A stretch of DNA of 64,000 bases from an uncultured Cytophagia bacterium (lineage in GTDB: Bacteria > Zhuqueibacterota > Zhuqueibacteria > Zhuqueibacterales > Zhuqueibacteraceae), in assembly GCA_964477305.1 (NCBI GenBank), contig CAYZFF010000001.1, positions 7,442-71,441 on the forward strand, in the 5' to 3' direction. This document shows positions 1 through 64,000 of the stretch, in pieces. Position 1 is the stretch's first letter, and every line of letters begins with the position of its first letter. The notes beneath the pieces were generated by a model that was not told where the DNA came from, did no database searches, and saw only the letters and a program-made list of their open reading frames with translations. The translations under genes were made by a program, and so were the position numbers.

Positions 1-1096
1 AGTGACTTACGAATCGTATGACCCGCAACAGGCCGCCGCGATTATTAACGAATTGTGCCAGCGCTACGTCGAGCGCCACTTGGAAGTGCACGAGAGCAAA
101 GGCGCCTATTCGTTTTTTCAAAAGCAGGTCGACGTGTTGCAGGATTCGTTGCAAAACTTGCGAGCGGCGTTGGAGTATTACGAGGTTGAGCACAATTTGA
201 TCGCGCCGCAACAGCAGCAGCAATTGTATTTGCAAAAGCTGGCCGAGTATGAGGCGCAACTCAATACCCAACGTGCCAGCTCGCGGGCGGCGGCTCAGCA
301 GGTTAGTTTTCTGGAAAAGCAGATTGTCGCGGAGCCGAAGCGTTTGCAGTCGCAAAACCAGGAAGTTTCGACCACGGTGATGGAGGGGTTGGAGGATCAG
401 CTCGCTTCGCTGAAAGCGAAATATACGGAAGTGGTTTCGACGGAAAGAAACCGGAGCGAGCCGAAAGGCCAACTGGCGCGCAGCTTAAAAGCGCGCATTG
501 CGAAAATCGAGGAAACGATTCAGCAACACGAGCGCACCCAACAACCGGAAGTGGCAACCGACATCAATCGTTCGATGATGGATTTGTCGACGGAATTGAC
601 GCGCGCCCGCTTTGACCTGATTGGCTTTCAAACGAAAGAGCGCGAATTAAAAACCGCCGTGACGGAATTGCGGCAAGAGCTTAAAGCGCTCGAGCGCGCC
701 AGGTATGCGCATGAAGCCATGCTGCGCAAATTGGAATTGATGCAAAATAATTTTGAGCTTTACACCAAAAAGCAGGAAGAAGCGCGCATCTCCGAGGCGT
801 TGGATCGTGAGAAATTTGCGAACGTAACCATTATTGATCCGGCCAGTGTGCCGTTGTCGCCGGTTAGCCCAAACCGCAAATTGAATATTATGGCCGGTTT
901 TTTTCTGGCCATGTTTATCAGCGTTGGCGCCGTGCTGGGTCTCGGCTTTTTTGACGGCGTCGTTCATGCGAGCAGCGACATCGAGCGACAGCTCGATATT
1001 CCCGTCATCGTGTCGATTCCGGAGGGTGAATGGCCGCCCAATTTATTGCCGGAAACCATGTTTGAAACCGGCAGTTTGCCTGCAAACACGAAATAA
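1..1096 (+). CDS. polysaccharide chain-length determinant (GumC/Wzz, PCP family) protein, 5'-truncated by window edge
   Basis: ORF 2..1096 is open to the window start. It has a long Q/E/L/R-rich coiled-coil-like region, then a C-terminal TM helix (LNIMAGFFLAMFISVGAVLGLGFF). It lies directly upstream of a BY-kinase-like P-loop gene, as in split PCP/kinase pairs. Confidence 0.7.
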   Translation, partial: VTYESYDPQQAAAIINELCQRYVERHLEVHESKGAYSFFQKQVDVLQDSLQNLRAALEYYEVEHNLIAPQQQQQLYLQKLAEYEAQLNTQRASSRAAAQQVSFLEKQIVAEPKRLQSQNQEVSTTVMEGLEDQLASLKAKYTEVVSTERNRSEPKGQLARSLKARIAKIEETIQQHERTQQPEVATDINRSMMDLSTELTRARFDLIGFQTKERELKTAVTELRQELKALERARYAHEAMLRKLELMQNNFELYTKKQEEARISEALDREKFANVTIIDPASVPLSPVSPNRKLNIMAGFFLAMFISVGAVLGLGFFDGVVHASSDIERQLDIPVIVSIPEGEWPPNLLPETMFETGSLPANTK

Positions 1097-1152
1097 ACGC
1101 ACGCTTAATTTAAAATGTTGGCCCGATAGCCGGCGACTAAATCTGAGAGAAA

Positions 1153-1935
1153 ATGAACATAGCGAAGGACGCGTTGCCTTTGAGCGGGGAATTCGATCTG
1201 CATAGTCCAGCGACGGATTTCGCCGCGACTTCCGATCTGGCGCAGCCGCGCGTGACGCGGGACGTGCCGCGCAACGGTGTCGAGACCGAACCGTTGGCAG
1301 ACGCGACACCGCGGATGATTCCGGAATTGAGCCGCGAACAATTGCGTTTGCGCAATAATCTGTTGCTCGCCCGCGAACGCCAGGGTGTCCGCTCGCTGGT
1401 GGTGACCGGAACCAGCGAGGGCGTCGGCGTGACGGCCGTTGCCACCACACTCGCGCTCGGCTTGAGTTTGGATCAAAAGAAAAGGGTGCTGTTGATCGAA
1501 GCCAATTCGCGGCGGCCCAAACTGCACAAATTGTTTGATCTGAAAAGCAGCCACGAAATGGCGACAGAGGATATTCTTGGTTTTTTTGATATGGCCGCCG
1601 TTAACGGCATTCCGAATCTGCGCGTCATGCCGATCGAAGGCGTTCCTGCCGGCTCGGCTTTCGACATGAAGCGCTTTGTCGCGGTTTTGCCGGCGCTCCG
1701 CGAAGCGTTTGATTTTATGATTATCGACGCGCCGCCGCTGACGTTGAATTTCGAAGTGTTGATGTTGAGCCTGCATCTCGATGGCGTGATGGTGGTAGCA
1801 GAAGCAAGTCGTACCCGCGTGGAAGAAATCCAGGAATTAATGAAAGAGCTGCGCCGTACCGGCACTAATTTTCTCGGGCTGGTGCTTAATCGCGAGAAAA
1901 ACGATGTGCCGGGTATGCTGAAGAATTGGCTTTAG
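1153..1935 (+). CDS. CpsD/CapB (BY-kinase)-like P-loop protein with degenerate Walker A and no Tyr-cluster tail (probable pseudokinase)
   Basis: ATG start. Walker A-like GTSEGVGVT (1408..1434) has Val where GK[ST] needs Lys. Walker A'-like VLLIEANSRRPKLH and Walker B-like FDFMIIDAPP are present. The C-terminus ...EKNDVPGMLKNWL has no tyrosines. Confidence 0.7.
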   Translation: MNIAKDALPLSGEFDLHSPATDFAATSDLAQPRVTRDVPRNGVETEPLADATPRMIPELSREQLRLRNNLLLARERQGVRSLVVTGTSEGVGVTAVATTLALGLSLDQKKRVLLIEANSRRPKLHKLFDLKSSHEMATEDILGFFDMAAVNGIPNLRVMPIEGVPAGSAFDMKRFVAVLPALREAFDFMIIDAPPLTLNFEVLMLSLHLDGVMVVAEASRTRVEEIQELMKELRRTGTNFLGLVLNREKNDVPGMLKNWL

Positions 1936-1973
1936 CATGGTAATCAGTAACCCGAAATTTTTTGTTTAAGATA

Positions 1974-2651
1974 ATGGAATCCAATGCGACTGGTGAAGGA
2001 CTGATGAGCTTATTCTTTGAAACATGGGTAATTGGAATCATCGTCGTCAGCGCGGGCCTGTTTGTGATGGGTTTGCTGTGGCGCCGGCGCAAAGTCAATC
2101 ATGCCGTTACCAAGGGGTTGTACGGCAACTGGCATACGGCCATTCCCCGCTATCGCCGCTCGCTGCACCGCATGACCGCGGAACTGGAACGCGCGCGCCG
2201 CTACGGTAATTCTTTGACCATCGTCGTGTTGGCGGTCGATCAAGAACAACTGAAACAGAAGAAACGCAATCTGTTGCAGGTGACCGAGAATACCGAGATC
2301 GCCTCTTATTTTTTCTTTTCGCTGATTAGCGCGCTGTTGCGCGATAATTTGCGCGCTTGTGATTTGTTGACGTATGATGTGACCAACGATTATTATGTGA
2401 TTTTGATGCCGGAAACCTCTTCCGCCTTGGCGGAACAAGGCATCGTGCGTTTGAACGAATTGATCTCGGCGCGCATCAAGTTGACGTTACGCGCCGGCAT
2501 TGCAGAATTCCCCGCTGACGGGTTGACCATCGAAGATCTCGTTAGCCATGCCCATACCAGAAGCCATCGGAAGGCGACTGACAACCCACCTCAAAAAGAC
2601 GCTGCCAGATCCAGCCAGGGTGCGCAGCGCAAGGAATCTCTGGCAAAGTAG
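1974..2651 (+). CDS. membrane-anchored degenerate GGDEF-domain protein (GGDEF replaced by TNDYY)
   Basis: N-terminal TM helix (WVIGIIVVSAGLFVMGLLW). GGDEF-domain landmarks: RARRYGNSLTIVVLAVD, ...NDYYVILMPET..., LTLRAGIAEFPADGLTIEDLVSHA. The track ORF begins at a TTG (1962); the first ATG is 1974. Confidence 0.55.
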   Translation: MESNATGEGLMSLFFETWVIGIIVVSAGLFVMGLLWRRRKVNHAVTKGLYGNWHTAIPRYRRSLHRMTAELERARRYGNSLTIVVLAVDQEQLKQKKRNLLQVTENTEIASYFFFSLISALLRDNLRACDLLTYDVTNDYYVILMPETSSALAEQGIVRLNELISARIKLTLRAGIAEFPADGLTIEDLVSHAHTRSHRKATDNPPQKDAARSSQGAQRKESLAK

Positions 2652-2859
2652 CTTTTTAATGAGCGGCGCATGCGCCTCTGCAAGCGGCGGCGCAGTGCGA
2701 GTGCTAACTCGGCAACTATTTAAACGCTATTCGGAAATTTCACGTCTTAGTTAATTTTTTCGACGCGAACGGCCTGAGTGAAAATTGTCCGAATGGAAAA
2801 TTGATAAATAGTTGCACCGCTTTTTTATTTCAACCGGAGATAAGGTCTAGAGGTTGTTT

Positions 2860-3576
2860 ATGCAAGGGATTTCCAGCGCTTATCAATTGCAGGAAACCGT
2901 TGAGCCCGGAAGTTATTCGCAACCGGAGAAACCGTGGTACGAATGCGGGCCAACGGCCAAACTATTCGGACAGGGCGCGGTCTATCAAGGCCTCAAGCGC
3001 GCGACGGATCTGGCGGTTTGCTTTGCGGCACTGCCGCTGATTTTGCCCGTGCTGTTGCTTTGCTGCCTGGCGATTCGAATCGATTCACCGGGGCCGATTT
3101 TCTTTTTTCAATGGCGTACCGGCCGCGGCGGCAAGCGGTTCAAGATGTTCAAACTCCGGACGATGGTGCGGAATGCCGAGGAATTGAAAGAAAAATATAT
3201 GCACCTGAACCTGTTGACTTATCCGGATTTCAAAATCGCCAATGATCCGCGCATCACGCGCGTTGGACGTTTTTTGCGCAAAACCAGCCTGGATGAATTG
3301 CCGCAAATTTTAAACGTGCTCACCGGCGATATGGCGCTGGTCGGCCCGCGCCCGACTTCATTTAAAGCCTCGACATATAATTTGTGGCACACGGCGCGCT
3401 TGCAATTGAAACCGGGCTTGACCGGTTTGTGGCAGGTTTGCGGACGCAATGAGCTGGACTTCGATGAACGCGTTCGGCTGGATATTTCTTACCTCCGCAA
3501 TCAATGCATGTGGCTGGATTTCCAGATTATGTTCCGCACCATCGGCGCGGTTTTCACCGGGCGTGGAGCAAACTGA
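2860..3576 (+). CDS. undecaprenyl-phosphate sugar-phosphate transferase (bacterial sugar transferase family, priming enzyme)
   Basis: Motifs: [87 protein letters not shown] at 2860 is preceded by AGAGG; the track ORF starts at TTG 2854. Confidence 0.85.
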
Positions 3577-3577
3577 A

Positions 3578-4774
3578 ATGCTGACGTTTTCAATTTCCTG
3601 GTTTGCTTTCTGGATTTCCGTCGCGATGATCGTTTATTCCTATGTGGGCTTTATCCTGCTCACCATCATCGTTGCCCGACTGCGAAACCGCCGCGTGCAG
3701 CAAAAGCCGATTACGCCCAAAGTGAGTTTGATCATTCCGGTGTGGAATGAAGAACGCGCGATTGCCGAACGCCTCGACAATGCTTTGGCGCTCGACTATC
3801 CGGCGGCGCAGCTTGAAATTGTTGTCGCCTCGGATGGCTCGGATGACCGGACCCACGCCATTGTCGCGGATTATGCAAAACATGGCGTGCGCCTAATGCC
3901 TTTTCCGCGCCGCGGAAAAATTTATGCGATTAAAGATACGGTCAACTTAGTTAATGGCGAGATTCTCGTTTTCTCGGACGCCAACTCGATGTACAAAAGC
4001 GATGCGCTGCGCATGTTGGTGCGCAATTTTGCGGATCCGCAAGTTGGCGGCGTTTGCGGCAATCAGGTTTATTTGAAGGCGAAAAAAGCCGATACGACCA
4101 GCGAAGGCGAAGGCATGTACTGGTCGTTTGATAAATGGTTGAAGACGCTCGAAAGTTTAACCGGCAGCATCGTTTCGGCGCACGGCGCGATTTACGCGAT
4201 TCGCCGCAGCTTGTATGAGCCGCCGGCCAGTGCCGCGGTGACCGATGATTTTGCGATCTCGACTGCGGTTATCGCGCAGGGCCATCGCCTCGTTTTTGAA
4301 AGTGAAGCCATTGCGTATGAAGAACCGACGGCTTCGGCAGCGTTGGAATTCGGCCGCAAAGTGCGAATCATGACGCGCGGTTTACGCGGCGTGTTGCTGC
4401 GCCAGCGTTTGCTCAATCCATTTCGCTACGGTTTTTACTCGGTGGTTTTGTTCTCGCATAAAGTGTTGCGCCGGCTCGTGCCGGTTTTTTTGCTGATTCT
4501 CCTGGGGGCCAGTTGGCTGTTGAGCGGCACGCATATTTTTTATCTGAGCGCGGCCGTGGCGCAAACGCTGTTTTATCTGTTGGCCGGCGCCGGGTATTGG
4601 TTGCGCGGCCATCGCTGGGGCCGGTTAAAATTTTTGTATATTCCATTTTTTTATTGCCTGGCCAATGCCGCCGCGTTGATTGCGGTCACGCGGATCTTGC
4701 GCGGCCAGCGCATCGAATTCTGGCAGCCGCAGCGGCACGGCGCCGTGGCGCAGCCGGTTAATCAGAAGGCATGA
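3578..4774 (+). CDS. family 2 glycosyltransferase with N- and C-terminal TM segments (processive synthase-like topology)
   Basis: Motifs: VSLIIPVWNEERAI, LEIVVASDGSDDRT, FSDANS. There are multiple C-terminal TM helices. The track ORF 3449 overlaps the upstream gene, so I used ATG 3578, which lies 1 nt after the upstream stop. Confidence 0.8.
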   Translation: MLTFSISWFAFWISVAMIVYSYVGFILLTIIVARLRNRRVQQKPITPKVSLIIPVWNEERAIAERLDNALALDYPAAQLEIVVASDGSDDRTHAIVADYAKHGVRLMPFPRRGKIYAIKDTVNLVNGEILVFSDANSMYKSDALRMLVRNFADPQVGGVCGNQVYLKAKKADTTSEGEGMYWSFDKWLKTLESLTGSIVSAHGAIYAIRRSLYEPPASAAVTDDFAISTAVIAQGHRLVFESEAIAYEEPTASAALEFGRKVRIMTRGLRGVLLRQRLLNPFRYGFYSVVLFSHKVLRRLVPVFLLILLGASWLLSGTHIFYLSAAVAQTLFYLLAGAGYWLRGHRWGRLKFLYIPFFYCLANAAALIAVTRILRGQRIEFWQPQRHGAVAQPVNQKA

Positions 4775-4854
4775 CACGGATTATCAGTAAAAAATTTAAA
4801 ATTCCAAATTGAAAATTTGTAACTATCCAGCTATTGTTTTTGTAAACAGATTGA

Positions 4855-4920
4855 GCGGATAAAGCGGATTTCAAGAATTTATTGGCCAAAATCGATATCT
4901 GTTCAATCTGCTTTATCCGC
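4855..4920. repeat. imperfect 16-bp inverted repeat in the 224-bp gap upstream of the HprK-like gene
   Basis: GCGGATAAAGCGGATT (4855..4870) versus AATCTGCTTTATCCGC (4905..4920), with one mismatch to the exact reverse complement and a 34-nt spacer. Confidence 0.6.
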
Positions 4921-4998
4921 TTACAGCCTTGGTTTTTGTGAATCTCTGAGCTGAATAGTTGCGAAAATTTTAAATTGAAAATATGAGGTCAAATTCGG

Positions 4999-6165
4999 AT
5001 GTCAAATAATGGCGCATTTTCACCGGCGCACAATCATGTTGATTACGATATTCATGGACTCGTCGGCATTCGTCTGCTTAATCCCGCCACGGGTGATGAA
5101 GAGGCGGTTTCCCGGCAGCTCGGGCCGTTGAAGAAAGCCTTGAACCGCGAACCCGATATTGTGGTTCGTTTTGTCGAGCATATTCCCATCACCGGGTTGC
5201 GGCATTTGACGCTGAATGAAAATGGTTTCACCGACGATAGTTTTTTTATTTTGCGCAGCAGCAAAAAGGCCGCGCGAGTGAAAATCGCTTTCGAGCAAGT
5301 CGGCAGCAAACAATGTGAAATTATTTGCGAGACCGGCGTGCGCGCCGTGCCGTTATTGCTGGCACTGGTGAATTTGACGATGTTGCGCAAAGATTGTGTG
5401 GCGTTGCACGCGTCCGGCTTTGTTTATCAAGACACCGGCATCGTGGTGACCGGTTGGGCGAAAGGCGGCAAAACCGAAACGCTGTTATCCTTTGCTGCAC
5501 ATGGCGGTCGTTACGTTGGCGATGAATGGATTTTGCTCAGTGGCGACGGCCAAAAGATGTACGGCATCCCGGAAGTCATTCGCTTGTGGGACTGGCATAT
5601 CGAGAATCTGCCGCATGTGCGTCGCGAGGTTAAGCGCGAAAATCTTATGATGTTCAAGGCGATTCACGGTTTGGACAATTTTCAGCAGAATTTGAACGGC
5701 CCGTTCGGTAAGATGCTGCCCATCAAGCTTTTACGCGAAGGGATGCCGCGCATCAAGCGCCAGCTCAACGTTCGCGTCGAGCCGGAGGTGGTTTTTGGCG
5801 ACCGCTTTGGCCCGTTTTCGGCGCGTCCGGACAAAATATTCTTTGCCTTGAGCCACGCCGACGCGACAACCACGGTTGAGCCGATGTCACCGGCGGCGAT
5901 TGCGAAGCACATGATCTCCTCGATTCGCTTCGAGCAGATTCCGTTTATGCAGCATTACCTGGCGTTCAAATTTGCTTTTCCTGAACGCGCCAATGAATTT
6001 CTCGACAATGTGCACGAGTTGCAGTACGAAATTCTGCATCGCGCGCTCTCGGGTAAAGAAGCGTATACTGTGCGCCATCCGTACCCGGTATCGTTTCAGG
6101 ATTTGTATGAGAAGATGAAACCGTACTGCAAGTCCGTAGTGACGCCTTCAGGTGTACCGGCTTGA
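4999..6165 (+). CDS. HPr-kinase C-terminal-domain-like P-loop protein (HprK-related kinase-like), function unknown
   Basis: The segment VALHASGFVYQDTGIVVTGWAKGGKTETLLSFAAHGGRYVGDEWILL parallels the HprK core lHG..v...G.GVLi.G.SG.GKSE.al.L...GH.LV.DD. The rest of the protein was not recognised. Confidence 0.45.
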   Translation: MSNNGAFSPAHNHVDYDIHGLVGIRLLNPATGDEEAVSRQLGPLKKALNREPDIVVRFVEHIPITGLRHLTLNENGFTDDSFFILRSSKKAARVKIAFEQVGSKQCEIICETGVRAVPLLLALVNLTMLRKDCVALHASGFVYQDTGIVVTGWAKGGKTETLLSFAAHGGRYVGDEWILLSGDGQKMYGIPEVIRLWDWHIENLPHVRREVKRENLMMFKAIHGLDNFQQNLNGPFGKMLPIKLLREGMPRIKRQLNVRVEPEVVFGDRFGPFSARPDKIFFALSHADATTTVEPMSPAAIAKHMISSIRFEQIPFMQHYLAFKFAFPERANEFLDNVHELQYEILHRALSGKEAYTVRHPYPVSFQDLYEKMKPYCKSVVTPSGVPA

Positions 6166-6301
6166 CGAAAAGCAAATAGGTTCGTAGTAATGCCAAGCGC
6201 CGGTTTGATGAAAAGCTAACCCCGGAAGGGGTTACTACAAGCGGGCTACGGCAAACATTTTTACTGCATTAAAAAAAAATTACTCGTAAATTAGACAGAA
6301 C

Positions 6302-7018
6302 ATGCAAGCACTTATTTTAGCCGGCGGCCTCGGCACGCGACTCCGCCCAGTGGTGAATGACAAACCGAAACCCATGGCTGATATTGCCGGTAAGCCGTTC
6401 ATCGAATATCAGATCAAGCTGTTACAACGCGACGGCGTGCAGCACGTGATTTTTTGTGTCGGGTATCTTTACGAGCAAATTCAAAATCATTTTGGCGACG
6501 GCAAAGCGTGGGGCATGAAATTCGATTATTCCATCGAGGCAGAGTTATTGGGTACCGCTGGCGCTTTGAAGTTGGCGCAGAAATTTATTCGCGGGCCGTT
6601 TTTTGTTTTGAATGGCGACACCTATCTCGATGTCGATTTGCGGGATTTGGGTAAATTCCATCAGCAGCGGACGGAGCGGCGCGGCGGCCTCGGCACCATG
6701 GCGTTGACGGAAATTCAGGATGCCAAAGAATACGGCTCGGTGACCATCGGCGCTGCCGATGAAATTCTTAGTTTCAATGAAAAATTTGCGAGCGCCGCGC
6801 CGGCGCAATTGATCAACGCCGGCATTTACATGCTCGAGCCAACCGTGCTGGACTTCATCGCGCCGGCCAAAAAAGTTTCGCTGGAAAAAGAAACATTTCC
6901 GGCGTTGTTAAATCAAGGTCACCGGCTGTTTGGGTATGCGACCGACGGCTATTTTGTCGATATCGGCACCCCGGCCGGTTATCAGGGATTCCAGAATTTT
7001 ATCTCAGGGAAGGGATAA
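6302..7018 (+). CDS. hddC: sugar-1-phosphate nucleotidyltransferase, likely D-glycero-alpha-D-manno-heptose-1-phosphate guanylyltransferase
   Basis: N-terminal motif ALILAGGLGTRLRPVVNDKPKPMADIAGKPFIEYQI. It lies directly upstream of the GHMP heptose kinase and gmhB. Confidence 0.7.
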   Translation: MQALILAGGLGTRLRPVVNDKPKPMADIAGKPFIEYQIKLLQRDGVQHVIFCVGYLYEQIQNHFGDGKAWGMKFDYSIEAELLGTAGALKLAQKFIRGPFFVLNGDTYLDVDLRDLGKFHQQRTERRGGLGTMALTEIQDAKEYGSVTIGAADEILSFNEKFASAAPAQLINAGIYMLEPTVLDFIAPAKKVSLEKETFPALLNQGHRLFGYATDGYFVDIGTPAGYQGFQNFISGKG

Positions 7019-7021
7019 GTT

Positions 7022-8056
7022 ATGATTATTCGCAGCAAAGCGCCTTTGCGCATCAGCTTTTCCGGCGGTGGAACGGAAGTTTCGCCTTATAAAGACGAGT
7101 ATGGCGGCGTGGTGTTGAGCGCCACCATTGAAAAATATGCCTATGGTTCTTTGCGCTTGCGCGACGATCGCAACGTCACGGTGAAGTCACTCGACTACGA
7201 TATCGTGGCGAAATATAATCTCGATGAAGAAATGAATTACGACGGCGAATTGGATTTGGTGAAAGCCGTCATTAAAAATAAAAATTTGAACAAAGGCTAC
7301 GAACGGGGGTTCGATTTTTTTATTCACAGCGATGCGCCGCCAGGCTCCGGCCTCGGCTCGTCATCAACGATGGTCGTGGCGCTGATCGGCTTGCTGAAGC
7401 ATTTGCAGCGCCTGCCGCTGACCAATTATGAAATTGCCAATCTTGCGTATCACGTCGAACGTGAAGATTTGGGCATTAAAGGCGGTATGCAGGATCAATA
7501 TGCGGCGGCCTTTGGCGGATTCAATTTTATCGAATTCGGCCGCGGCCCCGGCCTCTCCAATGTCGTGGTGAATCCGTTGCGCATCGACGCTGATGTCATC
7601 AATGAACTGGAATATCGTTTGCTTTTGTGCTACACTGGCCGCACGCGGCTGTCGGCCAATATTATTTCCACGCAGGTCGAGGCGTACACGAAAAAAGAGG
7701 CCGACGTGTTGAGCGCGATGGACGAGCTGAAAAAAATCACCATCGAAATGAAAAACGCGCTGCTGCAAAAACGTGTGGATGATTTTGGCCTCCTCCTCCA
7801 TGAAGCGTGGGATAACAAAAAGAGAATGGCGAAGCAGATCACCAATGCGGCCATTGACAAGCTTTACGAGAGTGCCCGGCAGCACGGCGCCCTCGGCGGC
7901 AAAATTCTTGGCGCCGGCGGCGGCGGTTATCTGCTGCTCTATTGCGAGTTCGATAAAAAGCATGTCGTCGCCGAAGAATTGGAAAAATTAGGCGGCCAAG
8001 TGGTTGAGTTCACTTTTGATCATCACGGCCTGCAAACGTGGGACGTGCGCGGATAG
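7022..8056 (+). CDS. hddA: GHMP-family sugar kinase, likely D-glycero-alpha-D-manno-heptose-7-phosphate kinase
   Basis: N-terminus IIRSKAPLRISFSGGGTEVSPY. GHMP motif PPGSGLGSSSTMVVALIG. C-terminal GGKILGAGGGGYLLLY. Lies between hddC-like and gmhB. Confidence 0.75.
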   Translation: MIIRSKAPLRISFSGGGTEVSPYKDEYGGVVLSATIEKYAYGSLRLRDDRNVTVKSLDYDIVAKYNLDEEMNYDGELDLVKAVIKNKNLNKGYERGFDFFIHSDAPPGSGLGSSSTMVVALIGLLKHLQRLPLTNYEIANLAYHVEREDLGIKGGMQDQYAAAFGGFNFIEFGRGPGLSNVVVNPLRIDADVINELEYRLLLCYTGRTRLSANIISTQVEAYTKKEADVLSAMDELKKITIEMKNALLQKRVDDFGLLLHEAWDNKKRMAKQITNAAIDKLYESARQHGALGGKILGAGGGGYLLLYCEFDKKHVVAEELEKLGGQVVEFTFDHHGLQTWDVRG

Positions 8057-8107
8057 ATTTTTTACGCAGAGTGTCGTTCTGCCAACCCCAATTCACCTTG
8101 AGTTTTC

Positions 8108-8677
8108 ATGGCCCATCGTTGTGTTTTTCTCGATCGTGACGGCACGATCAATGAAGAAGTCAATTACCTCAGTCATCCGGATCAACTGCGTTTAATCGCC
8201 GGCGCGGCCGAGGCGATTAAGTTGCTGAACCAAAACGGCTACAAAGTTGTCGTGGTTACGAATCAGGCCGGCGTCGCGCGCGGTTATTTTACCGAACAAA
8301 CGTTGCGTGAAGTGCATGAGGTTTTAGAAAAAATGCTGGAGGCGCACGGCGCCGCCGTGGATGCGATTTATTATTGCCCGCATCATCCGGCGGCGGGCAT
8401 CGGCGTTTATCGGCAAGATTGCAACTGCCGCAAGCCCAAGCCCGGCATGCTGGAAAAGGCGGCGCGTGAGTTGGATCTCGATCTCAGTGTTTCTTTTGTC
8501 GTCGGTGATAAAATCTCCGACCTCGAAGCCGGGCACGCCGTCGGCTGCCGGAATATTTTGGTGCACACGGGCTACGGCCAGGAATCTAAAAACGAATTTT
8601 CCGGTTCCGCATGGCAGCCGGAGTATATTGCTGATGATTTGTTGGAAGCGGCGCGCTGGATTTTGCAACAGTGCTGA
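8108..8677 (+). CDS. gmhB: D-glycero-D-manno-heptose-1,7-bisphosphate phosphatase (HAD superfamily)
   Basis: Motifs: FLDRDGTIN, VVVTNQAGVARGYF, Zn-site-like YYCPHHP...CNCRKPKPGML, VGDKISDLEAG. Confidence 0.85.
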   Translation: MAHRCVFLDRDGTINEEVNYLSHPDQLRLIAGAAEAIKLLNQNGYKVVVVTNQAGVARGYFTEQTLREVHEVLEKMLEAHGAAVDAIYYCPHHPAAGIGVYRQDCNCRKPKPGMLEKAARELDLDLSVSFVVGDKISDLEAGHAVGCRNILVHTGYGQESKNEFSGSAWQPEYIADDLLEAARWILQQC

Positions 8678-8815
8678 TCGTGTTTTGGTAAATAGAACAA
8701 TGTCATCGTGAGTCAACGGCCACAGGCTGCGCCTGCAGAGCTGCGAAGCACTCGCTGTGACGATTGCAAGTTGATTTTCATCGAATAGATCTCATCCACT
8801 TGGTCAGGGTGGCCG

Positions 8816-9829
8816 ATGCGGCGAGCCGATTTAAAATTCGCCATTCCCGCGACGGTGCTCATTCTCGCGGGGCTGGCAATTGCAAAAGAAATTTATAAAG
8901 TCCCTAAACCTCTGGTAGTTTTTATCGGCGTGATGTTTGGCGTTTGCTCGCTGGTTTTTGCCATATGGCGGCGCCAGAGCAACGGGTCGGCTTTGGTGCA
9001 AATGGCGACCTGGCTGCTGAGTTGGGGAATTTTAACCACGGCTATTCTGGACGCCGTTTATTATTTCGATAAAGGCGGTTGGATGTGGTTTAAGTTATCC
9101 GGTTACAATGTCACTGTAGCCGAAGATTTGCAAATGCAAGTGAATGTGGCGCCGGCGACTTTGGTGGCGCGCTATCCGTTTTTTAAGCGCGACGCGGCCG
9201 ACTCCATGCTCTTGTCGATTGGTCGTGGCCAACACGATATTGATGAGACGATTATCGTGCCGCCCGGACTGCGAGTGATGATTGCGCCGGGCGCCGTGCT
9301 GCGTTTGGGAGTGGGCGCTTCATTGATTTCTTATAGCTCGATCATTGCCCGCGGCACGCCGGAAGCGCCGATTATTTTTACAGCGCAAAACCGCTGGCGG
9401 AAGTGGGGCGTCGTCGGCGTGGTGCGCGCCGGGCGCGCGATTTTTGAACACGTTCGTTTTGAGCATGGCCGGCAGGCGTTTGTCAATAATATTGATTTTC
9501 CCGGGGCGTTGTCTTTCGTCGACACCGACGCGGAAGTGACGCAATGTTATTTTAAAAATCTGTTCGGCAAAGATGGCGCGCAAGTTCACAAAGGCCAGGC
9601 TTTTTTTCGCAACAACACCTTTCAAGATTGTTTTAAAGACGGCCTCGATTTTGACAGCAGTGTAGGCGAGATTAGCCGCAATCGCTTCGAGTATTGCGGC
9701 GATGAAGGCATCGATCTCGACGCCGACAGTCGCGTGCAGGTTTTTGATAACGTCATTATCGGCTCAAAAGATGCGCCCAAGCGCGATCAAGCTAAATTAA
9801 GCGAGACTACGGCGAATATTGTTAATTGA
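8816..9829 (+). CDS. membrane-anchored right-handed beta-helix (pectate-lyase-fold-like) protein; paralogue of the C-terminal domain of the CotH protein at 56213
   Basis: It has three or more N-terminal TM helices. The segment IDETIIVPPGLRVMIAPGAVLRL...FEHVRFEHG...FKDGLDFDSSVGEISRNRFEYCGDEGIDLD aligns by eye with IDQNLIIPRGYRVLGGEGTRLNL...FEHVKIDNL...SDAFDSDFSNGKFTNSSFINCGNDGLDVS in ORF 56213..58894. Confidence 0.55.
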   Translation: MRRADLKFAIPATVLILAGLAIAKEIYKVPKPLVVFIGVMFGVCSLVFAIWRRQSNGSALVQMATWLLSWGILTTAILDAVYYFDKGGWMWFKLSGYNVTVAEDLQMQVNVAPATLVARYPFFKRDAADSMLLSIGRGQHDIDETIIVPPGLRVMIAPGAVLRLGVGASLISYSSIIARGTPEAPIIFTAQNRWRKWGVVGVVRAGRAIFEHVRFEHGRQAFVNNIDFPGALSFVDTDAEVTQCYFKNLFGKDGAQVHKGQAFFRNNTFQDCFKDGLDFDSSVGEISRNRFEYCGDEGIDLDADSRVQVFDNVIIGSKDAPKRDQAKLSETTANIVN

Positions 9830-9841
9830 GGATTGATTGTT

Positions 9842-11266
9842 ATGTTACGTATGCTTTTCATCAGGATGGCGGCGGTGTTGGCGGTAGCGAGCGGATTAGC
9901 GGCGCAGACCTCCAATATAATCACCGTCAAGCCACGAATTATCACCTCCTCAGTGGTCGCCGACGCTGACGATGCCGCGATCTGGATGCATCCCACGGAC
10001 CCGGCGAAGAGCTTGATTCTCGGCACCGATAAAGGTTCGTCTCCAGACGGTGGACTGTACACCTGGAATTTAGACGGTACACAAAAACAGCGACTGAGCC
10101 TGGACCGGCCGAACAATGTTGATGTACGGTATGGCTTTAAGTTGGGAAATAAAACGGTTGACCTCGCGGCGGTGACGCTGCGCGATAGTCAGAAAGTGCG
10201 TATTTTTGAAATTGACCCAGCAACGCGCAAGTTAAACGATGTGACTTCGCTCGATGACACCAACATCCTCAATAAAATGTTCAAGTCGCCGTATGGCCTG
10301 ACGATGTACCGCCGGCCGAGCGATGGTTTGATGTTTATTATTGTGAGCAGCCGAAATAGCGATGCCAAAGGCCGGCTTTGGCAAATTCGCCTGGAAGATG
10401 ATGGCACCGGCCATGTTAAAGGCGTGTTTGTCAGAGAATTTGGCAATTTTATGAATATCGTCGAAGGCATGGTCGCCGACGATGAGCTGGGTTATCTTTA
10501 TGCTTCTGAAGAAAAAGTTGGCATTCACAAATACTATGCGAATGCGCTTATGGGAAACGCCCATCTCGGTTTTTTTGCACAGGAAGATAGCCTCTCCGGC
10601 GGCAACAATGAAGGTTTGGCGTTGTATCGTTGCGCCAATGGCACGGGATATATTCTGGTTTCTCATCCTGAAACGAACAGCATTAAAGTTTACCGCCGCG
10701 AAGGCGAGAAAGGCGCGCCGCATCAACATTTATTGCTCACGCGCATTCAAGACGATAGTTTGCGCGCCGGCGACGGCCTGGAGATGAACAGCCGGGTTTT
10801 TGCGCAAAATTTTCCGCATGGCATGTTGGTCTGGCATAATCAACCGGCACGCAATTTCCGGCTGTATGGCTGGGAAGATATCGCGAAAAAATACCTCACC
10901 GTCTGCCCGGAAAGCGGCGGCACCAATGCGGTGCGCGCCGGAACGGGAGGCGTGTTGGATAGCGACGGCTTTGTCATTTTACAACAGAATACGCCGAATC
11001 CGTTTTCATTGCGCGAGGCGCAGAGCGGCGCAAACACGATGATTCATTTTTCCTTGAAAAAAGCCACGCCGGTGCAGCTCACGGTTTACAACCTGCTTGG
11101 CGAAGAAGTGCGACGCTTGCTGAATTCAACTTTCGCGCCGGGCACTTATAATGCGCGCTGGGATGCCAAAGACGGCAAAGGCGCGCCGGTAAGCGCAGGC
11201 ATTTATTTTTATCAATTGCGTGCGGATAAATTTGTCGCGACGCGACGCATGGTGATTTCGCGGTAG
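9842..11266 (+). CDS. beta-propeller phytase (3-phytase, BPP family) with T9SS-type C-terminal sorting domain
   Basis: Collinear with Bacillus PhyC landmarks: ADADDAAIWMHP, NNVDVRYGF, EGMVADDELGYLYASEEKVGIHKY, NFRLYGWEDIA. The tail NTPNPF...LTVYNLLGEEV...AGIYFYQL is CTD-like. ATG 9842 follows GAGG; the track ORF starts at TTG 9833. Confidence 0.85.
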   Translation: MLRMLFIRMAAVLAVASGLAAQTSNIITVKPRIITSSVVADADDAAIWMHPTDPAKSLILGTDKGSSPDGGLYTWNLDGTQKQRLSLDRPNNVDVRYGFKLGNKTVDLAAVTLRDSQKVRIFEIDPATRKLNDVTSLDDTNILNKMFKSPYGLTMYRRPSDGLMFIIVSSRNSDAKGRLWQIRLEDDGTGHVKGVFVREFGNFMNIVEGMVADDELGYLYASEEKVGIHKYYANALMGNAHLGFFAQEDSLSGGNNEGLALYRCANGTGYILVSHPETNSIKVYRREGEKGAPHQHLLLTRIQDDSLRAGDGLEMNSRVFAQNFPHGMLVWHNQPARNFRLYGWEDIAKKYLTVCPESGGTNAVRAGTGGVLDSDGFVILQQNTPNPFSLREAQSGANTMIHFSLKKATPVQLTVYNLLGEEVRRLLNSTFAPGTYNARWDAKDGKGAPVSAGIYFYQLRADKFVATRRMVISR

Positions 11267-11348
11267 CGGTGTGAGCGGCAGGATTGCACGAAGGCAAATC
11301 TCGACCATTGCTTCACTTAATCCACGCCCACAAGTTGCAAATAGCAAA

Positions 11349-11461
11349 GTAGTACACTGTTACCTTAATTTGTCATGGTGAGCGGAGTCGAACCATGACC
11401 GCACCCTTCGACTTCGTTCAGGGTGACACGCTAATAAGATATGGTAACAGTGTAGTAGTAC
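11349..11461. repeat. MITE-like / REP-like structured intergenic element with terminal inverted repeats and two internal hairpins
   Basis: 12-bp terminal inverted repeats TACACTGTTACC (11353..11364) / GGTAACAGTGTA (11443..11454). Flanking direct GTAG(TAC) at 11349 and 11455. Internal hairpins GTCATGGT (11372..11379) / ACCATGAC (11392..11399) and CACCCT (11402..11407) / AGGGTG (11420..11425). Confidence 0.45.
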
Positions 11462-11650
11462 GATTTTAGACCCGAAATTTTACCGGACGCAAGCCGGTTT
11501 TTATACAATAATTATTCTGTAGCCGCCAGTACTCCGGTTGAATGGCTGGCAACGAACACTCTCCGCTTTCTCGACCACCTCTTTATCACCTCCTCAAATT
11601 ACAATTTACGTTTTTATTCACGGCTTGAGAATTAACTCGGGAGTTATTGC

Positions 11651-14600
11651 ATGGATACGATGATGAACAGTTTCGTCCGGCACAAATTTCAGCAGCTTAT
11701 GCTTGCTTTATCTAACGGCAGGCTCAGCGCTGGAATTTGGGCGTTGGCCATTTTGTTGAGTTGTACGCCGGTTTTCGCACAGACTCCGATTGACGCCGGT
11801 TACCGCGATTTCTCTTATGGTTCCACGGTTTTTGAAGCGCCTACGGCGGACAAGCCGCAGAGCAAGCTGTGGTGGAATGACGGCTCATGGTGGGGCGTGC
11901 TGTGGAATCCCTCAGCGAATAAATATCGCATTCATCGTTTTGATCTGGCGACTCAAAGTTGGGCCAACGTCGGACCGGACGTTGACGACCGTTCACAATC
12001 GCTTTGCGATGCTTTGTGGGACGGGCAAAAATTATATATCGTTTCGCATGTTTATAGCGGCGGCTCGCAAACCAGCGGCGGCGCGTCCGCCTCCAGTTCG
12101 GGACGGTTTTACCGTTACACTTACGAAGCGGCAACAAAAACGTATAGTCTCGAAAGCGGTTTTCCGGTAATCGTGAACAACGCCATCTCTGAAACATTGG
12201 TGCTTGATAAAGATTCGACCGGGAAATTATGGGTGACGTGGACACAATCGAGCAAAGTGTATTTGAATTATTCGGCTAATGACGGCGCCACGTGGGCAAC
12301 GCCCTTTGCCTTGCCGACGCAGGGGGCGAATACGAGCAGCGATGACATTTCAACCTTGATTGCGTTCAATGGCAAATTAGGCGTGGTCTGGAGCAACCAA
12401 AGTGACTCCAAGATTTATTTTTCGGCGCATAAGGACAACGATGCCGCGACGGTTTGGGGCGCGCAAGAAGTGGCGTTGTCCGATCCAAGTCTGGGCGCGG
12501 TGGCGGACGATCATCTCAATATCAAAATGACCAACGATGGCGGCGGTAATTTGTATCTTGCGACGAAGACAAGTTTGAGCGGTACAACCGCCCCCGGAAT
12601 CTATCTGCTCAGGCGTGGTTTTGGCGGCGGCTGGACAAAGTACGTCGTCGCGACGAAGGCCGACGATTACACGCGACCCATCGTGGTGATCGACGACGAA
12701 AATCGCGAGTTGTATGTTTTTGCCAAGAGCAGCAGTTATATTACGAAGAAAAAAGTCAGTTTGGATAATATTAGTTTTCCCTCCGGCAAGGGCGACGCTT
12801 TCATTGAAAGCTCGGACAATTCGGATATCAATGATGCGACCACGTCGAAACATAATGTTAATAGCTTGACTGGAATTCTCATCCTCGCCAGTGATGAAGT
12901 GAACCGCTATTATTATCATAATTATTTGACGTTGGCCGGCAACGGCGGCGCGGCTCCGACGATCAGTTCATTCACACCGACAATCGGGCCGGTGGGCACG
13001 GAAGTGACGATTTACGGCAACAATTTCACCGACGCGACGGCAGTGGCGTTTACTGGCGTGGCGGCAAGTTTCACGGTGAATTCGAATACGCAAATTACCG
13101 CGACGGTTCCGTCCGGGGCGACCACGGGGAAGATTAGCGTGACGAAAGCGACCGGTACCGGCAAGAGTATAAATGTTTTTAATGTCGGATTGCCAACGAC
13201 ACAATATGCCTTATCCGTTATCAACGTGGGTTCTGGAAACGTAACGTTGAATCCAACAGGCGGTACATATGATTCCGGTACGATGGTGACGTTGACGGCG
13301 ACGCCGAACGCGGGTTATCAATTCAACGGCTGGAGCGGCGATTTGAGTGGTTCGACGAATCCCGCCACGATCATGATGGACGGCAATAAAAGTGTAACTG
13401 CGACGTTTGGGATCATCATTCCGAGCGGGCAAGTTGTACATCAGCAAACGGTAACCGGCAGTTCGAGCAGTTCCACGACAGTAGCGACCTCGGCGAGCCT
13501 CGCCGCAATGAACGGTGAACTTTATCTGGCGGCGATTTCGATGGATGCCAAAGTTGCGGTGTCGGCGGTTTCCGGCCTCGGCTTAAACTGGTTGCCGGTA
13601 AAAGTGCAATGTTCCGGTAAAAATAAAACCGCCATTGAGGTTTGGATGGCGCAGGGCGCGCCGAGCAGTAGCGGCACGGTGACCGCGACGTTTGTGTCGA
13701 AGCCGAGCAATGCAGTCATTGCGGTGTCACGTTATGCAAACGTCGATGCGACGGCGCCGCTCGGTAATATGGTTGCGGGAAATACCGCCGGCGTTAATGG
13801 CACGTGTGCTAATGGAGTTGAAGGCAAAACTTATTCATTCAACTTGAATACGACCTTAAATGGTTCGGTGGTTTATGGCGCCGCGGCGATGCGCGATCGC
13901 TCGCACACGCCGGGGTCGGGCTATACCGAACGTGCAGATATCAAAAAGAGCAAAGCCGCGGCGGCCGTGGAAGATAAAGTCATGACAACCGCAGGAACGA
14001 CGACACTCAACGGCACCTTCAGTGGCAGCGTCGATTGGGCCGTCATCGGGCTGGAGATTCGTCCACAATCAAGCAGCGGCGTGCAATTCACCTTGACGAC
14101 GAATGCTAGCGGTTCCGGCAGCGTCACGCCGACGGGCGGCTCATTTAGCGCCGGCGCCATGGTGATGGTGACGGCGACGCCGAGCACGGGTTATCAGTTC
14201 AGCGGCTGGAGCGGCGATTTGAGCGGCACGACGAATCCCGCCACGCTCAGCATGAACACAAATAAATTTGTCACGGCGACGTTTACACCAATACCGGTAA
14301 CGCAATATACGTTAACCACTAACATAAACGGTTTGGGAAATGTAACATTGAATCCGCCGGGCGGTGTTTATAACTCCGGCACGCCGGTGACGTTAACTGC
14401 GACGCCCAACAGCGGTTATCAGTTCAGCGGCTGGAGCGGTGATTTGAGCGGCTCGACGAATCCGGCCGTTATTACGATGGGGGCGAATAAGAATGTAACT
14501 GCGACGTTTACGCCCATTGCGCCGGCACAATTCACCTTGACGATGAACACCACTGGTTCCGGCAGTATTGCGCCGGTTCCGGCAGGAGGAACTTATAATT

Positions 14601-15751
14601 CCGGCACGGTCGTGACGCTGACGGCGACGCCGAATTCCGGTTTTCAGTTTACGGGTTGGAGCGGCGATTTGAGCGGCTCCAGCAACCCGGCGACGCTGGC
14701 GATGACTGCCAATAAAAATATCACAGCTAATTTTTCAAGCATCGGCGGCAGCGGGCAAGTGGTGCATGAAGAAACTGCAATTGGTGGTTCGAGCGCCTCG
14801 ACGACGGTTTCAACTGCGGCGAACCTCACCGGAGCGGCTGGACATCTTTATTTGGCGGCGATTTCGGCGAGATCGAACGTGTCCGCGACCAGCGTTTCCG
14901 GTCTCGGGTTGACGTGGACGCGTGTGCTAACCCAATGTTCCGGCCGCAACATCACCGGCGTGGACGTGTGGATGGCGCAGGGCACACCGACTGGCAATGG
15001 CGCTGTGACGGCGACGCTAGCCAAAGCCCCGGATGCCGCGGTGATTATGGTGTCGCGCTACTCCGGCGCGGATGGAATAGATCCTATTGGCACGCTGGTT
15101 TCCGGCAACACGGCCGGTGGCATCGGTGCGTGCTCCGGCGGCGTCGATAATGCGGCGTACGCCTTCAATTTCACGACGTCCGTAAACGGCGGGATGATTT
15201 ACGGCGCGATCGCGGTGCGGAATAAAACCAATACACCAGGCGCGGGTTACACGGAGCGCGGCGAGTTGATGCAGGCCGGCGCTTCGAGCGCGGCGCTGGC
15301 AGTGCAAGATAAAAGCTTTGCCACCGCCGGTGCCGTGATGTTCAACGGTACGACAAGCGGCGCCGTGGATTGGGCGGTCATCGCGCTGGAGATTAAACCG
15401 CAGCTTTCGATGAGCAAACTTCAGGCTAATGTCGCCACAGTTAATTTGCTGCCGACGGAGTTTGCGCTTGAAACGAATTATCCGAATCCATTTAACCCGA
15501 ACACAGTCATTAGTTTCATATTGCCGCAGACCGCTAATGTGAGATTGAACATCTATGACGTGACGGGCCAATTGATTCGCGTTTTGACCGCTGGGGAAAT
15601 GGCTCCTGGGCGCTATACAGAAAACTGGAATGGCCGCGATAGTTTTAATCGCGCCGTTGCCGCCGGCGCCTATTTGTATCAAATTGTTGTCGAAACTGAA
15701 GACAGCCAGGTCCTCTTTACAGAAACGCGGCGTATGACGTTGTTGAAATAA
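11651..15751 (+). CDS. giant secreted mosaic protein A: WWNDGxWWG N-domain + IPT/TIG + 4 InlB-B-repeat-like units + 2 copies of unassigned 216-aa module + T9SS-type CTD
   Basis: Signal-like N-terminus (AILLSCTPVFAQ). The N-domain runs from GYRDF..SKLWWNDGSWWGVLW to RYYYHNY. One IPT unit (PTISSFTPTIGPVGTEVTIYGNNFT). B-repeats of the form GSGNVTLNP.GG.Y..GT.VTLTATP..GYQF.GWSGDLSG. Modules at 13427 and 14753. CTD NYPNPFNPNTVISF. Confidence 0.8.
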   Translation: MDTMMNSFVRHKFQQLMLALSNGRLSAGIWALAILLSCTPVFAQTPIDAGYRDFSYGSTVFEAPTADKPQSKLWWNDGSWWGVLWNPSANKYRIHRFDLATQSWANVGPDVDDRSQSLCDALWDGQKLYIVSHVYSGGSQTSGGASASSSGRFYRYTYEAATKTYSLESGFPVIVNNAISETLVLDKDSTGKLWVTWTQSSKVYLNYSANDGATWATPFALPTQGANTSSDDISTLIAFNGKLGVVWSNQSDSKIYFSAHKDNDAATVWGAQEVALSDPSLGAVADDHLNIKMTNDGGGNLYLATKTSLSGTTAPGIYLLRRGFGGGWTKYVVATKADDYTRPIVVIDDENRELYVFAKSSSYITKKKVSLDNISFPSGKGDAFIESSDNSDINDATTSKHNVNSLTGILILASDEVNRYYYHNYLTLAGNGGAAPTISSFTPTIGPVGTEVTIYGNNFTDATAVAFTGVAASFTVNSNTQITATVPSGATTGKISVTKATGTGKSINVFNVGLPTTQYALSVINVGSGNVTLNPTGGTYDSGTMVTLTATPNAGYQFNGWSGDLSGSTNPATIMMDGNKSVTATFGIIIPSGQVVHQQTVTGSSSSSTTVATSASLAAMNGELYLAAISMDAKVAVSAVSGLGLNWLPVKVQCSGKNKTAIEVWMAQGAPSSSGTVTATFVSKPSNAVIAVSRYANVDATAPLGNMVAGNTAGVNGTCANGVEGKTYSFNLNTTLNGSVVYGAAAMRDRSHTPGSGYTERADIKKSKAAAAVEDKVMTTAGTTTLNGTFSGSVDWAVIGLEIRPQSSSGVQFTLTTNASGSGSVTPTGGSFSAGAMVMVTATPSTGYQFSGWSGDLSGTTNPATLSMNTNKFVTATFTPIPVTQYTLTTNINGLGNVTLNPPGGVYNSGTPVTLTATPNSGYQFSGWSGDLSGSTNPAVITMGANKNVTATFTPIAPAQFTLTMNTTGSGSIAPVPAGGTYNSGTVVTLTATPNSGFQFTGWSGDLSGSSNPATLAMTANKNITANFSSIGGSGQVVHEETAIGGSSASTTVSTAANLTGAAGHLYLAAISARSNVSATSVSGLGLTWTRVLTQCSGRNITGVDVWMAQGTPTGNGAVTATLAKAPDAAVIMVSRYSGADGIDPIGTLVSGNTAGGIGACSGGVDNAAYAFNFTTSVNGGMIYGAIAVRNKTNTPGAGYTERGELMQAGASSAALAVQDKSFATAGAVMFNGTTSGAVDWAVIALEIKPQLSMSKLQANVATVNLLPTEFALETNYPNPFNPNTVISFILPQTANVRLNIYDVTGQLIRVLTAGEMAPGRYTENWNGRDSFNRAVAAGAYLYQIVVETEDSQVLFTETRRMTLLK
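13427..14068 (+). repeat. unassigned ~216-aa two-Cys module, copy A1
   Basis: In-frame segment GQVVHQQT...LYLAAIS...GLGLNW...QCSGKN...VWMAQG...VSRYAN...GTCANGVE...HTPGSGYTER...VDWAVIGLEIRPQ. Confidence 0.85.
14753..15403 (+). repeat. unassigned ~216-aa two-Cys module, copy A2
   Basis: GQVVHEETAIGGSS...LYLAAIS...QCSGRN...VSRYSG...GACSGGVDN...NTPGAGYTER...VDWAVIALEIKPQ. Confidence 0.85.
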
Positions 15752-15892
15752 GAATAAAACGTAATGCGTCTCGCGTTTACGCAAACGCCGTGAGTGACGT
15801 TATTGAAATAAGTCACATAGGCAAACCCCGGCGGCAGTTGGTGCCGTTGAGGCAAAAGAGTTGTTGGCGATAAAAGTTGTCATTGGAAGACT

Positions 15893-18463
15893 TTGAATCC
15901 ATTTATGTTTTGGATGCAGCAAAAAATAATGAAAAACGGGAGCACAAGGGCGACTATTCGGGTTGTCCTTGTGCGCGTCTGGCTATTGTTGGGCGCGGGG
16001 CTATGTTTTATTTGTGAGGCAAATTGGCAAACAGCGTCGGCGCAATCCATTCCCGTGACGGCGGGGTATCGTGATTTCTATTTTGGCACCTCGGTGAACA
16101 ACACACCGACCGGCGAGAAACCGCAAAGCAAACTGTGGTGGAATGACGGCATTTGGTGGGGGTGCTTGTGGGATCCGATCCGGAAGACCAACACCATTCA
16201 GCGCTTCGAAGTGGCAACACAAAGCTGGTCGAGCACGGGCACGGGAATCGACGAACGATCGAATTCCAAAGCCGATGCGCTGTGGGACGGTAAACAGCTT
16301 TATCTCGTGTCACATATTTTTACACATACACCGATTCCGGCGGCGGAGGCGAATTCCGGGCGGCTTTACCGCTTCAGTTATCGCTCAACCTCGAAGAGTT
16401 ACAGCCTCGATCCGGGTTTTCCGGTGCTGGTCAATCGTTCCCTCTCGGAAACGCTGGTGCTTGCGAAAGATTCTTCCGGGCGGTTGTGGGTGACGTGGAC
16501 AGAGGGCGGCAAAGTGAAAATAAATCGCAGCGTCGGCAATGATCTCACGTGGGGAGCGCCGTTCGATTTGCCGGTGCAAGGCAATGACGTGGTCGAAGAT
16601 GATATTTCCACCATCATCGCATTTGGCGGCAACAAGATCGGCCTCATGTGGTCGAATCAAAATGACAAAACCACGTATTTCGCCGTGCATCGCGACGGCA
16701 ATGCCGATCAAACCTGGGAAGCGCGTGAGACCGCTTTGACCGACTCGAATCTCGGCGAAGTATCGTATGATCATATTAATCTTAAACCCGCATGCGATAA
16801 CGACGGCAATATTTATGCGGCAACGAAAACCAGTTTGGCGCGCAGCGAGCAGCCGTTGACCTACGTTTTAAAAAGAACCGCCGCCGGCGTTTGGTCGCGC
16901 TATCTTTTTGGCAAAGTCAGCGACGCCCACACGCGCCCGATTCTGTTGATCGACAGTGAACATCGCAAGCTCTACGTTGTTGCCACCCATGAGGTGACGA
17001 AAAAGCGCTGGGATATTTATATGAAGAGCAGCGATCTCGACAACATCGTCTTTGCTCCGGGATTGGGAACGCCGTTTATTAAAAGCGAAACGGATACGAT
17101 GATCAATAATCCGTCTTCAACCAAACAATGTTTGAGCGGTCGCACCGGTTTGTTGGTTATTGCCAGCGATCAATCGACCCGGCATTATTTACACAATTTC
17201 AACGATCTGGGCGGCGATCAAAATTTTTATCCGCTCACATTGCATAAAGTCGGCTCCGGCCGCGTGGCTCTAAATCCGCCGAGCGGCCCGTATAAAGCCG
17301 GCACAGTGGTAACGTTGACGGCGATACCGGATTCCGGTTTTCAATTTAATGGTTGGACCGGTGATTTGAGCGGCTTCGCCAATCCGGCGACAATAAAGAT
17401 CGACGCCGCGCGCAAAACAACAGCGATTTTTACGATCAGTAACGGCCGCGGGCAAGTGGTGCATGAAGAAACCAAGACTGGCGGCTCAAGCAATATTACG
17501 AGCGTGGCAACAGCCACGGCGCTTTCCGGTGCATCGAACCGTTTGTATTTGGCGGCGATTGCGACCAAGCCTAAAGTCAGTGTGTCGGGCGTCTCCGGAT
17601 TGGGATTGGAATGGGAACGGGTAAAAACGCAATGCTCCGGCCGTAATCAAACCGGCGTGGAGTTGTGGTTGGCGAAAGGCACGCCGCGCCACAGCGGCGC
17701 CGTGAGCGCGACATTTTCGTCGGCGCCGGTGAATGCCGTGATTGCCGTGTCCCGTTATGCCGGCGCGGATACGGCCAATCCGCTCGGCGCCATGCTCGCG
17801 GGCAATCCGAATGGAGTGAATGGCGCTTGTGAAAATGGCGTCGACAATAATTCTTATTCTTTTGAAATGACGACGACCCTACATGGCGCGATACTTTATA
17901 GCGCGGCGACGATGCGAAATTTGACACACACGCCGGGCGCCGGATTTACCGAGCGAACTGAAATCGTACAGGGCAGTTTCGGGCCGGCAGCGTCGGTGGC
18001 AGTGATGGATCGCCGGCTCACGACGGCGGGCACGGTTGCGGTCAATGGTACGTTTAGCAACAGCTCGGATTGGGCGGTGATTACGGCGGAGATTCGCCCG
18101 TTGGTCACGATGGATGTCAATGGCGTGGTGATTGGCCGCGAGACGCCAAGCGCCTTTGGCTTGACGCAAAACTATCCGAACCCGTTTTCCGCTGAGCGCA
18201 ATTTTGACAATCCGCACACGTTGATTAATTTCTCATTGCCGGAAGCGGGCGAGGTGACGCTGAATATTTATAATGAACTGGGCCGGTTTGTGCGCCAGTT
18301 GGTCGGGGGCAAATACCCGCGCGGCACGTACCAGGTGAATTGGAACGGCCGCGATGACACCGGCCGCCCGGTTGCGACCGGGATGTATTTTTATCAGATC
18401 ATCGTAAAGGGCGATAACGGCAACAACGTTTTTATGCAAACGCGGCGAATGATTTTGTTTTAA
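15893..18463 (+). CDS. secreted mosaic protein B: WWNDGxWWG N-domain + 1 B-repeat + 1 unassigned module + T9SS-type CTD
   Basis: Same N-domain as A, C and E (SKLWWNDGIWWGCLW ... RHYLHNF). B-repeat YPLTLHKVGSGRVALNP. Module at 17450. CTD NYPNPFSAE...LINFSLPEAGEVTLNIYN. The track start is TTG; in-frame ATGs follow at 15905 and 15929, so the true start is uncertain. Confidence 0.8.
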   Translation: MNPFMFWMQQKIMKNGSTRATIRVVLVRVWLLLGAGLCFICEANWQTASAQSIPVTAGYRDFYFGTSVNNTPTGEKPQSKLWWNDGIWWGCLWDPIRKTNTIQRFEVATQSWSSTGTGIDERSNSKADALWDGKQLYLVSHIFTHTPIPAAEANSGRLYRFSYRSTSKSYSLDPGFPVLVNRSLSETLVLAKDSSGRLWVTWTEGGKVKINRSVGNDLTWGAPFDLPVQGNDVVEDDISTIIAFGGNKIGLMWSNQNDKTTYFAVHRDGNADQTWEARETALTDSNLGEVSYDHINLKPACDNDGNIYAATKTSLARSEQPLTYVLKRTAAGVWSRYLFGKVSDAHTRPILLIDSEHRKLYVVATHEVTKKRWDIYMKSSDLDNIVFAPGLGTPFIKSETDTMINNPSSTKQCLSGRTGLLVIASDQSTRHYLHNFNDLGGDQNFYPLTLHKVGSGRVALNPPSGPYKAGTVVTLTAIPDSGFQFNGWTGDLSGFANPATIKIDAARKTTAIFTISNGRGQVVHEETKTGGSSNITSVATATALSGASNRLYLAAIATKPKVSVSGVSGLGLEWERVKTQCSGRNQTGVELWLAKGTPRHSGAVSATFSSAPVNAVIAVSRYAGADTANPLGAMLAGNPNGVNGACENGVDNNSYSFEMTTTLHGAILYSAATMRNLTHTPGAGFTERTEIVQGSFGPAASVAVMDRRLTTAGTVAVNGTFSNSSDWAVITAEIRPLVTMDVNGVVIGRETPSAFGLTQNYPNPFSAERNFDNPHTLINFSLPEAGEVTLNIYNELGRFVRQLVGGKYPRGTYQVNWNGRDDTGRPVATGMYFYQIIVKGDNGNNVFMQTRRMILF
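17450..18100 (+). repeat. unassigned ~216-aa two-Cys module, copy B1
   Basis: GQVVHEETKTGGSS...LYLAAIA...QCSGRN...VSRYAG...GACENGVDN...HTPGAGFTER...SDWAVITAEIRP. Confidence 0.85.
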
Positions 18464-18622
18464 AAATAACGAAGTAAAAGTGAAGTCCGGCTCGTTCCGC
18501 GCAATTTGAGTATATTAGAAAAAATCGCCACATCAGCCGAGCTTCACTCCACACCAAAAAACGAAGTCGTGAAAATGTCAACCGGGAGCCTGAACATCGG
18601 TGGCGTGAGACGAGGAGCACCC

Positions 18623-21600
18623 ATGATTCGCGAATCTCGGACAGCAGCGGCAATGGCGCGTTTCGGCTTGGTGATTTTGGGTCTGACGCTGTTTTTTGCC
18701 GGACGGCAAACGGCGCAGGCGCAATCGACGCCGGTGACCAACGGCCATCGCGATTTTTATTTTGGCGTGGCTGCGACGAATGAGCCGACGTATGGCAAGT
18801 CGGAAAGCAAGCTGTGGTGGAACGATGGTTGGTGGTGGGGTTTGTTGTGGAATCCGCTGACCAACCAATACGAAATTTACCGCCTGGATCCGGCCGTTCA
18901 AAGTTGGGTGGGCACAAATATCGTCGCCGATAATCGTGCCGGTTCGCGCGGCGATGTGTTGTGGGATGGGCAGTATCTTTATATCGCTTCGCATTATTAC
19001 GCTTCGAATGCCGGCCCCGCCACCGCGGGCCAACTCGCGAGACTTTATCGGTATAGCTACAACGCTGCAACCAAACAATACACGCCCGACGCGAACTTTC
19101 CCGTCACGATCAATAATTCCAAATCTGAAACGCTGACCCTCGACAAAGATTCGAGCGGCAAGCTGTGGGTCACGTGGATGGAAGGCAATAAAGTTTATCT
19201 CAATCGCACGCTGGGCAACGATCTGACGTGGGGCACGCCGTTTACTTTGCCGGTGCAAGGCGGCGATGCCGATCCGGATGATATTTCGGCTCTTGTCGCT
19301 TTCGGCGAAAATAAGCTTGGCGTGATGTGGTCGAACCAAAAAGATTCGACGAACTATTTTGCGGTGCATCGCGATGGCGAGGCGGATGAGGCCTGGCAGC
19401 CGCGTGAGGTGGCGCTGTCCGGCGCGGGCCTCGGGCCGGCAGTGGATGATCATTTCATCTTGAAAGCGTCGTGCGATGGCTCGGGCAATTTGTATGCGGC
19501 GGCTGTCACCAATCTTTCTGGTTCGCAAGCTGCCAGCATTTTTGTCTTAAAGCGAAATCCCGCTGGCGTTTGGAGCCGGCACGTTTTTGCCACGGGAAAT
19601 TTGAATCACACGCGGCCGATGTTAGTCGTGAATGATGAAGAACAGCGGTTGTATGTTTTGGCGCGCAGCACCGATACCAATCGCGGCAACATTTACCTGA
19701 AAAGCGCGAGCCTGAACGATCTGGTTTTTCCCACGGGCCGCGGCACGCCGATTTTGCGCAGCGCCTCCGACGCCGATATTACCAATCCCACTTCGACCAA
19801 ACAATGCGTCACCGACGCGACCGGCATTTTGATTTTAGCGGCGGACAAAGGCACTCGGTATTACCTGCACAATAATATTGATCTGCTCAATCGCACGCCG
19901 CGTATCACCGCTTTTGTTCCGGCGAGCGCGCCGATCAGCTCGCTGGTGACAATCACCGGCAGCAATTTTACTGGTGTGAGCAAAGTGTTATTCAACGGCT
20001 CGCCGGCGAATTTTACTTTTGATACCGATACGCAGATTCGCGCCATCGTGCCGATTGACGCGACGAACGGCAAAATTACCATCATCAATGATTTTGGCGT
20101 CGGCACCAGTTCCACGGAATTTTTCGTAACCTTACCTCCAATCATCAGCTCGTTTGCGCCAGTAAGCGGGCCGGTGGGAACATCCGTCACGATTCTCGGC
20201 AATAATTTTAGCGGGATTACCAGCATCGCTTTTAATGGTGTGAATGCGCCGGGTTTTACGGTGGATTCGAACACACAAATTCGTGCGAGCGTTCCGGCGG
20301 GCGCGGCGACGGGCAAGATTAGCGTCGCCGGCGTGAATGGCACGGGCCTTAGCCCGAATGTTTTTACGGTGACCTCGCCGCCGCAAATTTTTTCTTTTGC
20401 GCCAACGCGCGGCGCTGCCGGAACGGAAATCACGATTACCGGCAGTTCTTTCAGTGGCGTGACCGGAGTGAGTTTTAACGGCCGAGCAGCGACCTTTGCG
20501 CTGGATTCGGATGCGCAATTGCGCGCAAAAGTTCCGACCGGTGTAACTTCCGGGCCGATCATCATCACCAACTCGGCTGGCGCCGGCGCGAGCTTTGCCA
20601 ATTTTATCGCGCAATACGCGCTCACGGTTTCGGCGGTCGGCTCTGGCCGTGTGGAATTGAATCCGGCCGGCGGCGTTTATGATCAAGGCGCGGTGGTGGC
20701 GTTGAATGCCGTGCCGTTGCCGGGCGCGACGTTTCGCGATTGGGACGGCGATCTCAAAGGCACAAATCCGGCGATGACACTCGTGATGGATGGCGATAAA
20801 AAAGTCACCGCAAAATTTCAGGATATTGGGCGTTACACGGTGGCGTTGAATATTGTGGGCGCCGGTAACGTGGCGCTTGATCCGCCGAGCGGGGTGTATT
20901 TTGCCGGCACGGTGGTGACACTTACCGCAACGCCCTCAGCGGGATACGTGTTCAGTGGTTATGCCGGCGATTTTAAAGGGTGGATGAATGTCGAAACAAT
21001 CACAATTGACGCCAATAAAAATTTAACGGCGATTTTTTCGCCGCGCCCGGTCCCGCGTTTTGCCAATGGCATCTGGACGAGCGCCGCGGAAATCAGCGGT
21101 TTGCCGACAGCAGGATTAAGCTGGAATGAGATTAAAAACGGCGCGGACGAACCTATCGGCTTGCCGAATTTATCCGATCTGGAAGATTCGGTGAATGTGC
21201 ATGTGCTGGCGAAAGCGTTGGTTTATGCGCGCACCGGCGAAGAAAAATATCGCGACGCGGTGATCGCGGCATGCATGAGCGCGATTGACAGCGAAGATGG
21301 CGGTGAGACGCTGGCGTTGGGGCGTGAGTTGCTGGCGTACGTTTTGGCGGCGGATCTGGTTGTGCTGCCGGCAAATCAAGATGCAACGTTTCGCCAGTGG
21401 CTGCGAAAAATTTTGACGGAAGATTTAAATGGACAATCGCTGCGTACGGCGCATGAAACGCGGCCCAATAACTGGGGCCTGCACTGCGGCGCGACGCGCG
21501 CGGCGATTGCGCGCTACCTCGGCGACGTGACCGAGTTGGAACGCACGGCGCGCGTGTTCAAAGGATGGCTTGGCGATCGCGCGACCTACGCGGATTTTAC

Positions 21601-23644
21601 ATTTAACCCCGAAGAACTGTCGTGGCATGCCGATCCGAATGCGCCGGTCGGGATCAATCCTGCCGGAGCGACGATTCAAGGCCATTCGGTGGACGGGGTG
21701 CTGCCGGATGATCAGCGTCGGGACGGGCCGTTTCGGTGGCCGCCGCCCAAAGAAAATTATGTCTACGGCGCGTTGCAGGGCGCGTTGATGCAGGCGATTA
21801 TTTTGCATCGGGCTGGTTACGAGGTGTGGAACTGGCAGGATCGAGCTTTGTTGCGCGCGATGAAATGGTTGTACGAAGAAGCTGACTATCCAGTGGCGGG
21901 TGACGACAAGTGGTTGCCGCATATCATTAATTATTTTTACCAAACAGATTTTCCCGCGCCAATTCCGGCGGGCGCCGGTAAAAACGCGGGCTGGACGGAT
22001 TGGCTTTATGGTTCGAAATATGCATTGACGACGCGCTCGAGCAATGGCGGCATCGCGGTGCATGCCCTCGGCATGACAACTGACAGTTTAACGGTGTTGA
22101 GCTTACTGGCGGTGCCACAGTCCGGTTATCTGTTTACGGGGTGGAGCGATGATTTGAGCGGCCCTAAAAACCCTGAAACGCTCATCATGAATGCGCCGAA
22201 AAATGTGAGCGCCAATTTTGTGAAAGCCGGCCCGTTTAATGTCATGGTGAACATCGTTGGGCCGGGCGCAGTTACATTGAATCCGCCGGGCGGCGTGTAT
22301 TATGGCGGCACGGTAGTAAAACTGACGGCAACGGCGAATCCGGGGTTTGCTTTCGCCGGCTGGAGCGGCGATTTGACGGGCACGGTGAATCCGGTGAATT
22401 TGACGATCACCAATCATCGGAACATTACGGCGACATTTAAAGCGACTTACAATTTAACCGCGGAAATTGTGGGCCACGGCAAAATTTTGTTGGATCCGGC
22501 GAACGGCCCTTATGAAGCCGGCACGGTGGTAACGCTGACGGCGATTCCAGATACCGGTTATCAGTTTGTTGAATGGCGCGGCGATTTGTTGGGCGTGACC
22601 AATCCGGCAACGCTGACGATGAACGCCGCGAAGCGTGTGCAGGCGGTGTTCACGGTTATTCGCGTGTCGCATGAAGAAACCCAAACGGGCGGCTCCAGCA
22701 GTTCGGCATTGGTGACGACTGCGGCAAGTCTCGCCGGGGTGAAAGATCATCTCTATTTGGCGGCGATTACCACCCGGCCGCGGGCGCGCGTGAATTCGGT
22801 CACCGGGCTTGGGCTGAATTGGACACTGGTGAAAGTGCAGTGTTCCGGGCGGGATAATATCGGCGCGGAATTGTGGATGGCGCAAGGCGAGCCGGCCAGC
22901 GTCGGCACGGTGAATGCCAATCTCGCGTCCGCGCCATATAACTCGGCGATTGTGGTATCGCGTTACGCCGGCGTTTCGATAACGCATCCGTTGGACGATT
23001 TGGTCTCGGGCAACACCAAAGGTTTGGATGGCCCATGTGACGGCGGTTTGGATAACACCTCGTACTCGTTTAATGTGACGACCGCGGCTAACGGCGGCGT
23101 GATTTATAGCGTGGCGGCTATGCGCAACAAAACCCACACGCCGGGGCTGGGCTACCTCGAGCGCGTAGAAATGAAACAGGGGAGCAGCAGCAACGCGGCT
23201 TCGCTGGTGGTACAGGATAAAGTTTTTCCGACCGCCGGTACGGCAACCGTGAATGGCGCGTTTAACGGCAGCACCGATTGGGCCATGTTGGCGGTGGCCC
23301 TGCGACCGCAGGCGAGCGGCGATCCCGGCGATTTTGAAGATCCGGATGACAAGCCCCGCCCGCCGTTCTCGTTGCAGCTTTATCCGAATTATCCGAATCC
23401 GTTTAATTTCGGCACAAGCATCGAGTTTTTTATTTCCATCGAAACCAATGTGCGATTGGAGATTTTCAACCTTTCCGGCCAGCGAGTGCGCACCCTCATC
23501 AATGGCTTGCAATCCGCCGGCCGCAGCGTGGTGCAATGGAACGGCGCCGATGACGACGATGCGCCGGTGAGCGCCGGCATTTATTTGTTGCACCTCCGCG
23601 CCGGCGTCGAAAAATTAACGCGAAGAATTATTCTGCTGAAATAG
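18623..23644 (+). CDS. giant secreted mosaic protein C: WWNDGxWWG N-domain + 3 IPT/TIG + 2 B-repeats + alginate-lyase-like domain + 3 B-repeats + 1 unassigned module + T9SS-type CTD
   Basis: ATG 18623 follows GAGGAG (18612..18617) and gives a signal-like MIRESRTAAAMARFGLVILGLTLFFAG; the track ORF opens at 18506. The lyase-like domain is about 21059..22012 (GIWTSAAEISGLP...RPNNWGLHCGATRAA...NAGWTDWLYG). Module at 22661. Confidence 0.8.
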   Translation: MIRESRTAAAMARFGLVILGLTLFFAGRQTAQAQSTPVTNGHRDFYFGVAATNEPTYGKSESKLWWNDGWWWGLLWNPLTNQYEIYRLDPAVQSWVGTNIVADNRAGSRGDVLWDGQYLYIASHYYASNAGPATAGQLARLYRYSYNAATKQYTPDANFPVTINNSKSETLTLDKDSSGKLWVTWMEGNKVYLNRTLGNDLTWGTPFTLPVQGGDADPDDISALVAFGENKLGVMWSNQKDSTNYFAVHRDGEADEAWQPREVALSGAGLGPAVDDHFILKASCDGSGNLYAAAVTNLSGSQAASIFVLKRNPAGVWSRHVFATGNLNHTRPMLVVNDEEQRLYVLARSTDTNRGNIYLKSASLNDLVFPTGRGTPILRSASDADITNPTSTKQCVTDATGILILAADKGTRYYLHNNIDLLNRTPRITAFVPASAPISSLVTITGSNFTGVSKVLFNGSPANFTFDTDTQIRAIVPIDATNGKITIINDFGVGTSSTEFFVTLPPIISSFAPVSGPVGTSVTILGNNFSGITSIAFNGVNAPGFTVDSNTQIRASVPAGAATGKISVAGVNGTGLSPNVFTVTSPPQIFSFAPTRGAAGTEITITGSSFSGVTGVSFNGRAATFALDSDAQLRAKVPTGVTSGPIIITNSAGAGASFANFIAQYALTVSAVGSGRVELNPAGGVYDQGAVVALNAVPLPGATFRDWDGDLKGTNPAMTLVMDGDKKVTAKFQDIGRYTVALNIVGAGNVALDPPSGVYFAGTVVTLTATPSAGYVFSGYAGDFKGWMNVETITIDANKNLTAIFSPRPVPRFANGIWTSAAEISGLPTAGLSWNEIKNGADEPIGLPNLSDLEDSVNVHVLAKALVYARTGEEKYRDAVIAACMSAIDSEDGGETLALGRELLAYVLAADLVVLPANQDATFRQWLRKILTEDLNGQSLRTAHETRPNNWGLHCGATRAAIARYLGDVTELERTARVFKGWLGDRATYADFTFNPEELSWHADPNAPVGINPAGATIQGHSVDGVLPDDQRRDGPFRWPPPKENYVYGALQGALMQAIILHRAGYEVWNWQDRALLRAMKWLYEEADYPVAGDDKWLPHIINYFYQTDFPAPIPAGAGKNAGWTDWLYGSKYALTTRSSNGGIAVHALGMTTDSLTVLSLLAVPQSGYLFTGWSDDLSGPKNPETLIMNAPKNVSANFVKAGPFNVMVNIVGPGAVTLNPPGGVYYGGTVVKLTATANPGFAFAGWSGDLTGTVNPVNLTITNHRNITATFKATYNLTAEIVGHGKILLDPANGPYEAGTVVTLTAIPDTGYQFVEWRGDLLGVTNPATLTMNAAKRVQAVFTVIRVSHEETQTGGSSSSALVTTAASLAGVKDHLYLAAITTRPRARVNSVTGLGLNWTLVKVQCSGRDNIGAELWMAQGEPASVGTVNANLASAPYNSAIVVSRYAGVSITHPLDDLVSGNTKGLDGPCDGGLDNTSYSFNVTTAANGGVIYSVAAMRNKTHTPGLGYLERVEMKQGSSSNAASLVVQDKVFPTAGTATVNGAFNGSTDWAMLAVALRPQASGDPGDFEDPDDKPRPPFSLQLYPNYPNPFNFGTSIEFFISIETNVRLEIFNLSGQRVRTLINGLQSAGRSVVQWNGADDDDAPVSAGIYLLHLRAGVEKLTRRIILLK
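22661..23311 (+). repeat. unassigned ~216-aa two-Cys module, copy C1
   Basis: RVSHEETQTGGSS...LYLAAIT...QCSGRD...VSRYAG...GPCDGGLDN...HTPGLGYLER...TDWAMLAVALRPQ. Confidence 0.85.
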
Positions 23645-23744
23645 GCTTTTGTCGGTATTAGCAGATATGGCATTGAGCAATTGTCTGGCAAAATATTATT
23701 GCCAGAATCCCGGACGGGATTAACCATAAATCGGGTTGTTTTTT

Positions 23745-23766
23745 CCCGCAACACATTGCGGGTTTA
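23745..23766 (+). terminator. possible terminator hairpin downstream of protein C gene
   Basis: 7-bp stem CCCGCAA (23745..23751) / TTGCGGG (23756..23762), 4-nt loop, followed by TTTAT and preceded by a T-run. Confidence 0.35.
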
Positions 23767-23941
23767 TCATGTTGGACATTCTACACCTCTTTTAGCGAAT
23801 TTTTCCTCGGCAGTAAGTTTTTTTTGTTTTAAATAAATTTTGGCAGGGCCGGAGCAGGCTAAAGTCAATTGGTTAGTGCAGGCAGAGCACTAATGGTCTC
23901 GCAGGGACGCTACGTTAAACCACAAAAAAGCGAGACTTTTT

Positions 23942-26900
23942 ATGAACACGTTGAAATCCCGCAAAATCGCGGGACTCGTGGCCAGCGTTGCGGCATTTTT
24001 GCTGTGCGCCATCGGTTTGAGCTCCGCTCAAATCGTCCACGAAGAGACGAAGTTTGGCGCGTCCGGCCCTGATCCGAGCGTGACGACTTCGGCGAGCCTC
24101 ACCGGTGTAAATGGCAACCTGTACCTGGCCGCCATTACCACCAAGCCCAAATTGGGCGTCACCTCAGTCTCCGGCCTCGGCTTAAACTGGAAACCAGTGA
24201 AAGCGCAGTGCTCCGGACGCAATTCCACCAATGTACAAGTTTGGATGGCGCAAGGAACGCCGACCGGCAACGGTACGGTAACCGCCACATTTGCCGACTC
24301 GGCAAAGAATGCCATTCTCGTGGTGTCACGCTATTCTGGCGTGCATGCCTCGTTTCCGCTGGGCAGTGTAATTTCCGGCAACACCACGGGCAGCAACGGT
24401 GCTTGTGCCGGCGGCGTGGATAATATTTCGTATTTGTTTAATCTGACCACAGGTTCGAACGGCGCCTACGTGTATAGCGCGGTGGTCATGCGCGCCAAAA
24501 CCAACACACCGGGCCCCAGTTTTATTGAGCGCGCCGAGTTGATCAAAGGCACCGGCGGTGATGTGGTTTCCTTGGCCGTGCAGGATAAAAGCGTGCCAGT
24601 GGTGACGTCGACGACGATTGACGGTTTCTTCAACAGCGCGGTCGATTGGTCGTTGATTGGATTGGAAATTCGCCCGGCCAATGCGGTCGGCGGCCCGACG
24701 CAATATTCCTTGACGACGAATGCGGTCGGCCTCGGCAGCGTGGAGCTGACCCCGGCGGGCGGCGCGTATGATTTCGGCACGGAAGTGACTTTGAAAGCCG
24801 TGCCGGTGACCGGCTTCAAGTTTGACGGTTGGAGCGGCGATGTGAGCAGCACCACCAATCCGGTCAAGATTACGATGAATGCGAACAAGCATGTCATCGC
24901 GACGTTCTCCCAGGTTATTCCCTCCTATCGTTTAAATGTTAACACGATCGGCAATGGCAGCGTTACGCTTAACCCGCCGGGCGGCACGTACAAGGCCGGC
25001 ACGGTGGTGACTTTGACCGCAAAGCCTGCTCCGAGTTTTGTGTTCAATGGCTGGAAAGGCGCATTGACCGGTTTGACCAGCCCGCGCACGATTACCATGA
25101 ATGCGCATCAGAACGTGACGGCAACTTTTACCGGCGGCGCGGCCACCGGCAAGGTGTTGCACAAAGAAACCAAATTCGGCGTCGCCAGCAAATCGCTGGT
25201 GGTTACCACTTCTGAAAATCTCGCGCCCGCCAACGGTCAAATTTATTTGGCGGCGATTTCTTCCAAGCCGAAACTCGGCGTGGTGAGTGTAACCGGCCTC
25301 GGCATGACTTGGGTGCCGGTGAAAGTACAATGCTCCGGCCGCAATGGCAACGTCATCCAGGTGTGGATGGCGCAGGGTACGCCGACGGGCGCCGCGCCGG
25401 TCTCCGCCACGTTTGCGGATACCGCGACCAACGCGATCATTGTGGTGTCGAGATATTTTGGCGTGCATGCCACGAAACCGCTCAGCAATGTGATTTCGGC
25501 AAACACCACGGGCCTCGATGGCGATTGTTCGGGCGGCGTTGACAGCAATGTGTATTTGATGAACACCGCAACGACGGCCGCGGGCTCGCTGATTTTTTCG
25601 GTGACGACGATGCGCTCCAGAATGCATACGCCGGGCGCCGGCTATGCCGAGCGTGCCGAAGCCGTATTTGGCATTGGCGGCGATGTGATCTCAGTGGCGA
25701 CCTCCGACAAGAATTTCCCCACCGCCGGCAATGCGGCAGTGGCTGGTTCTTTTGACGGTGATACCGACTGGGCCACAGTGGGTATCGAACTCAGACCGGC
25801 AGGGGCGACGATTGTCAACGCCAAGTACACGGTTGTTGCGACCCCGGATGATTCCGGTACGGTGAATGTTAATCCGGTGCAGCCCGTCGGCGGCTACGTC
25901 GCCGGCAGCACGGTAACTTTGACGGCCACGCCAATGTCAGGGTTCAAATTCACTGGCTGGAGCGGTGACATTTACAACACCGCCAATCCGGTGACCATGG
26001 TGATGAACGCCAACAAAGTTGTGTCGGCTAAGTTTGTGGCGCTGCCGCCGACGTTGTACAAACTCGCGGTCAGCACCCTCGGGCAAGGCAAAGTGATTCT
26101 CGATCCGCCCGGCGGCACTTACAAAGCCGGAACGCTGGTCAACATGTCGGTAGTGCCGGACAGCGGTTTTACGTTTCTGGGTTGGGGCGGTGATTTGAGC
26201 GGCACGACCACGCCGACCTCGATCTTGATGAGTGCCAACAAAAATGTGAAAGCGACTTTTAAGGGCAGCTTCACCAAAGGTCAGATTGTCAACGAGGAAA
26301 CCCAGGTTGGCACCTCGAGCGGCGCTTCGACGATCACCACGCTGTTTCCGATAACGGCAGCGCCGGGTGATCTGTATCTCGCCGCGATTACCAGCAAACC
26401 GCGCCTCAATGTGATGTCGGTAACCGGCCTCGGCCTGACCTGGACTCCGGTGACGACGCAATGCTCCGGCCGCAACAGTGGCGGCGTTGAAATTTGGATG
26501 GCGCAAGGCACGCCGACCGCTGACGACGTGGTGGTGGCCAGTCTGATCAGCCCGGCGACGAACGCCGTCATGGTGGTGTCGCGTTATTCCGGGGTGAGCA
26601 CCACGTCCCCGATTGGCACCATCCTCGCGGCAAATACGAATGGTCCCGCGGGCATCTGCGCCAATGGCGTGGACAATGCGGCTTATGCCTTGAACATGAA
26701 CACGACGGTAAACGGCGCGCTGATTTTTGGCGCCGCGATCATGCGCTCTAAAACGCATACCGCCGGCCTCGGCTTCACCGAGCAGGTCGAGTTGGCGCAA
26801 GGCACGGGCGGCAACATGGTTTCGTTGGCGGTTTTCGATAAACATACCACGGCCCCGGGCCCGATAATCGTTGACGGTAAATTCAATGGTTCAGTTGATT

Positions 26901-27868
26901 GGGCGCTGGTGGCGCTCGAGTTAAAACCGGGTCTGGCGAAACTGCGGGTCAAAATTGTTGGCGACGGCACCGTGGGCGTTGTTCCGGCTGATTCAATTTT
27001 TGCTCCCGGCACGTTGGTGACCTTGCGTGCCACTGCCGGCGCCAGTTCGATCTTCGGCGGCTGGAGCGGCGACATGACCAGCACCGCCAATCCGCTGGCG
27101 TTCAACATCAGCGGCGAAAAGAATCTGATTGCGACGTTCATCGCCAAACCGGATCCGACCATCAACATTGCGAAGGGCAGCGCGGTTAAAACCTCCGGTT
27201 CTGATCCGGGCTTCTTGGTGGAAAACGTGGTCGATGCCAATAAAGACACCTACTGGCGCAGCGTGCCGCTGACGACCGCCGCCCCCACAGCGTGGATTCG
27301 GATCGATCTCGGCTCCGCGAAAACATTTGGCCGCTTCGTGATCAAATGGAAATCGAGCTATTTTGCCAAGACCTACGAAGTGCAAGTCTCCAACGACGAT
27401 TCCACCTGGACAACGGTGGCGAGCAGCACCTCCGGCAAAAAAGGCACGACGGATATTAAGTTCAAGCAGACGACCTCGCGGTACATTCGCTTGAACATGC
27501 TGAAATATTCTACCAGCACCTACCGCATTACCGATCTGGAAGCTTATTACGACGCTTCCGTGACCAAAGGCGTCGCCGAAGTGAGCGAGGCCGAAGAAAT
27601 CCCGACGGAAATTTTCCTCGCGCAAAATTATCCGAACCCGTTCAATCCCTCGACGGCGATAGAATATGGTTTGCCGCAGAGCAGCCGGGTGACGCTGAAA
27701 GTCTTCAACGTTGCCGGCCAGTTGGTGGCGACGTTGTTCGACGGTTATCAGGATGCAGGCCGACATGAGGTGATTTTCAACGCGGCGCGTTTGTCCAGCG
27801 GTACCTATTTTACGGTGCTGCAAGCCGGCTCCTTCAAACAGGTGCGCCGCCTCGTGTTGATGAAGTAA
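23942..27868 (+). CDS. giant secreted mosaic protein D: 3 unassigned modules + 5 B-repeats + F5/8 type C (discoidin) domain + T9SS-type CTD; no recognisable catalytic domain
   Basis: The signal peptide MNTLKSRKIAGLVASVAAFLLCAIGLSSAQ is followed directly by module copy 1. The discoidin-like region is about 27161..27550 (VENVVDANKDTYWRS...WIRIDLG...YEVQVSNDDSTW...SRYIRLNM). CTD NYPNPFNPSTAIEY. Confidence 0.8.
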   Translation: MNTLKSRKIAGLVASVAAFLLCAIGLSSAQIVHEETKFGASGPDPSVTTSASLTGVNGNLYLAAITTKPKLGVTSVSGLGLNWKPVKAQCSGRNSTNVQVWMAQGTPTGNGTVTATFADSAKNAILVVSRYSGVHASFPLGSVISGNTTGSNGACAGGVDNISYLFNLTTGSNGAYVYSAVVMRAKTNTPGPSFIERAELIKGTGGDVVSLAVQDKSVPVVTSTTIDGFFNSAVDWSLIGLEIRPANAVGGPTQYSLTTNAVGLGSVELTPAGGAYDFGTEVTLKAVPVTGFKFDGWSGDVSSTTNPVKITMNANKHVIATFSQVIPSYRLNVNTIGNGSVTLNPPGGTYKAGTVVTLTAKPAPSFVFNGWKGALTGLTSPRTITMNAHQNVTATFTGGAATGKVLHKETKFGVASKSLVVTTSENLAPANGQIYLAAISSKPKLGVVSVTGLGMTWVPVKVQCSGRNGNVIQVWMAQGTPTGAAPVSATFADTATNAIIVVSRYFGVHATKPLSNVISANTTGLDGDCSGGVDSNVYLMNTATTAAGSLIFSVTTMRSRMHTPGAGYAERAEAVFGIGGDVISVATSDKNFPTAGNAAVAGSFDGDTDWATVGIELRPAGATIVNAKYTVVATPDDSGTVNVNPVQPVGGYVAGSTVTLTATPMSGFKFTGWSGDIYNTANPVTMVMNANKVVSAKFVALPPTLYKLAVSTLGQGKVILDPPGGTYKAGTLVNMSVVPDSGFTFLGWGGDLSGTTTPTSILMSANKNVKATFKGSFTKGQIVNEETQVGTSSGASTITTLFPITAAPGDLYLAAITSKPRLNVMSVTGLGLTWTPVTTQCSGRNSGGVEIWMAQGTPTADDVVVASLISPATNAVMVVSRYSGVSTTSPIGTILAANTNGPAGICANGVDNAAYALNMNTTVNGALIFGAAIMRSKTHTAGLGFTEQVELAQGTGGNMVSLAVFDKHTTAPGPIIVDGKFNGSVDWALVALELKPGLAKLRVKIVGDGTVGVVPADSIFAPGTLVTLRATAGASSIFGGWSGDMTSTANPLAFNISGEKNLIATFIAKPDPTINIAKGSAVKTSGSDPGFLVENVVDANKDTYWRSVPLTTAAPTAWIRIDLGSAKTFGRFVIKWKSSYFAKTYEVQVSNDDSTWTTVASSTSGKKGTTDIKFKQTTSRYIRLNMLKYSTSTYRITDLEAYYDASVTKGVAEVSEAEEIPTEIFLAQNYPNPFNPSTAIEYGLPQSSRVTLKVFNVAGQLVATLFDGYQDAGRHEVIFNAARLSSGTYFTVLQAGSFKQVRRLVLMK
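24029..24676 (+). repeat. unassigned ~216-aa two-Cys module, copy D1
   Basis: QIVHEETKFG...LYLAAIT...QCSGRN...VSRYSG...GACAGGVDN...NTPGPSFIER...VDWSLIGLEIRP. Follows the signal peptide directly. Confidence 0.85.
25148..25798 (+). repeat. unassigned ~216-aa two-Cys module, copy D2
   Basis: GKVLHKETKFG...IYLAAIS...QCSGRN...VSRYFG...GDCSGGVDS...HTPGAGYAER...TDWATVGIELRP. Confidence 0.85.
26279..26929 (+). repeat. unassigned ~216-aa two-Cys module, copy D3
   Basis: GQIVNEETQVG...LYLAAIT...QCSGRN...VSRYSG...GICANGVDN...HTAGLGFTEQ...VDWALVALELKP. Confidence 0.85.
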
Positions 27869-27932
27869 GGTTTGAAGTTCAAGTTCAAATGTCCGGGGAC
27901 ATTTGACGCATGTTTGTGAAGAGTTGTTCTGA

Positions 27933-27967
27933 TTGACCGGCCGCCTCCCGCGGCCGGTCAATTTTTT
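27933..27967 (+). terminator. rho-independent terminator downstream of protein D gene
   Basis: Perfect 12-bp GC-rich stem TTGACCGGCCGC (27933..27944) / GCGGCCGGTCAA (27950..27961), 5-nt loop, then TTTTTT (27962..27967). It lies 65 nt after the stop at 27868. Confidence 0.85.
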
Positions 27968-28031
27968 CTAAGGGATAATTTTCGACGATCTCCTCTTGAT
28001 TTTTGATAACGACGCCTGGTAATGGATTGAG

Positions 28032-31000
28032 ATGATACGGAGCTTGAGCATGAGTGTGAGAAGAGGATTCTTCCCCCAAGATCGCGCTTTTAATATGAGG
28101 ACTCTGAAACACCGTAGTACAAATAAAATTTTGATCAAAATAATAACACACGCTGGTCAAGCCGTCCCTCGATATGCGGTTTGGCTTTTGTTTGCTATGG
28201 TTGGTTTGGCGCCGTTGGCCTGGGCCCAGTCCATACCGGTAACGGCCGGTTATCGCGATTTTAATTTCGGCCCCACGACGAACGCCGAGCCGACATTTGG
28301 CAAAACCGAGAGCAAGTTGTGGTGGAATGACGGCTCGTGGTGGGGCGTGCTGTGGAATGCTGCTGCAAATCGTTATGAAATTTATCGGCTGAACGCCGCA
28401 ACGCAAAGTTGGGTCGCCACCAATACGGCCGTTGACACGCGCAATGGCTCGCGGCCGGACGTGTTGTGGGACGGACAGCGGCTTTATGTGGCCTCGCATT
28501 TTTATACAACCAGTCCCGGCCCAACCACGGCGACGTATTTTAGCAAGCTCTATCGCTACAGCTACAATCTGACAACGAAACAATATAGCGGCGATCCTGG
28601 TTTTCCGGTGAATATCAACAGTTCGAAATCCGAAACGTTGACCATCGATAAAGACACCACCGGCAAATTGTGGATTACGTGGATGGAGAAGAACAAAATC
28701 ATGATTAACCGCACCGTGGGCAGCGACCTGACGTGGGGCGCGCCGTTCGTTTTGCCGGTGCAAGGTGCTGACACGGATCCCGACGATATCTCCGGTCTCG
28801 TATCGTTTGGCGGCAACAAAATCGGCGTCATGTGGTCGAACCAAAAGGACTCAACGATTTATTTTGCCGTGCACGCCGACGGCGCCGCCGATCAAACCTG
28901 GAAGCCGCGCGAGATTGCTCTTTCCGGCCTCGGTCTGGGCCGCGTCGCCGAAGATCATTTTTGTTTGAAGCCGGCGCGCGACAACAGCGGCAATCTGTTC
29001 GCGGTGACGCAAACCAATCTCTCCGGCTCGTCCGCCACCAGTATTTTTGTGTTAAAACGCAGTACCCTCGGCGCGTGGACGCGGCATGTTTTTTCCACTG
29101 GCGGTTTTAATCACTCGCGTCCGCAACTTGTGGTCGACAGCGAGAATAAACGTTTGCATGTGTTTGCGCGCAGTAACGACACCGGCCCCGCGAACATTTA
29201 TTTAAAAAGCGTGAGCCTGGAGGATTTGGTTTTTCCCTCCGGCCTCGGCACCCCGGTGATTCAAAGCGTGGCGGACGTCAATCTCACGAACCCCGCCGCC
29301 ACCAAGCAAAACGTTAACCGCACCACCGGCTTGTTAATCTTGGCGGCAGACAAAGACAGCCGGTATTATTTGCACGGCAAGGTCGATTTGAGCAGTTCGC
29401 CGCAAATTACCGCTTTTTCTCCGGCCCAAGGGGTGATCGGCACGCAAGTGACCATGATCGGCATGAATTTCACCGGCGTCTCAGCCGTAAAATTTAACGG
29501 CATTCCCGCGACGTTTACTGTGCTTTCGGGCACGCAGTTGCGCACGACGGTTCCGGCGGGCGCGACCACGGGAACGATCAGCCTGACCAATTCCACCGGT
29601 AGCGGCGCGACCTTGACGAATTTTGTCATACAGCGCGCGCTCAAAGTTTCCACGCTTGGCTCCGGTAATGTCACCGTGAATCCGCCGGGTGGCGTTTATA
29701 ATGAAGGGCTTGCCGTCACCTTAACGGCAGTGCCGGCTGCTGGTTGGTTTTTTCATGATTGGAACGGCCATCTCGACGGGACCAATGCCACCGCCACCAT
29801 TACGATGAATACGGATAAAAACATCACCGCCGAGTTTCGTGAGATTGGAAAATTTACGGTCACGGTAAATGTCAACGGCGCCGGTAGCATCACACTGAGT
29901 CCGCCGGGCGGTTTGTATTTCAACGGGACGATGGTGACCTTGGTCGCCACCCCGGCGCCGGGATATGTGTTTAGCGGCTATTCCGGCGGATTCAAAGGCT
30001 GGAAAAGCATCGAGACGTTGGCGGTGAACGGCAACAAGATTTTGACGGCTACATTTTCGCCGCAACCGGTGCCGCGTTTTGCCGCCGGGATTTGGACGAG
30101 CGCAACGGAAATCAGCAAACTGCCGGCAACCGGATTGGCGTGGAATAATTTGAAAGCTGGGGCCGACGAACCAATTGGCAAGCCGAATCTTGCAGACCTT
30201 GAAGACTCCGTGAACGTGGCGATTCTGGCGAAGGCCCTGGTTTATGCGCGCACCGGCAATGAAATTTACCGGCAGGCGGTGATCGCGGCATGCATGCAGG
30301 CTATCGGCACCGAAGGCACGGAAACCCTCGCGCTGGGCCGCGAGTTGCTCGCGTATGTGCTCGCGGCGGATCTGGTGAAATTACCGGCCAGCGACGATGC
30401 GACGTTCCGCACCTGGCTGCGTCTCTTGCTGGCTAAAAATATCGGCTCGCAATCGTTGCGCACCTCGAACGAGAGCCGTCCGAATAACTGGGGCATGCAT
30501 TGCGGCGCCACCCGCGCGGCGATTGCGCGTTATCTTGGCGACGCGACGGAACTCGAACGCACGGCGCGTGTTTTTAAGGGCTGGCTCGGCGATCGCAACA
30601 CGTATGCGGATTTTTCCTACAGCCTCAACGAGTTGTGGTGGCAATCCAATCCCGCCGCGCCGGTTGGCATCAATCCAGTGGGCGCGATGATTCAGGGCCA
30701 TTTGGTTGATGGCGTGTTGCCGGATGATCAACGCCGGGCCGGGCCGTTTACCTGGCCGCCGGTGCCGGAGAATTATGTGTACGGCGCGTTGCAGGGCGCG
30801 TTGATGCAAGCAACGATTCTCTATCGCGCCGGTTATGACGTGTGGAACTGGGAAAATCAAGCGCTGCGGCGCGCCATGCAATGGTTATATCAAGAAGCGG
30901 ATTACCCGGCGGACGGCGACGATGAATGGCTGCCGCATATCGTTAATCATTTTTATGGCGCTGCTTTTCCAGCGCCGATGCCGGCGCCACCGGGAAAAAA

Positions 31001-32651
31001 TGCCGGCTGGACGGATTGGCTTTATGGTTCGAAGTATGCGCTGACGAAAACCGATAACAACGGTGATATCGAAATTCAAGCGCTCGGTTTCAATAAAGAC
31101 AGTTTGGCCGTGATCAAATTGACCGCGATTTCCTTTGCGGATTACTCGTTTAGCGGTTGGAGCGGCAGTTTAAGCGGCACAAAAAATCCTGATACGCTGG
31201 TGATGAACGCCAATAAAAATGTAATCGCCAATTTTGTGAAGAGTGGCAATTTTACGCTAACAGTTACGCCGATAGGCTCGGGTACAGTCACACTAAATCC
31301 GCCGGGCGGTGTTTATGTCGGCGGCACCACCGTCATGTTGACGGCGAAACCCGCGGCGGGATTCAAATTTACCGGTTGGAGCAATGGCTTGAGTGGCGCA
31401 ACCAATCCGGCCAGTTTGACCATCAACGCCAATAAAAATATTACCGCGACGTTCAAGCCAATTTATAGTTTGAATGTGGAGGTGGCTGGCGCCGGAAAAG
31501 TGACGCTCTTTCCGTCATCCGGCCTTTATGAAAACGGCACGGTGGTGACTTTGATTGCAACGCCGGATAGCGGCCAGCAGTTTTTAGGTTGGAGTGGCGA
31601 TTTAAGCGGCACCGCCAATCCGTTGGCGTTTGTGATGAATGCCAACAAGAATGCGACCGCCAATTTTACGGCGGTGCGTGTGGTGCATGAAGAAACGCAA
31701 ACCGGCGGCTCGAGTTTTGGGTCAACCGTCGCGACGGCAGCAAGCCTCAGTGGCGGAGCCAATTATCTTTATTTGGCTGCCATCACCACGCGGCCGAAGA
31801 TTAAAGTAAATGCAGTGGCAGGCCTCGGATTAAACTGGAAACAAGTGAAAGCGCAATGCTCCGGACGCAATAATCTCGGCGTTGAATTGTGGATGGCGCA
31901 AGGCATACCGGCTGCGGCCGGCGCGGTAACGGCCACACTTGCCTCAACCGCGACCAATGCGGTCATCGCGGTGTCGCGCTATTCCGGCGCTTCGACGGTG
32001 ACTCCGCTGAGTACGGCAATTGCCGGTAATAATAAAGGCGTGAATGGAACTTGCACCGGTGGCATTGATAATGCTTCCTATTCGTTTAATCTGACCACCA
32101 CCGATGCGGGTGAAACCGTTTTCGGCGTCGCCGGCCTGCGCAATAAAACCCACACGCCGGCGGTAGGCTCGACCGAACGCGCAGAAATCAAGCAGGGAAC
32201 GAATAGCAATGTCGCGGCGATGGCGGTGACCGACAAAATCGTTCCGCTGGCGAGTGCGACCACGGTTAGCGGCGCTTTTAGCGGCGCGACGGATTGGGCC
32301 GTCATTGCAGTTGCCATCAAACCGTTGGCAGCGAGTCTCTCCATCGGTGCCGAATTGACCAAAGCCCGCGTGAATTCCACTGCGCCGAAAGATTTAACGT
32401 TGTTACAAAATTATCCGAATCCGTTTAATCCGACGACAGTCATTGCTTACTCTTTGCCGCAGGAAATGCGCGTGACGCTCAACGTTTATAACCTCACGGG
32501 ACAGTTGGTTGCCACGCTGGTTGAAGGTTCGCAACCAGCCGGCCAGCATGAAGTGATCTTTGACGCGGCCACATTGCCGAGCGGAAATTATTTTACGGTT
32601 TTGCAAGCAGGGGAGACGAAGTTGGTGCGACGAATCGTGTTGATGAGATAA
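28032..32651 (+). CDS. giant secreted mosaic protein E (paralogue of C): WWNDGxWWG N-domain + 1 IPT/TIG + 2 B-repeats + alginate-lyase-like domain + 3 B-repeats + 1 unassigned module + T9SS-type CTD
   Basis: Collinear with protein C. The lyase-like domain is 30078..31028 (GIWTSATEISKLP...RPNNWGMHCGATRAA...NAGWTDWLYG). Module at 31677. The start is uncertain: in-frame Met codons at 28032, 28050 and 28095 precede the signal-like AVWLLFAMVGLAPLAWAQ. Confidence 0.8.
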   Translation: MIRSLSMSVRRGFFPQDRAFNMRTLKHRSTNKILIKIITHAGQAVPRYAVWLLFAMVGLAPLAWAQSIPVTAGYRDFNFGPTTNAEPTFGKTESKLWWNDGSWWGVLWNAAANRYEIYRLNAATQSWVATNTAVDTRNGSRPDVLWDGQRLYVASHFYTTSPGPTTATYFSKLYRYSYNLTTKQYSGDPGFPVNINSSKSETLTIDKDTTGKLWITWMEKNKIMINRTVGSDLTWGAPFVLPVQGADTDPDDISGLVSFGGNKIGVMWSNQKDSTIYFAVHADGAADQTWKPREIALSGLGLGRVAEDHFCLKPARDNSGNLFAVTQTNLSGSSATSIFVLKRSTLGAWTRHVFSTGGFNHSRPQLVVDSENKRLHVFARSNDTGPANIYLKSVSLEDLVFPSGLGTPVIQSVADVNLTNPAATKQNVNRTTGLLILAADKDSRYYLHGKVDLSSSPQITAFSPAQGVIGTQVTMIGMNFTGVSAVKFNGIPATFTVLSGTQLRTTVPAGATTGTISLTNSTGSGATLTNFVIQRALKVSTLGSGNVTVNPPGGVYNEGLAVTLTAVPAAGWFFHDWNGHLDGTNATATITMNTDKNITAEFREIGKFTVTVNVNGAGSITLSPPGGLYFNGTMVTLVATPAPGYVFSGYSGGFKGWKSIETLAVNGNKILTATFSPQPVPRFAAGIWTSATEISKLPATGLAWNNLKAGADEPIGKPNLADLEDSVNVAILAKALVYARTGNEIYRQAVIAACMQAIGTEGTETLALGRELLAYVLAADLVKLPASDDATFRTWLRLLLAKNIGSQSLRTSNESRPNNWGMHCGATRAAIARYLGDATELERTARVFKGWLGDRNTYADFSYSLNELWWQSNPAAPVGINPVGAMIQGHLVDGVLPDDQRRAGPFTWPPVPENYVYGALQGALMQATILYRAGYDVWNWENQALRRAMQWLYQEADYPADGDDEWLPHIVNHFYGAAFPAPMPAPPGKNAGWTDWLYGSKYALTKTDNNGDIEIQALGFNKDSLAVIKLTAISFADYSFSGWSGSLSGTKNPDTLVMNANKNVIANFVKSGNFTLTVTPIGSGTVTLNPPGGVYVGGTTVMLTAKPAAGFKFTGWSNGLSGATNPASLTINANKNITATFKPIYSLNVEVAGAGKVTLFPSSGLYENGTVVTLIATPDSGQQFLGWSGDLSGTANPLAFVMNANKNATANFTAVRVVHEETQTGGSSFGSTVATAASLSGGANYLYLAAITTRPKIKVNAVAGLGLNWKQVKAQCSGRNNLGVELWMAQGIPAAAGAVTATLASTATNAVIAVSRYSGASTVTPLSTAIAGNNKGVNGTCTGGIDNASYSFNLTTTDAGETVFGVAGLRNKTHTPAVGSTERAEIKQGTNSNVAAMAVTDKIVPLASATTVSGAFSGATDWAVIAVAIKPLAASLSIGAELTKARVNSTAPKDLTLLQNYPNPFNPTTVIAYSLPQEMRVTLNVYNLTGQLVATLVEGSQPAGQHEVIFDAATLPSGNYFTVLQAGETKLVRRIVLMR
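31677..32324 (+). repeat. unassigned ~216-aa two-Cys module, copy E1
   Basis: RVVHEETQTGGSS...LYLAAIT...QCSGRN...VSRYSG...GTCTGGIDN...HTPAVGSTER...TDWAVIAVAIKP. Confidence 0.85.
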
Positions 32652-32819
32652 GGTCCGAGGCCAGTGGCCCCGAAGTCGAAACGGAGTGTCAAGCTTCAGT
32701 CTGACGCTGATTAGCGGCGCATGAACGGATGGAAAACAGGGATTAAGCTCTGAACAAGTGGGCGGAAATGAGCGCAAAAAATATAAAGGGACTTTGTAGA
32801 ATTAACGGTGAGAAGATTT

Positions 32820-35800
32820 ATGAATAATTTAGGACGAAGATTTCGAGCCATGAGGGCAGCTTTAGTTTTAGGAATATTGGAGCGTGTTCAATCAAATCGA
32901 TGCCCCCAAAATAAAAAAATTTCCTTGACGCGATCTTTTCATTTCTGCGCCTTCGCGTGCTGGCTTGCTTTGGGTGCATCGGCATGGGCGCAAGGCCAAC
33001 AGATTATTTTTTCCGCCACCGGCGACGTGCCGTATAATTCCACCGAGACCGCAACGTTTCAACAACAGCTCACCAATCATAATAAATACAGTCCGTCAGC
33101 CTTTTTTGTGCACCTCGGTGATGTTTTTCTCGGCGGCGAGCCGTGTGATAGCGCGCATTATGCGCCCATCGCCAATATGATGAAAAGCCTCGCCGTTCCG
33201 GTTTACACCATTCCGGGAGACAACGAAACCATTGATTGCGATACCGCGGCCGTGGGGCTAATGCGGTGGAAACAGTATTTTATTAACTACGAACAAAATT
33301 TTTGCGGCGCGACGCCGACCGTCCACCAAGCGGCGCGCCCGGAAAATTGGGCTTTCCTCAAAGACGGTGTGCTGTTCGTCGGCATCAACATGGTCGGCGG
33401 CAGCAGTCCGTATCAACTGGACGCCGATTGGATTGCCGAGCAGTTGGCAACGCATGGAACACAAGTCCGCGCCGCAGTGATTTTGTCACATATCGGACCG
33501 GACAAGAGCACGACGTTTTCCACACCGTTTCGCCAGGCCGCCGCGGCGTTTGGCAAGCCGGTGCTGTTTCTACATGGACACGGCCACGCGTGGAGTACGG
33601 GCTATCCTTTTCCCGAGCCGAATATTTTTCGCGTGCAAGTTGAAAACGGCTCGGCTGAAGATCCCGTCGAAGTCACCGTCACGATGGATGTAACCTCGCC
33701 GGCCACCGCGTTTGTTTTAAAACGCAATCCGTGGACGAGCCAAACAATCGTCAATATGCCGCCGTGCGTGGATGCCGGGCCGGATCAAACGATTATTTTT
33801 CCGCAAAGCGCAACGTTGACCGGCGGCGCGAGCGATGACGGCGACCCTATTTCACCGGGAACGCTCACGACGGTGTGGAGCAAAATCAGTGGGCCGGGCA
33901 CGGTGAATTTTGCCAATGCGAATGCGCTCAACACCACGGCGAGTTTCGGCAGCATCGGCATTTATGTTTTGCGTTTGACCGCCGATGACGGCGTTTTGCA
34001 AACGAATGATGAGGTGACTATCGAAGCGAGCGATGGCGTGCCGATCATCACCTCATTCAGTCCCATCGAAGGCGCTGCTGGAACTGAAGTCACGCTGACC
34101 GGAAATTATTTTAGCGGCGCGACGAGTGTCACCTTCAACAATTTAGGCGCGGCGAGTTTTGTGGTGGATAATGCCACCCAAATTCGCGCCACGGTTCCGG
34201 TTGGCGTCACAACTGGCAAAATTCGTATCACCAACACCAATGGGACCGGCGTTAGCGCGACGGATTTTACCGCGCGCTATGCTTTGGCGTTGAGCACGTT
34301 CGGGTTCGGCGACGTCACACTCAATCCAGCCGGCGGTATTTATGAGGCGGGAACCGTGGTTACTTTGACCGCAACACCGGCGCTCGGTTTTCAATTCTCC
34401 GGTTGGAGCGGCAATTTGAGCGGCTCCAGCAACCCTGCAATGCTGACGATGAACGCGGATAAAAACGTCACCGCAATTTTTACCTCCACGAGTCCGATTG
34501 GGCAAATCACGCACGAAGAAACACGCACCGGCGGTTCCTCAAGTTCGACGACTGTGAAAACTTCGACGGCGCTGACCGCCGTTGGCGGCCAACTTTATCT
34601 TGCGGCGATTTCGACGCGGCCCAAAGTGAGCGTGACTTCTGTCTCCGGGCTTGGCCTGTCGTGGACATTGGTGAAAGCGCAATGCTCCGGACGCAACGCC
34701 ACGAGCATTGAGGTTTGGAAAGCCTTCGGCACGCCGTCGGGCAACGATACGGTGCGCGCCACGCTGGCGAGCGCGCCGAACAATGCAGCCCTTGCCGTCT
34801 CGCGCTATTCCGGCGTTGAAAGTGTGGCGCCGATCGGCAATTTTATTTCCGGCAACACGATAGGTTTGAACGGCGCGTGTTCCGGCGGCGTCGATACGAG
34901 TTTTTATTCTTTTAATTTGACGACGACGGCCAATAACGCGATGATTTACGGCGCTGCCGCGATGCGCGCCAAAACCCATGCGCCGGGCGCTGGTTACACC
35001 GAGCGCGCGGAAATATTGCAGGGTGGCGTGAGCAACACCGCCGCCTCGGTGGCGATTGAAGATCAAACTTTCGCGACGGCAGGAACAAACATCATCAATG
35101 GCACCCTCAGCAGCAATGTCGATTGGGCCGTGGTCGCGTTGGAAATGCGGCCGCAACTCACTTTGACTTTAAACACCACTGGCTCCGGCAGTATCACGCT
35201 CAGTCCGCCGGGCGGCGAATACAATCCGGGCACGGTGGTGACTTTGACTGCAACGCCGGCGACGGGCTTTGAGTTTAGCGGTTGGAGCGGCGATTTGAGC
35301 GGATCGAATAATCCCGTTACGCTAACGATGAGCAGCAACAAAATTGTAACAGCGATTTTTACGCCGCAATTAACGCTCACGACCAACACTATTGGCTCAG
35401 GCACGTTAACGCTGAATCCGGCTGGCGGTATTTATAACAGCGGCGTGGTGGTGAGATTAACCGCAACACCCGCGATGGGATTTCAATTTAGCGGCTGGAG
35501 CGGCGATTTGAGCGGCGCGGCCAATCCGGATTCATTAACAATGAACGAAAATAAAACGGTGACGGCAACATTCATCGCATTGCCGCCGCCACAATATAAT
35601 TTGACCGTGAATAAAATCGGCTCGGGCACGGTGACACTCGATCCGGCCGGCGGCGTTTATAATGAGAATACCAAAGTGCGCTTGACGGCAACGCCGGCAC
35701 AGGATTATGAGTTCACCGGCTGGAGCGGCGATCTGAGCAGCGCCTCGCCGCTGGATTCGCTAACAATGAATGCGAATAAAACCGTCACGGCAACATTTAC

Positions 35801-37676
35801 GCAATTGTCTGCCGCGGTCACACACATGGAAACGCGAATCGGCGGCGCTTCTAACTCGACAACGGTGACGACGCTCGGCAATCTTACCGCGGCGAGCGAT
35901 CATCTTTACCTCGCGGCGATTTCGATGCGGCCCAAAGTCAGCGTCGTTTCCGTTTCCGGCCTCGGTTTGAATTGGACATTGGTGCGCTCGAAATGTGCCG
36001 GCCGCAACACCACCGCAATTGAGGTGTGGATGGCACAAGGCACACCAACCGGAAGCGGCCCGGTGACGGCGGCCTTTGGCAGCGCGCCAAGCACTGCCGT
36101 GATAGCAGTCTCGCGTTATTCCGGCGTGGCAACAACAAACCCAATCGGCAACACGTTAGCCGGCAATACCAATGGCGCGAATGCGAGCGGCGCGTGCGCC
36201 GGCGGCGTTGATAAAAACTCGTATTCATTCAACCTCAACACCACGTTGAACGGCGCGGTGATTTATGGCGCGGCGGCATTGAAAGCGCGAACGCACACGC
36301 CGGGCGCTGGTTATGCGGAGCGCACTGAAGTTCATCAAGCGAGTGGCGCGAACACCAGTGGGCTCGCCGTGGAAGACAAAGCCATTGCTTCACCCGCCAC
36401 GATTGCAGTTAACGGCTCTTTCGGCGGCGTGGTGGATTGGGCGATGGTAGCGTTGGAGATCAAGCCGCGCGTGGTGTCGCAATATACGCTGACGGTGAAT
36501 ACGGTCGGCTCCGGCAATGTGACGTTGAATCCACCGGGCGGAATTTACCATCAAGGTACGCAGGTAACATTGACCGCCATCCCCACGATAGGATTTCAGT
36601 TTAATGGCTGGAGCGGCGCGCTCGCCGGATTGAACAATCCCGCCACAGTGCTGATCGACAGCAATAAAACCGTCACTGCCAATTTTGTCGCCAACGGCTC
36701 GATTGTGCATGAAGAAACCCAAAGCGGCGGTTCGGCCAATTCGACAATGGTGAAAACCGCGGCACTGGTAACCGGCGTGAGCGATCATGTTTATCTTGCC
36801 GCGATTTCGATGCGGCCCAAAGTGAAAGTGAATAGCGTGGCCGGCCTCGGATTAAATTGGACGCTGGTACGCGCCAAATGCGCCGGGCGCAACACCACCG
36901 GCCTCGAAATTTGGATGGCGCAGGGCGAGCCGAGCCGCGATGATTCGGTGCAAGCGATTTTCGCGAGCGCGCCGACCACCGCCGTGATCACGGTCTCGCG
37001 CTATTCCGGCGTGAATATTTCCGCGCCGCTCGGCAATATCGTCGCAGCGAACACGGTTGGTTTGAATGGCAGCGCGACTTGCAGCGGCGGCGTGGATAAC
37101 AACGCATATTTATTTAATCTCACCACCACAACCAACGGCGCGTTAATTTACAATGCCGTCGCGTTAAAAGCGCGCACGCACACCCCGGGCGCTGGTTACA
37201 CCGAGCGCCTCGAAGCGCAACAAATTGGCGGCAATCTCAACACAACGGTAGCACTGGCAGATCGCCACATTACCACGGCAGGAGTTGCCACGGTCAACGG
37301 CACCTTCAACGGCGCGGTGGATTGGGTCGCGGTTGCAGTGGAAATTAAACCGGAAACGCCGTTGAGCAAAAAAGGCCGCGACGCAGAAAATGCCCAACCA
37401 GTTGAATTGCCCGCGGCTTTTTATCTGGCGCAAAATTATCCGAATCCGTTTAATCCGGCTACGGTGATTTCGTATGGTTTGCCGAACGCCGCACGTATCA
37501 CGCTGAAAGTTTATAATCTCACCGGTCAGCTCGTTGCCACGCTGGTTGATGGCGAACAAACCGCCGGCCGTCACGAAGTGATGTTCAATGCCGCGCGCCT
37601 GCCGAGCGGCAATTATTTCACGGTTTTGCAAGCTGGCTCGATGCGATTGGTGCGACGCATGGTATTGATGAAATAA
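32820..37676 (+). CDS. giant secreted mosaic protein F: calcineurin-like metallophosphoesterase + PKD-like domain + IPT/TIG + 5 B-repeats + 3 unassigned modules + T9SS-type CTD
   Basis: MPE motifs: ATGDVPY, VHLGDVF, IPGDNE, LHGHGHAW. PKD-like region DAGPDQTI...LTADDGVLQTNDEVTI. Modules at 34500, 35814 and 36696. CTD NYPNPFNPATVISY. The track ORF starts at GTG 32808; the first ATG is 32820. Confidence 0.8.
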   Translation: MNNLGRRFRAMRAALVLGILERVQSNRCPQNKKISLTRSFHFCAFACWLALGASAWAQGQQIIFSATGDVPYNSTETATFQQQLTNHNKYSPSAFFVHLGDVFLGGEPCDSAHYAPIANMMKSLAVPVYTIPGDNETIDCDTAAVGLMRWKQYFINYEQNFCGATPTVHQAARPENWAFLKDGVLFVGINMVGGSSPYQLDADWIAEQLATHGTQVRAAVILSHIGPDKSTTFSTPFRQAAAAFGKPVLFLHGHGHAWSTGYPFPEPNIFRVQVENGSAEDPVEVTVTMDVTSPATAFVLKRNPWTSQTIVNMPPCVDAGPDQTIIFPQSATLTGGASDDGDPISPGTLTTVWSKISGPGTVNFANANALNTTASFGSIGIYVLRLTADDGVLQTNDEVTIEASDGVPIITSFSPIEGAAGTEVTLTGNYFSGATSVTFNNLGAASFVVDNATQIRATVPVGVTTGKIRITNTNGTGVSATDFTARYALALSTFGFGDVTLNPAGGIYEAGTVVTLTATPALGFQFSGWSGNLSGSSNPAMLTMNADKNVTAIFTSTSPIGQITHEETRTGGSSSSTTVKTSTALTAVGGQLYLAAISTRPKVSVTSVSGLGLSWTLVKAQCSGRNATSIEVWKAFGTPSGNDTVRATLASAPNNAALAVSRYSGVESVAPIGNFISGNTIGLNGACSGGVDTSFYSFNLTTTANNAMIYGAAAMRAKTHAPGAGYTERAEILQGGVSNTAASVAIEDQTFATAGTNIINGTLSSNVDWAVVALEMRPQLTLTLNTTGSGSITLSPPGGEYNPGTVVTLTATPATGFEFSGWSGDLSGSNNPVTLTMSSNKIVTAIFTPQLTLTTNTIGSGTLTLNPAGGIYNSGVVVRLTATPAMGFQFSGWSGDLSGAANPDSLTMNENKTVTATFIALPPPQYNLTVNKIGSGTVTLDPAGGVYNENTKVRLTATPAQDYEFTGWSGDLSSASPLDSLTMNANKTVTATFTQLSAAVTHMETRIGGASNSTTVTTLGNLTAASDHLYLAAISMRPKVSVVSVSGLGLNWTLVRSKCAGRNTTAIEVWMAQGTPTGSGPVTAAFGSAPSTAVIAVSRYSGVATTNPIGNTLAGNTNGANASGACAGGVDKNSYSFNLNTTLNGAVIYGAAALKARTHTPGAGYAERTEVHQASGANTSGLAVEDKAIASPATIAVNGSFGGVVDWAMVALEIKPRVVSQYTLTVNTVGSGNVTLNPPGGIYHQGTQVTLTAIPTIGFQFNGWSGALAGLNNPATVLIDSNKTVTANFVANGSIVHEETQSGGSANSTMVKTAALVTGVSDHVYLAAISMRPKVKVNSVAGLGLNWTLVRAKCAGRNTTGLEIWMAQGEPSRDDSVQAIFASAPTTAVITVSRYSGVNISAPLGNIVAANTVGLNGSATCSGGVDNNAYLFNLTTTTNGALIYNAVALKARTHTPGAGYTERLEAQQIGGNLNTTVALADRHITTAGVATVNGTFNGAVDWVAVAVEIKPETPLSKKGRDAENAQPVELPAAFYLAQNYPNPFNPATVISYGLPNAARITLKVYNLTGQLVATLVDGEQTAGRHEVMFNAARLPSGNYFTVLQAGSMRLVRRMVLMK
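34500..35156 (+). repeat. unassigned ~216-aa two-Cys module, copy F1
   Basis: GQITHEETRTGGSS...LYLAAIS...QCSGRN...VSRYSG...GACSGGVDT...HAPGAGYTER...VDWAVVALEMRPQ. Confidence 0.85.
35814..36467 (+). repeat. unassigned ~216-aa two-Cys module, copy F2
   Basis: AVTHMETRIGGAS...LYLAAIS...KCAGRN...VSRYSG...GACAGGVDK...HTPGAGYAER...VDWAMVALEIKP. Confidence 0.85.
36696..37352 (+). repeat. unassigned ~216-aa two-Cys module, copy F3
   Basis: GSIVHEETQSGGSA...VYLAAIS...KCAGRN...VSRYSG...ATCSGGVDN...HTPGAGYTER...VDWVAVAVEIKP. Confidence 0.85.
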
Positions 37677-37749
37677 AAAGTGGGACGAAAACGTAAGACG
37701 CAATGCGTGAAGCTTGGCTTGCGGTTTAAACTTTGACGTTTTACAGACG

Positions 37750-37799
37750 AACACGCCGTTTGTCCGCGCAACGTGGAACAAACGGCGTGTTTGTTTGTC
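37750..37799 (+). terminator. probable terminator hairpin downstream of protein F gene
   Basis: Perfect 14-bp stem AACACGCCGTTTGT (37750..37763) / ACAAACGGCGTGTT (37778..37791), 14-nt loop, followed by the T-rich TGTTTGT. Confidence 0.5.
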
Positions 37800-38032
37800 C
37801 CGTCAATTTCTGCAACAACTCGCCGTTGTGGGTACGAATAACCATGTAGTTATCACGCACAAACTCTTGCCATGGATTGGCTGCGCTCGTTGTGCCGTGC
37901 GCCTTTAATGGCGTCTTGCTGTGACAGGTCAGGGACAATGCGAGTGGCCGGTTTGACCCCAAATAACAATCTCGCGCCGAAGTCTTCGGTTAAAGGTTTT
38001 AACTGAACATAAATTGCTTTATCGTCACGGAT

Positions 38033-39256
38033 ATGAAAATTTTGTATGTCACCCCGTCGTTTCAACATCCAGCCATGCGCGGCCCGACGCGGTGTTATCA
38101 TTTTATTAAAGAATTGTCGCAGCGGCATAAAATTACCCTGATGGCGCTCTCCAACTGTGAAGTCGCCGAAGCGCCGCTGCGCGAGATGGCGGCGTATACC
38201 GAACGTATTGAAATTTTCAGCGCCAACGGCAAGTCCAACTCGTCAACCGCGACGGCCGTTGGACATGTGCCGGTGGTGGGCAAGAAAGTCAAGCGGGTTT
38301 TGCAGCGCCGTACCGGCATTGAGCAGATGAAGAAAGCCTTTGGGCAAATCGTAAAAAAGGGCGCATTCGATGTTGTGCTTTTTCACGGCAAAAGTATTTT
38401 TTCCGTGATCGAAGACTGGAATGACCGGCCGTTGGTGGTGGATTTTTGCGATGCCACCTCGATGCGCTATCAAAACAAAATGGATTATGCCAGTCCGGCC
38501 AAGCGGTTGTGGTATTCGCTGCGGTATCGCCAAATCAAGCAAATTGAAGATCGCATGATCGCGAAAACGCCGCATGTGGCGTTTGTTTCCTGGCGCGACC
38601 GCGAAGCCGTGCTTGGCGCGGAAGAGCGCGGCCGCGTCGTGCCCATCGGCGTCGATCATCGGTACTGGACGCGTAAAACCAATAAGCCGCGACCAAATTG
38701 TCTTGCGTTCACCGGCGTCATGAATTACGCGCCGAACGAAGATGCTGCAATTTTTTTGCTCGACAAAATTGCGCCGCTGGTTCGTCGTCAAATTCCGAAT
38801 TTGGAAATTCTCCTCATCGGGCGCGACCCCGCGCCGGTGTTACAAGAGAAGGCAAAACAATTTCCCGGTGTCACCGTCACCGGTTTCGTCGAGGATGTGC
38901 GCACTTATCTCGAACGCGCCAGCGTGTTTGTTGCGCCGCTGCGCTACGGCTCCGGCATTCAAAATAAAATTCTTGAAGCCATGTCGATGGAAATGCCCGT
39001 CATCACCACCTCGCTGGCCGAAGCCGGCCTGCGGGTGGATGGCGCCGGCACGCCGCCCGTCATCGTTGCCGATGGTGAAGAAAAATTTGCCCAAAGCATC
39101 GTTACGCTGCTTGGCCAAAAAGCGCAACGCCAACGTCTCGCCCGCGAAGGCCGGCGTTTTGTCGAAAGCCATTTTGTCTGGGCCAGCAGCGCCGCGAAGC
39201 TGGAGGAAATGTGCTTCGCCGCAGTTGGCACCAATGGTAAATATAAAAAAGGTTGA
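38033..39256 (+). CDS. GT-B fold glycosyltransferase (GT4/GT1-like)
   Basis: MKILYVTPSF start. C-terminal donor-binding region VFVAPLRYGSGIQNKILEAMSMEMPVITTSLAEAG (E-x7-E-like). Confidence 0.8.
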   Translation: MKILYVTPSFQHPAMRGPTRCYHFIKELSQRHKITLMALSNCEVAEAPLREMAAYTERIEIFSANGKSNSSTATAVGHVPVVGKKVKRVLQRRTGIEQMKKAFGQIVKKGAFDVVLFHGKSIFSVIEDWNDRPLVVDFCDATSMRYQNKMDYASPAKRLWYSLRYRQIKQIEDRMIAKTPHVAFVSWRDREAVLGAEERGRVVPIGVDHRYWTRKTNKPRPNCLAFTGVMNYAPNEDAAIFLLDKIAPLVRRQIPNLEILLIGRDPAPVLQEKAKQFPGVTVTGFVEDVRTYLERASVFVAPLRYGSGIQNKILEAMSMEMPVITTSLAEAGLRVDGAGTPPVIVADGEEKFAQSIVTLLGQKAQRQRLAREGRRFVESHFVWASSAAKLEEMCFAAVGTNGKYKKG

Positions 39257-39341
39257 AAATTCTTACTCTTTCCCTTACTCATTTTAAAATTCCACAAAAG
39301 CAAATAAGAGTTGGAGAAATGAGCCAGAATAAAAAACAATT

Positions 39342-40079
39342 ATGATATCCGTTGCATTGATTGGCCCGGATGGCGCGGGCAAAACCACTATCGCCCGCAT
39401 GATCGAAAAATCCTTTCCGGTGCCGATCAAATATTTATACATGGGCGTTAGTGTCGAGTCCAGCAATATCGCGTTGCCGACGACGCGTATCGTCGAATAT
39501 TTTAAGCGCCTGCGCCGCAAAAAGAAAGGCGTCACCGTCGCGAAAAACTTAGTGCCGCCGAATCGCAAAAATGGCAAACACAAAAAATCCGGTTTGCGCG
39601 CGATGCTGCGGCTCACAAACCGTCTCGCCGAAGAATGGTATCGCCAATATCTCTCGTGGAATTACCGCCGTCAAGGCCAAATCGTGATTTACGACCGGCA
39701 TTATAAATTCGATTTTGAATTGGACAAAGTCAAATTGCCCGGCGAAAAAATTCCCTTCACGGACTGGTTGCATCGCTGGTTTTTGGCGAAAGTTTATCCG
39801 GCGCCGGACATGGTGATTTATCTCGACGCGCCCGCCGAAGTGCTGTTCGCGCGCAAAGGCGAATTTACCCTGGAATGGCTCGATTCGCGCCGACAGGCGT
39901 TTATCACGCAGGGCAAAAAAACGCCCAATTTTTTTCAAATCGACGCCACCCAGCCGCTGGAAAAAGTTTTCGCCACTGTCACTGAGCGCATAATGCAGCA
40001 TTATCAAAAAAAAGGCGGACGCCGGCCGGCGGTTGAAAGAAATACAAATGGTAAAGTCATGGCCGGCAAAACGATTTAG
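39342..40079 (+). CDS. P-loop NMP/dNMP-kinase-fold protein (thymidylate-kinase-like), substrate unknown
   Basis: Walker A VALIGPDGAGKTTIA, then IVIYDRHY and VIYLDAPAEVLFARKGE. Paralogous to the C-terminal half of ORF 42544 (VALLAPDGAGKSTLA ... VVFDRYIYD ... VVLLDAPGKMLWERKHE). Confidence 0.55.
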   Translation: MISVALIGPDGAGKTTIARMIEKSFPVPIKYLYMGVSVESSNIALPTTRIVEYFKRLRRKKKGVTVAKNLVPPNRKNGKHKKSGLRAMLRLTNRLAEEWYRQYLSWNYRRQGQIVIYDRHYKFDFELDKVKLPGEKIPFTDWLHRWFLAKVYPAPDMVIYLDAPAEVLFARKGEFTLEWLDSRRQAFITQGKKTPNFFQIDATQPLEKVFATVTERIMQHYQKKGGRRPAVERNTNGKVMAGKTI

Positions 40080-40245
40080 TTTTAAGCATACGTTTTACGC
40101 TTTAAAAACCTTGTCGCCACTTCGTCAGGAGTTGAATGCGTAACCTGGCTGGATGCCGATTCGCCCCGCTTTTGCCATGCGCAAAAGCAGACGACGAAAG
40201 TACGGCGACGTTTAATTTTTACACTTTTTATCTCGAGGTCAGGTT

Positions 40246-41091
40246 ATGAAACAGGCATCCAGTTCTATCGCCGCGTCGCAACCCGCGATCGAAGCTGAAA
40301 GCGCCGGTCTATCGGTAAAAAGCCTTTTGGCGCGCGGCGCCCGCGCGTGGAAACTATCCACCGGCGCGATGCTATTCTTTAGTTTGATTCTGCCGGCCCT
40401 CGCCATGCTTGCCGGCGCGGCAAGCGCATTGCTGGGCAAGGAAGCCTATAAAGCGTTCACCGGCGAAGACGGCATCGCTGAAAATTTTCAGGTGCTCTTT
40501 TTTGCGCTGGCGTGGATTTTAACTTTTCCGGTGATCAGCCGTCTCTGGAAAGCCGGCGCCAAGCTTTTCGCCGCGATGTACATGGTGTTATGTCTCGGCC
40601 TCTTCTTCATCATTGGTGAAGAAGTGAGCTGGGGCCAGCGCCTCTTCGGTTGGGAAACTTCCGAAGAGATGAAAGCCATCAACAAACAGGAAGAAACCAA
40701 TATTCATAACATCGAAGGCATTGGCGATAAAATCAAATGGATTCACGTCATCATCGGCGCCTACGGCACCATCCTGCCGCTGGTTTTTCTTCGCGCCCAA
40801 ATGATGGCGCGCCCGCTTGACGCGGTGATGCTGCTCGTGCCGCATTTTACCTTGCTGCCCTATTTTTTCACCACGCTGGTTTGGCGCCTGCAGGCCAATT
40901 TATGGAAACCGCCAAAGAGCCTTTATTTCGTCATCACCGAATATTCCGAGGTGATGGAGTTGGTTTTGGCGATGGCATTTTTTGCCGTAGTGTTTTTTCA
41001 ATTCCGCAATCTCCGCGGCACCGCCACTCCCGTGCGCGTGGAAGATGAACCCGTGCTTAACAGCCGCGCTAAGTTTAATCATGCGCGATAG
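40246..41091 (+). CDS. polytopic membrane protein of unknown family with GEEVSWGQRLFGWET motif (paralogue of 41781)
   Basis: It has six or more predicted TM helices. The conserved block FFIIGEEVSWGQRLFGWETSEEMKAINKQEETNIHN...IIGAYGTILPL is shared with ORF 41781..42551. Confidence 0.6.
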   Translation: MKQASSSIAASQPAIEAESAGLSVKSLLARGARAWKLSTGAMLFFSLILPALAMLAGAASALLGKEAYKAFTGEDGIAENFQVLFFALAWILTFPVISRLWKAGAKLFAAMYMVLCLGLFFIIGEEVSWGQRLFGWETSEEMKAINKQEETNIHNIEGIGDKIKWIHVIIGAYGTILPLVFLRAQMMARPLDAVMLLVPHFTLLPYFFTTLVWRLQANLWKPPKSLYFVITEYSEVMELVLAMAFFAVVFFQFRNLRGTATPVRVEDEPVLNSRAKFNHAR

Positions 41092-41147
41092 CCTCGTCGG
41101 ATAATAATTCACCGTATGCGCAGTTAAGCATTTTTACGAGATCACCC

Positions 41148-41744
41148 ATGACCACCAAGAATAACCTGGCTTTGCAATTTGTCGTTGCGCTCGAAGAGAG
41201 CATTGAAACCAAACGGCGCGTTATCGAGAAAAGCATTCCCGTTTTGGAGAACATTGCCGAAGTTTTGATCAAGGCGCTGAAGACGGGAAACAAAATTTTA
41301 TTGTTCGGCAATGGCGGCAGCGCCGCAGATTCACAACACATTGCCGCCGAACTGGTCAGCCGTTTTTTGCGCGAGCGCAAAGCCTTGCCCGCCATTGCGT
41401 TGACCACGGACACCTCGATTCTTACCGCCATCGGCAACGATTATAGTTTTGACAATGTCTTCGCCCGGCAAATCGAAGCGCTGGGGTTGCCCGGCGACGT
41501 CGCCTTCGGCATCAGCACGAGCGGTAATTCGAAGAATGTCATCAAAGCCATGCAGGCCGCGAAACGGTTGGAGATGATCACCATCGGCTTCACTGGCGAA
41601 AATGGCGGCGGACTCAAAAACGACGTCGACTTTTGCTTTCATGCGCCGTCATCGAGCACGCCGCACATTCAAGAAGCGCATCTCGCCGTCGCGCACGCGC
41701 TTTGTGACGTGGTGGAGCGTGAATTTTCCACGACCGCGGAGTAG
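41148..41744 (+). CDS. gmhA: phosphoheptose isomerase (sedoheptulose-7-phosphate isomerase, SIS domain)
   Basis: Collinear with E. coli GmhA landmarks: KILLFGNGGSAADSQHIAAEL, AIALTTDTSILTAIGNDYSFDNVFARQIEALG, GISTSGNSKNVIKA, IQEAHLAVAH. Confidence 0.9.
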   Translation: MTTKNNLALQFVVALEESIETKRRVIEKSIPVLENIAEVLIKALKTGNKILLFGNGGSAADSQHIAAELVSRFLRERKALPAIALTTDTSILTAIGNDYSFDNVFARQIEALGLPGDVAFGISTSGNSKNVIKAMQAAKRLEMITIGFTGENGGGLKNDVDFCFHAPSSSTPHIQEAHLAVAHALCDVVEREFSTTAE

Positions 41745-41780
41745 AGGCTTTTGTAAAATTCTATTCGGTGAGAAACTCTC

Positions 41781-42551
41781 ATGAGTAACGTTGCGATTTC
41801 CACGCCGCCTTTGCAGCAAGATACCGCCACCGGTGGCTGGTTTAAGCGATTGCTGAACGCGAGTGCGAAAGAATGGAGACTTTCTCCCGGCCTGGTTGCC
41901 ATGCTCTGGTGGGCGCCGGTTGTTATTTTGCTCATCGGTGGCTTGGCGGCGGTAATCGGCGGCAATGTCTACCGCGTGCTTACCGGCGAAGATCGTCTCG
42001 CGGAAAATTTGCAGGTTTACTGCTGGCTGCTCGCGTTTGGCATGGGCTGGTTGGTCATTTCGCGCCTCGGCAAAGCCGGACGGTACGGCATGGCCTTTCT
42101 GTATTTTTGCCTCGTTGCCGGTATTTTTGTCATTATCGGCGAAGAAGTGAGTTGGGGACAAAGGCTGTTCGGCTGGGAAACGCCCGAAGCTTTGAAAGCC
42201 GTCAACCGGCAACACGAAATCAATATCCATAGCCTGGAAGGCATGGTCGACACGTTTCGGTCGCTGTATTTGTTGATTGGCGCCTACGGGACGATTTTAC
42301 CGTTGCTCTTTTGGAAAGCGCGATCGGCGGCTATTTATCAAAAGTTCATTTCTTTGCTGGTGCCGCATATTACACTGGTGCCCTATTTTCTGGCCACCTT
42401 CGCCTGGCGAATCTATCTAAGCTTCTGGAAATTGCCGGAGAAATATTATTTCGAGATTTCAAAGTATTCGGAAGTCGTCGAATTGATTCTCGCGCTGGGA
42501 TTTCTATTGTTTATGAGTTTTCAGTTTAGGAAAATAAAACCGCATGGATAG
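41781..42551 (+). CDS. polytopic membrane protein of unknown family with GEEVSWGQRLFGWET motif (paralogue of 40246)
   Basis: Shares the block FVIIGEEVSWGQRLFGWETPEALKAVNRQHEINIHS...LIGAYGTILPL and has the same topology as ORF 40246. Its stop overlaps the next start by 8 nt. Confidence 0.6.
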   Translation: MSNVAISTPPLQQDTATGGWFKRLLNASAKEWRLSPGLVAMLWWAPVVILLIGGLAAVIGGNVYRVLTGEDRLAENLQVYCWLLAFGMGWLVISRLGKAGRYGMAFLYFCLVAGIFVIIGEEVSWGQRLFGWETPEALKAVNRQHEINIHSLEGMVDTFRSLYLLIGAYGTILPLLFWKARSAAIYQKFISLLVPHITLVPYFLATFAWRIYLSFWKLPEKYYFEISKYSEVVELILALGFLLFMSFQFRKIKPHG

Positions 42552-43872
42552 TTTTCTGCGCCAGGTTTTTGCGGCGCTCGATGAAGCGAAGATCACCTAT
42601 TCTTTGTTGCGTGGCTTTGAGGAGCTGGAAATGCCGGCCGAAAGCAGCGAAGTGGATTTAGTGGTGGCGCCCGCGCATCTGTCGCAACTCGCCCAAACTT
42701 TAGCCGCGAAAGGTTTTGTCGCGCTTCCCGCTTGGGGACACGCCCCGCATCATTTTTTTGTCGCCTATAATCGCGCCACCGGCAGTTGGTTGAAATTCGA
42801 CGTCGTGAGCGCTTTGCGCTACGGCCAACCGTTTCGGACCTTGCACGTCGATTTGCTCGAGAGTTGCTTGCGGAATCGGCAACGCCGCGAATTTACTTAT
42901 GTCCTGGCGCCGGGCGACGAGTTCTTTACGCTTCTCTTGCATTGTTTGCTCGATAAAGGCAACTTTCGTGACGCGCGCCGCGAGCGCCTCATTGAACTGC
43001 GCCGGCAAATGCAAACTAATACTGCCATGCAGAAAAACGTCGCCGAAAATATTGCCCGCTATCTGGCGCCGGCGCTTACTTGGGACATGCTCACCGCGGC
43101 CATTGATCAGGATGACTGGCTGGCACTTTTGCAACGCCGTAAAGCTGTGGCGCGCCGTCTCTTTCAGCGCGCTCCTATGGCCAATACCTGGCGCAAGATT
43201 TCTACGATCATGTTGCGTCGCTTGCGCCCGCTGCTTTTTATGCTCCGTGGCCGCGGCGTCTCGGTTGCTTTACTCGCGCCGGATGGCGCCGGCAAATCGA
43301 CGCTCGCGCAAGCGTTGACAAAGGATCATTTTCTGCGCGCCAAACTGGTTTACATGGGAAGCAATATCGCTGCCAGCACCGTTGGCCTGCCCACGACTAA
43401 ATGGCTCCATCAGCGGCTGAAAGCGCGCAACGGCGTTAAGAAAAAGAAAAAAAATCTTAGCTTTCTCGCGTTGAAAGGTTTCAGCTTCATCAACCGTCTC
43501 GTCGAGCAATGGTATCGCGCCGGCGCCGCGCTGGGTTATTTGTTGCGCGGCCAGCTTGTGGTGTTTGATCGTTATATTTATGACTCGTGGTTGAATAAGC
43601 CGGCCAAAACGCCGTGGAAACGGTTACGCCGTAAAATGTTCGAATCGATTTGCCCGACGCCTGACCTCGTCGTTTTATTGGATGCGCCCGGCAAAATGCT
43701 GTGGGAGCGCAAACACGAGCACACGCCCGAGTGGCTTGAGCAGCAGCGCCACGGCTATCTCGCGCTCAAAGAACGCGTTCCGCAAATGCGGGTGGTCGAT
43801 GCCACGCAGCAGGCCGAATACGTGAAGCGCGAAGTTACAGCGTTGATTTGGGCGCAGCAGCGTTCTCGTTAA
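42544..43872 (+). CDS. two-domain protein: N-terminal uncharacterised-nucleotidyltransferase-like domain fused to P-loop kinase-fold domain
   Basis: The N-terminal half (ITYSLLRGFEELEMPAESSEVDLVVAPAHLSQLAQTLAAKGFV) resembles the PF14907-type nucleotidyltransferase family by eye. The C-terminal half carries Walker A LLAPDGAGKST and is collinear with ORF 39342. Confidence 0.45.
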   Translation: MDSFLRQVFAALDEAKITYSLLRGFEELEMPAESSEVDLVVAPAHLSQLAQTLAAKGFVALPAWGHAPHHFFVAYNRATGSWLKFDVVSALRYGQPFRTLHVDLLESCLRNRQRREFTYVLAPGDEFFTLLLHCLLDKGNFRDARRERLIELRRQMQTNTAMQKNVAENIARYLAPALTWDMLTAAIDQDDWLALLQRRKAVARRLFQRAPMANTWRKISTIMLRRLRPLLFMLRGRGVSVALLAPDGAGKSTLAQALTKDHFLRAKLVYMGSNIAASTVGLPTTKWLHQRLKARNGVKKKKKNLSFLALKGFSFINRLVEQWYRAGAALGYLLRGQLVVFDRYIYDSWLNKPAKTPWKRLRRKMFESICPTPDLVVLLDAPGKMLWERKHEHTPEWLEQQRHGYLALKERVPQMRVVDATQQAEYVKREVTALIWAQQRSR

Positions 43873-43925
43873 AGAGTTATTTCGGGACGCCATCAAATTA
43901 TTTAGTTGAAGAATCATTGCAAAAT

Positions 43926-45503
43926 ATGCCTTCGGAAACTGATATTCAAGAACTGCCTTCCGCCAAAGAATCGGCCAAGCTGGGCCGTATTGGCAAACGC
44001 GACGCAACGAAGAAACAAATTCGTGGCTCCAGTCTGCTGCTCTTCGGCAAGTTGCTGTCGATGGGAATTAACTTCGCTGCACAGGTGGTAATCGTTCGCT
44101 ATCTTTCCAAAACCGATTATGGTGCGTGGGCCTATGCGCTATCGGTCGTCTCTTTTTGTCAAAACATTGCCATCTTCGGCCTCGATCGCGGTATCACGCG
44201 TTTTATTCCGATCTATCACGAGAAGAACGACTATAACAAACTTTTCGGCACGCTGGTTTTGGTTTTTGGATCGATCCTGCTGGCGTGCGGCCTTGTCATC
44301 GCTGCGTTTTATGCGGCGCCGGAACAGGTGGCGCGCCTCATCAACGATAAAGATCAGCCCGTCGCGCTATTGTTTATCATGATTCTACTGTTGCCGACCG
44401 AAGCGCTGGACGCGCTGTTAACCGGTTTGTTTGCCAGCTTCACCAATCCGCGCGCGATTTTTTTTCGCAAACATATTCTCGGCCCGGCAATGCGCTTCGG
44501 CGTCGTGCTGCTCTTGATTTTTTTCAAAAGCACTGTGATTTTTTTGGCGTACGGCTATATTGCCGCCAGCGCTTGTGGGGTGTTGATCTATTGTGTTTTT
44601 CTTTATCGACTGTTGAAGCAAGAAGGCCTCTTTGCGCATTTTAATTTAAAAACCATCAACATTCCGGCAAAAGAAATCTTGGCGTTTACCTTGCCGCTGC
44701 TCTCTTCCGATCTGGTCAACATTTTAACCCATTCCGCGGATACGCTACTGCTCGGATATTTTCATAATGCCAGCGAAGTCGCCTTATATCGCGTCGTTCT
44801 GCCCGCGGCGCATTTTAATAAGTTAGTGATGACGAGTTTTGGATTTCTTTTTACTCCGCTTGCCGCGCGCCTGTTGGCCAACAATGATTTGAAAGCGATC
44901 AACGATTTGTACTGGCGCACGGCCATTTGGATGGGCGTCTTGAGCTTCCCGATTTTTGCATTGACTTTTTCGATGGCGAAACCGTTGACGCAATTTCTTT
45001 ACGGCGAGCGTTATATCGACTCATGGGTTTTCCTGCAACTGATTTCATTTGGATATTATTTCAGCGCCGCGCTCGGTTTCAACGGTTTGACGCTGAAAGT
45101 GTTGGGAAAACTGCGATATATGGTCACCATCAATATTATCGCGGTTATTGTCAATGTCGGCGTTAATCTTGTGCTCATTCCCAAGTACGGTGCATTGGGC
45201 GCGGCGATCGGCACCACCGGCACGATGATCGTTCACAACATTTTCAAGCAGATCGGCTTGCGTTTGACGGCGGGCATCAGCATTTTTGACCGGCAGTACC
45301 TGCCGTTTTATCTGATCATTACCGGTAGTGCCGCTGCATTGTTTCTCATCACGATCTTTCTCTCCGAGAATATCTATATCGCTGTGCCGCTGGTTGCACT
45401 CGCGACTCTTTTCGTCCTGCGAATGGGCAAAGATAAACTCAAAGTCGAGGAAACTTTCCCCGAGTTGTTGAAGCTGCCGTTCATGAAAAAATTGTTGACT
45501 TGA
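43926..45503 (+). CDS. wzx: oligosaccharide-unit flippase (Wzx, MOP superfamily)
   Basis: About 12 TM helices. N-terminus IRGSSLLLFGKLLSMGINFAAQVVIVRYLSKTDYGAWAYALSV is typical of polysaccharide-biosynthesis flippases. I chose ATG 43926 because track start 43848 overlaps the upstream gene. Confidence 0.75.
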   Translation: MPSETDIQELPSAKESAKLGRIGKRDATKKQIRGSSLLLFGKLLSMGINFAAQVVIVRYLSKTDYGAWAYALSVVSFCQNIAIFGLDRGITRFIPIYHEKNDYNKLFGTLVLVFGSILLACGLVIAAFYAAPEQVARLINDKDQPVALLFIMILLLPTEALDALLTGLFASFTNPRAIFFRKHILGPAMRFGVVLLLIFFKSTVIFLAYGYIAASACGVLIYCVFLYRLLKQEGLFAHFNLKTINIPAKEILAFTLPLLSSDLVNILTHSADTLLLGYFHNASEVALYRVVLPAAHFNKLVMTSFGFLFTPLAARLLANNDLKAINDLYWRTAIWMGVLSFPIFALTFSMAKPLTQFLYGERYIDSWVFLQLISFGYYFSAALGFNGLTLKVLGKLRYMVTINIIAVIVNVGVNLVLIPKYGALGAAIGTTGTMIVHNIFKQIGLRLTAGISIFDRQYLPFYLIITGSAAALFLITIFLSENIYIAVPLVALATLFVLRMGKDKLKVEETFPELLKLPFMKKLLT

Positions 45504-45556
45504 GTTGTTGCCAGCAGCTTGTTACTGAAATCTGATTACTGAAAACTGAACACTGG

Positions 45557-47341
45557 ATGTTAGAAAATACCCTCGCCACTGACTTTATTCCCGGTACCAA
45601 TCTCACCGGCGGCCTCGCGCGCGCCTCGTGGCGATTTTTATTGCCCAACCTGGAATTAGATCGCATTGTCTGTTTCGGCGTGCCCTCGGCTGCGACGTTG
45701 AACGTACTTGCCACTATGGGCAAGGAAATGTTGGTGCTTTCTACCAACGCGCCGCAATTGGAGGCCGTTCGGAAAGAGGTTGATTCGCACAACCTCACTT
45801 TGACGCACGTGACGGATTTCACACGACTGCCTTTGCCGGATCGCAGTGTGTCGCTGGTTTTGCTCGCCGGGAAAAAGGAATTGGCGAGTCTCCTGCTCGA
45901 TACGGTATTTCCAGCGGAGTTGAATCGACTGCTCAAAGAAGACGGCGCGATTTACTTCGAGGTAAAAAATCTGTCCGAGCGATCGGTGGCGCGCCAGATG
46001 ATGCATAATCTCGCGGAACTGGGCTTTAAAGGAGTGCGGGAGTTTTGGCTCACACCGTTCAAAGGCGAGTTGCGCACCGCGTTCCCGCTGGATGATCGGA
46101 TGTCCAAATATCTTTTCACCAATGTCTTGTATGGCCAATCCGTAAAAAAACGGGCCTTGAGCCGCGCCGGCGTCATGCTCAGTCAGGCTGGCCTGCTTCG
46201 TCATCTAGCGCCGCGCCGCGCTATTTTCGTGCAACGCTCGTCGGCGCAACTGGAAAAGCAGACGCCGCAATATTTGAACACGCTGGCAAAAAAGGCGGGC
46301 GTCGATTTATCCGCCATGTCCTGCGGCCTTTCGGCGCGAGGAAAATTTAACGCCAACAAAAACATTTTTTATTTGTTTGATGCCGGCAAAGGGGAGAAAG
46401 CCCGGGCCGTCGTTAAAATGACGCGCGCGACCGACTTCAATAAACGTTTGGAGAATGAGTATCGCGTACTTGCGAAACTCCATCAAAATGGCTTTGTCGA
46501 CAAAGGCACCTATCCCGAGCCTTTATTCTACGGCACCCATGCCGGTCTCGCCATTCTCGGGCAAATGGCCGTCTACGGCGAACCGTTCCGCAGCCGCACT
46601 AAAGCGACCATTGATTGCCCCATTGCCAATGACGCCCTCAATTGGATCGTGAAGCTCGGCGCCGCTTCGGCGAATACCGCCGCGGCCGCTTCTGCTGAAG
46701 TTGAAGCCGCAATGATGAAACTGTATCGTCGCTTCGCGGAGATTTATCCGCTGACCAATGCCGAAGCCGATTTTCTCGTTGAGCAAATTAAAACGATCGG
46801 CCGGGTCTCAAAAAAATTCCCTTTGGTTTTTCAGCACGGCGATCCCGGCACGTGGAACATGCTGGTCTCCCCGGAAAATCGCGTTATCGTCATTGATTGG
46901 GAAGCGGGCGAACCCGAAGGCATGCCGTTGTGGGATCTGTTTTATTTCACGCGCACCTACGGCAGTTGGATGTCGCGTATGCAAGGCAGCCGCAATCCGC
47001 TCAAAAATTTTACGCAACATTTTCTCGAACCCTCGCCGTTGCACGAGTTGCTGCTTGCCACCCTCCGGCGTTATTGTCAGGGCGTCGGCCTGGCGCCGGC
47101 TTTAATTGCGCCGCTCTTTTATACCTGCTGGATGCATCGCGCGCTCAAAGAGTCGACGCGTTTGCAAACAGATGGATTAATTCAAGGCACTTTTTTTACC
47201 TTGCTCCGGCATTGCATTGAGCATTACAATACCGCTGCCCTGCAAACTCTTTTTTCGCTGAGCACGAACAACCAGGCCTCAAGCTCCGATGACAAAAATT
47301 CAGCCGGAGTGAATCAATTAAAAGTGAATGCCGGTTTGTAA
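45557..47341 (+). CDS. fusion of a degenerate Rossmann/methyltransferase-like N-domain and an aminoglycoside/choline-kinase-like (APH fold) phosphotransferase domain
   Basis: The C-terminal half has APH-type catalytic and Mg motifs: FQHGDPGTWNMLVSPENRVIVIDWEAGEPEGMPLWDLFYF. The N-terminal half (RIVCFGVPSAATLNVLATMG...LVLLAG...LKEDGAIYFEV) looks like a class I methyltransferase fold without a clean GxGxG. Confidence 0.55.
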   Translation: MLENTLATDFIPGTNLTGGLARASWRFLLPNLELDRIVCFGVPSAATLNVLATMGKEMLVLSTNAPQLEAVRKEVDSHNLTLTHVTDFTRLPLPDRSVSLVLLAGKKELASLLLDTVFPAELNRLLKEDGAIYFEVKNLSERSVARQMMHNLAELGFKGVREFWLTPFKGELRTAFPLDDRMSKYLFTNVLYGQSVKKRALSRAGVMLSQAGLLRHLAPRRAIFVQRSSAQLEKQTPQYLNTLAKKAGVDLSAMSCGLSARGKFNANKNIFYLFDAGKGEKARAVVKMTRATDFNKRLENEYRVLAKLHQNGFVDKGTYPEPLFYGTHAGLAILGQMAVYGEPFRSRTKATIDCPIANDALNWIVKLGAASANTAAAASAEVEAAMMKLYRRFAEIYPLTNAEADFLVEQIKTIGRVSKKFPLVFQHGDPGTWNMLVSPENRVIVIDWEAGEPEGMPLWDLFYFTRTYGSWMSRMQGSRNPLKNFTQHFLEPSPLHELLLATLRRYCQGVGLAPALIAPLFYTCWMHRALKESTRLQTDGLIQGTFFTLLRHCIEHYNTAALQTLFSLSTNNQASSSDDKNSAGVNQLKVNAGL

Positions 47342-47446
47342 GAAATTTTGAGGTTCCAGCGCGATTTTATATTTCGGGAATTTTTGTTCCGGGCCCAATG
47401 TTGCTGCGAGTTGCAGTCGGATTTAAATTAGAGTATTTAACTTTTT

Positions 47447-48502
47447 ATGTTGCGTGTTTCATGTTTGAAGAATAGACTGAAAATTCGGTTGAATTTTTTT
47501 ATTCTTGCCGTTGCGGTAACTTCTTGTTCGGCGCAAATCGGCATTTGGACGTCCGCAGCCGAGTTGGAAAAAATTCCAACTTCCGGCCCGGCGTGGGACG
47601 CCGTTTTAATGGGGGCGAGCCAGGATTGCGCCCATCCGGAGGTTGCCAATCCAGACGACGACACCAACGTGTACGTTCTCGCCGCCGCCATTGTCTACGC
47701 ACGCACCGGCGATAGCCGCTATAAAAATAAAGTAATCGCTGCTTGTGACCAACTGGTTGCCAAAGGCAACCCCGGCGGCCTTACTCTTGCGTGGGGCCGC
47801 GAAGTCGGCGCGTATGCGATGGCAGCGGATTTAGCCGGTTACCGCACCCCGGCATTTGAAAAATGGTTGCGTCACATGGCCGAAGTGTACAAAGATGATG
47901 AGGGCAACACGCTGCAAAAAACATTCAAGCGCCGCGCCAACAACTGGGGATCACATGCATTCGGTGCGCTGTGCGCGATTTATCGTTATCTCAATGACAA
48001 AGCGGCGCTCACTGCGATTCGGGAGTATTGGAGTAAAGGCGTAACCGGCCCCAATCCCGGCTATAAATTCGGCGATGATATTTCATGGCATGTGGATGAA
48101 AACAATCTGCGCCTATTCAATCCCAAAGGCGCCGTGAAAAAAAATATTAACCTCGACGGCGCCATGCCGGATGATCTGCGCCGTGGCGGCAAACTGCAGA
48201 ATCCGCCCGGGCACACGAATTATGCGTGGGGTTTTATGCAAGGGCAGGTCATGGCCGCGAGAATTCTCGAGCGCGCCGGCATGCCGATCTGGGCCGTCGG
48301 TGATAGCGCCCTCTATCGCGCCGCATATTGTTTACAGGTTCGGTTTGAAAAACTTTACGGCGGTTGGGCCGCACACGGCGACGACGAATGGCTCTTGCCG
48401 TTTTTGGACAAAGCTTACGGCGCCCAATGGGCGCAGCAGCAAAAAAAAATATGGCAACATGGCAAAAATGCCGGTTGGGGATATGTGACTTTAAGTAAAT
48501 AA
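47447..48502 (+). CDS. alginate-lyase-family-like (alpha/alpha toroid) secreted or lipoprotein; free-standing paralogue of the domain embedded in proteins C and E
   Basis: The signal with Cys (FILAVAVTSCSAQ) is followed by IGIWTSAAELEKIPTSGPAW, VYVLAAAIVYARTGDSRYKNKVIAAC, RRANNWGSHAFGALCAIYRYL, DGAMPDDLRRGG and GKNAGWGY. It is collinear with 21059..22012 and 30078..31028. Confidence 0.5.
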   Translation: MLRVSCLKNRLKIRLNFFILAVAVTSCSAQIGIWTSAAELEKIPTSGPAWDAVLMGASQDCAHPEVANPDDDTNVYVLAAAIVYARTGDSRYKNKVIAACDQLVAKGNPGGLTLAWGREVGAYAMAADLAGYRTPAFEKWLRHMAEVYKDDEGNTLQKTFKRRANNWGSHAFGALCAIYRYLNDKAALTAIREYWSKGVTGPNPGYKFGDDISWHVDENNLRLFNPKGAVKKNINLDGAMPDDLRRGGKLQNPPGHTNYAWGFMQGQVMAARILERAGMPIWAVGDSALYRAAYCLQVRFEKLYGGWAAHGDDEWLLPFLDKAYGAQWAQQQKKIWQHGKNAGWGYVTLSK

Positions 48503-48588
48503 CATTTTACCGAAGATTTGAGAAGTTAAGATTTGCAATATGTTAACATGAAATTAACTGCAGCCATACGGCCTCACCTCAAAACAAA

Positions 48589-50106
48589 ATGAAAACTCTC
48601 GCCAGTTCCCCGTCCGTTCCCGCCCATCGCGACGGAGGGAAAAAACTCTTTGTGTTTACTGCAGTGATCGCTTTGATCGGCGCCGCGGCTTACTTTGTTT
48701 CGAAAGATCAAATCATCCTGTTAATCGGCGGAGTGGTTGCCTTGAGTGCCGTTTATTTTCTTTTTAAAAAACCGGAATTTGCAACACTGGTTTTTGCCGC
48801 CATCCTCTATGCCAACCTCGCGGTCATTGCCGTGCAATTTTATCACGTGCCGCAAATCGCTGCCGCCGGTGTTTCCGGCCTGCTCGTGTTGCCGCTGGCA
48901 AATTTTTTAATTGTGCGGCATGAGAAATTGATTTTCAATTTTGGTTTTTTTCTGGCGCTGCTTTATTTTGGCGCACTCGTCGCCGCTTCACTGCTGGCGC
49001 GCGACATGAACATCGCCATGAATGAATTGGGCAATTTTTTAGCCGAAGGTTTGATTCTTTATTTCTTGCTCATCAACGTTATGCGCGAGCTTTCGACACT
49101 CAAGCGCGTGATCTGGACCCTGCTCATTGTTGGCAGCGTTTTGGGCAGCCTCTCACTTTTTCAGGAGGCGACCAAAAGTTACGACAACAATTACGGCGGC
49201 CTGGCGCAAAAAAGCGACGATATCGACATGTCGGACATCAAGGTCGACGAATATGGCGGCTCGCGCCGCGCCGGTGGGCCGCTTGGCAAGGAAAATCGCT
49301 ATGCGCAAATCATGGTCGTGATTTTTCCACTCGCATTGTGCATGGCATACATCGAACCGACGCGCAAACGGCGGCTGCTCGCCCTCGTTACTGCGGGCTT
49401 GATTCTCGGCGGCATCGTGCTCACCTTTTCGCGCGGCGCTTTTGTAACGCTCGCGGGCATGGTGCTGATCATGGTCTTTTTACGTTATATTCGGCCAACG
49501 CAAGCGCTCGGCGGCATCGCCTTGCTGGTTATGGCAATCCTTACTGTGCTGCCGGAATATGTTGAGCGCGTCAGTTCCGTGACGAATTTATCTTCGGTGG
49601 TCTCGCAGGACAGTGAAGGCACGCGCGAGGCCGACGGTTCCTTGCGCGGCCGCTTCGCGCAAAATCTTGCCGCCGTGCGCGTGTTTTTTGAGCATCCGTT
49701 TTTAGGCGTCGGCCCCGGACACTTTGCCAAATTTTATTCCGCGCGTTACGGCAACGAAGTCGGCACCAAGCGCCTCATCAGCAACCGCCGCGCACACAGC
49801 CTTTATCTCGAAATGTTGGCGGATACCGGGCTTACGGGCACGTTCGCTTTTATGCTCGTCGTTTTTTTTACGGCTCGCGGACTGTGGCACGCGCGCCGTC
49901 GCTTTATGCAAACGCGGCCCGATCTCGTGCATATCGCCACCGCGCTTTTGCTCGGCATTTTTAATTATTTTGGCACCGCCACATTTTTGCATTTATCTTA
50001 TCAGCGTTATTATTGGTTTTTAATGGCCCTCGCCGCGGCCGCGCTGTTGATTTTTGAAAAGGAAGGAAAGTTAATCCCCTCGGTCCAGCCGCAAGCCGCT
50101 GCATAA
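48589..50106 (+). CDS. O-antigen ligase/polymerase family (Wzy-like) membrane protein
   Basis: About 10 or more TM helices. Wzy_C-like core ALVTAGLILGGIVLTFSRGAFVTLAGMVLIMV and a large loop with R/H residues (RRAHSLYLEMLADTG). Confidence 0.7.
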   Translation: MKTLASSPSVPAHRDGGKKLFVFTAVIALIGAAAYFVSKDQIILLIGGVVALSAVYFLFKKPEFATLVFAAILYANLAVIAVQFYHVPQIAAAGVSGLLVLPLANFLIVRHEKLIFNFGFFLALLYFGALVAASLLARDMNIAMNELGNFLAEGLILYFLLINVMRELSTLKRVIWTLLIVGSVLGSLSLFQEATKSYDNNYGGLAQKSDDIDMSDIKVDEYGGSRRAGGPLGKENRYAQIMVVIFPLALCMAYIEPTRKRRLLALVTAGLILGGIVLTFSRGAFVTLAGMVLIMVFLRYIRPTQALGGIALLVMAILTVLPEYVERVSSVTNLSSVVSQDSEGTREADGSLRGRFAQNLAAVRVFFEHPFLGVGPGHFAKFYSARYGNEVGTKRLISNRRAHSLYLEMLADTGLTGTFAFMLVVFFTARGLWHARRRFMQTRPDLVHIATALLLGIFNYFGTATFLHLSYQRYYWFLMALAAAALLIFEKEGKLIPSVQPQAAA

Positions 50107-50256
50107 AAAGTAGCTCTGCCCTCATGATTCTTTTACAGCAACGCAATTTTCATTCGCTGGCAACCGATTCAGGCTTCCGCACAAATGGCTGCTTGTACAT
50201 AAAATTATAGATCAAACTTTAATAAGAAAATTCGCTTTACAGGAGAGCTTCGATAT

Positions 50257-52419
50257 ATGAGCAAAGAAATCTGGTGTACCCTCGGCCCGGCGTCGCTTAA
50301 CGACCGGGTGATTGGCCGTCTTGAGGAATTGGGCGTGAGTTTATTCCGCTTGAATCTGTCGCACACCAAACTGGAAAAAGTCGCGGAGATCGTCGAGTTC
50401 ATTCAGACGCGCACCAAAGTGCCGGTGTGTTTGGATTCCGAAGGCGCGCAGGTTCGCACCAGCGATCTCCCCGGCGGCAAAGTTGTCGTGCGCGAGAATA
50501 ACACCATTCGCATTCATTTCAAACGCGTTCCCGGCGACGCGACGGACATGAATCTCAATCCCGACAACATTGCGAAACAATTGGAAGTCGGCGATTTGCT
50601 CAAGATCGATGCGGAAGTTTTAGCGCAAGTCGTTGCCCTTGAAAGCGAATGGGTTGTGCTTTGGGTTTTGAATGGCGGGGAAATCGGCCAGAACAAGGCC
50701 GTGACCATTCTTGAGCGCGATCTCATTATGCCCGCGATGACGGAGAAAGATCGCAAAGCCCTCGCCATCGGCAACAAAATGGGCGTGCGGCATGTCGCGC
50801 TCTCTTTTGCGAACCACGCAGCCGATGTGGAGGAAGTCCGCGCGCTGGTTGGACGCGACACGATGATTACTTCCAAAATTGAATGCTTGAACGGCTTGCA
50901 CCACCTGCCGGAGATCACTGCGAAATCCGATGCGCTGCTCATCGACCGCGGCGATTTGTCGAGACAGGTCAATATCGAAAAAATTCCGGCGCTGCAAAAG
51001 GATATTATTCGGCACGCCAAAGTTGCGGGCAAAAGAATTTACGTTGCAACCAATTTGCTCGAATCGATGGTCACCTCGCCCAACCCGACGCGCGCGGAAG
51101 TCAACGATGTGTTCAACACGCTGATGGATGGCGCTGACGGCCTCGTGTTAGCAGCGGAAACCGCGATTGGCGCGTTCCCCGTCGCGGCTGCCATGATGGT
51201 GCGAAAAGTGATGCGCGAATATGAGAATAAACAAAGCTGGAAACAATTTCATTATACCTCCGCGCCGATCTCGACGCTGGTTGAACCGCACGGCGGTTTT
51301 CTCATTACTCGTGAAAACCGTCCCGTCGCGAATGGGGCCATCCAAAACCTGCGCACGTTGCCGGTGAAAGATGCCGACTTGATGGACTGCGTACAGATTG
51401 CCAACGGCACTTATTCGCCGCTCACCGGCTTTATGGGTTCTCGAGAGCTTGCCAGTGTGCTCAATAACAATCGTTTGCTTAACGGCCAAATCTGGACGAT
51501 GCCGATTGTCCTGCAAGCCGATGCGGAAGCATTAGCCAATATTTCCGCGGGCGACGTCATTGCGTTGACGGATGCGAATGCCAAAATTTACGCGACGATG
51601 AATGTGTGCGAAATTTACGCTTTTGATTTTAATGAAGTCGCGCAAAAATGGTTCGGCACGACTTCGCACCAGCATTCCGGCGTCAAAAAATTGGCAGAAA
51701 ACGGCGGCCTTTTTGTCGCAGGTGAAGTGACCCTCGTGGACAAGTTAGCCTCGGCGTATGCGCAATATGAATTAAGCCCGCGCCAGACGCGCATGATTTT
51801 CGCCCAAAAAGGCTGGAGCCGCATCGTTGGTTTTCAGGCCGCCAGCGTGCCGAATCGTCTGCAAGAATACGCGCAGATCCGCGCGCTCGAAGCTGCGCAT
51901 GCCGACGGTATTTTTATCAGCCCGCTGATTGGCACACCACCTTCCGGTGGGTTTCTGCCGGAGCCGATTATTAAAAGCTACCAGCTTTTGCTTAATAATA
52001 GCGTTTACCCCGCCGGGAAAATTTTGCTCGGCGCTTCGTTCGCCTATCCGCGTTGCTGCGGTCCGCGCGAAACGGTTTTTACGGCGCTCTGTTTCAAAAA
52101 TATGGGGTGCAGCCATTTTATCGTCGAACATGACAACGGCCATTTCGACGGATTTTACGACGATGCGCAAACACGCGAGCTTTTTAAAAGCCTCGGCGAC
52201 CTTGGAATCACGCCGATTTTTTTCGACGCCATCGAATACAATCCCGAGACGCAAAATTATTTTGAATCCAAATCGGCGAAAACCATGGCGATGAGCGATA
52301 AGGCGATTCAAGCCGCGTTGCTTAACGAAGAAGCTTTGCCGGAATGGATCATGCGCAACGTTGTGCAGGAAATGTTGAAAAAAGAAATTTCAGAGAATCG
52401 TTCGATTTTTTATTTGTAG
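50257..52419 (+). CDS. fusion protein: pyruvate-kinase-like TIM-barrel domain (no C-terminal allosteric domain) + full-length ATP-sulfurylase-like domain with substituted catalytic motifs
   Basis: PK landmarks are retained: IWCTLGPAS, RLNLSH, CLDSEGAQVR, SKIECLNG, IDRGDL, VATNLLESM, NPTRAEVNDV, AAETAIGAFP. The Sat-like part is LVEPHGGFL, YSPLTGFM, then GFQAASVPNRLQEY (canonical FQTRNPxHRAH), SPLIGTPPSGG (canonical HPLxGxTKxxD) and GPRETVFTALCFKNMGCSHFIVEHDNGH (canonical GPREAxxHAxxRxNxGxTHFIVGRDHAG). Confidence 0.65.
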   Translation: MSKEIWCTLGPASLNDRVIGRLEELGVSLFRLNLSHTKLEKVAEIVEFIQTRTKVPVCLDSEGAQVRTSDLPGGKVVVRENNTIRIHFKRVPGDATDMNLNPDNIAKQLEVGDLLKIDAEVLAQVVALESEWVVLWVLNGGEIGQNKAVTILERDLIMPAMTEKDRKALAIGNKMGVRHVALSFANHAADVEEVRALVGRDTMITSKIECLNGLHHLPEITAKSDALLIDRGDLSRQVNIEKIPALQKDIIRHAKVAGKRIYVATNLLESMVTSPNPTRAEVNDVFNTLMDGADGLVLAAETAIGAFPVAAAMMVRKVMREYENKQSWKQFHYTSAPISTLVEPHGGFLITRENRPVANGAIQNLRTLPVKDADLMDCVQIANGTYSPLTGFMGSRELASVLNNNRLLNGQIWTMPIVLQADAEALANISAGDVIALTDANAKIYATMNVCEIYAFDFNEVAQKWFGTTSHQHSGVKKLAENGGLFVAGEVTLVDKLASAYAQYELSPRQTRMIFAQKGWSRIVGFQAASVPNRLQEYAQIRALEAAHADGIFISPLIGTPPSGGFLPEPIIKSYQLLLNNSVYPAGKILLGASFAYPRCCGPRETVFTALCFKNMGCSHFIVEHDNGHFDGFYDDAQTRELFKSLGDLGITPIFFDAIEYNPETQNYFESKSAKTMAMSDKAIQAALLNEEALPEWIMRNVVQEMLKKEISENRSIFYL

Positions 52420-52573
52420 GCGTTAAAAAATTTCCAACGAATAAAAAGCTGCTGCCGGATTTTAAAAAATCAAAGTATTAATCCATTGGCCGTTTTTCAT
52501 CCGTTGGTAGAAAAGGCTGTTTGAGTTTTTCTGAATCCGATGATTAAATTTATCTAATACGAAACTTCACCAC

Positions 52574-53482
52574 ATGATCACTTTTGATCGCCCCCTCATG
52601 ATCACCTGCACGGGCCGCAGCGGTTCAACGGTTTTTTACCGCATTCTTGCCCGGCATCGCGAGTTGGGTTTTTTATCGACCCTCAATCAACAATTTCCCA
52701 CGCAAACTTGGATGGGGATTTTTTCGCGATTGTACCCGATGCCGCTTTTTAGCAGCATTCGCGATCATCGCCTGTTTCCGAAACCGTTCAGCCCGTACAA
52801 TTTCTGGCAGCAGTATTTGCCGGACGTCACGCGCCATGATCGGCCGCTGTATCCTGAAGACGTGCAGGAAGCCATGATCGAGCCTTTGCGCCGGAAAGTT
52901 TCAACGCTTCTCAAGCTGCAGGGCAAAAAACGATTTTTGATGAAAGTCACCGGCTGGGCGCGGATGGCTTATTTCGAGCGCGTGTTCACCGGCATGCGTT
53001 TTATTTATCTCAAGCGCCTGCCGCGTGACGTCGTCTCGTCCTGGATTCAAGCCGGCTGGCTGAACGTCACTGCCGCTCCGGACAGCGACAAATGGGAGTG
53101 GGGAAAAATTCCCGACGAATATCTTACGATTTGGCGCGACCTCGGCAAGAAACCGATTCTCGCCGCCGCGATCAAAACGCAATTGGATATCGATGACATT
53201 CGTCGCAACATGGCGCTGTTCCCGAATCGCTGCACGGAGCATAATTACGAAGATTTCGTCAAAGATCCGGTTCCGATTTTACGCGAAGTGACAAAATTCT
53301 GTGAGCTCGAATGGTATCCGGAATTTGAAAATATTATTCGGCGCACGGAGATTTACAACTTTGCCGACAAGTGGAAAAAATTTATGACCGAAGAGGAAGG
53401 CGAGTTAATCGCAGAATTTTACGCCCGCGTTAATCGTGTCAACCACGCCAAACGTCCGCAGCCGGTTTATCAGCCTGCGTAA
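52574..53482 (+). CDS. sulfotransferase family protein
   Basis: 5'-PSB-like P-loop LMITCTGRSGSTVFYRILARH. 3'-PB-like YLKRLPRDVVSSW. Size and layout match cytosolic Sulfotransfer_3-type enzymes. Confidence 0.7.
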   Translation: MITFDRPLMITCTGRSGSTVFYRILARHRELGFLSTLNQQFPTQTWMGIFSRLYPMPLFSSIRDHRLFPKPFSPYNFWQQYLPDVTRHDRPLYPEDVQEAMIEPLRRKVSTLLKLQGKKRFLMKVTGWARMAYFERVFTGMRFIYLKRLPRDVVSSWIQAGWLNVTAAPDSDKWEWGKIPDEYLTIWRDLGKKPILAAAIKTQLDIDDIRRNMALFPNRCTEHNYEDFVKDPVPILREVTKFCELEWYPEFENIIRRTEIYNFADKWKKFMTEEEGELIAEFYARVNRVNHAKRPQPVYQPA

Positions 53483-53503
53483 AAAATATCATTAAAGCAG
53501 AAA

Positions 53504-53549
53504 GATTGAAAATTTTGAATGGTAAACCGGCAATTTAAAATTTTCAATC
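53504..53549. repeat. perfect 13-bp AT-rich inverted repeat between sulfotransferase and antiporter genes
   Basis: GATTGAAAATTTT (53504..53516) / AAAATTTTCAATC (53537..53549), with a 20-nt spacer, ending 12 nt before ATG 53562. Confidence 0.6.
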
Positions 53550-53561
53550 AAATCTTTTTAC

Positions 53562-54866
53562 ATGAACGCCAACTCGATCACCATTGCCGAGCACGAGCTG
53601 ACTCGGTTTTTTTTTGCGATTACCCTGTTGCTGGTTCTCGCCCATAGCTTAGGGTACGTCTTCAATAAATTGAAACTGCCCAAAGTCGTCGGCGAGATTT
53701 GCGGCGGCCTGTTGCTCGGCCCCACCGTGTTGGGGACGCTTTCCCCGGAAAGTTACAATTGGCTGTTCAATGCGTTCGCGTTTGAAGGGAAACTGCTGTC
53801 GATCGTTTATTGGCTCGGCCTCGTGCTGCTGATGTTCGTCTCCGGCTTCGAAATCAAAATGTCGTTGGACAAAGACGATAAAAAGATCATCATCGCTTTA
53901 CTCGTCGGCTCGACCGTGCCATTCATCGCCGGCTGGATTGCGCCATATTTTTTTGATTTTTCACGGCTGTTGGGCGAGAAACAAAATATGCTGGCGTTGA
54001 AAATCGTTATCGGCATTGCTGTCGCCGTTACTTCGATTCCGGTCATTTCGAAGATCTTTCTCGATTTAAACATCATGCAGACGCGTTTCGCGCGTATCAT
54101 CTTGACGACGGCGACGATTCATGACGTCTTTTTGTGGGTGGCGCTGGCGATCGCTACCGGCCTGGTGAGCGCGACGAGTTATTCGATGACGCACATCGTT
54201 TCCACTGTCTGCGTGTCGTTTGCCTTTCTTGGCGTGTCGCTTATGGTGATGCCGAAAATTTTGCCGATTTTGACGGGCAATCGTTATAATCTGGTGCGCA
54301 AATCTTCCAGCGCCGGTTATATTCTTTTTCTCTGTTTTCTGTTTTCAGCGGTCGCGAGCCTGTTAAACGTCAATATCATCTTCGGCGCATTTTTGGCAGG
54401 CGTCGCGATTGGGGTGTTGCCCGCAAGTTTCAATAAAGAGAAAGATCATGTCAAAGAAATCGCGCTGGCATTTTTTACACCGCTCTATTTCGCCATCGTC
54501 GGTTTGAAATTGGATTTGATTCATCAGTTCGATCTCAAGTTTTTTCTATTCTTTTTGTTGTTCTCGGCCGTGTTTGAAACGCTCGGCACGCTGGCTGCCG
54601 CAAAATCTTTGAAGAAAGATTGGCTGACGAGCTTCAACTTCGCGGTCGCGATGAACACGCGCGGCGGCCCCGGCATCGTGCTCGCCACCATCGCGTACGA
54701 TCTTGGCATTATCAGCGCAACGTTTTTTGTCACGCTGGTAATGATTGCGATCATCACTTCGCTGCTCGCCGGAATGTGGTTCAAGTTTGTTTTGGCGCGC
54801 GGTTACGAGTTGTTAAAAGAGGCGCCTGTGAAGTCCGGCGTACGGGAAAAGAGCTTTCAGATTTAA
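53562..54866 (+). CDS. monovalent cation:proton antiporter (CPA2 / Na+/H+ exchanger family)
   Basis: About 12 TM helices. N-terminal motif LKLPKVVGEICGGLLLGPTVLG is typical of Kef/NapA-type exchangers. Confidence 0.75.
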   Translation: MNANSITIAEHELTRFFFAITLLLVLAHSLGYVFNKLKLPKVVGEICGGLLLGPTVLGTLSPESYNWLFNAFAFEGKLLSIVYWLGLVLLMFVSGFEIKMSLDKDDKKIIIALLVGSTVPFIAGWIAPYFFDFSRLLGEKQNMLALKIVIGIAVAVTSIPVISKIFLDLNIMQTRFARIILTTATIHDVFLWVALAIATGLVSATSYSMTHIVSTVCVSFAFLGVSLMVMPKILPILTGNRYNLVRKSSSAGYILFLCFLFSAVASLLNVNIIFGAFLAGVAIGVLPASFNKEKDHVKEIALAFFTPLYFAIVGLKLDLIHQFDLKFFLFFLLFSAVFETLGTLAAAKSLKKDWLTSFNFAVAMNTRGGPGIVLATIAYDLGIISATFFVTLVMIAIITSLLAGMWFKFVLARGYELLKEAPVKSGVREKSFQI

Positions 54867-54880
54867 TTTGTCACTGCGTC

Positions 54881-56116
54881 ATGCAAACCAAACGAATTTT
54901 TCTCTACGGCTCCATTTTAGCGGGCAGTTTAGTTTTCGGCTATCTCGGCAGCAATTATTTTCTCGAGCAGGTGAATACCTCGCTGGTTTATTATGATCCG
55001 GGAAAAACTTTAGCTATTGGAACGCCCTCCGCCAAAGCCACATCGTTGCCGCTGTTGCCCGATCAGCAAATCCGCAATATCATTCTCTTCATCGGCGACG
55101 GCATGGGATTGAGTCATCTCACCGCGGCGCGCATCAATTCATTTGGGCCGGACGGCAGATTTCATCTCGAGCATATGCCAGTGACGGGCTTGGTGACGAC
55201 ACATGCCGTCGATAACCTCATCACTGATTCTGCCGCCGCAGGAACGGCGCTCGCCACCGGCGTGAAAACCACGAACGGCAGCATCGGCGTGGATTCAAGC
55301 GGCACGAGTCATCTGACGATTTTGGAAGCCGCGCGCGATGCGGGCCTGGCAACGGGCTTGGTGACGACGACGTATATCACCGACGCCACACCCGCGACTT
55401 TTGCCGCGCATGTGAGAAGCCGCGCGATGAAGGACGAAATCGCGCTGCAGTTGCTCAACGCGCGCGTGAATATTTTATTCGGCGAAGGCGATCATTTTTA
55501 TCCGAAAACCGATTCCCGCAGCGCCAGAAAAGATGGCGAGAATCCTCTCACGCTCGCCAAGGCATTGGGCTATACGCTTGTCGAAAAAAAAGAAGATCTG
55601 GTCAATGCGAATGCCAATTTTCTGCTCGGCCTGTTTCCAGATTTGACTACCGATAGAATGAAGCCGGAATTGCAATCGCCGCCGCAAACGCCGAGCTTGG
55701 CAGAAATGGCGGCGAAAGCGATTGAAGTTTTGCATCGCAATGAAAAGGGGTTTTTTCTGATGGTGGAAGAGGAAGGCGTGGATATGGGCAGCCATGTCAA
55801 TCGCGAGGATTATTTCATTCATCATTTGAATCGTTTGGATGAAGCGATCAAAGTCGGGCTCGATTTTGCGGCGCGCAATGGGCAAACCTTGGTGCTCGTC
55901 ACTGCCGATCACGAAACCGGCGGGGTGAATATCATCGGCGGTGTGAAAAGAAAAAATAAAGTAAAGTTGTCATGGGCCACCGATCGCCATACCGGCCAAC
56001 CCGTGCCGCTGTTTGCCTACGGTCCGCACGCGCTGCGCTTCACCGGCTTAAAAGATAATACGGAAATTCCCAAGATGATGGCGGAGTTGCTGCAATTGGA
56101 AAAATTTCCCCAATAG
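54881..56116 (+). CDS. alkaline phosphatase (PhoA family), N-terminally membrane-anchored or secreted
   Basis: Motifs: ILFIGDGMGLSHLTAARI, active-site Ser region LITDSAAAGTALATGVKT, EEEGVDMGSH, TADHETGG. Track ORF 54620 overlaps the antiporter; ATG 54881 gives a hydrophobic N-terminus MQTKRIFLYGSILAGSLVFGYLG. Confidence 0.85.
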   Translation: MQTKRIFLYGSILAGSLVFGYLGSNYFLEQVNTSLVYYDPGKTLAIGTPSAKATSLPLLPDQQIRNIILFIGDGMGLSHLTAARINSFGPDGRFHLEHMPVTGLVTTHAVDNLITDSAAAGTALATGVKTTNGSIGVDSSGTSHLTILEAARDAGLATGLVTTTYITDATPATFAAHVRSRAMKDEIALQLLNARVNILFGEGDHFYPKTDSRSARKDGENPLTLAKALGYTLVEKKEDLVNANANFLLGLFPDLTTDRMKPELQSPPQTPSLAEMAAKAIEVLHRNEKGFFLMVEEEGVDMGSHVNREDYFIHHLNRLDEAIKVGLDFAARNGQTLVLVTADHETGGVNIIGGVKRKNKVKLSWATDRHTGQPVPLFAYGPHALRFTGLKDNTEIPKMMAELLQLEKFPQ

Positions 56117-56212
56117 CATTTTCAGCGCAAAAAAAATTCCGCATGGAATTTGCATATCAGGTATAATCCTAACTTGAAATCTTGAAAATACAAGCGATTT
56201 GGAGAAGGCTCG

Positions 56213-58894
56213 ATGATCATCAAGAATGTCGAAAAAGAAAATGGGATTTTAATTTTGTCGCCGATACGGCGTGCCGTCGGTAATCCTCGGCCTCGTTTCG
56301 TTTTAATTGTCCTGCTCGGCATCTTTAGCCTCGCGGCTGTCAGTTTAGCGAGCGTTTATTACGGCATGGTTTTGTTCAAATCAAAGGCGGCAGCTTCTTT
56401 TTCCGAATTTTTTGAGAACGCCGTCCAAACGAAGCTGAACATCGTTCCCAATTACATCAAGGGCCAATTCATGGCCAAACCGGAACAAATCACCATCGAT
56501 ATCAAACACGAAAATTTTCAACGATTGGCCTACAGCCGTGAGCTGGCCTTGCAGCGCCGTATTTTGATGACGACAGACGATGATTTCGTGCCGGCCAAAG
56601 TGAGCTACCAGGGCAAAACCTACGACGTGAAAATGCGCTTGAAAGGCGATTGGGTGGATCATCTGCTTGGCGACAAATGGTCGTTTCGCATCGTTTTGAA
56701 AGGCGACGCGACGATTTTCGGCATGAAACAATTTTCCATTCACCAACCGAAAACGCGCAATTATATTTACGAATGGATTTATCATCAGGCGCTGCGCCGC
56801 GAGAACGTTTTGTCTTTGCGCTATGATTTTATCGACGTGACGCTCAACGGCAAGAATTTGGGCATATACGCGCTCGAAGAGAGTTTTGAAAAACGGGTCA
56901 TCGAGAACAACCGTTTTCGCGAAGGTCCGATTCTCAAATTCAACGAGGAATTATTGTGGGAAGATCGCGCCATGCACTATCGTTTCGGCGATCTCAGCCC
57001 AACGGGATTGCAAGCCGAACGGGTCGGCAACATTGATGCTTTTAAGCTGGGCCGCATTATGGGCGATCCCGGCTTGTACAAACAGTTTCTGCTGGCCAAC
57101 AATCTGTTGGATGCGTTTCGCTATAAAAAGCTGCCGACCCACAAAGTATTTGACATCAACAAGCTGGCCATGTTTTTTGCGACGGCCGATTTGTTAGGCT
57201 CGACACACAGCGCTGTTTGGCATAATTTGCGGTTTTATTATAATCCGATTACCTCGCAGTTGGAGCCGATTGGCTTTGACGCCAATGCGGGCCACCCGAC
57301 GGTGCAAGTGTTGGGCTCCAGCCGGGATTTGGACGGCGAAACCGATCCCTTCAAATTCAAAGATATTGCTTTTAGCGACGAGTTGTTCTTTGAGGCTTAT
57401 ATCAAAGCGCTGCAAAGAGTCGCAGCCCCGGCTTATTTGGACAGCTTGCTGCACGACATTGCTCCGGAGATGGAGAAAAAGCTGGCGATTATTTACAAAG
57501 ACGATGCGCATTTTTATTTTACCCCAAAAGTTTTTTACGATAACCAAGAGACCATTCGCCAGACGCTGCACCCGGCCAAAGGCCTGCATGCTTATTGCGA
57601 TGCGGCGACGAATGATCGCCTCGCGCTGGAGTTGGGCAATATTCAAATCATGCCAATTGAAGTGTTGAGCGCTTCTTTTAAAGACGCGATTTTGTTTACG
57701 CCGAAAGAGCGGATCATTTTGCATCCGTTGCGACCCGGCGTGCCGGTGGATTATCGGCGATTTGATTTTGCCTGCCCCGCTGGCTTCGTGTGGGCGGATA
57801 CCATGCGGGCGGATCTGAAAATTAATTATCGCGTGCTGGGCACCGAGGAAAAACGGCAGCATCCCATTTTGGAATGGCCGCGGCACACGGAAAATTTTCT
57901 GGATAATGATTTTATGCGGCAGGATGCGAACGCCCGGCAATTCGCGTTTCTCGCGTTTGACGATTCGAGCAAGCGTATTTTTATCAAACCCGGCAGTTGG
58001 AATATCGACCAGAATTTAATTATCCCGCGTGGTTATCGCGTGCTCGGTGGCGAAGGCACACGCCTCAACCTCTCGAATAAGGCGCTGATTCTTTCTTACT
58101 CCGCGCTGGAGCTGCGTGGCAGCGAAGATTTTCCGTTCGTCATCGAATCCAAAGATTCTACCGGCCAGGGTTTGGTGGTGTTGAATGCGCATGCGACGTC
58201 AGTCTTCGAACACGTGAAGATTGATAATTTGTCCAATCCCGCGCAAAAAGGCTGGACGTTGACCGGCGCGGTGACGTTTTACGAATCGCCCATCAATACC
58301 GTGCATACACAATTCCTTGGCAATCGTTGCGAGGACGGCGTCAATGTTTTTCGCTCCGATTTTCATTTTGATAAAACACTGTTCCAAAACACCAAATCCG
58401 ACGCCTTTGATTCCGATTTTTCCAATGGTAAATTCACCAATTCGTCTTTTATTAATTGCGGCAACGACGGCTTGGACGTCTCCGGCTCCGTGGTCGAGCT
58501 GAGTCATGTCTATATCAACGGCACGGGTGATAAAGGCGTCAGCGGTGGCGAGTTCAGTCACGTGCAAGCGGATAATATTGAAATTCATCACGCCGAAATC
58601 GCCGTGGCCAGCAAAGACAAAACGGAACTGAATATCAGCAATGTCAAGATTGACAGTTGCGGCGTCGGCTTCACAGCCTATCGCAAAAAGCCCGAGTTCG
58701 GCGCGGCCGCGATCTTCGCCAAAAATGTGCAAATGGGCCGCTGCAAAGCGCCTTTTCTGATCGAGAACAATTCCTCGATGAAACTTGATGGCAAAGTGAT
58801 CGCCACCGAACACGATCACGTCGAAAAGCTTTTTTATGGCAATGAATTTGGTAAAGACACCAAAACCGGCAGAACCGTCCAAAAACCGCAATGA
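56213..58894 (+). CDS. CotH kinase-family protein with N-terminal TM anchor and C-terminal right-handed beta-helix domain
   Basis: CotH-like core: KMRLKGDWVDHL..KWSFRIVLKG, FSIHQPKTRNYIYEWIYHQALRRENVLSLRYDFIDVTLNGKNLGIYALEESFEKRVIE, WHNLRFYYNPITSQLEPIGFDAN. The C-terminal beta-helix repeats are paralogous to ORF 8816. GGAG-like RBS. Confidence 0.7.
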   Translation: MIIKNVEKENGILILSPIRRAVGNPRPRFVLIVLLGIFSLAAVSLASVYYGMVLFKSKAAASFSEFFENAVQTKLNIVPNYIKGQFMAKPEQITIDIKHENFQRLAYSRELALQRRILMTTDDDFVPAKVSYQGKTYDVKMRLKGDWVDHLLGDKWSFRIVLKGDATIFGMKQFSIHQPKTRNYIYEWIYHQALRRENVLSLRYDFIDVTLNGKNLGIYALEESFEKRVIENNRFREGPILKFNEELLWEDRAMHYRFGDLSPTGLQAERVGNIDAFKLGRIMGDPGLYKQFLLANNLLDAFRYKKLPTHKVFDINKLAMFFATADLLGSTHSAVWHNLRFYYNPITSQLEPIGFDANAGHPTVQVLGSSRDLDGETDPFKFKDIAFSDELFFEAYIKALQRVAAPAYLDSLLHDIAPEMEKKLAIIYKDDAHFYFTPKVFYDNQETIRQTLHPAKGLHAYCDAATNDRLALELGNIQIMPIEVLSASFKDAILFTPKERIILHPLRPGVPVDYRRFDFACPAGFVWADTMRADLKINYRVLGTEEKRQHPILEWPRHTENFLDNDFMRQDANARQFAFLAFDDSSKRIFIKPGSWNIDQNLIIPRGYRVLGGEGTRLNLSNKALILSYSALELRGSEDFPFVIESKDSTGQGLVVLNAHATSVFEHVKIDNLSNPAQKGWTLTGAVTFYESPINTVHTQFLGNRCEDGVNVFRSDFHFDKTLFQNTKSDAFDSDFSNGKFTNSSFINCGNDGLDVSGSVVELSHVYINGTGDKGVSGGEFSHVQADNIEIHHAEIAVASKDKTELNISNVKIDSCGVGFTAYRKKPEFGAAAIFAKNVQMGRCKAPFLIENNSSMKLDGKVIATEHDHVEKLFYGNEFGKDTKTGRTVQKPQ

Positions 58895-58968
58895 TGGTTG
58901 CACGGATTCGCTGAACACTGAACGTTTTTGTTTTAATTTATCATATTTAATTTAAGGAAAACCGGTTT

Positions 58969-59658
58969 ATGGATAAGCTGCAGATGACATTCGAGCAGTT
59001 CTTGACCACCCAGAGTGTGCAGGTTTCGGTTTGGGACTTTGTCTTAAATTTAGTTTTATCCGCGATTCTCGCATATTTGTTGAGCTTGGTTTACGCCAAA
59101 TACGGACACTCGCTTTCTAACCGCAAAATGTTTGCGCGGAATTTTATGCTCATTACGATGGCGACAATGTTGATTATCTCCATTGTCAAAGCCTCGCTGG
59201 CGTTGTCACTTGGCCTCGTCGGCGCGCTCTCTATCGTGCGCTTTCGCGCGGCGATCAAAGAGCCGGAAGAGCTGGCGTATTTGTTTCTTGCCATCGGCAT
59301 CGGCCTCGGTTTCGGCGCGGATCAACGGCTCGTCACCACCGTGGCGTTTGCCATCATCTTCGGGATGATTTGGCTGCGCAGCCGCTCGCGCGCCGGACGG
59401 GAAAATCATTCATTGTATTTGACGCTTACCAGCCGTAATCCCAGCAAAGTCGAATTGGATCGTATCGTCGAAACATTGCAAAAACATTGCGCCACCGCGA
59501 GCATCAAACGTTTTGACGAAAACAAAGACGTGTTGGAAGCCTCGTTTTTGGTTGAAGTCGATAATTACGAAAAATTGAATCAGAGCAAAGCCGAGTTGCG
59601 AAAGCTGAACGACGCGATGACGATCAGCTTCATGCAGAATAACGGCATGTTGTCGTAA
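58969..59658 (+). CDS. DUF4956-domain membrane protein (copy 1)
   Basis: TM helices plus the signature LSLGLVGALSIVRFRAAIKEPEELAYLFLAIGIGLGFGA. Its stop overlaps the next start (TAATG). Confidence 0.7.
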   Translation: MDKLQMTFEQFLTTQSVQVSVWDFVLNLVLSAILAYLLSLVYAKYGHSLSNRKMFARNFMLITMATMLIISIVKASLALSLGLVGALSIVRFRAAIKEPEELAYLFLAIGIGLGFGADQRLVTTVAFAIIFGMIWLRSRSRAGRENHSLYLTLTSRNPSKVELDRIVETLQKHCATASIKRFDENKDVLEASFLVEVDNYEKLNQSKAELRKLNDAMTISFMQNNGMLS

Positions 59659-60524
59659 TGATTTCCCGCCGTGAATTTCTCCAGCTCGGTGCAGTTGCTG
59701 GGCTGGGAATGGCCGGAATATTGAACGGACAATCCTCTGCCGAATTCGCTTTCGGTATTGTCGGTGATATTCATTACGCCGATAAAGACATGCGGATCAA
59801 TCGCTACTATCGCGATTCAATTGCGAAGCTGGAGCAATGTGTTGCCACGTTTAATGAGAGCCGGCTGGCGTTTGTGGTGATGTTGGGCGATTTTATTGAC
59901 AAAGCGCCTGACAAAGCCACGGAATTGGAATATTTAAAAACCATTCGGCAGGTTTGGGCGCAATTTCGCGGCGATAAACATTTCGTGCTCGGCAATCACG
60001 ATCTTGCGCGCTTATCCAAAACCGAGTATCTGGATAATTGTGACGCGGTGGTATCTCAGAGCTATTATTCATTCGATGCGGACGGTTATCACTTCGTAAT
60101 TTTGGATGCGGGCTTCACGAAGGCGGGCACGGCTTATGATGCCGGAAATTTTCAATGGAAAGATGCCAATATTCCGGCAGCGCAGCAAGAGTGGCTCAGA
60201 CAAGATTTGCAGAACGCCAGTACGAAGAAAACTATTGTGTTTGTACACCAAAACCTGCACGAGACCGCGAGCATTTACGGCGTGAAGAACGCTAAAGACG
60301 TGCGCCGGATTTTAGAGAAATCGGGAAATGTGGTGGCCGTCCTGCAAGGCCATGATCACAAGGGTGCATACGCGAAAATCAACGGCATTCACTATTTTAC
60401 CTTAAAAGCGTTGGTGGATGGTGCGACGTTAAAAAATAATGCTTACGCCATTGTGACGATAGCACCGAATGGCCGCCTGAGCTTGCGCGGCTTTGGAAAA
60501 GAGCAAGATTTCATTTTTGTTTAA
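59658..60524 (+). CDS. Tat-signal metallophosphoesterase (calcineurin-like)
   Basis: Twin-arginine-like MISRREFLQLGAVAGLGMAG. MPE motifs GDIHY, LGDFID, GNHD, VFVHQNLH, GHDHKG. Confidence 0.8.
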   Translation: MISRREFLQLGAVAGLGMAGILNGQSSAEFAFGIVGDIHYADKDMRINRYYRDSIAKLEQCVATFNESRLAFVVMLGDFIDKAPDKATELEYLKTIRQVWAQFRGDKHFVLGNHDLARLSKTEYLDNCDAVVSQSYYSFDADGYHFVILDAGFTKAGTAYDAGNFQWKDANIPAAQQEWLRQDLQNASTKKTIVFVHQNLHETASIYGVKNAKDVRRILEKSGNVVAVLQGHDHKGAYAKINGIHYFTLKALVDGATLKNNAYAIVTIAPNGRLSLRGFGKEQDFIFV

Positions 60525-60526
60525 TT

Positions 60527-61297
60527 ATGGAACTTCTGGTCGAAGAAAAAGCCGCTGAGCCGCGTCTTAAAAAAACGCCGGCCACCGAGGCGGCGGTGAA
60601 AAAAGAAAAAACGGTTTTTACGCCCGAAGATTATCGTTTCGAGCGCAAATATTTTGTGGCGGATTTGACGAAGCGCGAGATTCTCGATCTTGTCCGGCTG
60701 CATCCGGCGCTGTTTACGGAGATTTATCACGAACGCTTTGTCAATAATATTTATTTTGACTCGCACGAATTTGAGAGTTATTTCGCCGCGATGGATGGCT
60801 TGGCGCATCGCGTGAAGCGCCGGATTCGCTGGTATGGCAATTTGCAAGGGCGCATCGAAAAACCGGTGTTGGAGCTGAAAATCAAAGACGGGCAAGTCAA
60901 TCGCAAAGAGGATCACAAGCTGACGCCGTTTGCGCTCGACGAAAACTACAGTTTCAACACCACCGGCGAAGTTTTCAAAAATTCTGGGCTGCCGGAGAAA
61001 TTAAAGGAAGAAATGCTGGGGTTGCAGCCGTCGCTGGTCAATCGTTATCGCCGCCAGTATTTTATGTCGGCCAACCGGCAGTATCGTGTGACAGTGGACA
61101 CCGATCTCGAATATTATCGCATTAAACCGTGCGACAATACATTTTTAGATCGTTGGATTGACCGCGATAACGTGATCGTTGAACTGAAATACGCGAACGC
61201 GGAAGATCGCAATGCGGATTTGGTCTCGCGCCGTTTTCCGTTTCGCGTGACCAAAAGCTCGAAATATTGCATGGGCATCGAAAGATTTTATTTATAA
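60527..61297 (+). CDS. VTC-domain (polyphosphate-polymerase/CYTH-like) protein (copy 1)
   Basis: FERKYFV start of domain, RIRWYG, LELKIK, RRQYFMS, IVELKY alternating beta-strand pattern. Collinear with ORF 62143. Confidence 0.6.
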   Translation: MELLVEEKAAEPRLKKTPATEAAVKKEKTVFTPEDYRFERKYFVADLTKREILDLVRLHPALFTEIYHERFVNNIYFDSHEFESYFAAMDGLAHRVKRRIRWYGNLQGRIEKPVLELKIKDGQVNRKEDHKLTPFALDENYSFNTTGEVFKNSGLPEKLKEEMLGLQPSLVNRYRRQYFMSANRQYRVTVDTDLEYYRIKPCDNTFLDRWIDRDNVIVELKYANAEDRNADLVSRRFPFRVTKSSKYCMGIERFYL

Positions 61298-61336
61298 ATT
61301 CTAACAACTTTAAAGGAAATCGCAGGAGCACCTTCT

Positions 61337-62008
61337 ATGAATCCTTCCAGTGTATTAAAAATTGATTTGACCCCCGGCCAAGTGGCATTGAGCTTCTTGC
61401 TCGCGTTTTCGCTGGCGTTTATCTGGGCAACGGTCTATCGCAAAACCCACAGCGGCGTCGCCTACACGCGCTCGTTTTTTCTGACGTTGCTGTTGATTGC
61501 ACCGATTGTAACGATGGTGATGATGGCCATTGGCAGCAACGTGGCGCTGTCACTCGGCTTGGTCGGTTCCTTGTCCGTCATTCGTTTTCGCACCGTCATT
61601 AAAGACTCCAAAGACATGGTGTTCTTGTTCCTGGCCATTGCCATTGGCTTGTGTACCGGCGCCAATGCCTGGTTGGTCGCGGCTATCGGCACGGGCGCGA
61701 TTTCCTTGATTGCGTTGCTGATGTCGAAGATCGGCCACGCGGGAGCCGGCTCGGCGGACTATATTTTGATCTTCCGCTCGAATCAAAAAGAGCCGTGGAA
61801 TTTGTTGTCGCCGACGGCGCAAGATTTAATTCCGTGGAAGCAATTGCGCGGCGTGACGGATGTGGATTCCGGCACCGAGTTCGAGTATACGTACAACGTG
61901 CGCTTGGCCGCCAAAACTTCGCCGGAACGCCTTATCGGTGAATTTAGCAAGAACGGCGCGATGAAGCAAGTGACGATGATCACCCCGGAGAATCATTTGG
62001 ATCTGTAA
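61337..62008 (+). CDS. DUF4956-domain membrane protein (copy 2)
   Basis: Signature LSLGLVGSLSVIRFRTVIKDSKDMVFLFLAIAIGLCTGA. Collinear with ORF 58969. Confidence 0.7.
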   Translation: MNPSSVLKIDLTPGQVALSFLLAFSLAFIWATVYRKTHSGVAYTRSFFLTLLLIAPIVTMVMMAIGSNVALSLGLVGSLSVIRFRTVIKDSKDMVFLFLAIAIGLCTGANAWLVAAIGTGAISLIALLMSKIGHAGAGSADYILIFRSNQKEPWNLLSPTAQDLIPWKQLRGVTDVDSGTEFEYTYNVRLAAKTSPERLIGEFSKNGAMKQVTMITPENHLDL

Positions 62009-62034
62009 TCCGTTCGTCGTAGTGCCTTCAGGCA

Positions 62035-62063
62035 CACAGCGTTTTGATTTAGGAAACGCTGTG
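62035..62063 (+). other. 10-bp perfect hairpin after DUF4956 copy 2, followed by a 12-bp palindrome
   Basis: CACAGCGTTT (62035..62044) / AAACGCTGTG (62054..62063), 9-nt loop. ACAAAATTTTGT (62072..62083) is self-complementary. No T-tract follows, so it is not called a terminator. Confidence 0.4.
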
Positions 62064-62142
62064 ATTGCGTAACAAAATTTTGTGCTAACTCAAGCGATCT
62101 ACGTCTGAAGGCGTCACTGCAAAATTTTTTTAATTTTTAATC

Positions 62143-62907
62143 ATGACCTCCAACCGCACTTTATTATTCAATCGTCTCGAAGTGAAGTACTTCGTTGACC
62201 GCACGACCCGCACGGCGTTGACCCGGGATTTGCTGGCATTCATGCGTCCGGATCAACACTCGACGAGCGACGACGGTTACCTGGTGCGCAGCCTTTATTA
62301 TGACACGCACGATTACATGGCGTATCATGAGAAGCTTTCTGGCATGGCGCAGCGGCATAAACTGCGCGCCCGGGCTTATGGCGCGAATCCGAGCGACAGC
62401 AAATTGGTGCGCTTCGAAGTGAAGTCGCGCTATTTGAGCTACATTTACAAAACCTCGGTCGATGTGCCGCGCTCCAATTACGAAGAAGTTGAATATGCGC
62501 TCAAACGCCGCATTTTGCCGCCCACGACTTTAATGAATGACGCGAAGGTGTCGAAAGAATTTTTTCGCCTGCAACGACAATATAACATGTCGCCGAAAAT
62601 TCTTATTCAATATCGCCGGCAAGCTTTTGAGCGCAATGAAGGCAGCCGCGTGCGGGCCAATTTCGATGACGAACTGTTAGTCACGCCGAATCTCGATTTG
62701 CTGGGGCCATTGCAGGGGGCGCGCCGCTTGTTGCAATACGGCCGTGCGATTTTCGAAATTAAAGTCGACGAACATTTGCCGTACTGGCTGCACCAGCTTA
62801 TTTCCAAATACAATTTGCAAAGTCAAGCGATCAGCAAATATTGTTATGCCGTGCGCAGCGAAGCACGCATGTCCGCGGCCGGTAGGCCGGAAGAGCACGT
62901 GAATTGA
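62143..62907 (+). CDS. VTC-domain (polyphosphate-polymerase/CYTH-like) protein (copy 2)
   Basis: Motifs: RLEVKYFVD, LRARAYG, VRFEVKSR, YRRQAFE, IFEIKV. Paralogue of ORF 60527. Confidence 0.6.
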   Translation: MTSNRTLLFNRLEVKYFVDRTTRTALTRDLLAFMRPDQHSTSDDGYLVRSLYYDTHDYMAYHEKLSGMAQRHKLRARAYGANPSDSKLVRFEVKSRYLSYIYKTSVDVPRSNYEEVEYALKRRILPPTTLMNDAKVSKEFFRLQRQYNMSPKILIQYRRQAFERNEGSRVRANFDDELLVTPNLDLLGPLQGARRLLQYGRAIFEIKVDEHLPYWLHQLISKYNLQSQAISKYCYAVRSEARMSAAGRPEEHVN

Positions 62908-62939
62908 AGATAAAACGTAATGCGTAAAGCCTAATCCCC

Positions 62940-64000
62940 ATGTCACAGTCCAAACAAAAAATTACCGCCACGTTGGAGCGCGTGAGCAGCCCGGTGCGCG
63001 GCATCTGGCCGCGATTGTCGGATGCGTTGATCGGCATAAGCGCGCTGGTTGTCATTGCGTTTTGTTGCCTGACATATTCTACCACTTTGGCGCGTCGCGC
63101 CAGTGAGTTGGTGACTGGCAACAAATACCTCGCGCTGATTGACGGCTTCTTCAATCCTTTTCGCAGCCGCCATTTGTTGCTGAACTCCGGTCTGCCGGTT
63201 TACGATTTGAAAATTTCACCGGAAGAGTATAATAAAGTCGAACAGACCGTCGCGCAAAACCTCAAACACGGTTGGATGAACGACGACGCCAAAATCTGGT
63301 CGAAAGCGCAATTCATTTATGAAGGCGAAAAGCGCGGTGTGGAGATTCGGGTGCGTGGCGCGCTGCCACCGCATTGGGCGCACCCCAAAAAATCTTGGCG
63401 CATCAAATTCGGCAAAGAGAAGCTTAATGACAATGGCAAGGTGATCGAAGAGAAGATTTATTTTCGCGGCAAACGTCAGATCAATCTCGTCATCCCCAGC
63501 GACAAACTTTATGGGATGGCCACTTTCATCAATTCACTGCTGCGCAATTATAAGTTAGTGACGATGGATGATCGCTTCGTCATTCTGCGCATCAACGGTA
63601 TCGTGCAGGGCGTCTATTACGAAGTTGAACAGTTTGATAAAGCCATGTTCGCCGCAGATAATCGGCCGGAGACGCCGTTGTTCGGGCAGAATGGTCGCGG
63701 CATGCATTTCGAGCAATACACCAAATACGGCACGCCCGCGGCTTCCGACGCGAAGTATGACATGGGTTCGATCGAGCGCGCGGTTGATCCGGAGAATGAC
63801 ATCGGTATGCGGGCGATTGAAACGCTCAACGAACACGCAAAGAACCCGACGCCGGAAAATTTTCGCCGCGCGCGCAACGTGCTGGATTGGGAAAAATATT
63901 TGCGTTTTCGCTGCATGACGACGCTGTGCAACACCAATCACGTGCGTTTCGGCTCGGACAACATGAAGCTTTACTACGATCCCAGCCGCGGCCTGCTGGA
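62940..64000 (+). CDS. CotH kinase-family protein, 3'-truncated by window edge (absent from the ORF track because no stop is reached)
   Basis: I translated the frame from ATG 62940 by hand and it stays open to 64000. It has an N-terminal TM helix (ALIGISALVVIAFCCL). CotH-like blocks: EIRVRGALPPHWAHPKKSWRIKF, INLVIPSDKLYGMATFINSLLRNYKLVTMDDRFVILRINGIVQGVYYEVEQFDKAMF, CNTNHVRFGSDNMKLYYDPSRG. Confidence 0.65.
   Translation, partial: MSQSKQKITATLERVSSPVRGIWPRLSDALIGISALVVIAFCCLTYSTTLARRASELVTGNKYLALIDGFFNPFRSRHLLLNSGLPVYDLKISPEEYNKVEQTVAQNLKHGWMNDDAKIWSKAQFIYEGEKRGVEIRVRGALPPHWAHPKKSWRIKFGKEKLNDNGKVIEEKIYFRGKRQINLVIPSDKLYGMATFINSLLRNYKLVTMDDRFVILRINGIVQGVYYEVEQFDKAMFAADNRPETPLFGQNGRGMHFEQYTKYGTPAASDAKYDMGSIERAVDPENDIGMRAIETLNEHAKNPTPENFRRARNVLDWEKYLRFRCMTTLCNTNHVRFGSDNMKLYYDPSRGLL

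Follow-up and report, generated by a model that had tools for sequence, protein, structure and literature searches.

A six-gene array of predicted mosaic surface proteins with type IX sorting domains within a Wzx/Wzy-type polysaccharide locus of an uncultured Cytophagia bacterium

A 64-kb stretch of DNA from an uncultured Cytophagia bacterium (the window) contains six consecutive open reading frames on the + strand, genes A to F, which together span 26,026 bp and lie between the two halves of a polysaccharide biosynthesis locus. The encoded proteins are assembled from a small set of shared domains, two of which, an N-terminal β-propeller and a 216-aa module (M216), are building blocks outside any described protein family. 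On the combined evidence of domain content, sorting signals and genomic linkage, there is about an even chance that the proteins are secreted, are anchored at the cell surface and both process and bind the exopolysaccharide (EPS) that the cell itself makes.

Architecture and sorting signals of the six proteins

The initial annotation had described six same-strand genes that draw on one domain vocabulary and fill about 40% of the window. Both points hold: the computed share is 40.7%, and counting domain copies with HMMs built from the window's own sequences reproduces the architectures nearly to the residue. Gene A (11651-15751, 1366 aa) encodes a signal peptide, the propeller, an IPT/TIG unit, an InlB-B-repeat unit, M216, three InlB units, a second M216 and a C-terminal sorting domain (CTD). 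Gene B (15893-18463, 856 aa) has the minimal architecture of signal peptide, propeller, InlB, M216 and CTD. In gene C (18506-23644, up to 1712 aa; an internal Met may be the true start), the propeller is followed by three TIG units, two InlB units, an alginate-lyase-like domain, three InlB units, M216 and the CTD, and gene E (28032-32651, 1539 aa) repeats this order with a single TIG unit. Gene D (23942-27868, 1308 aa) consists of M216, two InlB, M216, two InlB, M216, one InlB, a discoidin domain and the CTD. Gene F (32808-37676, 1622 aa) encodes a metallophosphoesterase-like head, PKD, TIG, InlB, M216, three InlB, M216, InlB, M216 and the CTD. The paralogues share 45 to 60% identity across hundreds of residues, with domain E-values from the window-built HMMs down to 1e-100 to 1e-220, a likeness far beyond chance.

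The IPT/TIG counts given previously (1, 0, 3, 0, 1 and 1 in A to F) are recovered by HMM. PF01833 scores above the gathering threshold for the three units of C (19898-20605, 84.1 bits) and the unit of E (29400-29624, 35.4 bits); those of A (12956-13180) and F (34041-34268) are found with an HMM that takes the C unit as its seed (E ~1e-35) and also match NCBIfam CoaZ/LIC10067 repeats. The 25 or so InlB-B-repeat-like units first reported correspond to 25 full units, and their consensus, GsGxVtLnPpGGxYxxGTvVTLTAtPxxGfqFxGWSGDLSGtxNP, matches the earlier pattern. Four are located in A (13211-13408 and, beyond the first M216 copy, three in 14087-14734), one in B (17234-17431) and five in each of the other proteins. 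In C they stand on either side of the lyase-like domain (two in 20621-21037, three in 22025-22651), and in D they alternate with M216 (two in 24710-25129, two in 25832-26260, one in 26942-27139). The remaining units are found in E (two in 29640-30056, three in 31041-31667) and F (34284-34481, three in 35163-35798, and 36489-36686). Flg_new_2 (PF18998) scores 48 to 255 bits in all six proteins against a cut-off of 23.6.

The alginate-lyase-like domains of C (21038-22024) and E (30057-31040), as annotated, exceed the PF05426 cut-off of 22.2 bits (35.2 and 41.8 bits, respectively), with the match covering the model in part (positions 127-199 and a second stretch). They are 39% identical (E 2e-62) to a stand-alone lipoprotein gene at 47447-48502 in the right half of the locus. 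Residues R142, N144, N145, Y241, R227 and R228 are invariant in nine homologues, and the domain reads NNW where PL5-type lyases have an Asn-Asn-His triad. Neither single-sequence nor profile searches with this domain matched a PDB sequence. The discoidin domain of D (27188-27517, residues 1083-1192), of the F5/8 type C, NedA-like galactose-binding kind, likewise agrees with the earlier assignment (PF00754, 70.7 bits; PF22633, 76.7 bits). For the module pairing a metallophosphoesterase with PKD in F, the K319L-like PKD domain (33774-34022) stands on its Pfam match, but the metallophosphoesterase-like head (33039-33587) is marginal: PF00149 scores 23.1 bits against 21.5, in the isolated segment only, and its motifs, read by eye as GDV..Y, GDVF, GDNE (GNHE expected) and GHGH, are partly divergent.

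All six proteins begin with a Sec signal peptide, recognized by inspection from a basic n-region that precedes a hydrophobic core and a site of the A-x-A type (...VFAQTP, ...ASAQSIP, ...AQAQSTP, ...SSAQIV, ...AWAQSIP and ...AWAQGQ), and all six end in a CTD of ~80 aa that matches TIGR04183/PF18962, the type A sorting domain of T9SS, the type IX secretion system. The TIGR04183 scores for A to F are 26.3, 28.3, 39.3, 34.1, 34.9 and 37.6 bits (cut-off 23), and the domains lie at 15476-15748, 18170-18460, 23387-23641, 27626-27865, 32409-32648 and 37434-37673. An NYPNPFNP-type sorting domain had been attributed to every protein; the domain is indeed present throughout, but the opening motif in B is degenerate (NFDNPHT). 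T9SS machinery genes (PorK/L/M/N, Sov, PorU/V) were not found within the 64-kb window. These signals point to type IX export and surface attachment. T9SS cargo is cleaved and joined through a linking sugar to a surface glycolipid anchor (PMC7468200).

The β-propeller and M216 families

The 385-aa N-terminal domain is detected by HMM in A (11786-12943), B (16052-17218), C (18731-19894) and E (28236-29399), the four proteins to which it had been assigned. An AlphaFold2 model of the B copy (pLDDT 96, pTM 0.93) contains 29 strands, which fits seven blades, and the domain is thus confidently predicted to be a seven-bladed β-propeller. No sequence match was found in Pfam, NCBIfam or any PDB chain, and by sequence the family appears undescribed. 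The nearest folds are those of GH145, PL24/PL25 lyases and sialidases. The best Foldseek E-values against the PDB, 3e-9 to 1e-7, are to GH145 (5mvh, 5mul), PL25 ulvan lyase (5uas), pseudaminidase (2w38) and PL24 (6byt), and the highest TM scores, 0.63 to 0.68, are to the lectin CV39L (6gxs). Relative to GH145, PL24 and PL25, whose own substrates are anionic or sulphated polysaccharides (PDB entry titles), the array propeller has the overall seven-bladed fold in common, but the relation is fold-level only (TM 0.49 to 0.61, 8 to 17% identity) and has no sequence-level counterpart. Membership in these families, which would call for sequence or close structural likeness, was therefore rejected.

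Across 46 propeller sequences from several phyla, 26 residues are invariant, with K, R, D, H, W and Y accounting for many of these, and identity between phyla is 45 to 68%. Repeat-type propeller lectins differ in having repeated blade sequences; no blade-to-blade sequence repeat was detected here (maximum HHalign probability 19%). Many homologues are secreted, head-only proteins of ~420 to 460 aa, and those of other phyla include fusions to cadherin, RTX, PKD, Big_5 or CBM96 domains.

M216 occurs in all six proteins, in exactly the 11 copies first counted: two in A (13430-14065, 14756-15400), one each in B (17453-18100), C (22661-23308) and E (31677-32324), and three each in D (24029-24676, 25151-25798, 26282-26929) and F (34503-35153, 35814-36467, 36699-37352). 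Identity between copies of the window is 52 to 60%, whereas a copy and its positional orthologues in other metagenome-assembled genomes (MAGs) can share as much as 84%. The model of the first D copy (pLDDT 97.7) is all-β; it has no fold match in the PDB and resembles predicted phage minor tail proteins (TM up to 0.83, rmsd 2.3 Å). Phage tail-tip proteins often bind surface glycans. M216 and the discoidin domain are probable glycan binders.

Genomic setting and conservation of the array

The left half of the locus (2-8677, + strand, as are all features given here) encodes Wzz/GNVR, a BY-kinase-like ATPase, a membrane protein, Bac_transf, GT2, an HprK-like protein and hddC-, hddA- and gmhB-like products. 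It is followed by a membrane-anchored β-helix protein (8816-9829) and a phytase-like protein bearing the same T9SS CTD as the array (9833-11266); these two genes belong to the same block as the array and are syntenic in related MAGs. The right half (38033-53482) encodes an stp1-like GT1, a P-loop kinase-like protein, a membrane protein, a gmhA-like product, a second membrane protein, a dTMP-kinase-like protein and Wzx, then a methyltransferase+APH, the lyase-like lipoprotein, Wzy_C, a PK+ATP-sulfurylase fusion and a sulfotransferase. The heptose, wzx and wzy genes are thus on the sides originally reported, and the right family is the best or near-best match for each of the four heptose genes, of which gmhB alone passes its equivalog cut-off (NF006506, 205 versus 178 bits; HddA 312 versus 600, HddC 177 versus 300, GmhA 219 versus 276). 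Heptose and sulphate groups are both probable constituents of the polymer, and the Wzz and BY-kinase pair indicates that it is exported at high molecular weight. Among NCBIfam models, the core genes best match XrtA-system families (TIGR03007, TIGR03018, TIGR03013/03025, TIGR03087 and TIGR03097), all below cut-off (131/279, 70/231, 222/317 and 78/188 bits for TIGR03007, TIGR03018, TIGR03087 and TIGR03097, respectively). No exosortase family match was obtained among the window's ORFs, no PEP-CTERM signal occurs in the window, where the cargo ends in the T9SS CTD, and no SusC/SusD or sugar-uptake genes are found near the array.

The initial annotation had raised mis-assembly as a concern, and the region is indeed repetitive at the protein level; moreover, a sister MAG whose flanks are 94 to 98% identical to the window breaks exactly here, into six short contigs. 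However, that MAG was assembled separately, and its contigs bridge every junction (phytase|A, A|B, B|C, C|D|E and E|F|GT1). In addition, DNA repeats in the array do not go beyond ~80% identity over stretches of up to 300 nt, none of the reading frames is interrupted, and dN/dS is 0.05 to 0.11, the same as for the flanking biosynthesis genes. The array is under purifying selection, its function is maintained, and a chimeric or collapsed-repeat origin is largely refuted and extremely improbable.

The co-occurrence search suggested by the initial annotation shows that the pairing of array and locus recurs. The order of left half, phytase-like gene, array, GT1, kinases, gmhA and Wzx is repeated in three related MAGs (L006+L003, L008+L004 and L021). 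A further locus, L073, has the window's gene order with one or two array-type proteins between the phytase-like gene and GT1. All seven propeller homologues examined lie inside polysaccharide loci. For M216, when the count is confined to loci whose non-array flank measures 5 kb or more (n=40), 14 contain homologues of the window's locus genes; these span at least seven high-level taxon labels, and linked MAGs are labelled Acidobacteriota, Chloroflexota, Deltaproteobacteria, Gammaproteobacteria, Actinomycetota and Calditrichaceae. About two thirds of M216 loci have no locus gene within 10 kb. Neighbours at the linked propeller and M216 loci include Wzx/Wzy, glycosyltransferase and kinase genes. 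In the Chloroflexota-, Acidobacteriota- and Actinomycetota-labelled MAGs the linkage persists with proteins that lack the CTD, and in Myxococcota the phytase-like partner bears a MYXO-CTERM-type signal.

The layout, the propeller and M216 counts and the lyase-like paralogue support the earlier suggestion of a functional tie between these proteins and the polymer locus, as opposed to random cargo. The statement that the array splits the EPS locus is retained as to position, but not in the sense of an insertion: the position between the phytase-like gene and GT1 is a conserved slot of the locus, with one or two proteins in L073, that has expanded to six genes here. Given the same pairing in distant phyla, the proteins very probably bind or trim the locus polysaccharide.

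Proposed function, alternatives and comparison with known systems

In the proposed mechanism, the array proteins would be exported in two steps, Sec first and type IX secretion second, and the CTD would tether them to the cell surface. Each would be built as a fibrillar surface enzyme or adhesin, with the propeller (A, B, C, E), the (α/α)-type lyase-like domain (also in C and E) or the metallophosphoesterase (F) as putative heads and the TIG and InlB-B-repeat units as Ig-like spacers forming a stalk beneath. Interspersed among the spacers, M216 and the discoidin domain of D would act as glycan-binding modules that keep polymer at the surface, while outside the cell the heads would trim, depolymerise or dephosphorylate it. 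The target would be the polymer made by the Wzx/Wzy-dependent locus itself, and the six old, diverged paralogues may represent different cutting and binding combinations. Against this account stand the fold-level nature of the propeller's structural matches (TM 0.5 to 0.6, with the best TM to a lectin), the NNW sequence and absent PDB match of the lyase-like domain, the marginal metallophosphoesterase and the two thirds of M216 loci with no nearby locus gene.

The propeller's likeness to CV39L, the abundance of a likely binding module (11 copies) and of stalk units (25), the fibrillar-adhesin-like architecture with a Flg_new-type stalk (PMC9210967) and the fusion of homologues to cadherin, RTX, PKD, Big_5 and CBM96 domains would all suit a purely structural matrix scaffold, in which propeller, M216 and discoidin are non-enzymatic lectins that cross-link polymer to cells. 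Precedents include RbmA, RbmC and Bap1 with Vibrio polysaccharide (PMC7841849) and PepA, which retains EPS in flocs (PMC9850573). Such a scaffold is nevertheless rather unlikely, as the lyase-like and metallophosphoesterase-like domains belong to enzyme families, the propeller has no repeated blade motif and obtains its best E-values with enzymes, and its conservation across phyla is high for an adhesin head. Because propeller homologues are consistently linked to polysaccharide loci across phyla, the slot has identical gene order in L073, L006+L003 and L008+L004, a lyase-like paralogue sits within the biosynthetic operon and sugar-uptake genes are lacking nearby, it is very improbable that the proteins serve for enzymatic foraging on foreign polysaccharides and lie here by an accident of genome organisation, even though T9SS-exported multidomain CAZymes are common in Bacteroidota and most M216 loci lack a nearby EPS gene.

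The dependence could also run the other way, with the glycan serving the proteins: the locus would glycosylate them (S-layer-like, with Wzy_C as an O-oligosaccharyltransferase) or make the sortase's anionic glycolipid (A-LPS-like, as in Porphyromonas). S-layer glycan synthesis is where the genes of the GDP-heptose pathway were originally characterised, Wzy_C best matches TIGR03097, 'putative O-glycosylation ligase, exosortase A system-associated' (77.8 bits, below cut-off), Ser plus Thr make up 16 to 23% of the array proteins, and T9SS cargo is attached to a glycolipid. This arrangement is improbable, however, in view of the exported, high-molecular-weight polymer indicated by Wzz and BY-kinase, the linkage to proteins without a CTD and the lack of enrichment of the Bacteroidota O-glycosylation motif D(S/T)(A/I/L/M/T/V) (2 to 6 observed versus 2.7 to 6.1 expected).

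Processing and binding of the cell's own polymer, the favoured reading, can be extended, tentatively and with the greater likelihood of being wrong, to a single undescribed EPS system present in many phyla. It would combine propeller/M216 proteins with a kinase-rich Wzx/Wzy core (here the stp1-like GT1, P-loop kinase-like, NTP_transf_5/dTMP-kinase-like, APH-type kinase and HprK-like proteins, with the phytase-like phosphatase and lyase-like lipoprotein). The extracellular proteins would be obligatory for making or maturing a phospho- or sulpho-glycan, and each lineage would use its own sorting signal (T9SS CTD here; RTX, cadherin or none elsewhere). The propeller would then define a new family of carbohydrate-active enzymes, and M216 would be a carbohydrate-binding fold that is new and shared with phage tail proteins; if true, the system would be a type IX counterpart of the exosortase/PEP-CTERM system.

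Own-polymer lyases or hydrolases are encoded in EPS loci, as with AlgL, PslG, PelA, BcsZ and the ExoK/ExsH of succinoglycan. The stand-alone lipoprotein gene fits the periplasmic type, and C and E carry a predicted surface-displayed copy. In contrast to those enzymes, the lyase-like domain here is fused into surface proteins of 1500 to 1700 aa, and its relation to alginate lyase is distant (Pfam level). As in T9SS type A cargo of Bacteroidota, an N-terminal signal peptide is combined with a CTD of ~80 aa; no published case of T9SS cargo genes as a paralogous array within a Wzx/Wzy locus was found in a literature search. Fibrillar adhesin-like proteins with Flg_new stalks share the distal N-terminal functional domain, repeated stalk and C-terminal anchor (PMC9210967), whereas the array stalk is broken up by M216 and its anchor is a T9SS CTD rather than LPXTG.

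Two systems resemble the locus as a whole. In one, exosortase EPS loci are linked with PEP-CTERM proteins (PMC9850573), among which PepA keeps EPS cell-bound (PMC9850573; bioRxiv 10.1101/2023.06.07.544157). The array likewise pairs C-terminally sorted proteins with an EPS locus whose core genes best match XrtA families, but with sub-cut-off scores, neither exosortase nor PEP-CTERM, a T9SS type A sorting signal and large, multidomain cargo with enzyme-like heads; assignment to the XrtA/PEP-CTERM system was rejected on the scores and the two missing components. In Vibrio, RbmC has a β-propeller. It is common for an EPS locus to include genes for a lyase or hydrolase of its own and for proteins that bind the matrix, RbmB, RbmA and RbmC being examples (PMC12993940, PMC7841849), and in Vibrio cholerae the rbm matrix-protein operon stands between vps-I and vps-II (PMC7841849). 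The vps-I/rbmA-F/vps-II arrangement shares with the array the position of secreted matrix-protein genes between the halves of a Wzx/Wzy-type EPS locus and the mixing of polymer binders (RbmA, RbmC) with a polymer lyase (RbmB; PMC7841849, PMC12993940). The likeness is one of arrangement only, as Pfam and NCBIfam scans of the array returned no Rbm-related families. Rbm proteins are exported by type II secretion, are small and mutually unrelated, include a β-helix lyase (RbmB) and have this arrangement in Vibrio only, whereas the array encodes giant mosaic paralogues with T9SS sorting domains and its pairing is found in several phyla. The initial view that this is not a described system therefore holds for the type of locus seen here and for the domain families, which are undescribed, but not for the arrangement, which is known in kind from vps/rbm and PEP-CTERM.

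Modular architecture of the array

The array consists of six genes on the forward strand: A (11651-15751, 1366 aa), B (15893-18463, 856 aa), C (18506-23644, at most 1712 aa), D (23942-27868, 1308 aa), E (28032-32651, 1539 aa), and F (32808-37676, 1622 aa). The description of these genes as same-strand mosaic paralogues in the initial annotation is borne out by the ORF calls and by all-against-all BLASTP, in which blocks of hundreds of residues recur in permuted order at 45-60% identity. Module HMMs, each started from a single seed segment taken out of the six proteins, reproduced the module counts given there: 11 copies of a 216-aa module (M216, E ~1e-100 each), 25 full InlB-B-repeat-like units (four in A, one in B, and five each in C, D, E, and F), a 385-aa N-terminal domain in A, B, C, and E, and 1, 0, 3, 0, 1, and 1 TIG units from A to F. 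The named families were likewise confirmed with Pfam and NCBIfam, the Metallophos domain of F marginally so (23.1 bits versus a cut-off of 21.5). All six proteins have signal-peptide-like N-termini, and all six end in a C-terminal sorting domain of T9SS type A (CTD) that scores above cut-off; the NYPNPFNP-type ending proposed for every protein holds at the level of this domain, but the literal motif is degenerate in B. Domain tiling of the six proteins is almost complete, and an InlB unit precedes every M216 with the sole exception of the first M216 of D. Promoter-like and terminator-like sites are no commoner in the array than in shuffled sequence. The only strong terminator-like site is a 14-bp, G+C-rich hairpin followed by a T run (27931-27963), which lies directly 3′ of gene D and suggests that the array comprises at least two transcription units.

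Neither the N-terminal domain nor M216 has a family in Pfam (E up to 10), NCBIfam, or PHROGs, and both, like the lyase-like domain of C and E, lack a significant match among PDB sequences when searched as a single sequence or a profile. Homologues of the N-terminal domain populate more than 1000 protein clusters (43-70% identity) with source labels that include Eisenbacteria, Acidobacteria, Deltaproteobacteria, Chloroflexi, and Actinomycetota, and the domain either stands alone or is fused to TIG, PKD, RTX, cadherin, Big_5, FN3, or CBM96. The surroundings of P0340, an IS-riddled region, are uninformative. An AlphaFold2 model built from a 46-sequence alignment (pLDDT 96, pTM 0.93) is all-β with 29 strands and fits a seven-bladed propeller. 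The best Foldseek E-values are to glycan-active propellers, namely GH145, the PL25 and PL24 ulvan lyases, a pseudaminidase, and sialidases. However, the TM scores to these structures are only 0.5-0.6, and the best TM score belongs to a lectin. The modelled propeller resembles GH145, PL24, PL25, and the sialidases at the level of fold and is not assigned to any of them. A blade-to-blade sequence repeat was sought and not found in the propeller, and the alignment has 26 invariant residues with many charged or aromatic side chains among them. Together, these features lean towards a single asymmetric, enzyme-like site.

Among 1.84 billion representative proteins, ~1150 contain M216, often in 2-4 copies each, and these carriers reach 3797 aa. 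The predicted structure (pLDDT 97.7) is all-β with 16 strands. A Foldseek search against the PDB returned nothing with E < 1e-3; among predicted structures, the matches are uncharacterised tailed-phage proteins and the "minor tail proteins" of mycobacteriophages and Gordonia phages (TM up to 0.83, rmsd 2.3 Å). This likeness is at the fold level only, because no sequence match was obtained in PHROGs or by tblastn against 50,697 phage genomes. We read M216 as a probable glycan-binding module, and the resemblance hints that phages and their hosts grip the same polymers with the same fold. A reading of M216 as three degenerate 72-aa InlB units was rejected, since the 16 strands of the model form one domain and some copies contain just one weak partial InlB match each. 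Such matches (E 1e-5 to 1e-12) occur in 6 of the 11 copies at approximately residues 140-195, for example in the copy at 24029-24676, and may reflect a compositional echo or an ancient relationship.

Integrity and age of the paralogues

The array is neither an assembly artefact nor decaying DNA. Repeats of this kind can in principle be collapsed during assembly, but DNA repeats within the array never exceed ~80% identity over 300 nt or less, which leaves nothing for an assembler to collapse. In addition, a sister MAG (CAYUVM01, deposited as "uncultured Cytophagia") has flanks 94-98% identical to those of the window. It is broken into short contigs at the array, five of which align to the window and between them carry its gene order across the junctions phytase|A, A|B, B|C, C|D|E, and E|F|GT1. 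The assembly concern raised in the initial annotation is thereby answered by an independent MAG, and mis-assembly through collapsed repeats is rejected. All six genes are under purifying selection relative to CAYUVM01 (dN/dS 0.05-0.11, matching the neighbouring biosynthesis genes), and the probability that the array is artefactual is very low.

Gene F differs from its surroundings. Its DNA is 77-85% identical to that of CAYUVM01 (dS 0.68, dN/dS 0.11), whereas its neighbours are 94-98% identical (dS ~0.2). Gene F is probably an older or imported allele that has retained constraint, and its high dS suggests allele replacement through recombination. The C-terminal part of A also has a different arrangement in CAYUVM01 (L017). 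The M216 copies are 52-60% identical to one another within the window and up to 84% identical to their positional counterparts in more distant MAGs, which indicates that the paralogues are old and maintained. Arrays of this type are the exact break points of short-read assemblies, which leads to a systematic under-representation of such loci. An exact look-up of protein B in a contig collection gave no record.

The polysaccharide locus and its counterparts in other genomes

Gene annotation agrees with the glycan-locus genes originally named on both sides of the array. The left flank (2-8677) encodes Wzz/GNVR, a BY-kinase-like ATPase, Bac_transf, GT2, and hddC-, hddA-, and gmhB-like proteins; the right flank (38033-53482) encodes GT1, gmhA-like, Wzx, and Wzy_C proteins, followed by an ATP-sulfurylase fusion and a sulfotransferase. 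The fusion is a 720-aa ORF with a pyruvate-kinase barrel, PUA_2, and ATP-sulfurylase, and with the adjoining sulfotransferase (together 50257-53482) it resembles a module for sulphating the polymer. A propeller homologue in L076 is likewise flanked by sulfotransferases. Two paralogous polytopic membrane proteins (40246-41091 and 41781-42551; 4-6 predicted helices) lie on either side of the gmhA-like gene, share the motif IIGEEVSWGQRLFGWET, and have no Pfam or NCBIfam family; the pair is conserved in L003, L009, and L021. Four kinase-like genes accompany propeller/M216 proteins across phyla: a P-loop kinase-like gene (39342-40079, 245 aa), a dTMP-kinase-like gene (42544-43872, 442 aa; NTP_transf_5 in a homologue), a weakly HprK-like gene (4999-6165), and a methyltransferase-APH gene (45557-47341). 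These genes may be markers of an undescribed polymer modification. Between the BY-kinase-like gene and Bac_transf, a small membrane protein (1962-2651) contains a weak, probably degenerate GGDEF-like region, and occupies the same place in the Acidobacteriota loci L010 and L011.

The window is also rich in phosphate-handling genes, which comprise phytase-like, alkaline phosphatase, and several kinase-like genes and a DUF4956/VTC cassette. The latter, of polyphosphate type, lies at 56213-62907, where an 893-aa CotH-kinase and β-helix protein is followed by DUF4956, a TAT-signal metallophosphoesterase, VTC, DUF4956, and VTC. At 53562-56116, the alkaline-phosphatase ORF (54620-56116, TTG start) overlaps a Na+/H+ exchanger ORF by ~250 nt; its true start is probably downstream, as the Pfam match opens at residue 151. 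Immediately upstream of the array, the β-helix and phytase-like proteins are part of its exported block. The phytase-like β-propeller protein (9833-11266) carries the same CTD as the array proteins, and its best NCBIfam match is "myxosortase-dependent phytase-like phosphatase", so the same enzyme seems to bear differing sorting signals across phyla. A phytase-like gene precedes the array in L006, L008, and L041, and such genes are also in the vicinity in L014 and L032.

A search for M216 over one genome per species yielded 70 loci, the ORFs of which were scored with the module HMMs and flank proteins of the window. In related MAGs, the split layout is kept on both sides in Bin_13 (L006 and L003) and M3-S bin.56 (L008 and L004) and on the right side in SD8033 (L021), which is the co-occurrence with EPS genes that had been sought. 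The left side in L006 runs Bac_transf, GT2, HprK-like, hddC, hddA, gmhB, β-helix, phytase-CTD, and then the array; the right side in L003 runs GT1, kinase-like, membrane protein, gmhA, membrane protein, dTMPK-like, Wzx, and MT-APH. Beyond this lineage, propeller/M216 proteins adjoin homologues of the window's locus genes (kinase-like, HprK-like, APH, lyase-like, phytase-like, GT1, Wzx, Wzy, Bac_transf, and BY-kinase were counted) in MAGs labelled Acidobacteriota (L010, L011, L052), Chloroflexota (L014, L022, L023, L067), Deltaproteobacteria (L031), Calditrichaceae (L032), Gammaproteobacteria (L038), and Actinomycetota (L066). In phyla outside the CTD-bearing lineages, these proteins lack the T9SS domain. 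Linkage was found for 14 of the 40 M216 loci whose non-array flank spans 5 kb or more, and one of the 14 (L043) has a weak GHMP-kinase match alone; we estimate the chance expectation at well under 1%, assuming one such locus per genome. All seven propeller look-ups fell within polysaccharide loci (7/7).

Locus L073 keeps the gene order of the window, except that the heptose genes give way to a phosphonate module (PEP mutase). It runs GNVR, Bac_transf, GT2, ..., phytase, ..., [propeller-cadherin], [cadherin/CBM96], GT1, kinase-like, NTP_transf_5/dTMPK-like, Wzx, APH, and Wzy. Because only two surface proteins fill the slot between the phytase-like gene and GT1 in L073, the array is best described as the expansion of a conserved slot. 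The earlier statement that it splits an EPS locus stands insofar as it lies between two halves, but not in the sense of an insertion. The proposed tie between the array and the polymer locus is upheld by these linkage counts and this gene order. It is strengthened by a paralogue of the lyase-like domain of C and E within the locus (47447-48502; 39% identical, E 2e-62), a stand-alone gene with a lipoprotein-type signal, and by independent expansions elsewhere. In a long-read Acidobacteriota MAG, several M216 giants extend over ~55 kb by Wzy, APH, and dTMPK-like genes (L045, L057, L054, and L052, on CAWBMO010000002.1). This contig and CAWBPA010000023.1 (L044, L048, L058, and L061), from long-read MAGs of Acidobacteriota and Vicinamibacterales, contain ~50-kb stretches of giant M216 proteins with no T9SS domain, which are independent expansions of the same slot.

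Proposed function and relation to known systems

With moderate confidence, we propose that the array encodes exported surface proteins that process and bind the cell's own exopolysaccharide, based on the signal peptides, CTDs, domains, selection, and synteny. Judging from sequence, proteins A-F would be exported by Sec and then by T9SS and become surface-attached; for Porphyromonas and Tannerella cargo, glycolipid attachment via a linking sugar is documented (PMC7468200). The TIG and InlB repeats may form a stalk, as Flg_new domains are treated as the stalk of fibrillar adhesin-like proteins (PMC9210967). The heads (propeller, lyase-like, and phosphoesterase) would then trim or modify the polymer of the surrounding Wzx/Wzy pathway, to which M216 and the discoidin domain would bind.

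In the main rival reading, the set is a pure matrix scaffold with lectins for heads. The best TM score of the propeller, to a lectin, speaks for this reading, and the enzyme-like features of the same domain lean the other way; we regard it as somewhat unlikely. The link could also run in reverse, with the glycan decorating or anchoring the proteins. This is improbable, as the Bacteroidota O-glycosylation motif is not enriched in the array proteins and the linkage persists in phyla whose proteins are without the CTD. Foraging on foreign polysaccharides is more doubtful still. The processing and binding of the cell's own polymer remains our preferred reading.

To our knowledge, hardly any work has explored the exopolysaccharide matrices of uncultivated bacteria from soil and sediment. 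The propeller and M216 are both linked to a single type of polysaccharide locus in many phyla; they may be candidate polysaccharide-degrading or polysaccharide-binding families, and serve as markers for a conserved, undescribed EPS pathway. No description of this arrangement or of either domain was found in the literature. What is undescribed is the presence of two unannotated, widespread, confidently foldable domain families in giant T9SS-sorted paralogues at a conserved slot. The predicted fold of one family is absent from the PDB yet common to predicted phage tail proteins, and the locus type that holds the slot occurs across phyla.

Extracellular polymer-handling proteins encoded within an EPS locus are already known in kind. 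Closest in arrangement is Vibrio cholerae, where the rbmA-E operon lies between vps-I and vps-II; its products include VPS-binding matrix proteins and RbmB, the VPS lyase (PMC7841849, PMC12993940). In its logic, the nearest is the PEP-CTERM/exosortase system, in which sorted proteins are linked with EPS loci and PepA keeps EPS on cells (PMC9850573; 10.1101/2023.06.07.544157). The best NCBIfam matches of the core genes in the window are XrtA-associated families, all below cut-off; unlike the XrtA system, the window has no exosortase and no PEP-CTERM signal. The locus is a relative of the XrtA system in design, not a member of it.

Follow-up and report, generated by a model that had tools for sequence, protein, structure and literature searches.

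The question raised by this locus is whether a segment of about 216 aa that recurs in six large proteins belongs to a known domain family, where it comes from, and what it may do in the proteins that carry it. The proteins are encoded in a stretch of 64,000 nucleotides of DNA from an uncultured bacterium, referred to here as the window. An initial annotation, made from the sequence alone, described the segment as a module with two Cys residues.

The Module Recurs in Six Predicted T9SS Cargo Proteins

Alignment of the six translated ORFs on the + strand (proteins A–F) gave 11 collinear in-frame module segments of 212–218 aa, each located by ORF alignment and HMM scan. The initial annotation had counted 11 copies, divided 2, 1, 1, 3, 1, and 3 over proteins A–F, and this was borne out by ORF translation and alignment. 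When the entire window was scanned with the HMM in all six frames, no twelfth copy appeared on either strand.

All features described here lie on the + strand. Protein A (1366 aa; 11651–15751) consists of a signal peptide, a sialidase-like beta-propeller, a TIG-like region, a B-repeat, module copy A1 (aa 594–805; 13430–14065), three B-repeats, copy A2 (aa 1036–1250; 14756–15400), and a T9SS C-terminal sorting domain. Protein B (856 aa; 15893–18463) is shorter, with a signal peptide, a propeller, one B-repeat, copy B1 (aa 521–736; 17453–18100), and the T9SS tail. In protein C (1712 aa; 18506–23644), a propeller is followed by three TIG domains, two B-repeats, an alginate-lyase-like domain, three B-repeats, copy C1 (aa 1386–1601; 22661–23308), and the T9SS tail, and protein E (1539 aa; 28032–32651) has the order propeller, TIG, two B-repeats, alginate-lyase-like domain, three B-repeats, copy E1 (aa 1216–1431; 31677–32324), and T9SS tail. 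The modules in A, B, C, and E are thus appended to a propeller and/or an alginate-lyase-like domain; the N-terminal propeller is GH145/PL24/PL25/sialidase-like (TM 0.5–0.6). Protein D (1308 aa; 23942–27868), in which no catalytic-type domain was detected, begins with a signal peptide and continues with copy D1 (aa 30–245; 24029–24676), two B-repeats, copy D2 (aa 404–619; 25151–25798), two B-repeats, copy D3 (aa 781–996; 26282–26929), a B-repeat, an F5/8 type C domain, and the T9SS tail. Protein F (1622 aa; 32808–37676) carries a metallophosphoesterase-like domain, a PKD domain, a TIG-like region, a B-repeat, copy F1 (aa 566–782; 34503–35153), three B-repeats, copy F2 (aa 1003–1220; 35814–36467), a B-repeat, copy F3 (aa 1298–1515; 36699–37352), and the T9SS tail. 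The alternation of modules with InlB B-repeats, also proposed at the outset, holds: a B-repeat lies directly upstream of every module except D1, which adjoins the signal peptide instead.

Each of the six proteins has a match to Por_Secre_tail, CHU_C, or FlgD_ig at its C-terminus, and hydrophobic N-terminal leaders are visible in the translations. By sequence, all six are predicted T9SS cargo, with an N-terminal signal peptide and a C-terminal sorting domain. The flanking genes belong to EPS biosynthesis and include those for Wzz/kinase, a priming transferase, glycosyltransferases, a flippase, Wzy, and a sulfotransferase. The gene content of the locus suggests that the EPS carries sulfate groups and heptose.

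Conservation and Age of the Module Copies

The similarity among the copies is far above chance, and 39 alignment columns are invariant among all 11. Of the positions first listed as invariant or near-invariant, both Cys, E167, and D206-W207 are strictly invariant; the His of the HTPG motif is only near-invariant (Asn in A2 and D1), and R168 is replaced by Gln in D3. Pairs of copies share 44–61% protein identity over ~216 aa. Their nucleotide identity is 55–66% (mean 60%), so that the earlier estimate of three quarters identical in DNA was too high. Synonymous divergence between the paralogues approaches saturation (median dS 1.47, dN/dS 0.28).

The same array is present in a related MAG, CAYUVM01, on independently assembled contigs with 85–98% nucleotide identity; the A1 orthologue (contig L015) shares 98.6% protein identity with the copy in the window. 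Orthologous module copies in the two genomes have dN/dS values of 0.04–0.13 (A1 and D1, 0.04; D2, 0.05; F1, 0.07; D3, 0.08; F3, 0.09; E1, 0.13), and purifying selection acts strongly on all of the copies. The copies had initially been regarded as maintained paralogues, not assembly duplicates. A nucleotide identity of ~60% together with near-saturated dS strengthens the case for old maintained paralogues, and the low dN/dS of the orthologues also supports it. It is vanishingly improbable that the repeats are an artefact of assembly duplication or of chance low-complexity similarity: the copies differ at ~40% of nucleotides, an independent assembly contains a separate orthologue of every copy, and homologues occur by the hundred in other metagenomes. 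An assembly artefact is refuted by the first two of these observations.

A Widespread Domain Family Curated in No Database

No family match was found for any of the 11 copies at E values up to 10 in Pfam, NCBIfam (including its choice-of-anchor models), or PHROGs; the best single-copy noise matches in these HMM scans had E values of 0.13, 0.052, and 0.02. Whole-protein domain scans of the six proteins left the module regions uncovered, and the precomputed Pfam annotation of the homologues never covered the module. Sequence-profile searches of the PDB with the module alignment and with an alignment of the phage homologues described below gave chance-level matches only (Cam1, E = 0.33; CEL-III, E = 0.027). 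A description of the domain was not found in the literature on the InlB B-repeat/PF18998 or on mycobacteriophage tail structures. The initial view that the module is not assignable to a known CBM, lectin, Ig-like, or enzyme family is therefore consistent with Pfam, NCBIfam, PHROGs, and PDB sequences, all of which were without a match. A confident match to a characterised family, which would remove the novelty of the module, was obtained neither by HMM nor by PDB fold search.

The HMM search proposed as a check found no counterpart in the curated databases, whereas metagenomic homologues were plentiful. Independent metagenomic homologues matched at E = 1e-108 to 1e-38, and the family comprises 1,147 representative clusters (50% identity) at E ≤ 1e-3, or 491 at E ≤ 1e-30, all from uncultured bacteria of several phyla. 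Family proteins carry 1–4 module copies, mostly 1–2. We located 40 genome loci with the module, all in MAGs, which belong to KSB1, Calditrichia, Acidobacteriota, Anaerolineales, Myxococcota, and Proteobacteria. Among 44 family members, the co-occurring Pfam families were B-repeats, Ig-like spacers, T9SS tails, CBM96, F5/8C, alginate lyase, and Metallophos, and the most frequent companions of the module were the Ig-like spacers (ASH/HYDIN, DUF1573, CARDB, and TIG). Minimal proteins such as P0008 consist of a signal peptide, the module, and a T9SS tail, without a catalytic domain. We conclude that the module represents a real extracellular domain family, both ancient and widespread, that is curated in no database. 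The giant surface proteins that carry it come from KSB1, Calditrichota, Acidobacteriota, Chloroflexota, and Myxococcota, and its definition would annotate thousands of regions now called "hypothetical."

Predicted Fold and Kinship with Phage Tail Proteins

The AlphaFold2 model of copy B1 is all-beta with 16 strands (pLDDT 97.8, pTM 0.93). When the model was compared with the PDB using Foldseek, there was no match at E ≤ 1e-3 and TM was < 0.3; weak jelly-roll matches (tombusvirus coats, GH11, and integrin) were discarded for this low TM. The suggested structural check thus produced a high-confidence all-beta model with no solved counterpart. The module had been read as a glycan-binding beta-sandwich, and the model agrees with the sandwich-type fold, while glycan binding is suggested by context. 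Strand topology was also approached with mean-field DCA, which supported loop–loop contacts; the couplings were judged insufficient to name a fold.

The accessory ("minor tail") proteins of tails and baseplates are host-recognition parts of tailed phages. A Foldseek search of BFVD with the module model returned 69 matches at E ≤ 1e-3, the top ones with a probability of 1.00 and TMq of 0.73–0.80. These matches are uncharacterised Caudovirales proteins and mycobacteriophage minor tail proteins that align over the whole domain (TMq 0.7–0.8, rmsd 2.5–3.7 Å); Tweety A5YJY9 matched with a TMq of 0.71. At the sequence level, hhalign aligned the module family with the Tweety gp21 family over 192 collinear columns (E = 1.3e-6) with a probability of 90.5%, a figure to be read with caution because the homologue search for gp21 gave only 4 matches and the phage profile is therefore shallow. 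The gp21-type domain occurs in 512 mycobacteriophage records.

Closer relatives were found with the module HMM. The IMG/VR phage ORF L043:7995–8723 matched at E = 8.5e-47 and lies in a run of tail genes, with the tape-measure and Dit-like genes before it and a minor tail gene after it; P0284 matched at E = 1.6e-22, and its gene follows a Baseplate_J-like gene. A tblastn search of 50,697 phage genomes with the module gave no match, which marks the link to GenBank phages as remote, and when viral sequences were scanned again with the L043 protein as the query, only L043 itself was recovered. Both fold and sequence nevertheless show that the module shares ancestry with a phage tail/baseplate accessory domain. 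The implication of the initial annotation that the module has no relatives was too strong, because it is a distant, demonstrable homologue of phage minor-tail/baseplate proteins. The window genes themselves are not phage virion genes; they encode predicted bacterial T9SS cargo in an EPS locus, and only Cys-less relatives occur in tail clusters. For the phage relatives, "minor tail protein" is an annotation with a putative function (PMC2884959), and the homology provides a first functional handle on this very large uncharacterised group of mycobacteriophage proteins.

The Cysteine Pair and the Conserved Loops

All 318 bacterial copies have both Cys residues; the only copy that seemed to deviate does so through a one-column alignment shift. 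In phage homologues that keep the loop, both are replaced together (V/D in L043, T/G in P0284), and a single-Cys form was seen neither among the 318 bacterial copies nor among these phage homologues. The top DCA couplings were R64-D131, K58-N123, G63-N120, and Q60-R155, and R64-D131, which flanks both Cys, is the second-strongest co-evolving pair. Because the Cys are kept or lost as a pair and the flanking residues co-evolve, a C61–C126 disulfide, formed after export, is very probable. The early description of the module as disulfide-stabilised is thus indirectly supported by the behaviour of the pair, and the bond itself is a prediction from these patterns.

Four loop segments (58–67, 116–131, 154–165, and 204–208) are conserved and mutually co-evolving, and therefore probably form one surface patch. 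The conserved polar residues in the loops are Q60, R64, R101, Y102, N118, D131, Y135, R155, H159, E167, and D206. His159 is replaced by Asn not only in A2 and D1 but also in 18 of the 318 family copies, and R168 covaries with D186, so these residues look structural. The patch is nearly identical across phyla and in all 11 paralogues. Such uniformity would be unusual if the ligand were a strain-specific EPS; a shared ligand, a metal site, or an active site would each account for it equally well.

Proposed Function of the Module

We consider it reasonably likely that the module is, overall, best explained as an ancient phage-tail-related all-beta domain with a Cys loop that acts as a CBM-like, non-catalytic glycan-binding module, with the genomic and domain context pointing to a glycan as the ligand. 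The bacterial branch would have gained a Gly/Asn-rich loop (columns 119–131), and the disulfide would staple this loop to the end of strand 5. The module would then be shown one to three times per exported protein, spaced by B-repeats, beside polysaccharide-enzyme-like and other partner domains, namely the sialidase/GH145/PL24-25-like propeller, the alginate-lyase-like toroid, the metallophosphoesterase, and the F5/8C lectin domain. There it may anchor or target the proteins to a cell-surface or matrix polysaccharide, and several copies per protein would add avidity. Mycobacteriophage baseplate accessory proteins with CBM-like domains have been reported to bind cell-wall glycans on arrays (PMC13252515), which supports this reading in a general way and does not bear on the module itself. 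The minimal proteins such as P0008 imply that the module can be the sole functional domain. A homologue with a characterised ligand was not found, and the phage relatives are functionally uncharacterised.

Two other functions must be weighed against glycan binding. The module could be a small extracellular enzyme, such as a polysaccharide lyase or hydrolase, an esterase, or a Cys/His/Asp hydrolase, with its active site in the conserved loop cluster. Beta-jelly-roll lyases and hydrolases exist in the PL7 and GH11/12/16 families, and the weak PDB matches included jelly rolls from GH11 and tombusvirus proteins. The many conserved polar loop residues, the retention of the patch across phyla, and the proteins that carry nothing but the module between signal peptide and T9SS tail would likewise suit an enzyme. 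However, the PDB search matched no enzyme fold, the two Cys act as a structural pair, and R64-D131, R168-D186, and Q60-R155 covary like internal salt bridges or hydrogen bonds. His159 is replaceable, R168 is variable, and the phage homologues conserve neither the HTPG..ER motif nor the Cys loop. Furthermore, 1–4 tandem copies with spacers beside separate catalytic-type domains are the typical pattern of a binding module. We therefore regard an enzymatic function as unlikely. This includes the Cys/His/Asp(Glu) hydrolase, which the initial annotation had already placed second and for which there was also no hydrolase fold in the PDB and no peptidase or hydrolase HMM match.

It is also improbable, in our judgement, that the module mediates protein–protein interaction or is purely a structural spacer, oligomerising like phage tail proteins into a surface layer or fibril with no glycan ligand. 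The phage tail homologues are components of oligomeric virion assemblies, the companions of the module are mostly Ig-like spacers, and the three copies in each of D and F could imitate a trimer. Copy number in the family is nevertheless mostly 1–2, not 3; spacers rarely retain so many invariant polar loop residues at dN/dS 0.04–0.13; and polysaccharide-enzyme-like domains and EPS genes accompany the module.

If the module is a glycan-binding domain, its definition could supply a new CBM-type family for polysaccharide-matrix biology. Its history would also be a clean natural example of a domain that acquires a disulfide as it passes from virion assembly in the cytoplasm to the secreted proteome. 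A bolder version, to which we assign a rather low probability, is that a phage receptor-binding domain was taken over (or donated) by several uncultured phyla and hardened by the disulfide, that it forms a new CBM family for a widely conserved surface or matrix glycan, and that the arrays hold EPS-processing enzymes in the matrix of the cell itself. A still more speculative possibility is that the arrays mask glycan receptors used by related phages.

Comparison with Known Systems

The module shares its predicted fold with the C-terminal domain of mycobacteriophage minor tail proteins (the Tweety gp21 type and the cluster A "gene 6" type) and with Caudovirales accessory proteins, and the two sides have in common a GLGLxW-type hairpin, TPxGG(T/Y)x(R), and (D/T)WA..A..L.P. 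In contrast, the phage versions lack both Cys, the more distant ones also lack the 119–131 loop, and the HTPG..ER motif is not conserved on the phage side. The phage relatives are virion proteins in tail gene clusters, stand-alone or terminal on fibre-like proteins, and are not T9SS cargo. Like the NCBIfam "choice-of-anchor" domains, the module stands just before the C-terminal sorting domain, in five of the six proteins, but no NCBIfam model matches it. The comparison with CBMs, such as the beta-sandwiches of CBM32/F5-8C, CBM96, and CBM6/35, concerns architecture: the module is likewise a non-catalytic-looking beta-sandwich in tandem with Ig-like or B-repeat spacers, is appended to polysaccharide-enzyme-like domains of exported proteins, and co-occurs with CBM96 and F5/8C. 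It differs in having no sequence or structural match to a CBM with a Pfam model or solved structure, and with 216 aa and 16 strands it exceeds most CBMs in size, while its binding is putative. The locus is not a new kind of system; it presents a new module in familiar modular secreted glycan-active proteins.

Module copies in the array

Translation of the six consecutive ORFs of the array, all on the + strand (A, 11651–15751; B, 15893–18463; C, 18506–23644; D, 23942–27868; E, 28032–32651; and F, 32808–37676), with motif and HMM extraction, yielded exactly 11 collinear segments of the two-cysteine module, each of 212–218 aa and distributed as 2, 1, 1, 3, 1, and 3 copies in proteins A–F, respectively. 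The 11 copies of the initial annotation were thus recovered, with coordinates agreeing within one codon, and when the whole 64-kb window was scanned with the HMM in six frames, no further copies appeared on either strand. The copies share 39 invariant alignment columns and are 44–61% identical at the protein level (mean 52%). Their DNA identity was 55–66% (mean 60%), so the initial estimate of three quarters was too high. The median dS between these paralogues was 1.47, and dN/dS was 0.28.

Positions 9851–40781 are syntenic with contigs of the independently assembled MAG CAYUVM01 (labeled “uncultured Cytophagia bacterium”) at 85–98% nucleotide identity, and an assembly artefact was therefore rejected as the source of the array. 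Seven orthologous module pairs between the window and this MAG had dN/dS values of 0.04–0.13; therefore, each single module copy is being kept by selection. The same array is found on MAG contigs L015, L002, L018, and L008, where DNA identity to the window is 92–98% for genes A–E but only ∼83–85% for gene F, so the rate of evolution or recombination is higher in F than in the adjacent genes.

Protein architecture and genomic setting

The Pfam scan of proteins A–F left the module regions blank. It identified 25 divergent InlB B-repeats (PF18998) across the six proteins, TIG and PKD domains, an F5/8 type C domain in D, and a metallophosphoesterase in F. C and E each contain an alginate-lyase-like domain, and every one of the six proteins has a type IX secretion system (T9SS) C-terminal sorting domain. 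A B-repeat directly precedes every module except D1, which starts at residue 30, directly after the signal peptide, and in five of the six proteins the last module adjoins the linker of the T9SS tail. The N-terminal domain (∼400 aa) of A, B, C, and E (11780–12970, 16040–17215, 18728–19900, and 28224–29390, respectively) had no Pfam match and was modeled as a sialidase-like beta-propeller (pLDDT 85.9), with a putative neuraminidase (4irt), GH145 enzymes, and PL25/PL24 ulvan lyases as its closest PDB neighbors (TM 0.5–0.6). The propeller probably serves as the catalytic domain of the four proteins.

The array is flanked on both sides by genes of an exopolysaccharide (EPS) locus: a Wzz-like GNVR protein and ParA-type kinase, a priming sugar transferase and GT2/GT4 glycosyltransferases, a flippase and Wzy (48589–50106), a heptose-type nucleotide-sugar set, and, downstream of Wzy, a 720-aa protein in which a pyruvate-kinase barrel and a PUA-like domain are fused to ATP-sulfurylase (50257–52419), with an adjoining sulfotransferase (52574–53482). 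The product of the locus is probably a sulfated exopolysaccharide; the combination of pyruvate-kinase barrel and ATP-sulfurylase is unusual. The nucleotide-sugar set (nucleotidyltransferase, GHMP kinase, HAD phosphatase, and SIS-domain isomerase; 6302–8677 and 41148–41744) lies on either side of the six genes and looks like a GDP-heptose-type pathway with the array in between. Directly upstream of the array, a right-handed beta-helix protein (8816–9829) and a phytase-like beta-propeller that carries a T9SS tail (9833–11266) are further secreted products of the locus. Downstream, a stand-alone alginate-lyase-like ORF (47447–48502) shares its Pfam family with the alginate-lyase-like domain inside C and E. 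Separately, a CotH-like protein, two DUF4956 proteins, a metallophosphoesterase, and a VTC-domain protein cluster at 56213–62008; this cluster is possibly polyphosphate-related and has no relation to the module.

Module family and its phage relatives

No curated model in Pfam, NCBIfam (including its choice-of-anchor models), or PHROGs matched the module at E values up to 10, and a sequence-profile search of the PDB returned nothing. When 1.84 billion cluster representatives were searched exhaustively with HMMER, the family comprised 1,147 proteins at E ≤ 1e-3, of which 857 passed 1e-10 and 491 passed 1e-30, with 1–4 copies per protein. The genomes involved, all MAGs, belong to KSB1, Calditrichia, Acidobacteriota, Anaerolineales, Myxococcota, and Delta- and Gammaproteobacteria. 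Among 44 sampled members, the partner domains were B-repeats, T9SS tails, ASH/HYDIN/DUF1573/CARDB Ig-like spacers, CBM96, TIG, Calx-beta, Metallophos, F5/8C, and alginate lyase; some minimal proteins consist of a signal peptide, a single module, and a T9SS tail (e.g., P0008). On a 4.7-Mb contig of a near-complete genome (GCA_964656755.1; L047:8001–12331), a partial module with both cysteines occurs in a 423-aa protein that adjoins a 1,006-aa Peptidase_C25 (gingipain-like) protein, a context that differs from the EPS locus.

From a 56-sequence alignment, AlphaFold2 predicted a module of 16 beta strands and zero helices (pLDDT 97.8, pTM 0.93). Foldseek found no solved structure in the PDB at E ≤ 1e-3 (TM below 0.3). 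At the same threshold, the model matched 69 predicted viral structures over the full length of the module (TMq 0.7–0.8), namely uncharacterised “uncultured Caudovirales” proteins and minor tail proteins of mycobacteriophages (Gaia, Hawkeye, PP, Tweety, Tonenili, and others). In Tweety, gp21 (296 aa) lies in the tail gene run after a D-Ala-D-Ala carboxypeptidase minor tail protein, and its C-terminal 192 aa aligned collinearly with the module family (hhalign probability 90.5%, E 1.3e-6); domains of this type were counted in 512 mycobacteriophage genomes. Ahead of this domain, the first 100 aa of gp21 (L001:14144–14455) are made up of repeated “GFGLELxPQVGM”-like units. A 242-aa stand-alone homologue on a 100-kb IMG/VR viral contig (IMGVR_UViG_3300033417_000002; L043:7995–8723; module HMM E 8.5e-47) is preceded by tape-measure and Dit-like genes and followed by a minor tail gene, and the gene for P0284, another phage homologue (E 1.6e-22), is directly 3′ of a Baseplate_J-like gene. 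An internal cysteine-less copy (aa 426–635) was found in a 1,152-aa fibre-like phage protein (IMGVR_UViG_3300036859_000587; L044:6588–10046), which is composed of many ∼11-residue “AQAVETDxAQ”-type repeats and has a second beta-rich insert. Structure and sequence matches thus both support homology of the module to phage tail/baseplate proteins. Plain tblastn of the module against GenBank phages gave no match, which makes the relationship a remote one where cultured phages are concerned.

The two cysteines and the proposed function

Both cysteines were present in all 318 full bacterial copies, the lone apparent exception being a one-column alignment shift, and 289 of the 318 had exactly two. 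Phage homologues that keep the Gly/Asn-rich loop have both replaced jointly (V/D at C61/C126 in the L043 protein, which has also lost the HTPG..ER motif; T/G in P0284), C61 and this loop are missing from the more distant phage forms, and no single-cysteine form was seen among the homologues compared. Mean-field DCA (315 sequences, Neff 276) ranked R64–D131 second overall, and the top set also included K58–N123, G63–N120, and Q60–S116; these couplings place the segment around C61 in predicted contact with the loop around C126. The pair is retained in secreted copies and missing from virion copies assembled in the cytoplasm, which fits a putative C61–C126 disulfide formed after export.

Half of the columns conserved at ≥ 90% lie in loops, and segments 58–67, 116–131, 154–165, and 204–208 are mutually coupled among the top-L DCA pairs, suggesting that the conserved loops form one patch, stapled by the putative disulfide. 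This patch is conserved across phyla and in all paralogues, which is equally compatible with a common ligand, a metal site, or an enzyme. An enzyme would also accord with the existence of module-only proteins, a caveat against a binding module, but we consider it improbable. The Cys/His/Asp hydrolase initially raised as the less likely reading is itself unlikely, because DCA also couples R168–D186 and Q60–R155, so that several of the catalytic-looking residues are probably internal salt bridges, and because His159 is replaced by Asn in A2, D1, and 18 of the 318 family copies. We give equally little weight to a structural or oligomerisation domain.

We favor, with some confidence, the prediction that the module is a CBM-like glycan-binding module, because it is displayed in tandem on B-repeat spacers, is partnered with polysaccharide-enzyme-like and lectin-like domains, occurs in a setting of T9SS export and an EPS locus, and shares ancestry with phage host-recognition hardware. 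It would target or retain proteins A–F on a surface or matrix polysaccharide, and copy number would add avidity. As general support only, glycans of the mycobacterial cell wall are reportedly bound on arrays by baseplate accessory proteins that carry CBM-like domains (PMC13252515). No description of the family was found in the literature or domain libraries searched, and no member has a solved structure; its relation to phage tail proteins and its acquisition of the Cys-stapled loop are new observations, and the module is a new accessory module inside a familiar architecture.

Follow-up and report, generated by a model that had tools for sequence, protein, structure and literature searches.

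A pyruvate kinase–ATP sulfurylase fusion with a decayed sulfurylase site, encoded beside a sulfotransferase, is a member of a widespread family proposed to supply PAPS

The window analysed here, a 64-kb stretch of DNA, contains at 50257..52419 (+) one unbroken open reading frame of 720 amino acids. In Pfam searches its domains are ordered, from the N- to the C-terminus, as a pyruvate-kinase (PK) barrel, a PUA-like domain and an ATP-sulfurylase (Sat) catalytic domain. The features of the locus are as follows:

42544..50106, + strand: polysaccharide genes preceding the fusion in one co-directional cassette with it (Pfam)
50257..52419, + strand: whole gene, PK-barrel::PUA-like::pseudo-ATP-sulfurylase fusion (single open reading frame; Pfam; 187 full-length homologues)
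50266..51189, + strand: PK A/B barrel, residues 4-311 (PF00224, E 6e-68)
51232..51273, + strand: inter-domain linker, residues 326-339 (model pLDDT <50; variable in the alignment)
51283..51741, + strand: PUA-like N-domain of Sat, residues 343-495 (PF14306, PUA_2, E 2e-38)
51763..52383, + strand: Sat catalytic-domain fold with a decayed active site, residues 503-709 (PF01747, E 2e-43)
51829..51870, + strand: degenerate QTRNxxHxxH motif, GFQAASVPNRLQEY (family consensus GFHTRNVPHRVHE)
51916..51954, + strand: degenerate HPxxGxxKxxD motif, ISPLIGTPPSGGF (family consensus ISPVIGPKKxGDF)
52060..52158, + strand: degenerate GPREAxxTAxxRKN ... GRDHTG motifs, GPRETVFTALCFKN ... IVEHDNGHFDGFY
52574..53482, + strand: sulfotransferase (Sulfotransfer_3), the partner conserved downstream (Pfam, E 4e-13)
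53562..54866, + strand: Na_H_Exchanger-family membrane transporter, likewise conserved in the cassette (PF00999, E 8e-46)
54881..56116, + strand: alkaline-phosphatase-family protein (PF00245, E 2e-87)

A preliminary description of this DNA had recognised a PK-like barrel and a Sat-like region in one protein, the latter made up of a PUA-like N-domain and a catalytic domain. In line with this reading and with the three Pfam domains, an AlphaFold model of the 720-residue fusion (pLDDT 87.4) superposes on the solved M. thermolithotrophicus Sat (8a8d) with a TM-score of 0.92 and an rmsd of 2.0 Å over 378 columns (Foldseek). Both halves score under the curated NCBIfam cut-offs, the PK half reaching 265.1 bits against TIGR01064 (cut-off 306.4) and the Sat half 224.1 bits against TIGR00339 (cut-off 322.95). 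A sequencing frameshift merging two genes, which the preliminary description had considered, is ruled out, as is a mis-assembly, by the continuity of the reading frame and by the repetition of the architecture in 187 full-length homologues.

The window protein belongs, as a derived member, to a large family that is conserved but uncharacterised. It is 51-96% identical, over the full length, to more than 120 PK-barrel::PUA_2::Sat proteins of about 720 amino acids, and the family spans several phyla, cultured Ensifer and Methyloversatilis included. When the 187 aligned full-length fusions were scored at six key Sat residues, the Sat site proved to be intact in 145, degenerate in 37 and partial in 5. 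Intact Sat is the ancestral and majority state, and the window protein falls inside the family tree in a 34-member Sat-dead clade. At least six independent losses of the Sat site are inferred, the window's clade being one of them; the PK was retained in every one, and the same decay had different outcomes across the six lineages. Neither the family membership nor these repeated losses were visible to the preliminary description, which was based on one sequence. Its authors knew of no characterised PK-Sat fusion, and we likewise found none in full-text searches of the literature open without subscription.

PK and Sat occur together in 61 of 150 representatives of 50%-identity clusters, the fused representatives having an H-type Sat (FHTRN/GRDHTG) in 50 cases versus a Q-type in 1. 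Furthermore, PK::PUA::Sat::APS-kinase triple fusions are found (P0142, P0172 and P0178). The PK domains of variant architectures are just 28-43% identical to one another, with housekeeping-like PKs in the reversed-order and PK_C-containing variants, yet all are joined to the same FHTRN/GRDHTG Sat subtype, which argues that PKs have been recruited to Sat repeatedly and independently, in some cases with the two domains in the opposite order.

The PK half of the window protein, a lidded TIM barrel of A and B domains, matches PF00224 over profile positions 5-327 of 328, and its barrel superposes on PKM2 and PykF with an rmsd of 2.2-3.0 Å (Foldseek). Alignment to PDB pyruvate kinases identified all 12 catalytic residues checked (R31, N33, S35, H36, D60, R67, K147, K207, E209, D233, T265 and E301), with R72, N74, S76, D112, R119, K206, K269, E271, D295, T327 and E363 of rabbit PK corresponding, in that order, to all of these but H36. 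The 12 positions are retained in 179 of the 187 family members, all Sat-dead lineages among them. The window protein thus shares its A and B domains and all catalytic residues with canonical PKs (PykF, PykA, PKM), but it is without their C-terminal allosteric/tetramerisation domain: Pfam gave no match to PK_C (PF02887) in the fusion protein, and the Sat-like module comes straight after the barrel in its place. Both the survival of the PK active-site landmarks and the loss of the regulatory domain had been noted before. The family PK signatures D[ST]EGAQ[IV]R, ATNL[LM]ESM and AAETAIG are present as DSEGAQVR, ATNLLESM and AAETAIG, the first two being specific to the fusion family and setting it apart from canonical PK; the window protein shows only about 30% identity to a housekeeping PK whose gene lies 9 kb from that of a different family member. 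Judging by its retained catalytic residues and by the repeated recruitment of PKs in the family, the window protein is best read as an active PK, whose chemistry would be the ordinary reaction of PEP and ADP.

By contrast with the PK half, every Sat catalytic motif is substituted, by sequence and by structural alignment. In the residue-level alignment, FQTRNvPHlgHEY of 8a8d becomes FQAASvPNrlQEY in the window protein, so that the R, the N and both H are gone from QAASVPNRLQ (residues 527-536); PvIGkkkkGD becomes PlIGtppsGG, GPREaihHaimrKN becomes GPREtvfTalcfKN, and ivGRDHAG becomes ivEHDNGH, these last two spanning 52060-52143. SPLIGTPPSGG and EHDNGH stand in the places of HPxxGxxKxxD and GRDHAG, and loop residues 626-629 have low confidence in the AlphaFold model. 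The register was checked both by aligning the domain to five solved Sats with HMMs and by superposing the model with Foldseek, and these checks rule out the possibility, raised in the preliminary description, that the motifs are intact in a shifted register. Its observation that all hallmark motifs are changed agrees with the alignment to 8a8d, as does its view that canonical APS synthesis is unlikely; from the substituted motifs, the Sat-like domain is predicted to be unable to adenylylate sulfate canonically.

Across the window's clade the H-type signature FHTRN ... FTA ... GRDHTG has decayed. The 18 intact-conserved Sat positions that are lost all lie within active-site motifs; 41 positions of the Sat catalytic domain are still conserved, and the PUA-like domain has lost 0 intact-conserved positions. 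The lost positions are variable, the majority residue accounting for only 31-69%, and close relatives have QAASVPNRLQ, QTSQIPNCLH, HAGHLPNRLH or HAHSVPHRAH as motif replacements. Residues newly conserved in the clade sit where the rest of the family varies, and Sat-domain identity trails PK identity in the degenerate clade only. dN/dS is 0.06-0.17 (about 0.1) in the Sat catalytic domain and 0.015-0.07 in the PK domain; several dS values are near or past saturation, and the closer pairs alone are informative. The Sat domain evolves 2-3 times faster than the PK half. The pseudo-Sat domain is still under purifying selection. Variable rather than re-fixed positions, the loss of HxxH and the faster evolution together argue that the decay of the site reflects relaxed constraint, not a new specificity.

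These patterns bear on two other roles for the domain. The preliminary description had suggested a nucleotidylyltransferase retargeted to another anion, for instance a phospho- or carboxy-acid product of the PK-like half. The fold is indeed intact, the domain is selected and the motif-flanking GF..EY, P.IG, GPRE and KN elements remain, but the window protein lacks the R/N pair and the two histidines of HxxH, the replacement residues differ among close relatives where a new site would be re-fixed, and the decay happened six times with differing outcomes; we regard retargeting as highly improbable. Among the three suggestions of the preliminary description, it is the pseudoenzyme domain that fits the data. 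A pseudo-Sat could in turn be an allosteric sensor replacing the PK C-domain, with the binding of sulfate, APS, PAPS or PAP tuning the PK. Its position where the absent PK_C would be, the purifying selection, and the conservation of the PUA-like domain and of the 41 catalytic-domain positions are consistent with such a sensor, which would mirror the dead APS-kinase-like regulatory domain reportedly described in fungal ATP sulfurylase by MacRae et al. (cited in PMC3734648). However, the canonical nucleotide/sulfate pocket is the part that has decayed and is variable in the clade, no new conserved pocket residues were detected and loop 626-629 is predicted to be disordered, and on balance we consider a sensor unlikely.

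The next gene, as the preliminary description had stated, encodes a sulfotransferase, the translation of which contains 5'-PSB-like GRSGST and 3'-PB-like RLPRDVVSS motifs; a PDB sequence search with this protein returned no match. The alkaline-phosphatase-family protein further downstream has an N-terminal hydrophobic anchor, its likely start being the methionine of MQTKR. The upstream genes (42544..50106) encode a thymidylate-kinase-like P-loop protein, a Wzx flippase, a methyltransferase/APH kinase, an alginate-lyase-like protein and a Wzy polymerase, a set repeated in loci L110 and L007 and in part in L109. In tblastn searches of the 64-kb window with E. coli CysC, CysD, CysN and CysH, canonical Sat, an APS-kinase domain and full PK, the fusion was the sole match, and neither the fusion protein nor the window gave a match to APS kinase (PF01583). 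Two P-loop reading frames considered as hidden APS kinases (39342-40079 and 42544-43872) gave weak thymidylate-kinase-like matches and no APS_kinase match in Pfam and PDB searches. With no Sat or APS kinase gene in the 64 kb and a dead Sat site in the fusion, APS and PAPS for the adjacent sulfotransferase must therefore be supplied from outside the window.

We then compared the family's loci in a census based on six-frame open reading frames and iterative HMMs. Within 10 kb of the fusion, 27 of 71 intact-Sat loci encode an APS kinase (directly adjacent in 18, fused in one), and intact-Sat loci without a nearby APS kinase also exist (L039, L043 and L095). No APS kinase or Sat gene was found within 10 kb in any of the 11 Sat-dead-clade loci, nor in L109-L112. 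Of the 9 Sat-dead-clade loci whose flank is long enough, 7 encode a sulfotransferase directly 3' of the fusion, as do L109 and L110; more widely, a sulfotransferase gene adjoins the fusion in L001, L004, L109-L113 and many metagenome loci, and is thus adjacent in the independently degenerate lineages L111 and L112 too. A Na_H_Exchanger-family transporter is encoded by 6 of the 11 Sat-dead loci and by 11 of the 71 intact ones, and in Ensifer adhaerens it is the third gene (HMM E 1e-157) of a tight operon of fusion, APS kinase and transporter. The alkaline-phosphatase-family gene recurs at the same position in L109 and L110. Across the window and the 86 census loci that carry the fusion gene, neither cysD nor cysN was found, the sole exception found being a reversed-order fusion that adjoins an ABC transporter and cysD/cysN-like genes. 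The window follows the family arrangement in having a sulfotransferase and a transporter directly downstream, and an APS kinase is absent. Since intact members often stand beside, or are fused to, an APS kinase in the company of sulfotransferases and the transporter, the fusion family is best read as a PAPS-supply module for glycan sulfotransferases; that a sulfotransferase is still adjacent after independent Sat losses indicates that the link to sulfation has been retained.

This link also weighs on the idea that the protein is a cluster-dedicated PK isozyme feeding ATP or pyruvate to the numerous kinases and transferases encoded in the polysaccharide locus, its Sat half being a leftover unlinked to sulfation. 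In its favour, the Sat half has a dead site, genes for sulfate activation are missing from the vicinity, and the locus encodes many kinases (GHMP, APH-type, two P-loop kinases, CotH and a Wzc-like protein). Nevertheless, the downstream sulfotransferase recurs across the clade and again in L111 and L112, and the same transporter is a partner in the clearly PAPS-making Ensifer operon, which makes an isozyme of this kind quite unlikely.

The reading that we favour, with a probability of roughly 0.55, is that the uncharacterised PK::Sat family supplies PAPS and that, in the window's lineage, an active PK is joined to a pseudo-Sat domain serving as a scaffold. In the form that is ancestral and most common, Sat would produce APS, a neighbouring or fused APS kinase would convert APS to PAPS, and the PK half would most likely use PEP to return inhibitory ADP to ATP on the spot; ADP removal would drive the unfavourable sulfate-activation pathway forward. 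It is gene fusion and synteny that suggest this role of the PK in ATP regeneration and ADP removal. A PAPS synthase operating without PK/PEP regeneration builds up ADP and yields practically no PAPS (PMC9885120). In the window's lineage, the Sat site has decayed, sulfate adenylylation would have ceased while the PK was kept, and the pseudo-Sat domain would have been maintained as a structural, oligomerisation or docking scaffold where the PK C-domain would be. A scaffold of this kind would have its analogue in the dead Sat-like domains of certain APS kinases, for which stabilisation of the hexamer has been proposed (PMC13213808, citing Gay et al. 2009). It is for the window protein itself that the ATP-regeneration role is least secure, because the Sat-dead loci show no APS kinase or Sat partner within 10 kb. 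Cytoplasmic ADP is normally recycled by bulk metabolism, and the benefit of a dedicated PK would rest on local or complex-level effects.

The preliminary description had also envisaged a new PEP-dependent donor-activation route. The intact Sat and ordinary APS kinase, adjacent or fused, of the ancestral and majority form instead indicate a standard PAPS route to which a PK has been added. In the Sat-dead lineages, the PK half might nonetheless be a PEP-dependent sulfonucleotide kinase that converts, for example, APS to PAPS, the pseudo-Sat presenting the nucleotide; if true, APS kinases would include a third type that has gone unrecognised, and sulfation would have an entry point driven by PEP. 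Such a kinase would account for a locus type in which no APS kinase occurs within 10 kb despite an adjacent PAPS-type sulfotransferase and in which the PK is the part always retained, and there is precedent in APS kinases that carry a dead Sat-like domain. However, PK and a genuine APS kinase share an operon or a polypeptide in much of the family and are therefore complementary, not redundant. The six Sat-dead lineages show no convergent or catalytic-site change in the PK (1-8 of 118 intact-conserved positions deviate), the contacts to the ADP beta-phosphate, R67 and K147, are unchanged, and the pseudo-Sat no longer has the residues with which a Sat grips the phosphosulfate of APS (R529, N530, H533, H536 and R625); we judge the proposal improbable. 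Replacement of APS kinase by the PK barrel family-wide is ruled out by the triple fusions and the adjacent APS kinases.

Dead Sat folds are also found in the two-domain APS kinases of T. denitrificans (PDB 3cr8; Gay, Segel & Fisher 2009) and E. histolytica (PMC13213808), which join a Sat fold without catalytic residues to an active kinase of the pathway, the dead domain being thought to serve assembly or regulation (PMC13213808). The window protein shares the dead Sat fold but not the APS-kinase partner, having an N-terminal TIM-barrel PK where those proteins have a C-terminal P-loop APS kinase. In sequence searches, 3cr8 aligns with the window protein over the PUA part alone, and the two types of dead-Sat fusion are independent evolutionary events. 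Sat is likewise fused to a same-pathway partner in PAPS synthases and Sat-APS kinase fusions (human PAPSS1/2, Aquifex aeolicus 2gks, Penicillium chrysogenum 1i2d). The PK::Sat::APS-kinase proteins of the wider family recall these bifunctional enzymes, from which the window protein itself differs in its dead Sat site and in having no APS-kinase domain. To our knowledge, a PK domain is absent from all known PAPS synthases.

Sulfate activation is thermodynamically very unfavourable, and its known drives are pyrophosphate hydrolysis, the pull of APS kinase and GTP hydrolysis by CysDN. The last of these, a GTPase-coupled ATP sulfurylase, overcomes the same thermodynamic obstacle within a single complex, where APS formation is tied to a second nucleotide reaction that is exergonic, although CysD has an unrelated fold (PAPS_reduct family) and the coupling reaction is GTP hydrolysis by CysN. 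The repeated welding of PK to Sat, in either order and sometimes with an APS kinase, suggests PEP-driven ATP regeneration and ADP removal within a sulfate-activating complex, and the family as a whole may be a natural PEP-coupled PAPS synthase complex, a third drive to be set beside pyrophosphatase pull and GTP hydrolysis by CysN. Engineered PAPS cascades use the same enzymes, Sat, APS kinase and pyruvate kinase followed by a sulfotransferase, and experiments showed that PAPS would not accumulate unless PK removed the ADP (e.g. PMC9885120); bioengineers have thus independently found the PK/PEP trick necessary for PAPS synthesis in vitro. Those cascades are man-made mixes of separate enzymes, whereas PK::Sat is a natural fusion or operon, with Sat activity apparently lost in the window's lineage.

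Automatic annotation labels the fusions "pyruvate kinase" or "ATP sulfurylase", with the result that metabolic reconstructions arrive at wrong numbers for sulfate-activating enzymes and for glycolytic PKs alike, and would count the Sat-dead clade of the window as Sat-positive in error. The six independent Sat decays with the PK retained are a natural experiment in pseudoenzyme evolution, and PK::Sat enzymes could serve in one-pot PAPS production. Cultured carriers, which include Ensifer adhaerens, Sinorhizobium chiapasense and Methyloversatilis discipulorum, make the PK::Sat hypothesis directly testable. Finally, T9SS sorting tails found in the window suggest an FCB-group bacterium, and the MAGs of close relatives have been assigned to conflicting groups (Cytophagia, KSB1, Planctomycetaceae or Gammaproteobacteria).

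The 720-residue product of a single ORF in the window joins a pyruvate kinase (PK) barrel to a complete ATP sulfurylase (Sat)-like half, and a sulfotransferase gene follows it:

50257..52419, + strand, whole fusion gene, single ORF, 720 aa
residues 4-311 of the fusion, PK barrel (Pfam E 6e-68)
residues 343-495, PUA_2 domain (Pfam E 2e-38)
residues 503-709, ATP-sulfurylase catalytic domain (Pfam E 2e-43)
52574-53482, next gene after the fusion, Sulfotransfer_3 protein (Pfam)

The preliminary description, made from the sequence alone, was accurate as to the ORF, its three domains, the substituted Sat motifs and the sulfotransferase neighbour. The PK active-site landmarks it listed are present, no residue for catalysis or for binding of metal, PEP or ADP having been lost, and the PK C-terminal domain it reported missing indeed has no PK_C match in Pfam. 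Both halves score below the NCBI curated equivalog cut-offs. The Sat-like half aligns end to end with the solved M. thermolithotrophicus Sat (8a8d), and this alignment confirmed the substitutions as real: canonical FQTRNvPHlgHEY reads FQAASvPNrlQEY in the window protein, PvIGkkkkGD reads PlIGtppsGG, GPREaihHaimrKN reads GPREtvfTalcfKN and GRDHAG reads EHDNGH. From an alignment of 30 family sequences, AlphaFold2 gave a confident model (pLDDT 87.4, pTM 0.80), with low confidence only in the linker (326-339) and the former GRDHAG loop (626-629). In Foldseek comparisons its Sat half superposes on 8a8d (TM 0.92, rmsd 2.0 Å) and its PK half on PKM2 and PykF (rmsd 2.2-3.0 Å). No register restores the motifs in either the alignment or the superposition, which rules out an intact Sat site in a shifted register.

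The finding is larger than first reported and concerns a whole PK::Sat family rather than a single protein. A search of 5.8 billion proteins recovered more than 120 full-length proteins with the window architecture (51-96% identity), named merely "pyruvate kinase" or "ATP sulfurylase" by annotation pipelines. Their hosts span Verrucomicrobiota, Bacteroidota, Acidobacteriota and Alpha-, Beta- and Gammaproteobacteria, and cultured bacteria such as Methyloversatilis discipulorum, Ensifer adhaerens and Sinorhizobium chiapasense carry such proteins too. With the Sat half as query, an exhaustive phmmer search of 1.84 billion cluster representatives gave 282 matches at E <= 1e-30; among the best 150 of these, the PK domain exceeds 200 aa in 61 and is truncated in another 20. 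No publication on the family was found in the literature searched, the coverage of which excludes most subscription journals. PK::Sat is an uncharacterised, widespread family dedicated to the supply of PAPS, the sulfotransferase donor, with repeated fusion and repeated decay of the Sat site.

That the two activities are functionally linked is supported by the gene fusions seen in variant architectures. Three homologues (P0142, P0172 and P0178) are PK::PUA::Sat::APS-kinase triple fusions, the first of them adjoining a sulfotransferase; P0229 has the reversed order PUA::Sat::PK and neighbours an ABC transporter and cysD/cysN-like genes; P0160 is a PK+PK_C::Sat protein and P0218 a Phosphodiesterase::PK::Sat protein. 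A common H-type signature, FHTRN...FTA...GRDHTG, runs through all PK-linked Sat domains (H-type versus Q-type, 50 versus 1 among fused representatives): His replaces the first residue of QTRN, a sulfate-binding position, Thr replaces the His of GPREAxxH, and GRDHTG stands in place of GRDHAG. The PK-associated ATP sulfurylases thus constitute a separate H-type subfamily; the signature also occurs in stand-alone Sats of about 380-405 aa (P0121, P0127). The attached PK domains share only 28-43% mutual identity, and those of P0229 and P0160 resemble ordinary housekeeping PKs. With such divergent PKs joined to one Sat subtype, recruitment of different PKs has occurred repeatedly; this makes ordinary PK chemistry (PEP + ADP -> ATP + pyruvate) the likely object of selection in the fusions.

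The family consensus Sat motifs are near-canonical (GFHTRNVPHRVHE, SPVIGPKKxGDF, GPREAVFTALCRKN and VGRDHTG). When 187 aligned full-length fusions were scored at six key Sat residues, 145 kept at least five, 37 kept two or fewer and 5 were intermediate. On a neighbour-joining tree of the PK half only, the ancestral Sat state is intact, and parsimony infers that the site was lost independently six times. The window protein lies within a monophyletic Sat-dead clade (n=34) that includes the partly decayed P0019 and P0021; the assemblies with contigs JAKEEU010000283.1 and JAJVHT010000042.1 are further examples of its carriers. Positions conserved in at least 90% of intact members but lost in this clade (H527, R529, N530, H533, H536, P556, K562, D565, F594, A606, T609, R613, G624, R625, G629, I679, G681 and R685) fall almost all within the Sat catalytic domain; the PUA domain has lost no conserved position, and the PK half shows two conservative changes. 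The majority residue at the lost Sat positions reaches only 31-69%, and the clade alignment contains no newly fixed motif there.

The Sat catalytic domain keeps pace with the PK barrel in intact members (Sat identities of 0.76 and 0.87 at PK identities of 0.74 and 0.86) but lags in the Sat-dead clade (0.61, 0.75 and 0.85 at 0.76, 0.86 and 0.95). Within that clade, Nei-Gojobori dN/dS is 0.015-0.07 for PK, 0.07-0.22 for PUA and 0.06-0.17 for the Sat catalytic domain, so that constraint on the pseudo-Sat half, though some 2-3 fold looser, is still strong. Such rates mark it as a domain that is kept though non-catalytic, rather than as a remnant in decay. Among the interpretations offered in the preliminary description, that of a pseudoenzyme holds. 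Both the missing HxxH and the lack of re-fixation at the lost positions contradict a nucleotidylyltransferase retargeted to another anion, and a new PEP-dependent donor-activation route found no support. In the PK half, only 1-8 of 118 intact-conserved positions deviate in Sat-dead lineages, none of them catalytic; no meaningful convergent change was seen across these positions, and comparison of conserved PK positions gave no sign of changed PK function.

We then took a census of the genes within 10 kb of the fusion, on either side, at 86 loci, with six-frame ORFs and HMMs built by iteration; four loci were tallied apart, three with truncated fusion genes and L072, an independent partial case. 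The 71 loci with intact Sat contain an APS kinase in 27 cases (18 directly adjacent, 1 fused), a sulfotransferase in 18, a Na_H_Exchanger-family transporter in 11 and TauE in 4. The 11 loci of the window's Sat-dead clade contain no APS kinase, a Na_H_Exchanger-family transporter in 6 and TauE in 1; of the 9 whose flanks are long enough, 7 have a sulfotransferase as the next gene downstream. Neither cysD, cysN nor cysH was found within the 10-kb flanks of any census locus. By Pfam annotation, the Methyloversatilis order is fusion, sulfotransferase, TauE, HD_4, sulfotransferase; that of locus L004 is fusion, sulfotransferase, epimerase, Na_H_Exchanger, Wzx, Wzy; and the Sat-dead loci L109 and L110 read fusion, sulfotransferase, Na_H_Exchanger, alkaline phosphatase, with CotH, Wzx, APH and Wzy genes in the vicinity and, in L110, a second sulfotransferase ahead of the phosphatase. 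The independently degenerate fusions of L111 and L112 adjoin sulfotransferases within polysaccharide clusters, and in Ensifer adhaerens CTYH.Ch1 the fusion (NZ_CP118611.1, 774667-776820), its motifs intact, heads a tight operon in which an APS kinase comes second and a Na_H_Exchanger-family transporter third (HMM E 1e-157). These neighbourhoods tie the family to PAPS synthesis for sulfotransferases and show PK and APS kinase to be complementary, not alternatives. That the PK half acts as a PEP-dependent APS kinase in clades lacking APS kinase is disfavoured, since the PK site is unchanged in Sat-dead lineages and the APS-binding residues are gone from the pseudo-Sat; a plain cluster PK with its sulfation link gone is contradicted by a sulfotransferase adjacency that survives independent Sat losses.

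We class PK::Sat proteins as sulfate-activating complexes with an auxiliary energy-coupling module, the window form having a dead Sat domain. Overall, we infer a mechanism in which the PK half would regenerate ATP and remove ADP within the complex that activates sulfate. When PAPS synthase worked without PK/PEP in an engineered cascade, ADP built up and practically no PAPS was made, and PK gave a marked PAPS increase (PMC9885120). As the Sat step is lost in the window protein and no sat, cysDN, cysC or cysH lies within the 64-kb window, APS and PAPS must be supplied from outside it in this lineage. The PK C-domain is needed for PK tetramers, and the pseudo-Sat occupies the place of that absent domain. 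The retained pseudo-Sat is most simply read, by analogy, as a putative scaffold for oligomerisation or docking; the APS kinases of T. denitrificans and E. histolytica likewise carry catalytically dead Sat-like domains, for which a scaffold role is proposed (PMC13213808, Gay et al. 2009). An allosteric sensor is possible, although the part that decayed is precisely the canonical pocket.

The Na_H_Exchanger-family (PF00999) membrane protein at 53562-54866 (+) is a conserved PK::Sat partner across phyla, with relatives in L115 (11787-13073), L109, L110, L111 and L004. It belongs to a family of cation/proton antiporters and might bring in sulfate or provide the K+ required by pyruvate kinases. Alkaline-phosphatase-superfamily enzymes recur with the H-type Sat: P0218 joins a type I phosphodiesterase/nucleotide pyrophosphatase to PK::Sat, P0263 joins one to Sat alone, and L112 (13089-14294) and L114 (10241-10966) have one adjacent. 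Such enzymes might dispose of PPi or PAP, but the alkaline phosphatase of the window cassette (54881-56116) bears a membrane anchor or signal at its N-terminus. In the Methyloversatilis discipulorum locus (L001, 13159-14514), two sulfotransferases flank genes for a TauE/SafE-family anion permease and for a small HD_4 protein; this HD_4 protein, RelA/SpoT-type 3'-pyrophosphohydrolase-like, may serve to remove the by-product PAP.

The whole window forms a single large polysaccharide locus, with GNVR/Wzz-like and Wzc-like P-loop proteins, a priming transferase, glycosyltransferases, Wzx and Wzy, together with NTP_transferase, GHMP kinase, HAD and SIS sugar-nucleotide genes that possibly form a heptose-type pathway. 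Its large ORFs all lie on the + strand, as does every real-looking gene in 1-64000, and cumulative GC skew climbs monotonically; it is an unusually long co-directional block. Further features are:

9833-11266, + strand, beta-propeller phytase with T9SS C-terminal sorting domain, inside the polysaccharide locus
11651-37676, + strand, six consecutive giant ORFs (856-1712 aa) with multiple Flg_new_2 (divergent InlB B-repeat) domains
39342-40079 and 42544-43872, + strand, two ORFs resembling P-loop kinases, only weakly similar to thymidylate kinase, PRK or dNK
45557-47341, + strand, 594-aa fusion of a methyltransferase-like N-domain and an APH-type (aminoglycoside phosphotransferase-like) kinase domain
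56213-62907, + strand, CotH-kinase/beta-helix protein, DUF4956, TAT-signal metallophosphoesterase, VTC, DUF4956, VTC

The giant ORFs have C-terminal T9SS sorting tails (Por_Secre_tail, CHU_C, FlgD_ig), with an internal alginate-lyase-like domain in two, TIG in two and F5/8 type C in one, and make up an array of paralogues, secreted or at the cell surface, within the locus. The two P-loop ORFs, in which no APS-kinase similarity was detected, are the sole unassigned candidates in the locus for the missing nucleotide or APS-type kinase; the 442-aa one has its kinase-like domain in the C-terminal half (residues 247-430), an N-terminal half with no assigned domain, and is conserved in the Sat-dead cassettes of L109 (453 aa) and L110 (445 aa). 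The methyltransferase/APH-type fusion, conserved beside Wzx and Wzy in L005, L007, L109 and L110, may be a sugar or polysaccharide kinase. The VTC domains suggest polyphosphate chemistry linked with the exopolysaccharide locus, and the association of CotH, VTC and DUF4956 also adjoins the Sat-dead cassette in L109 and L110.
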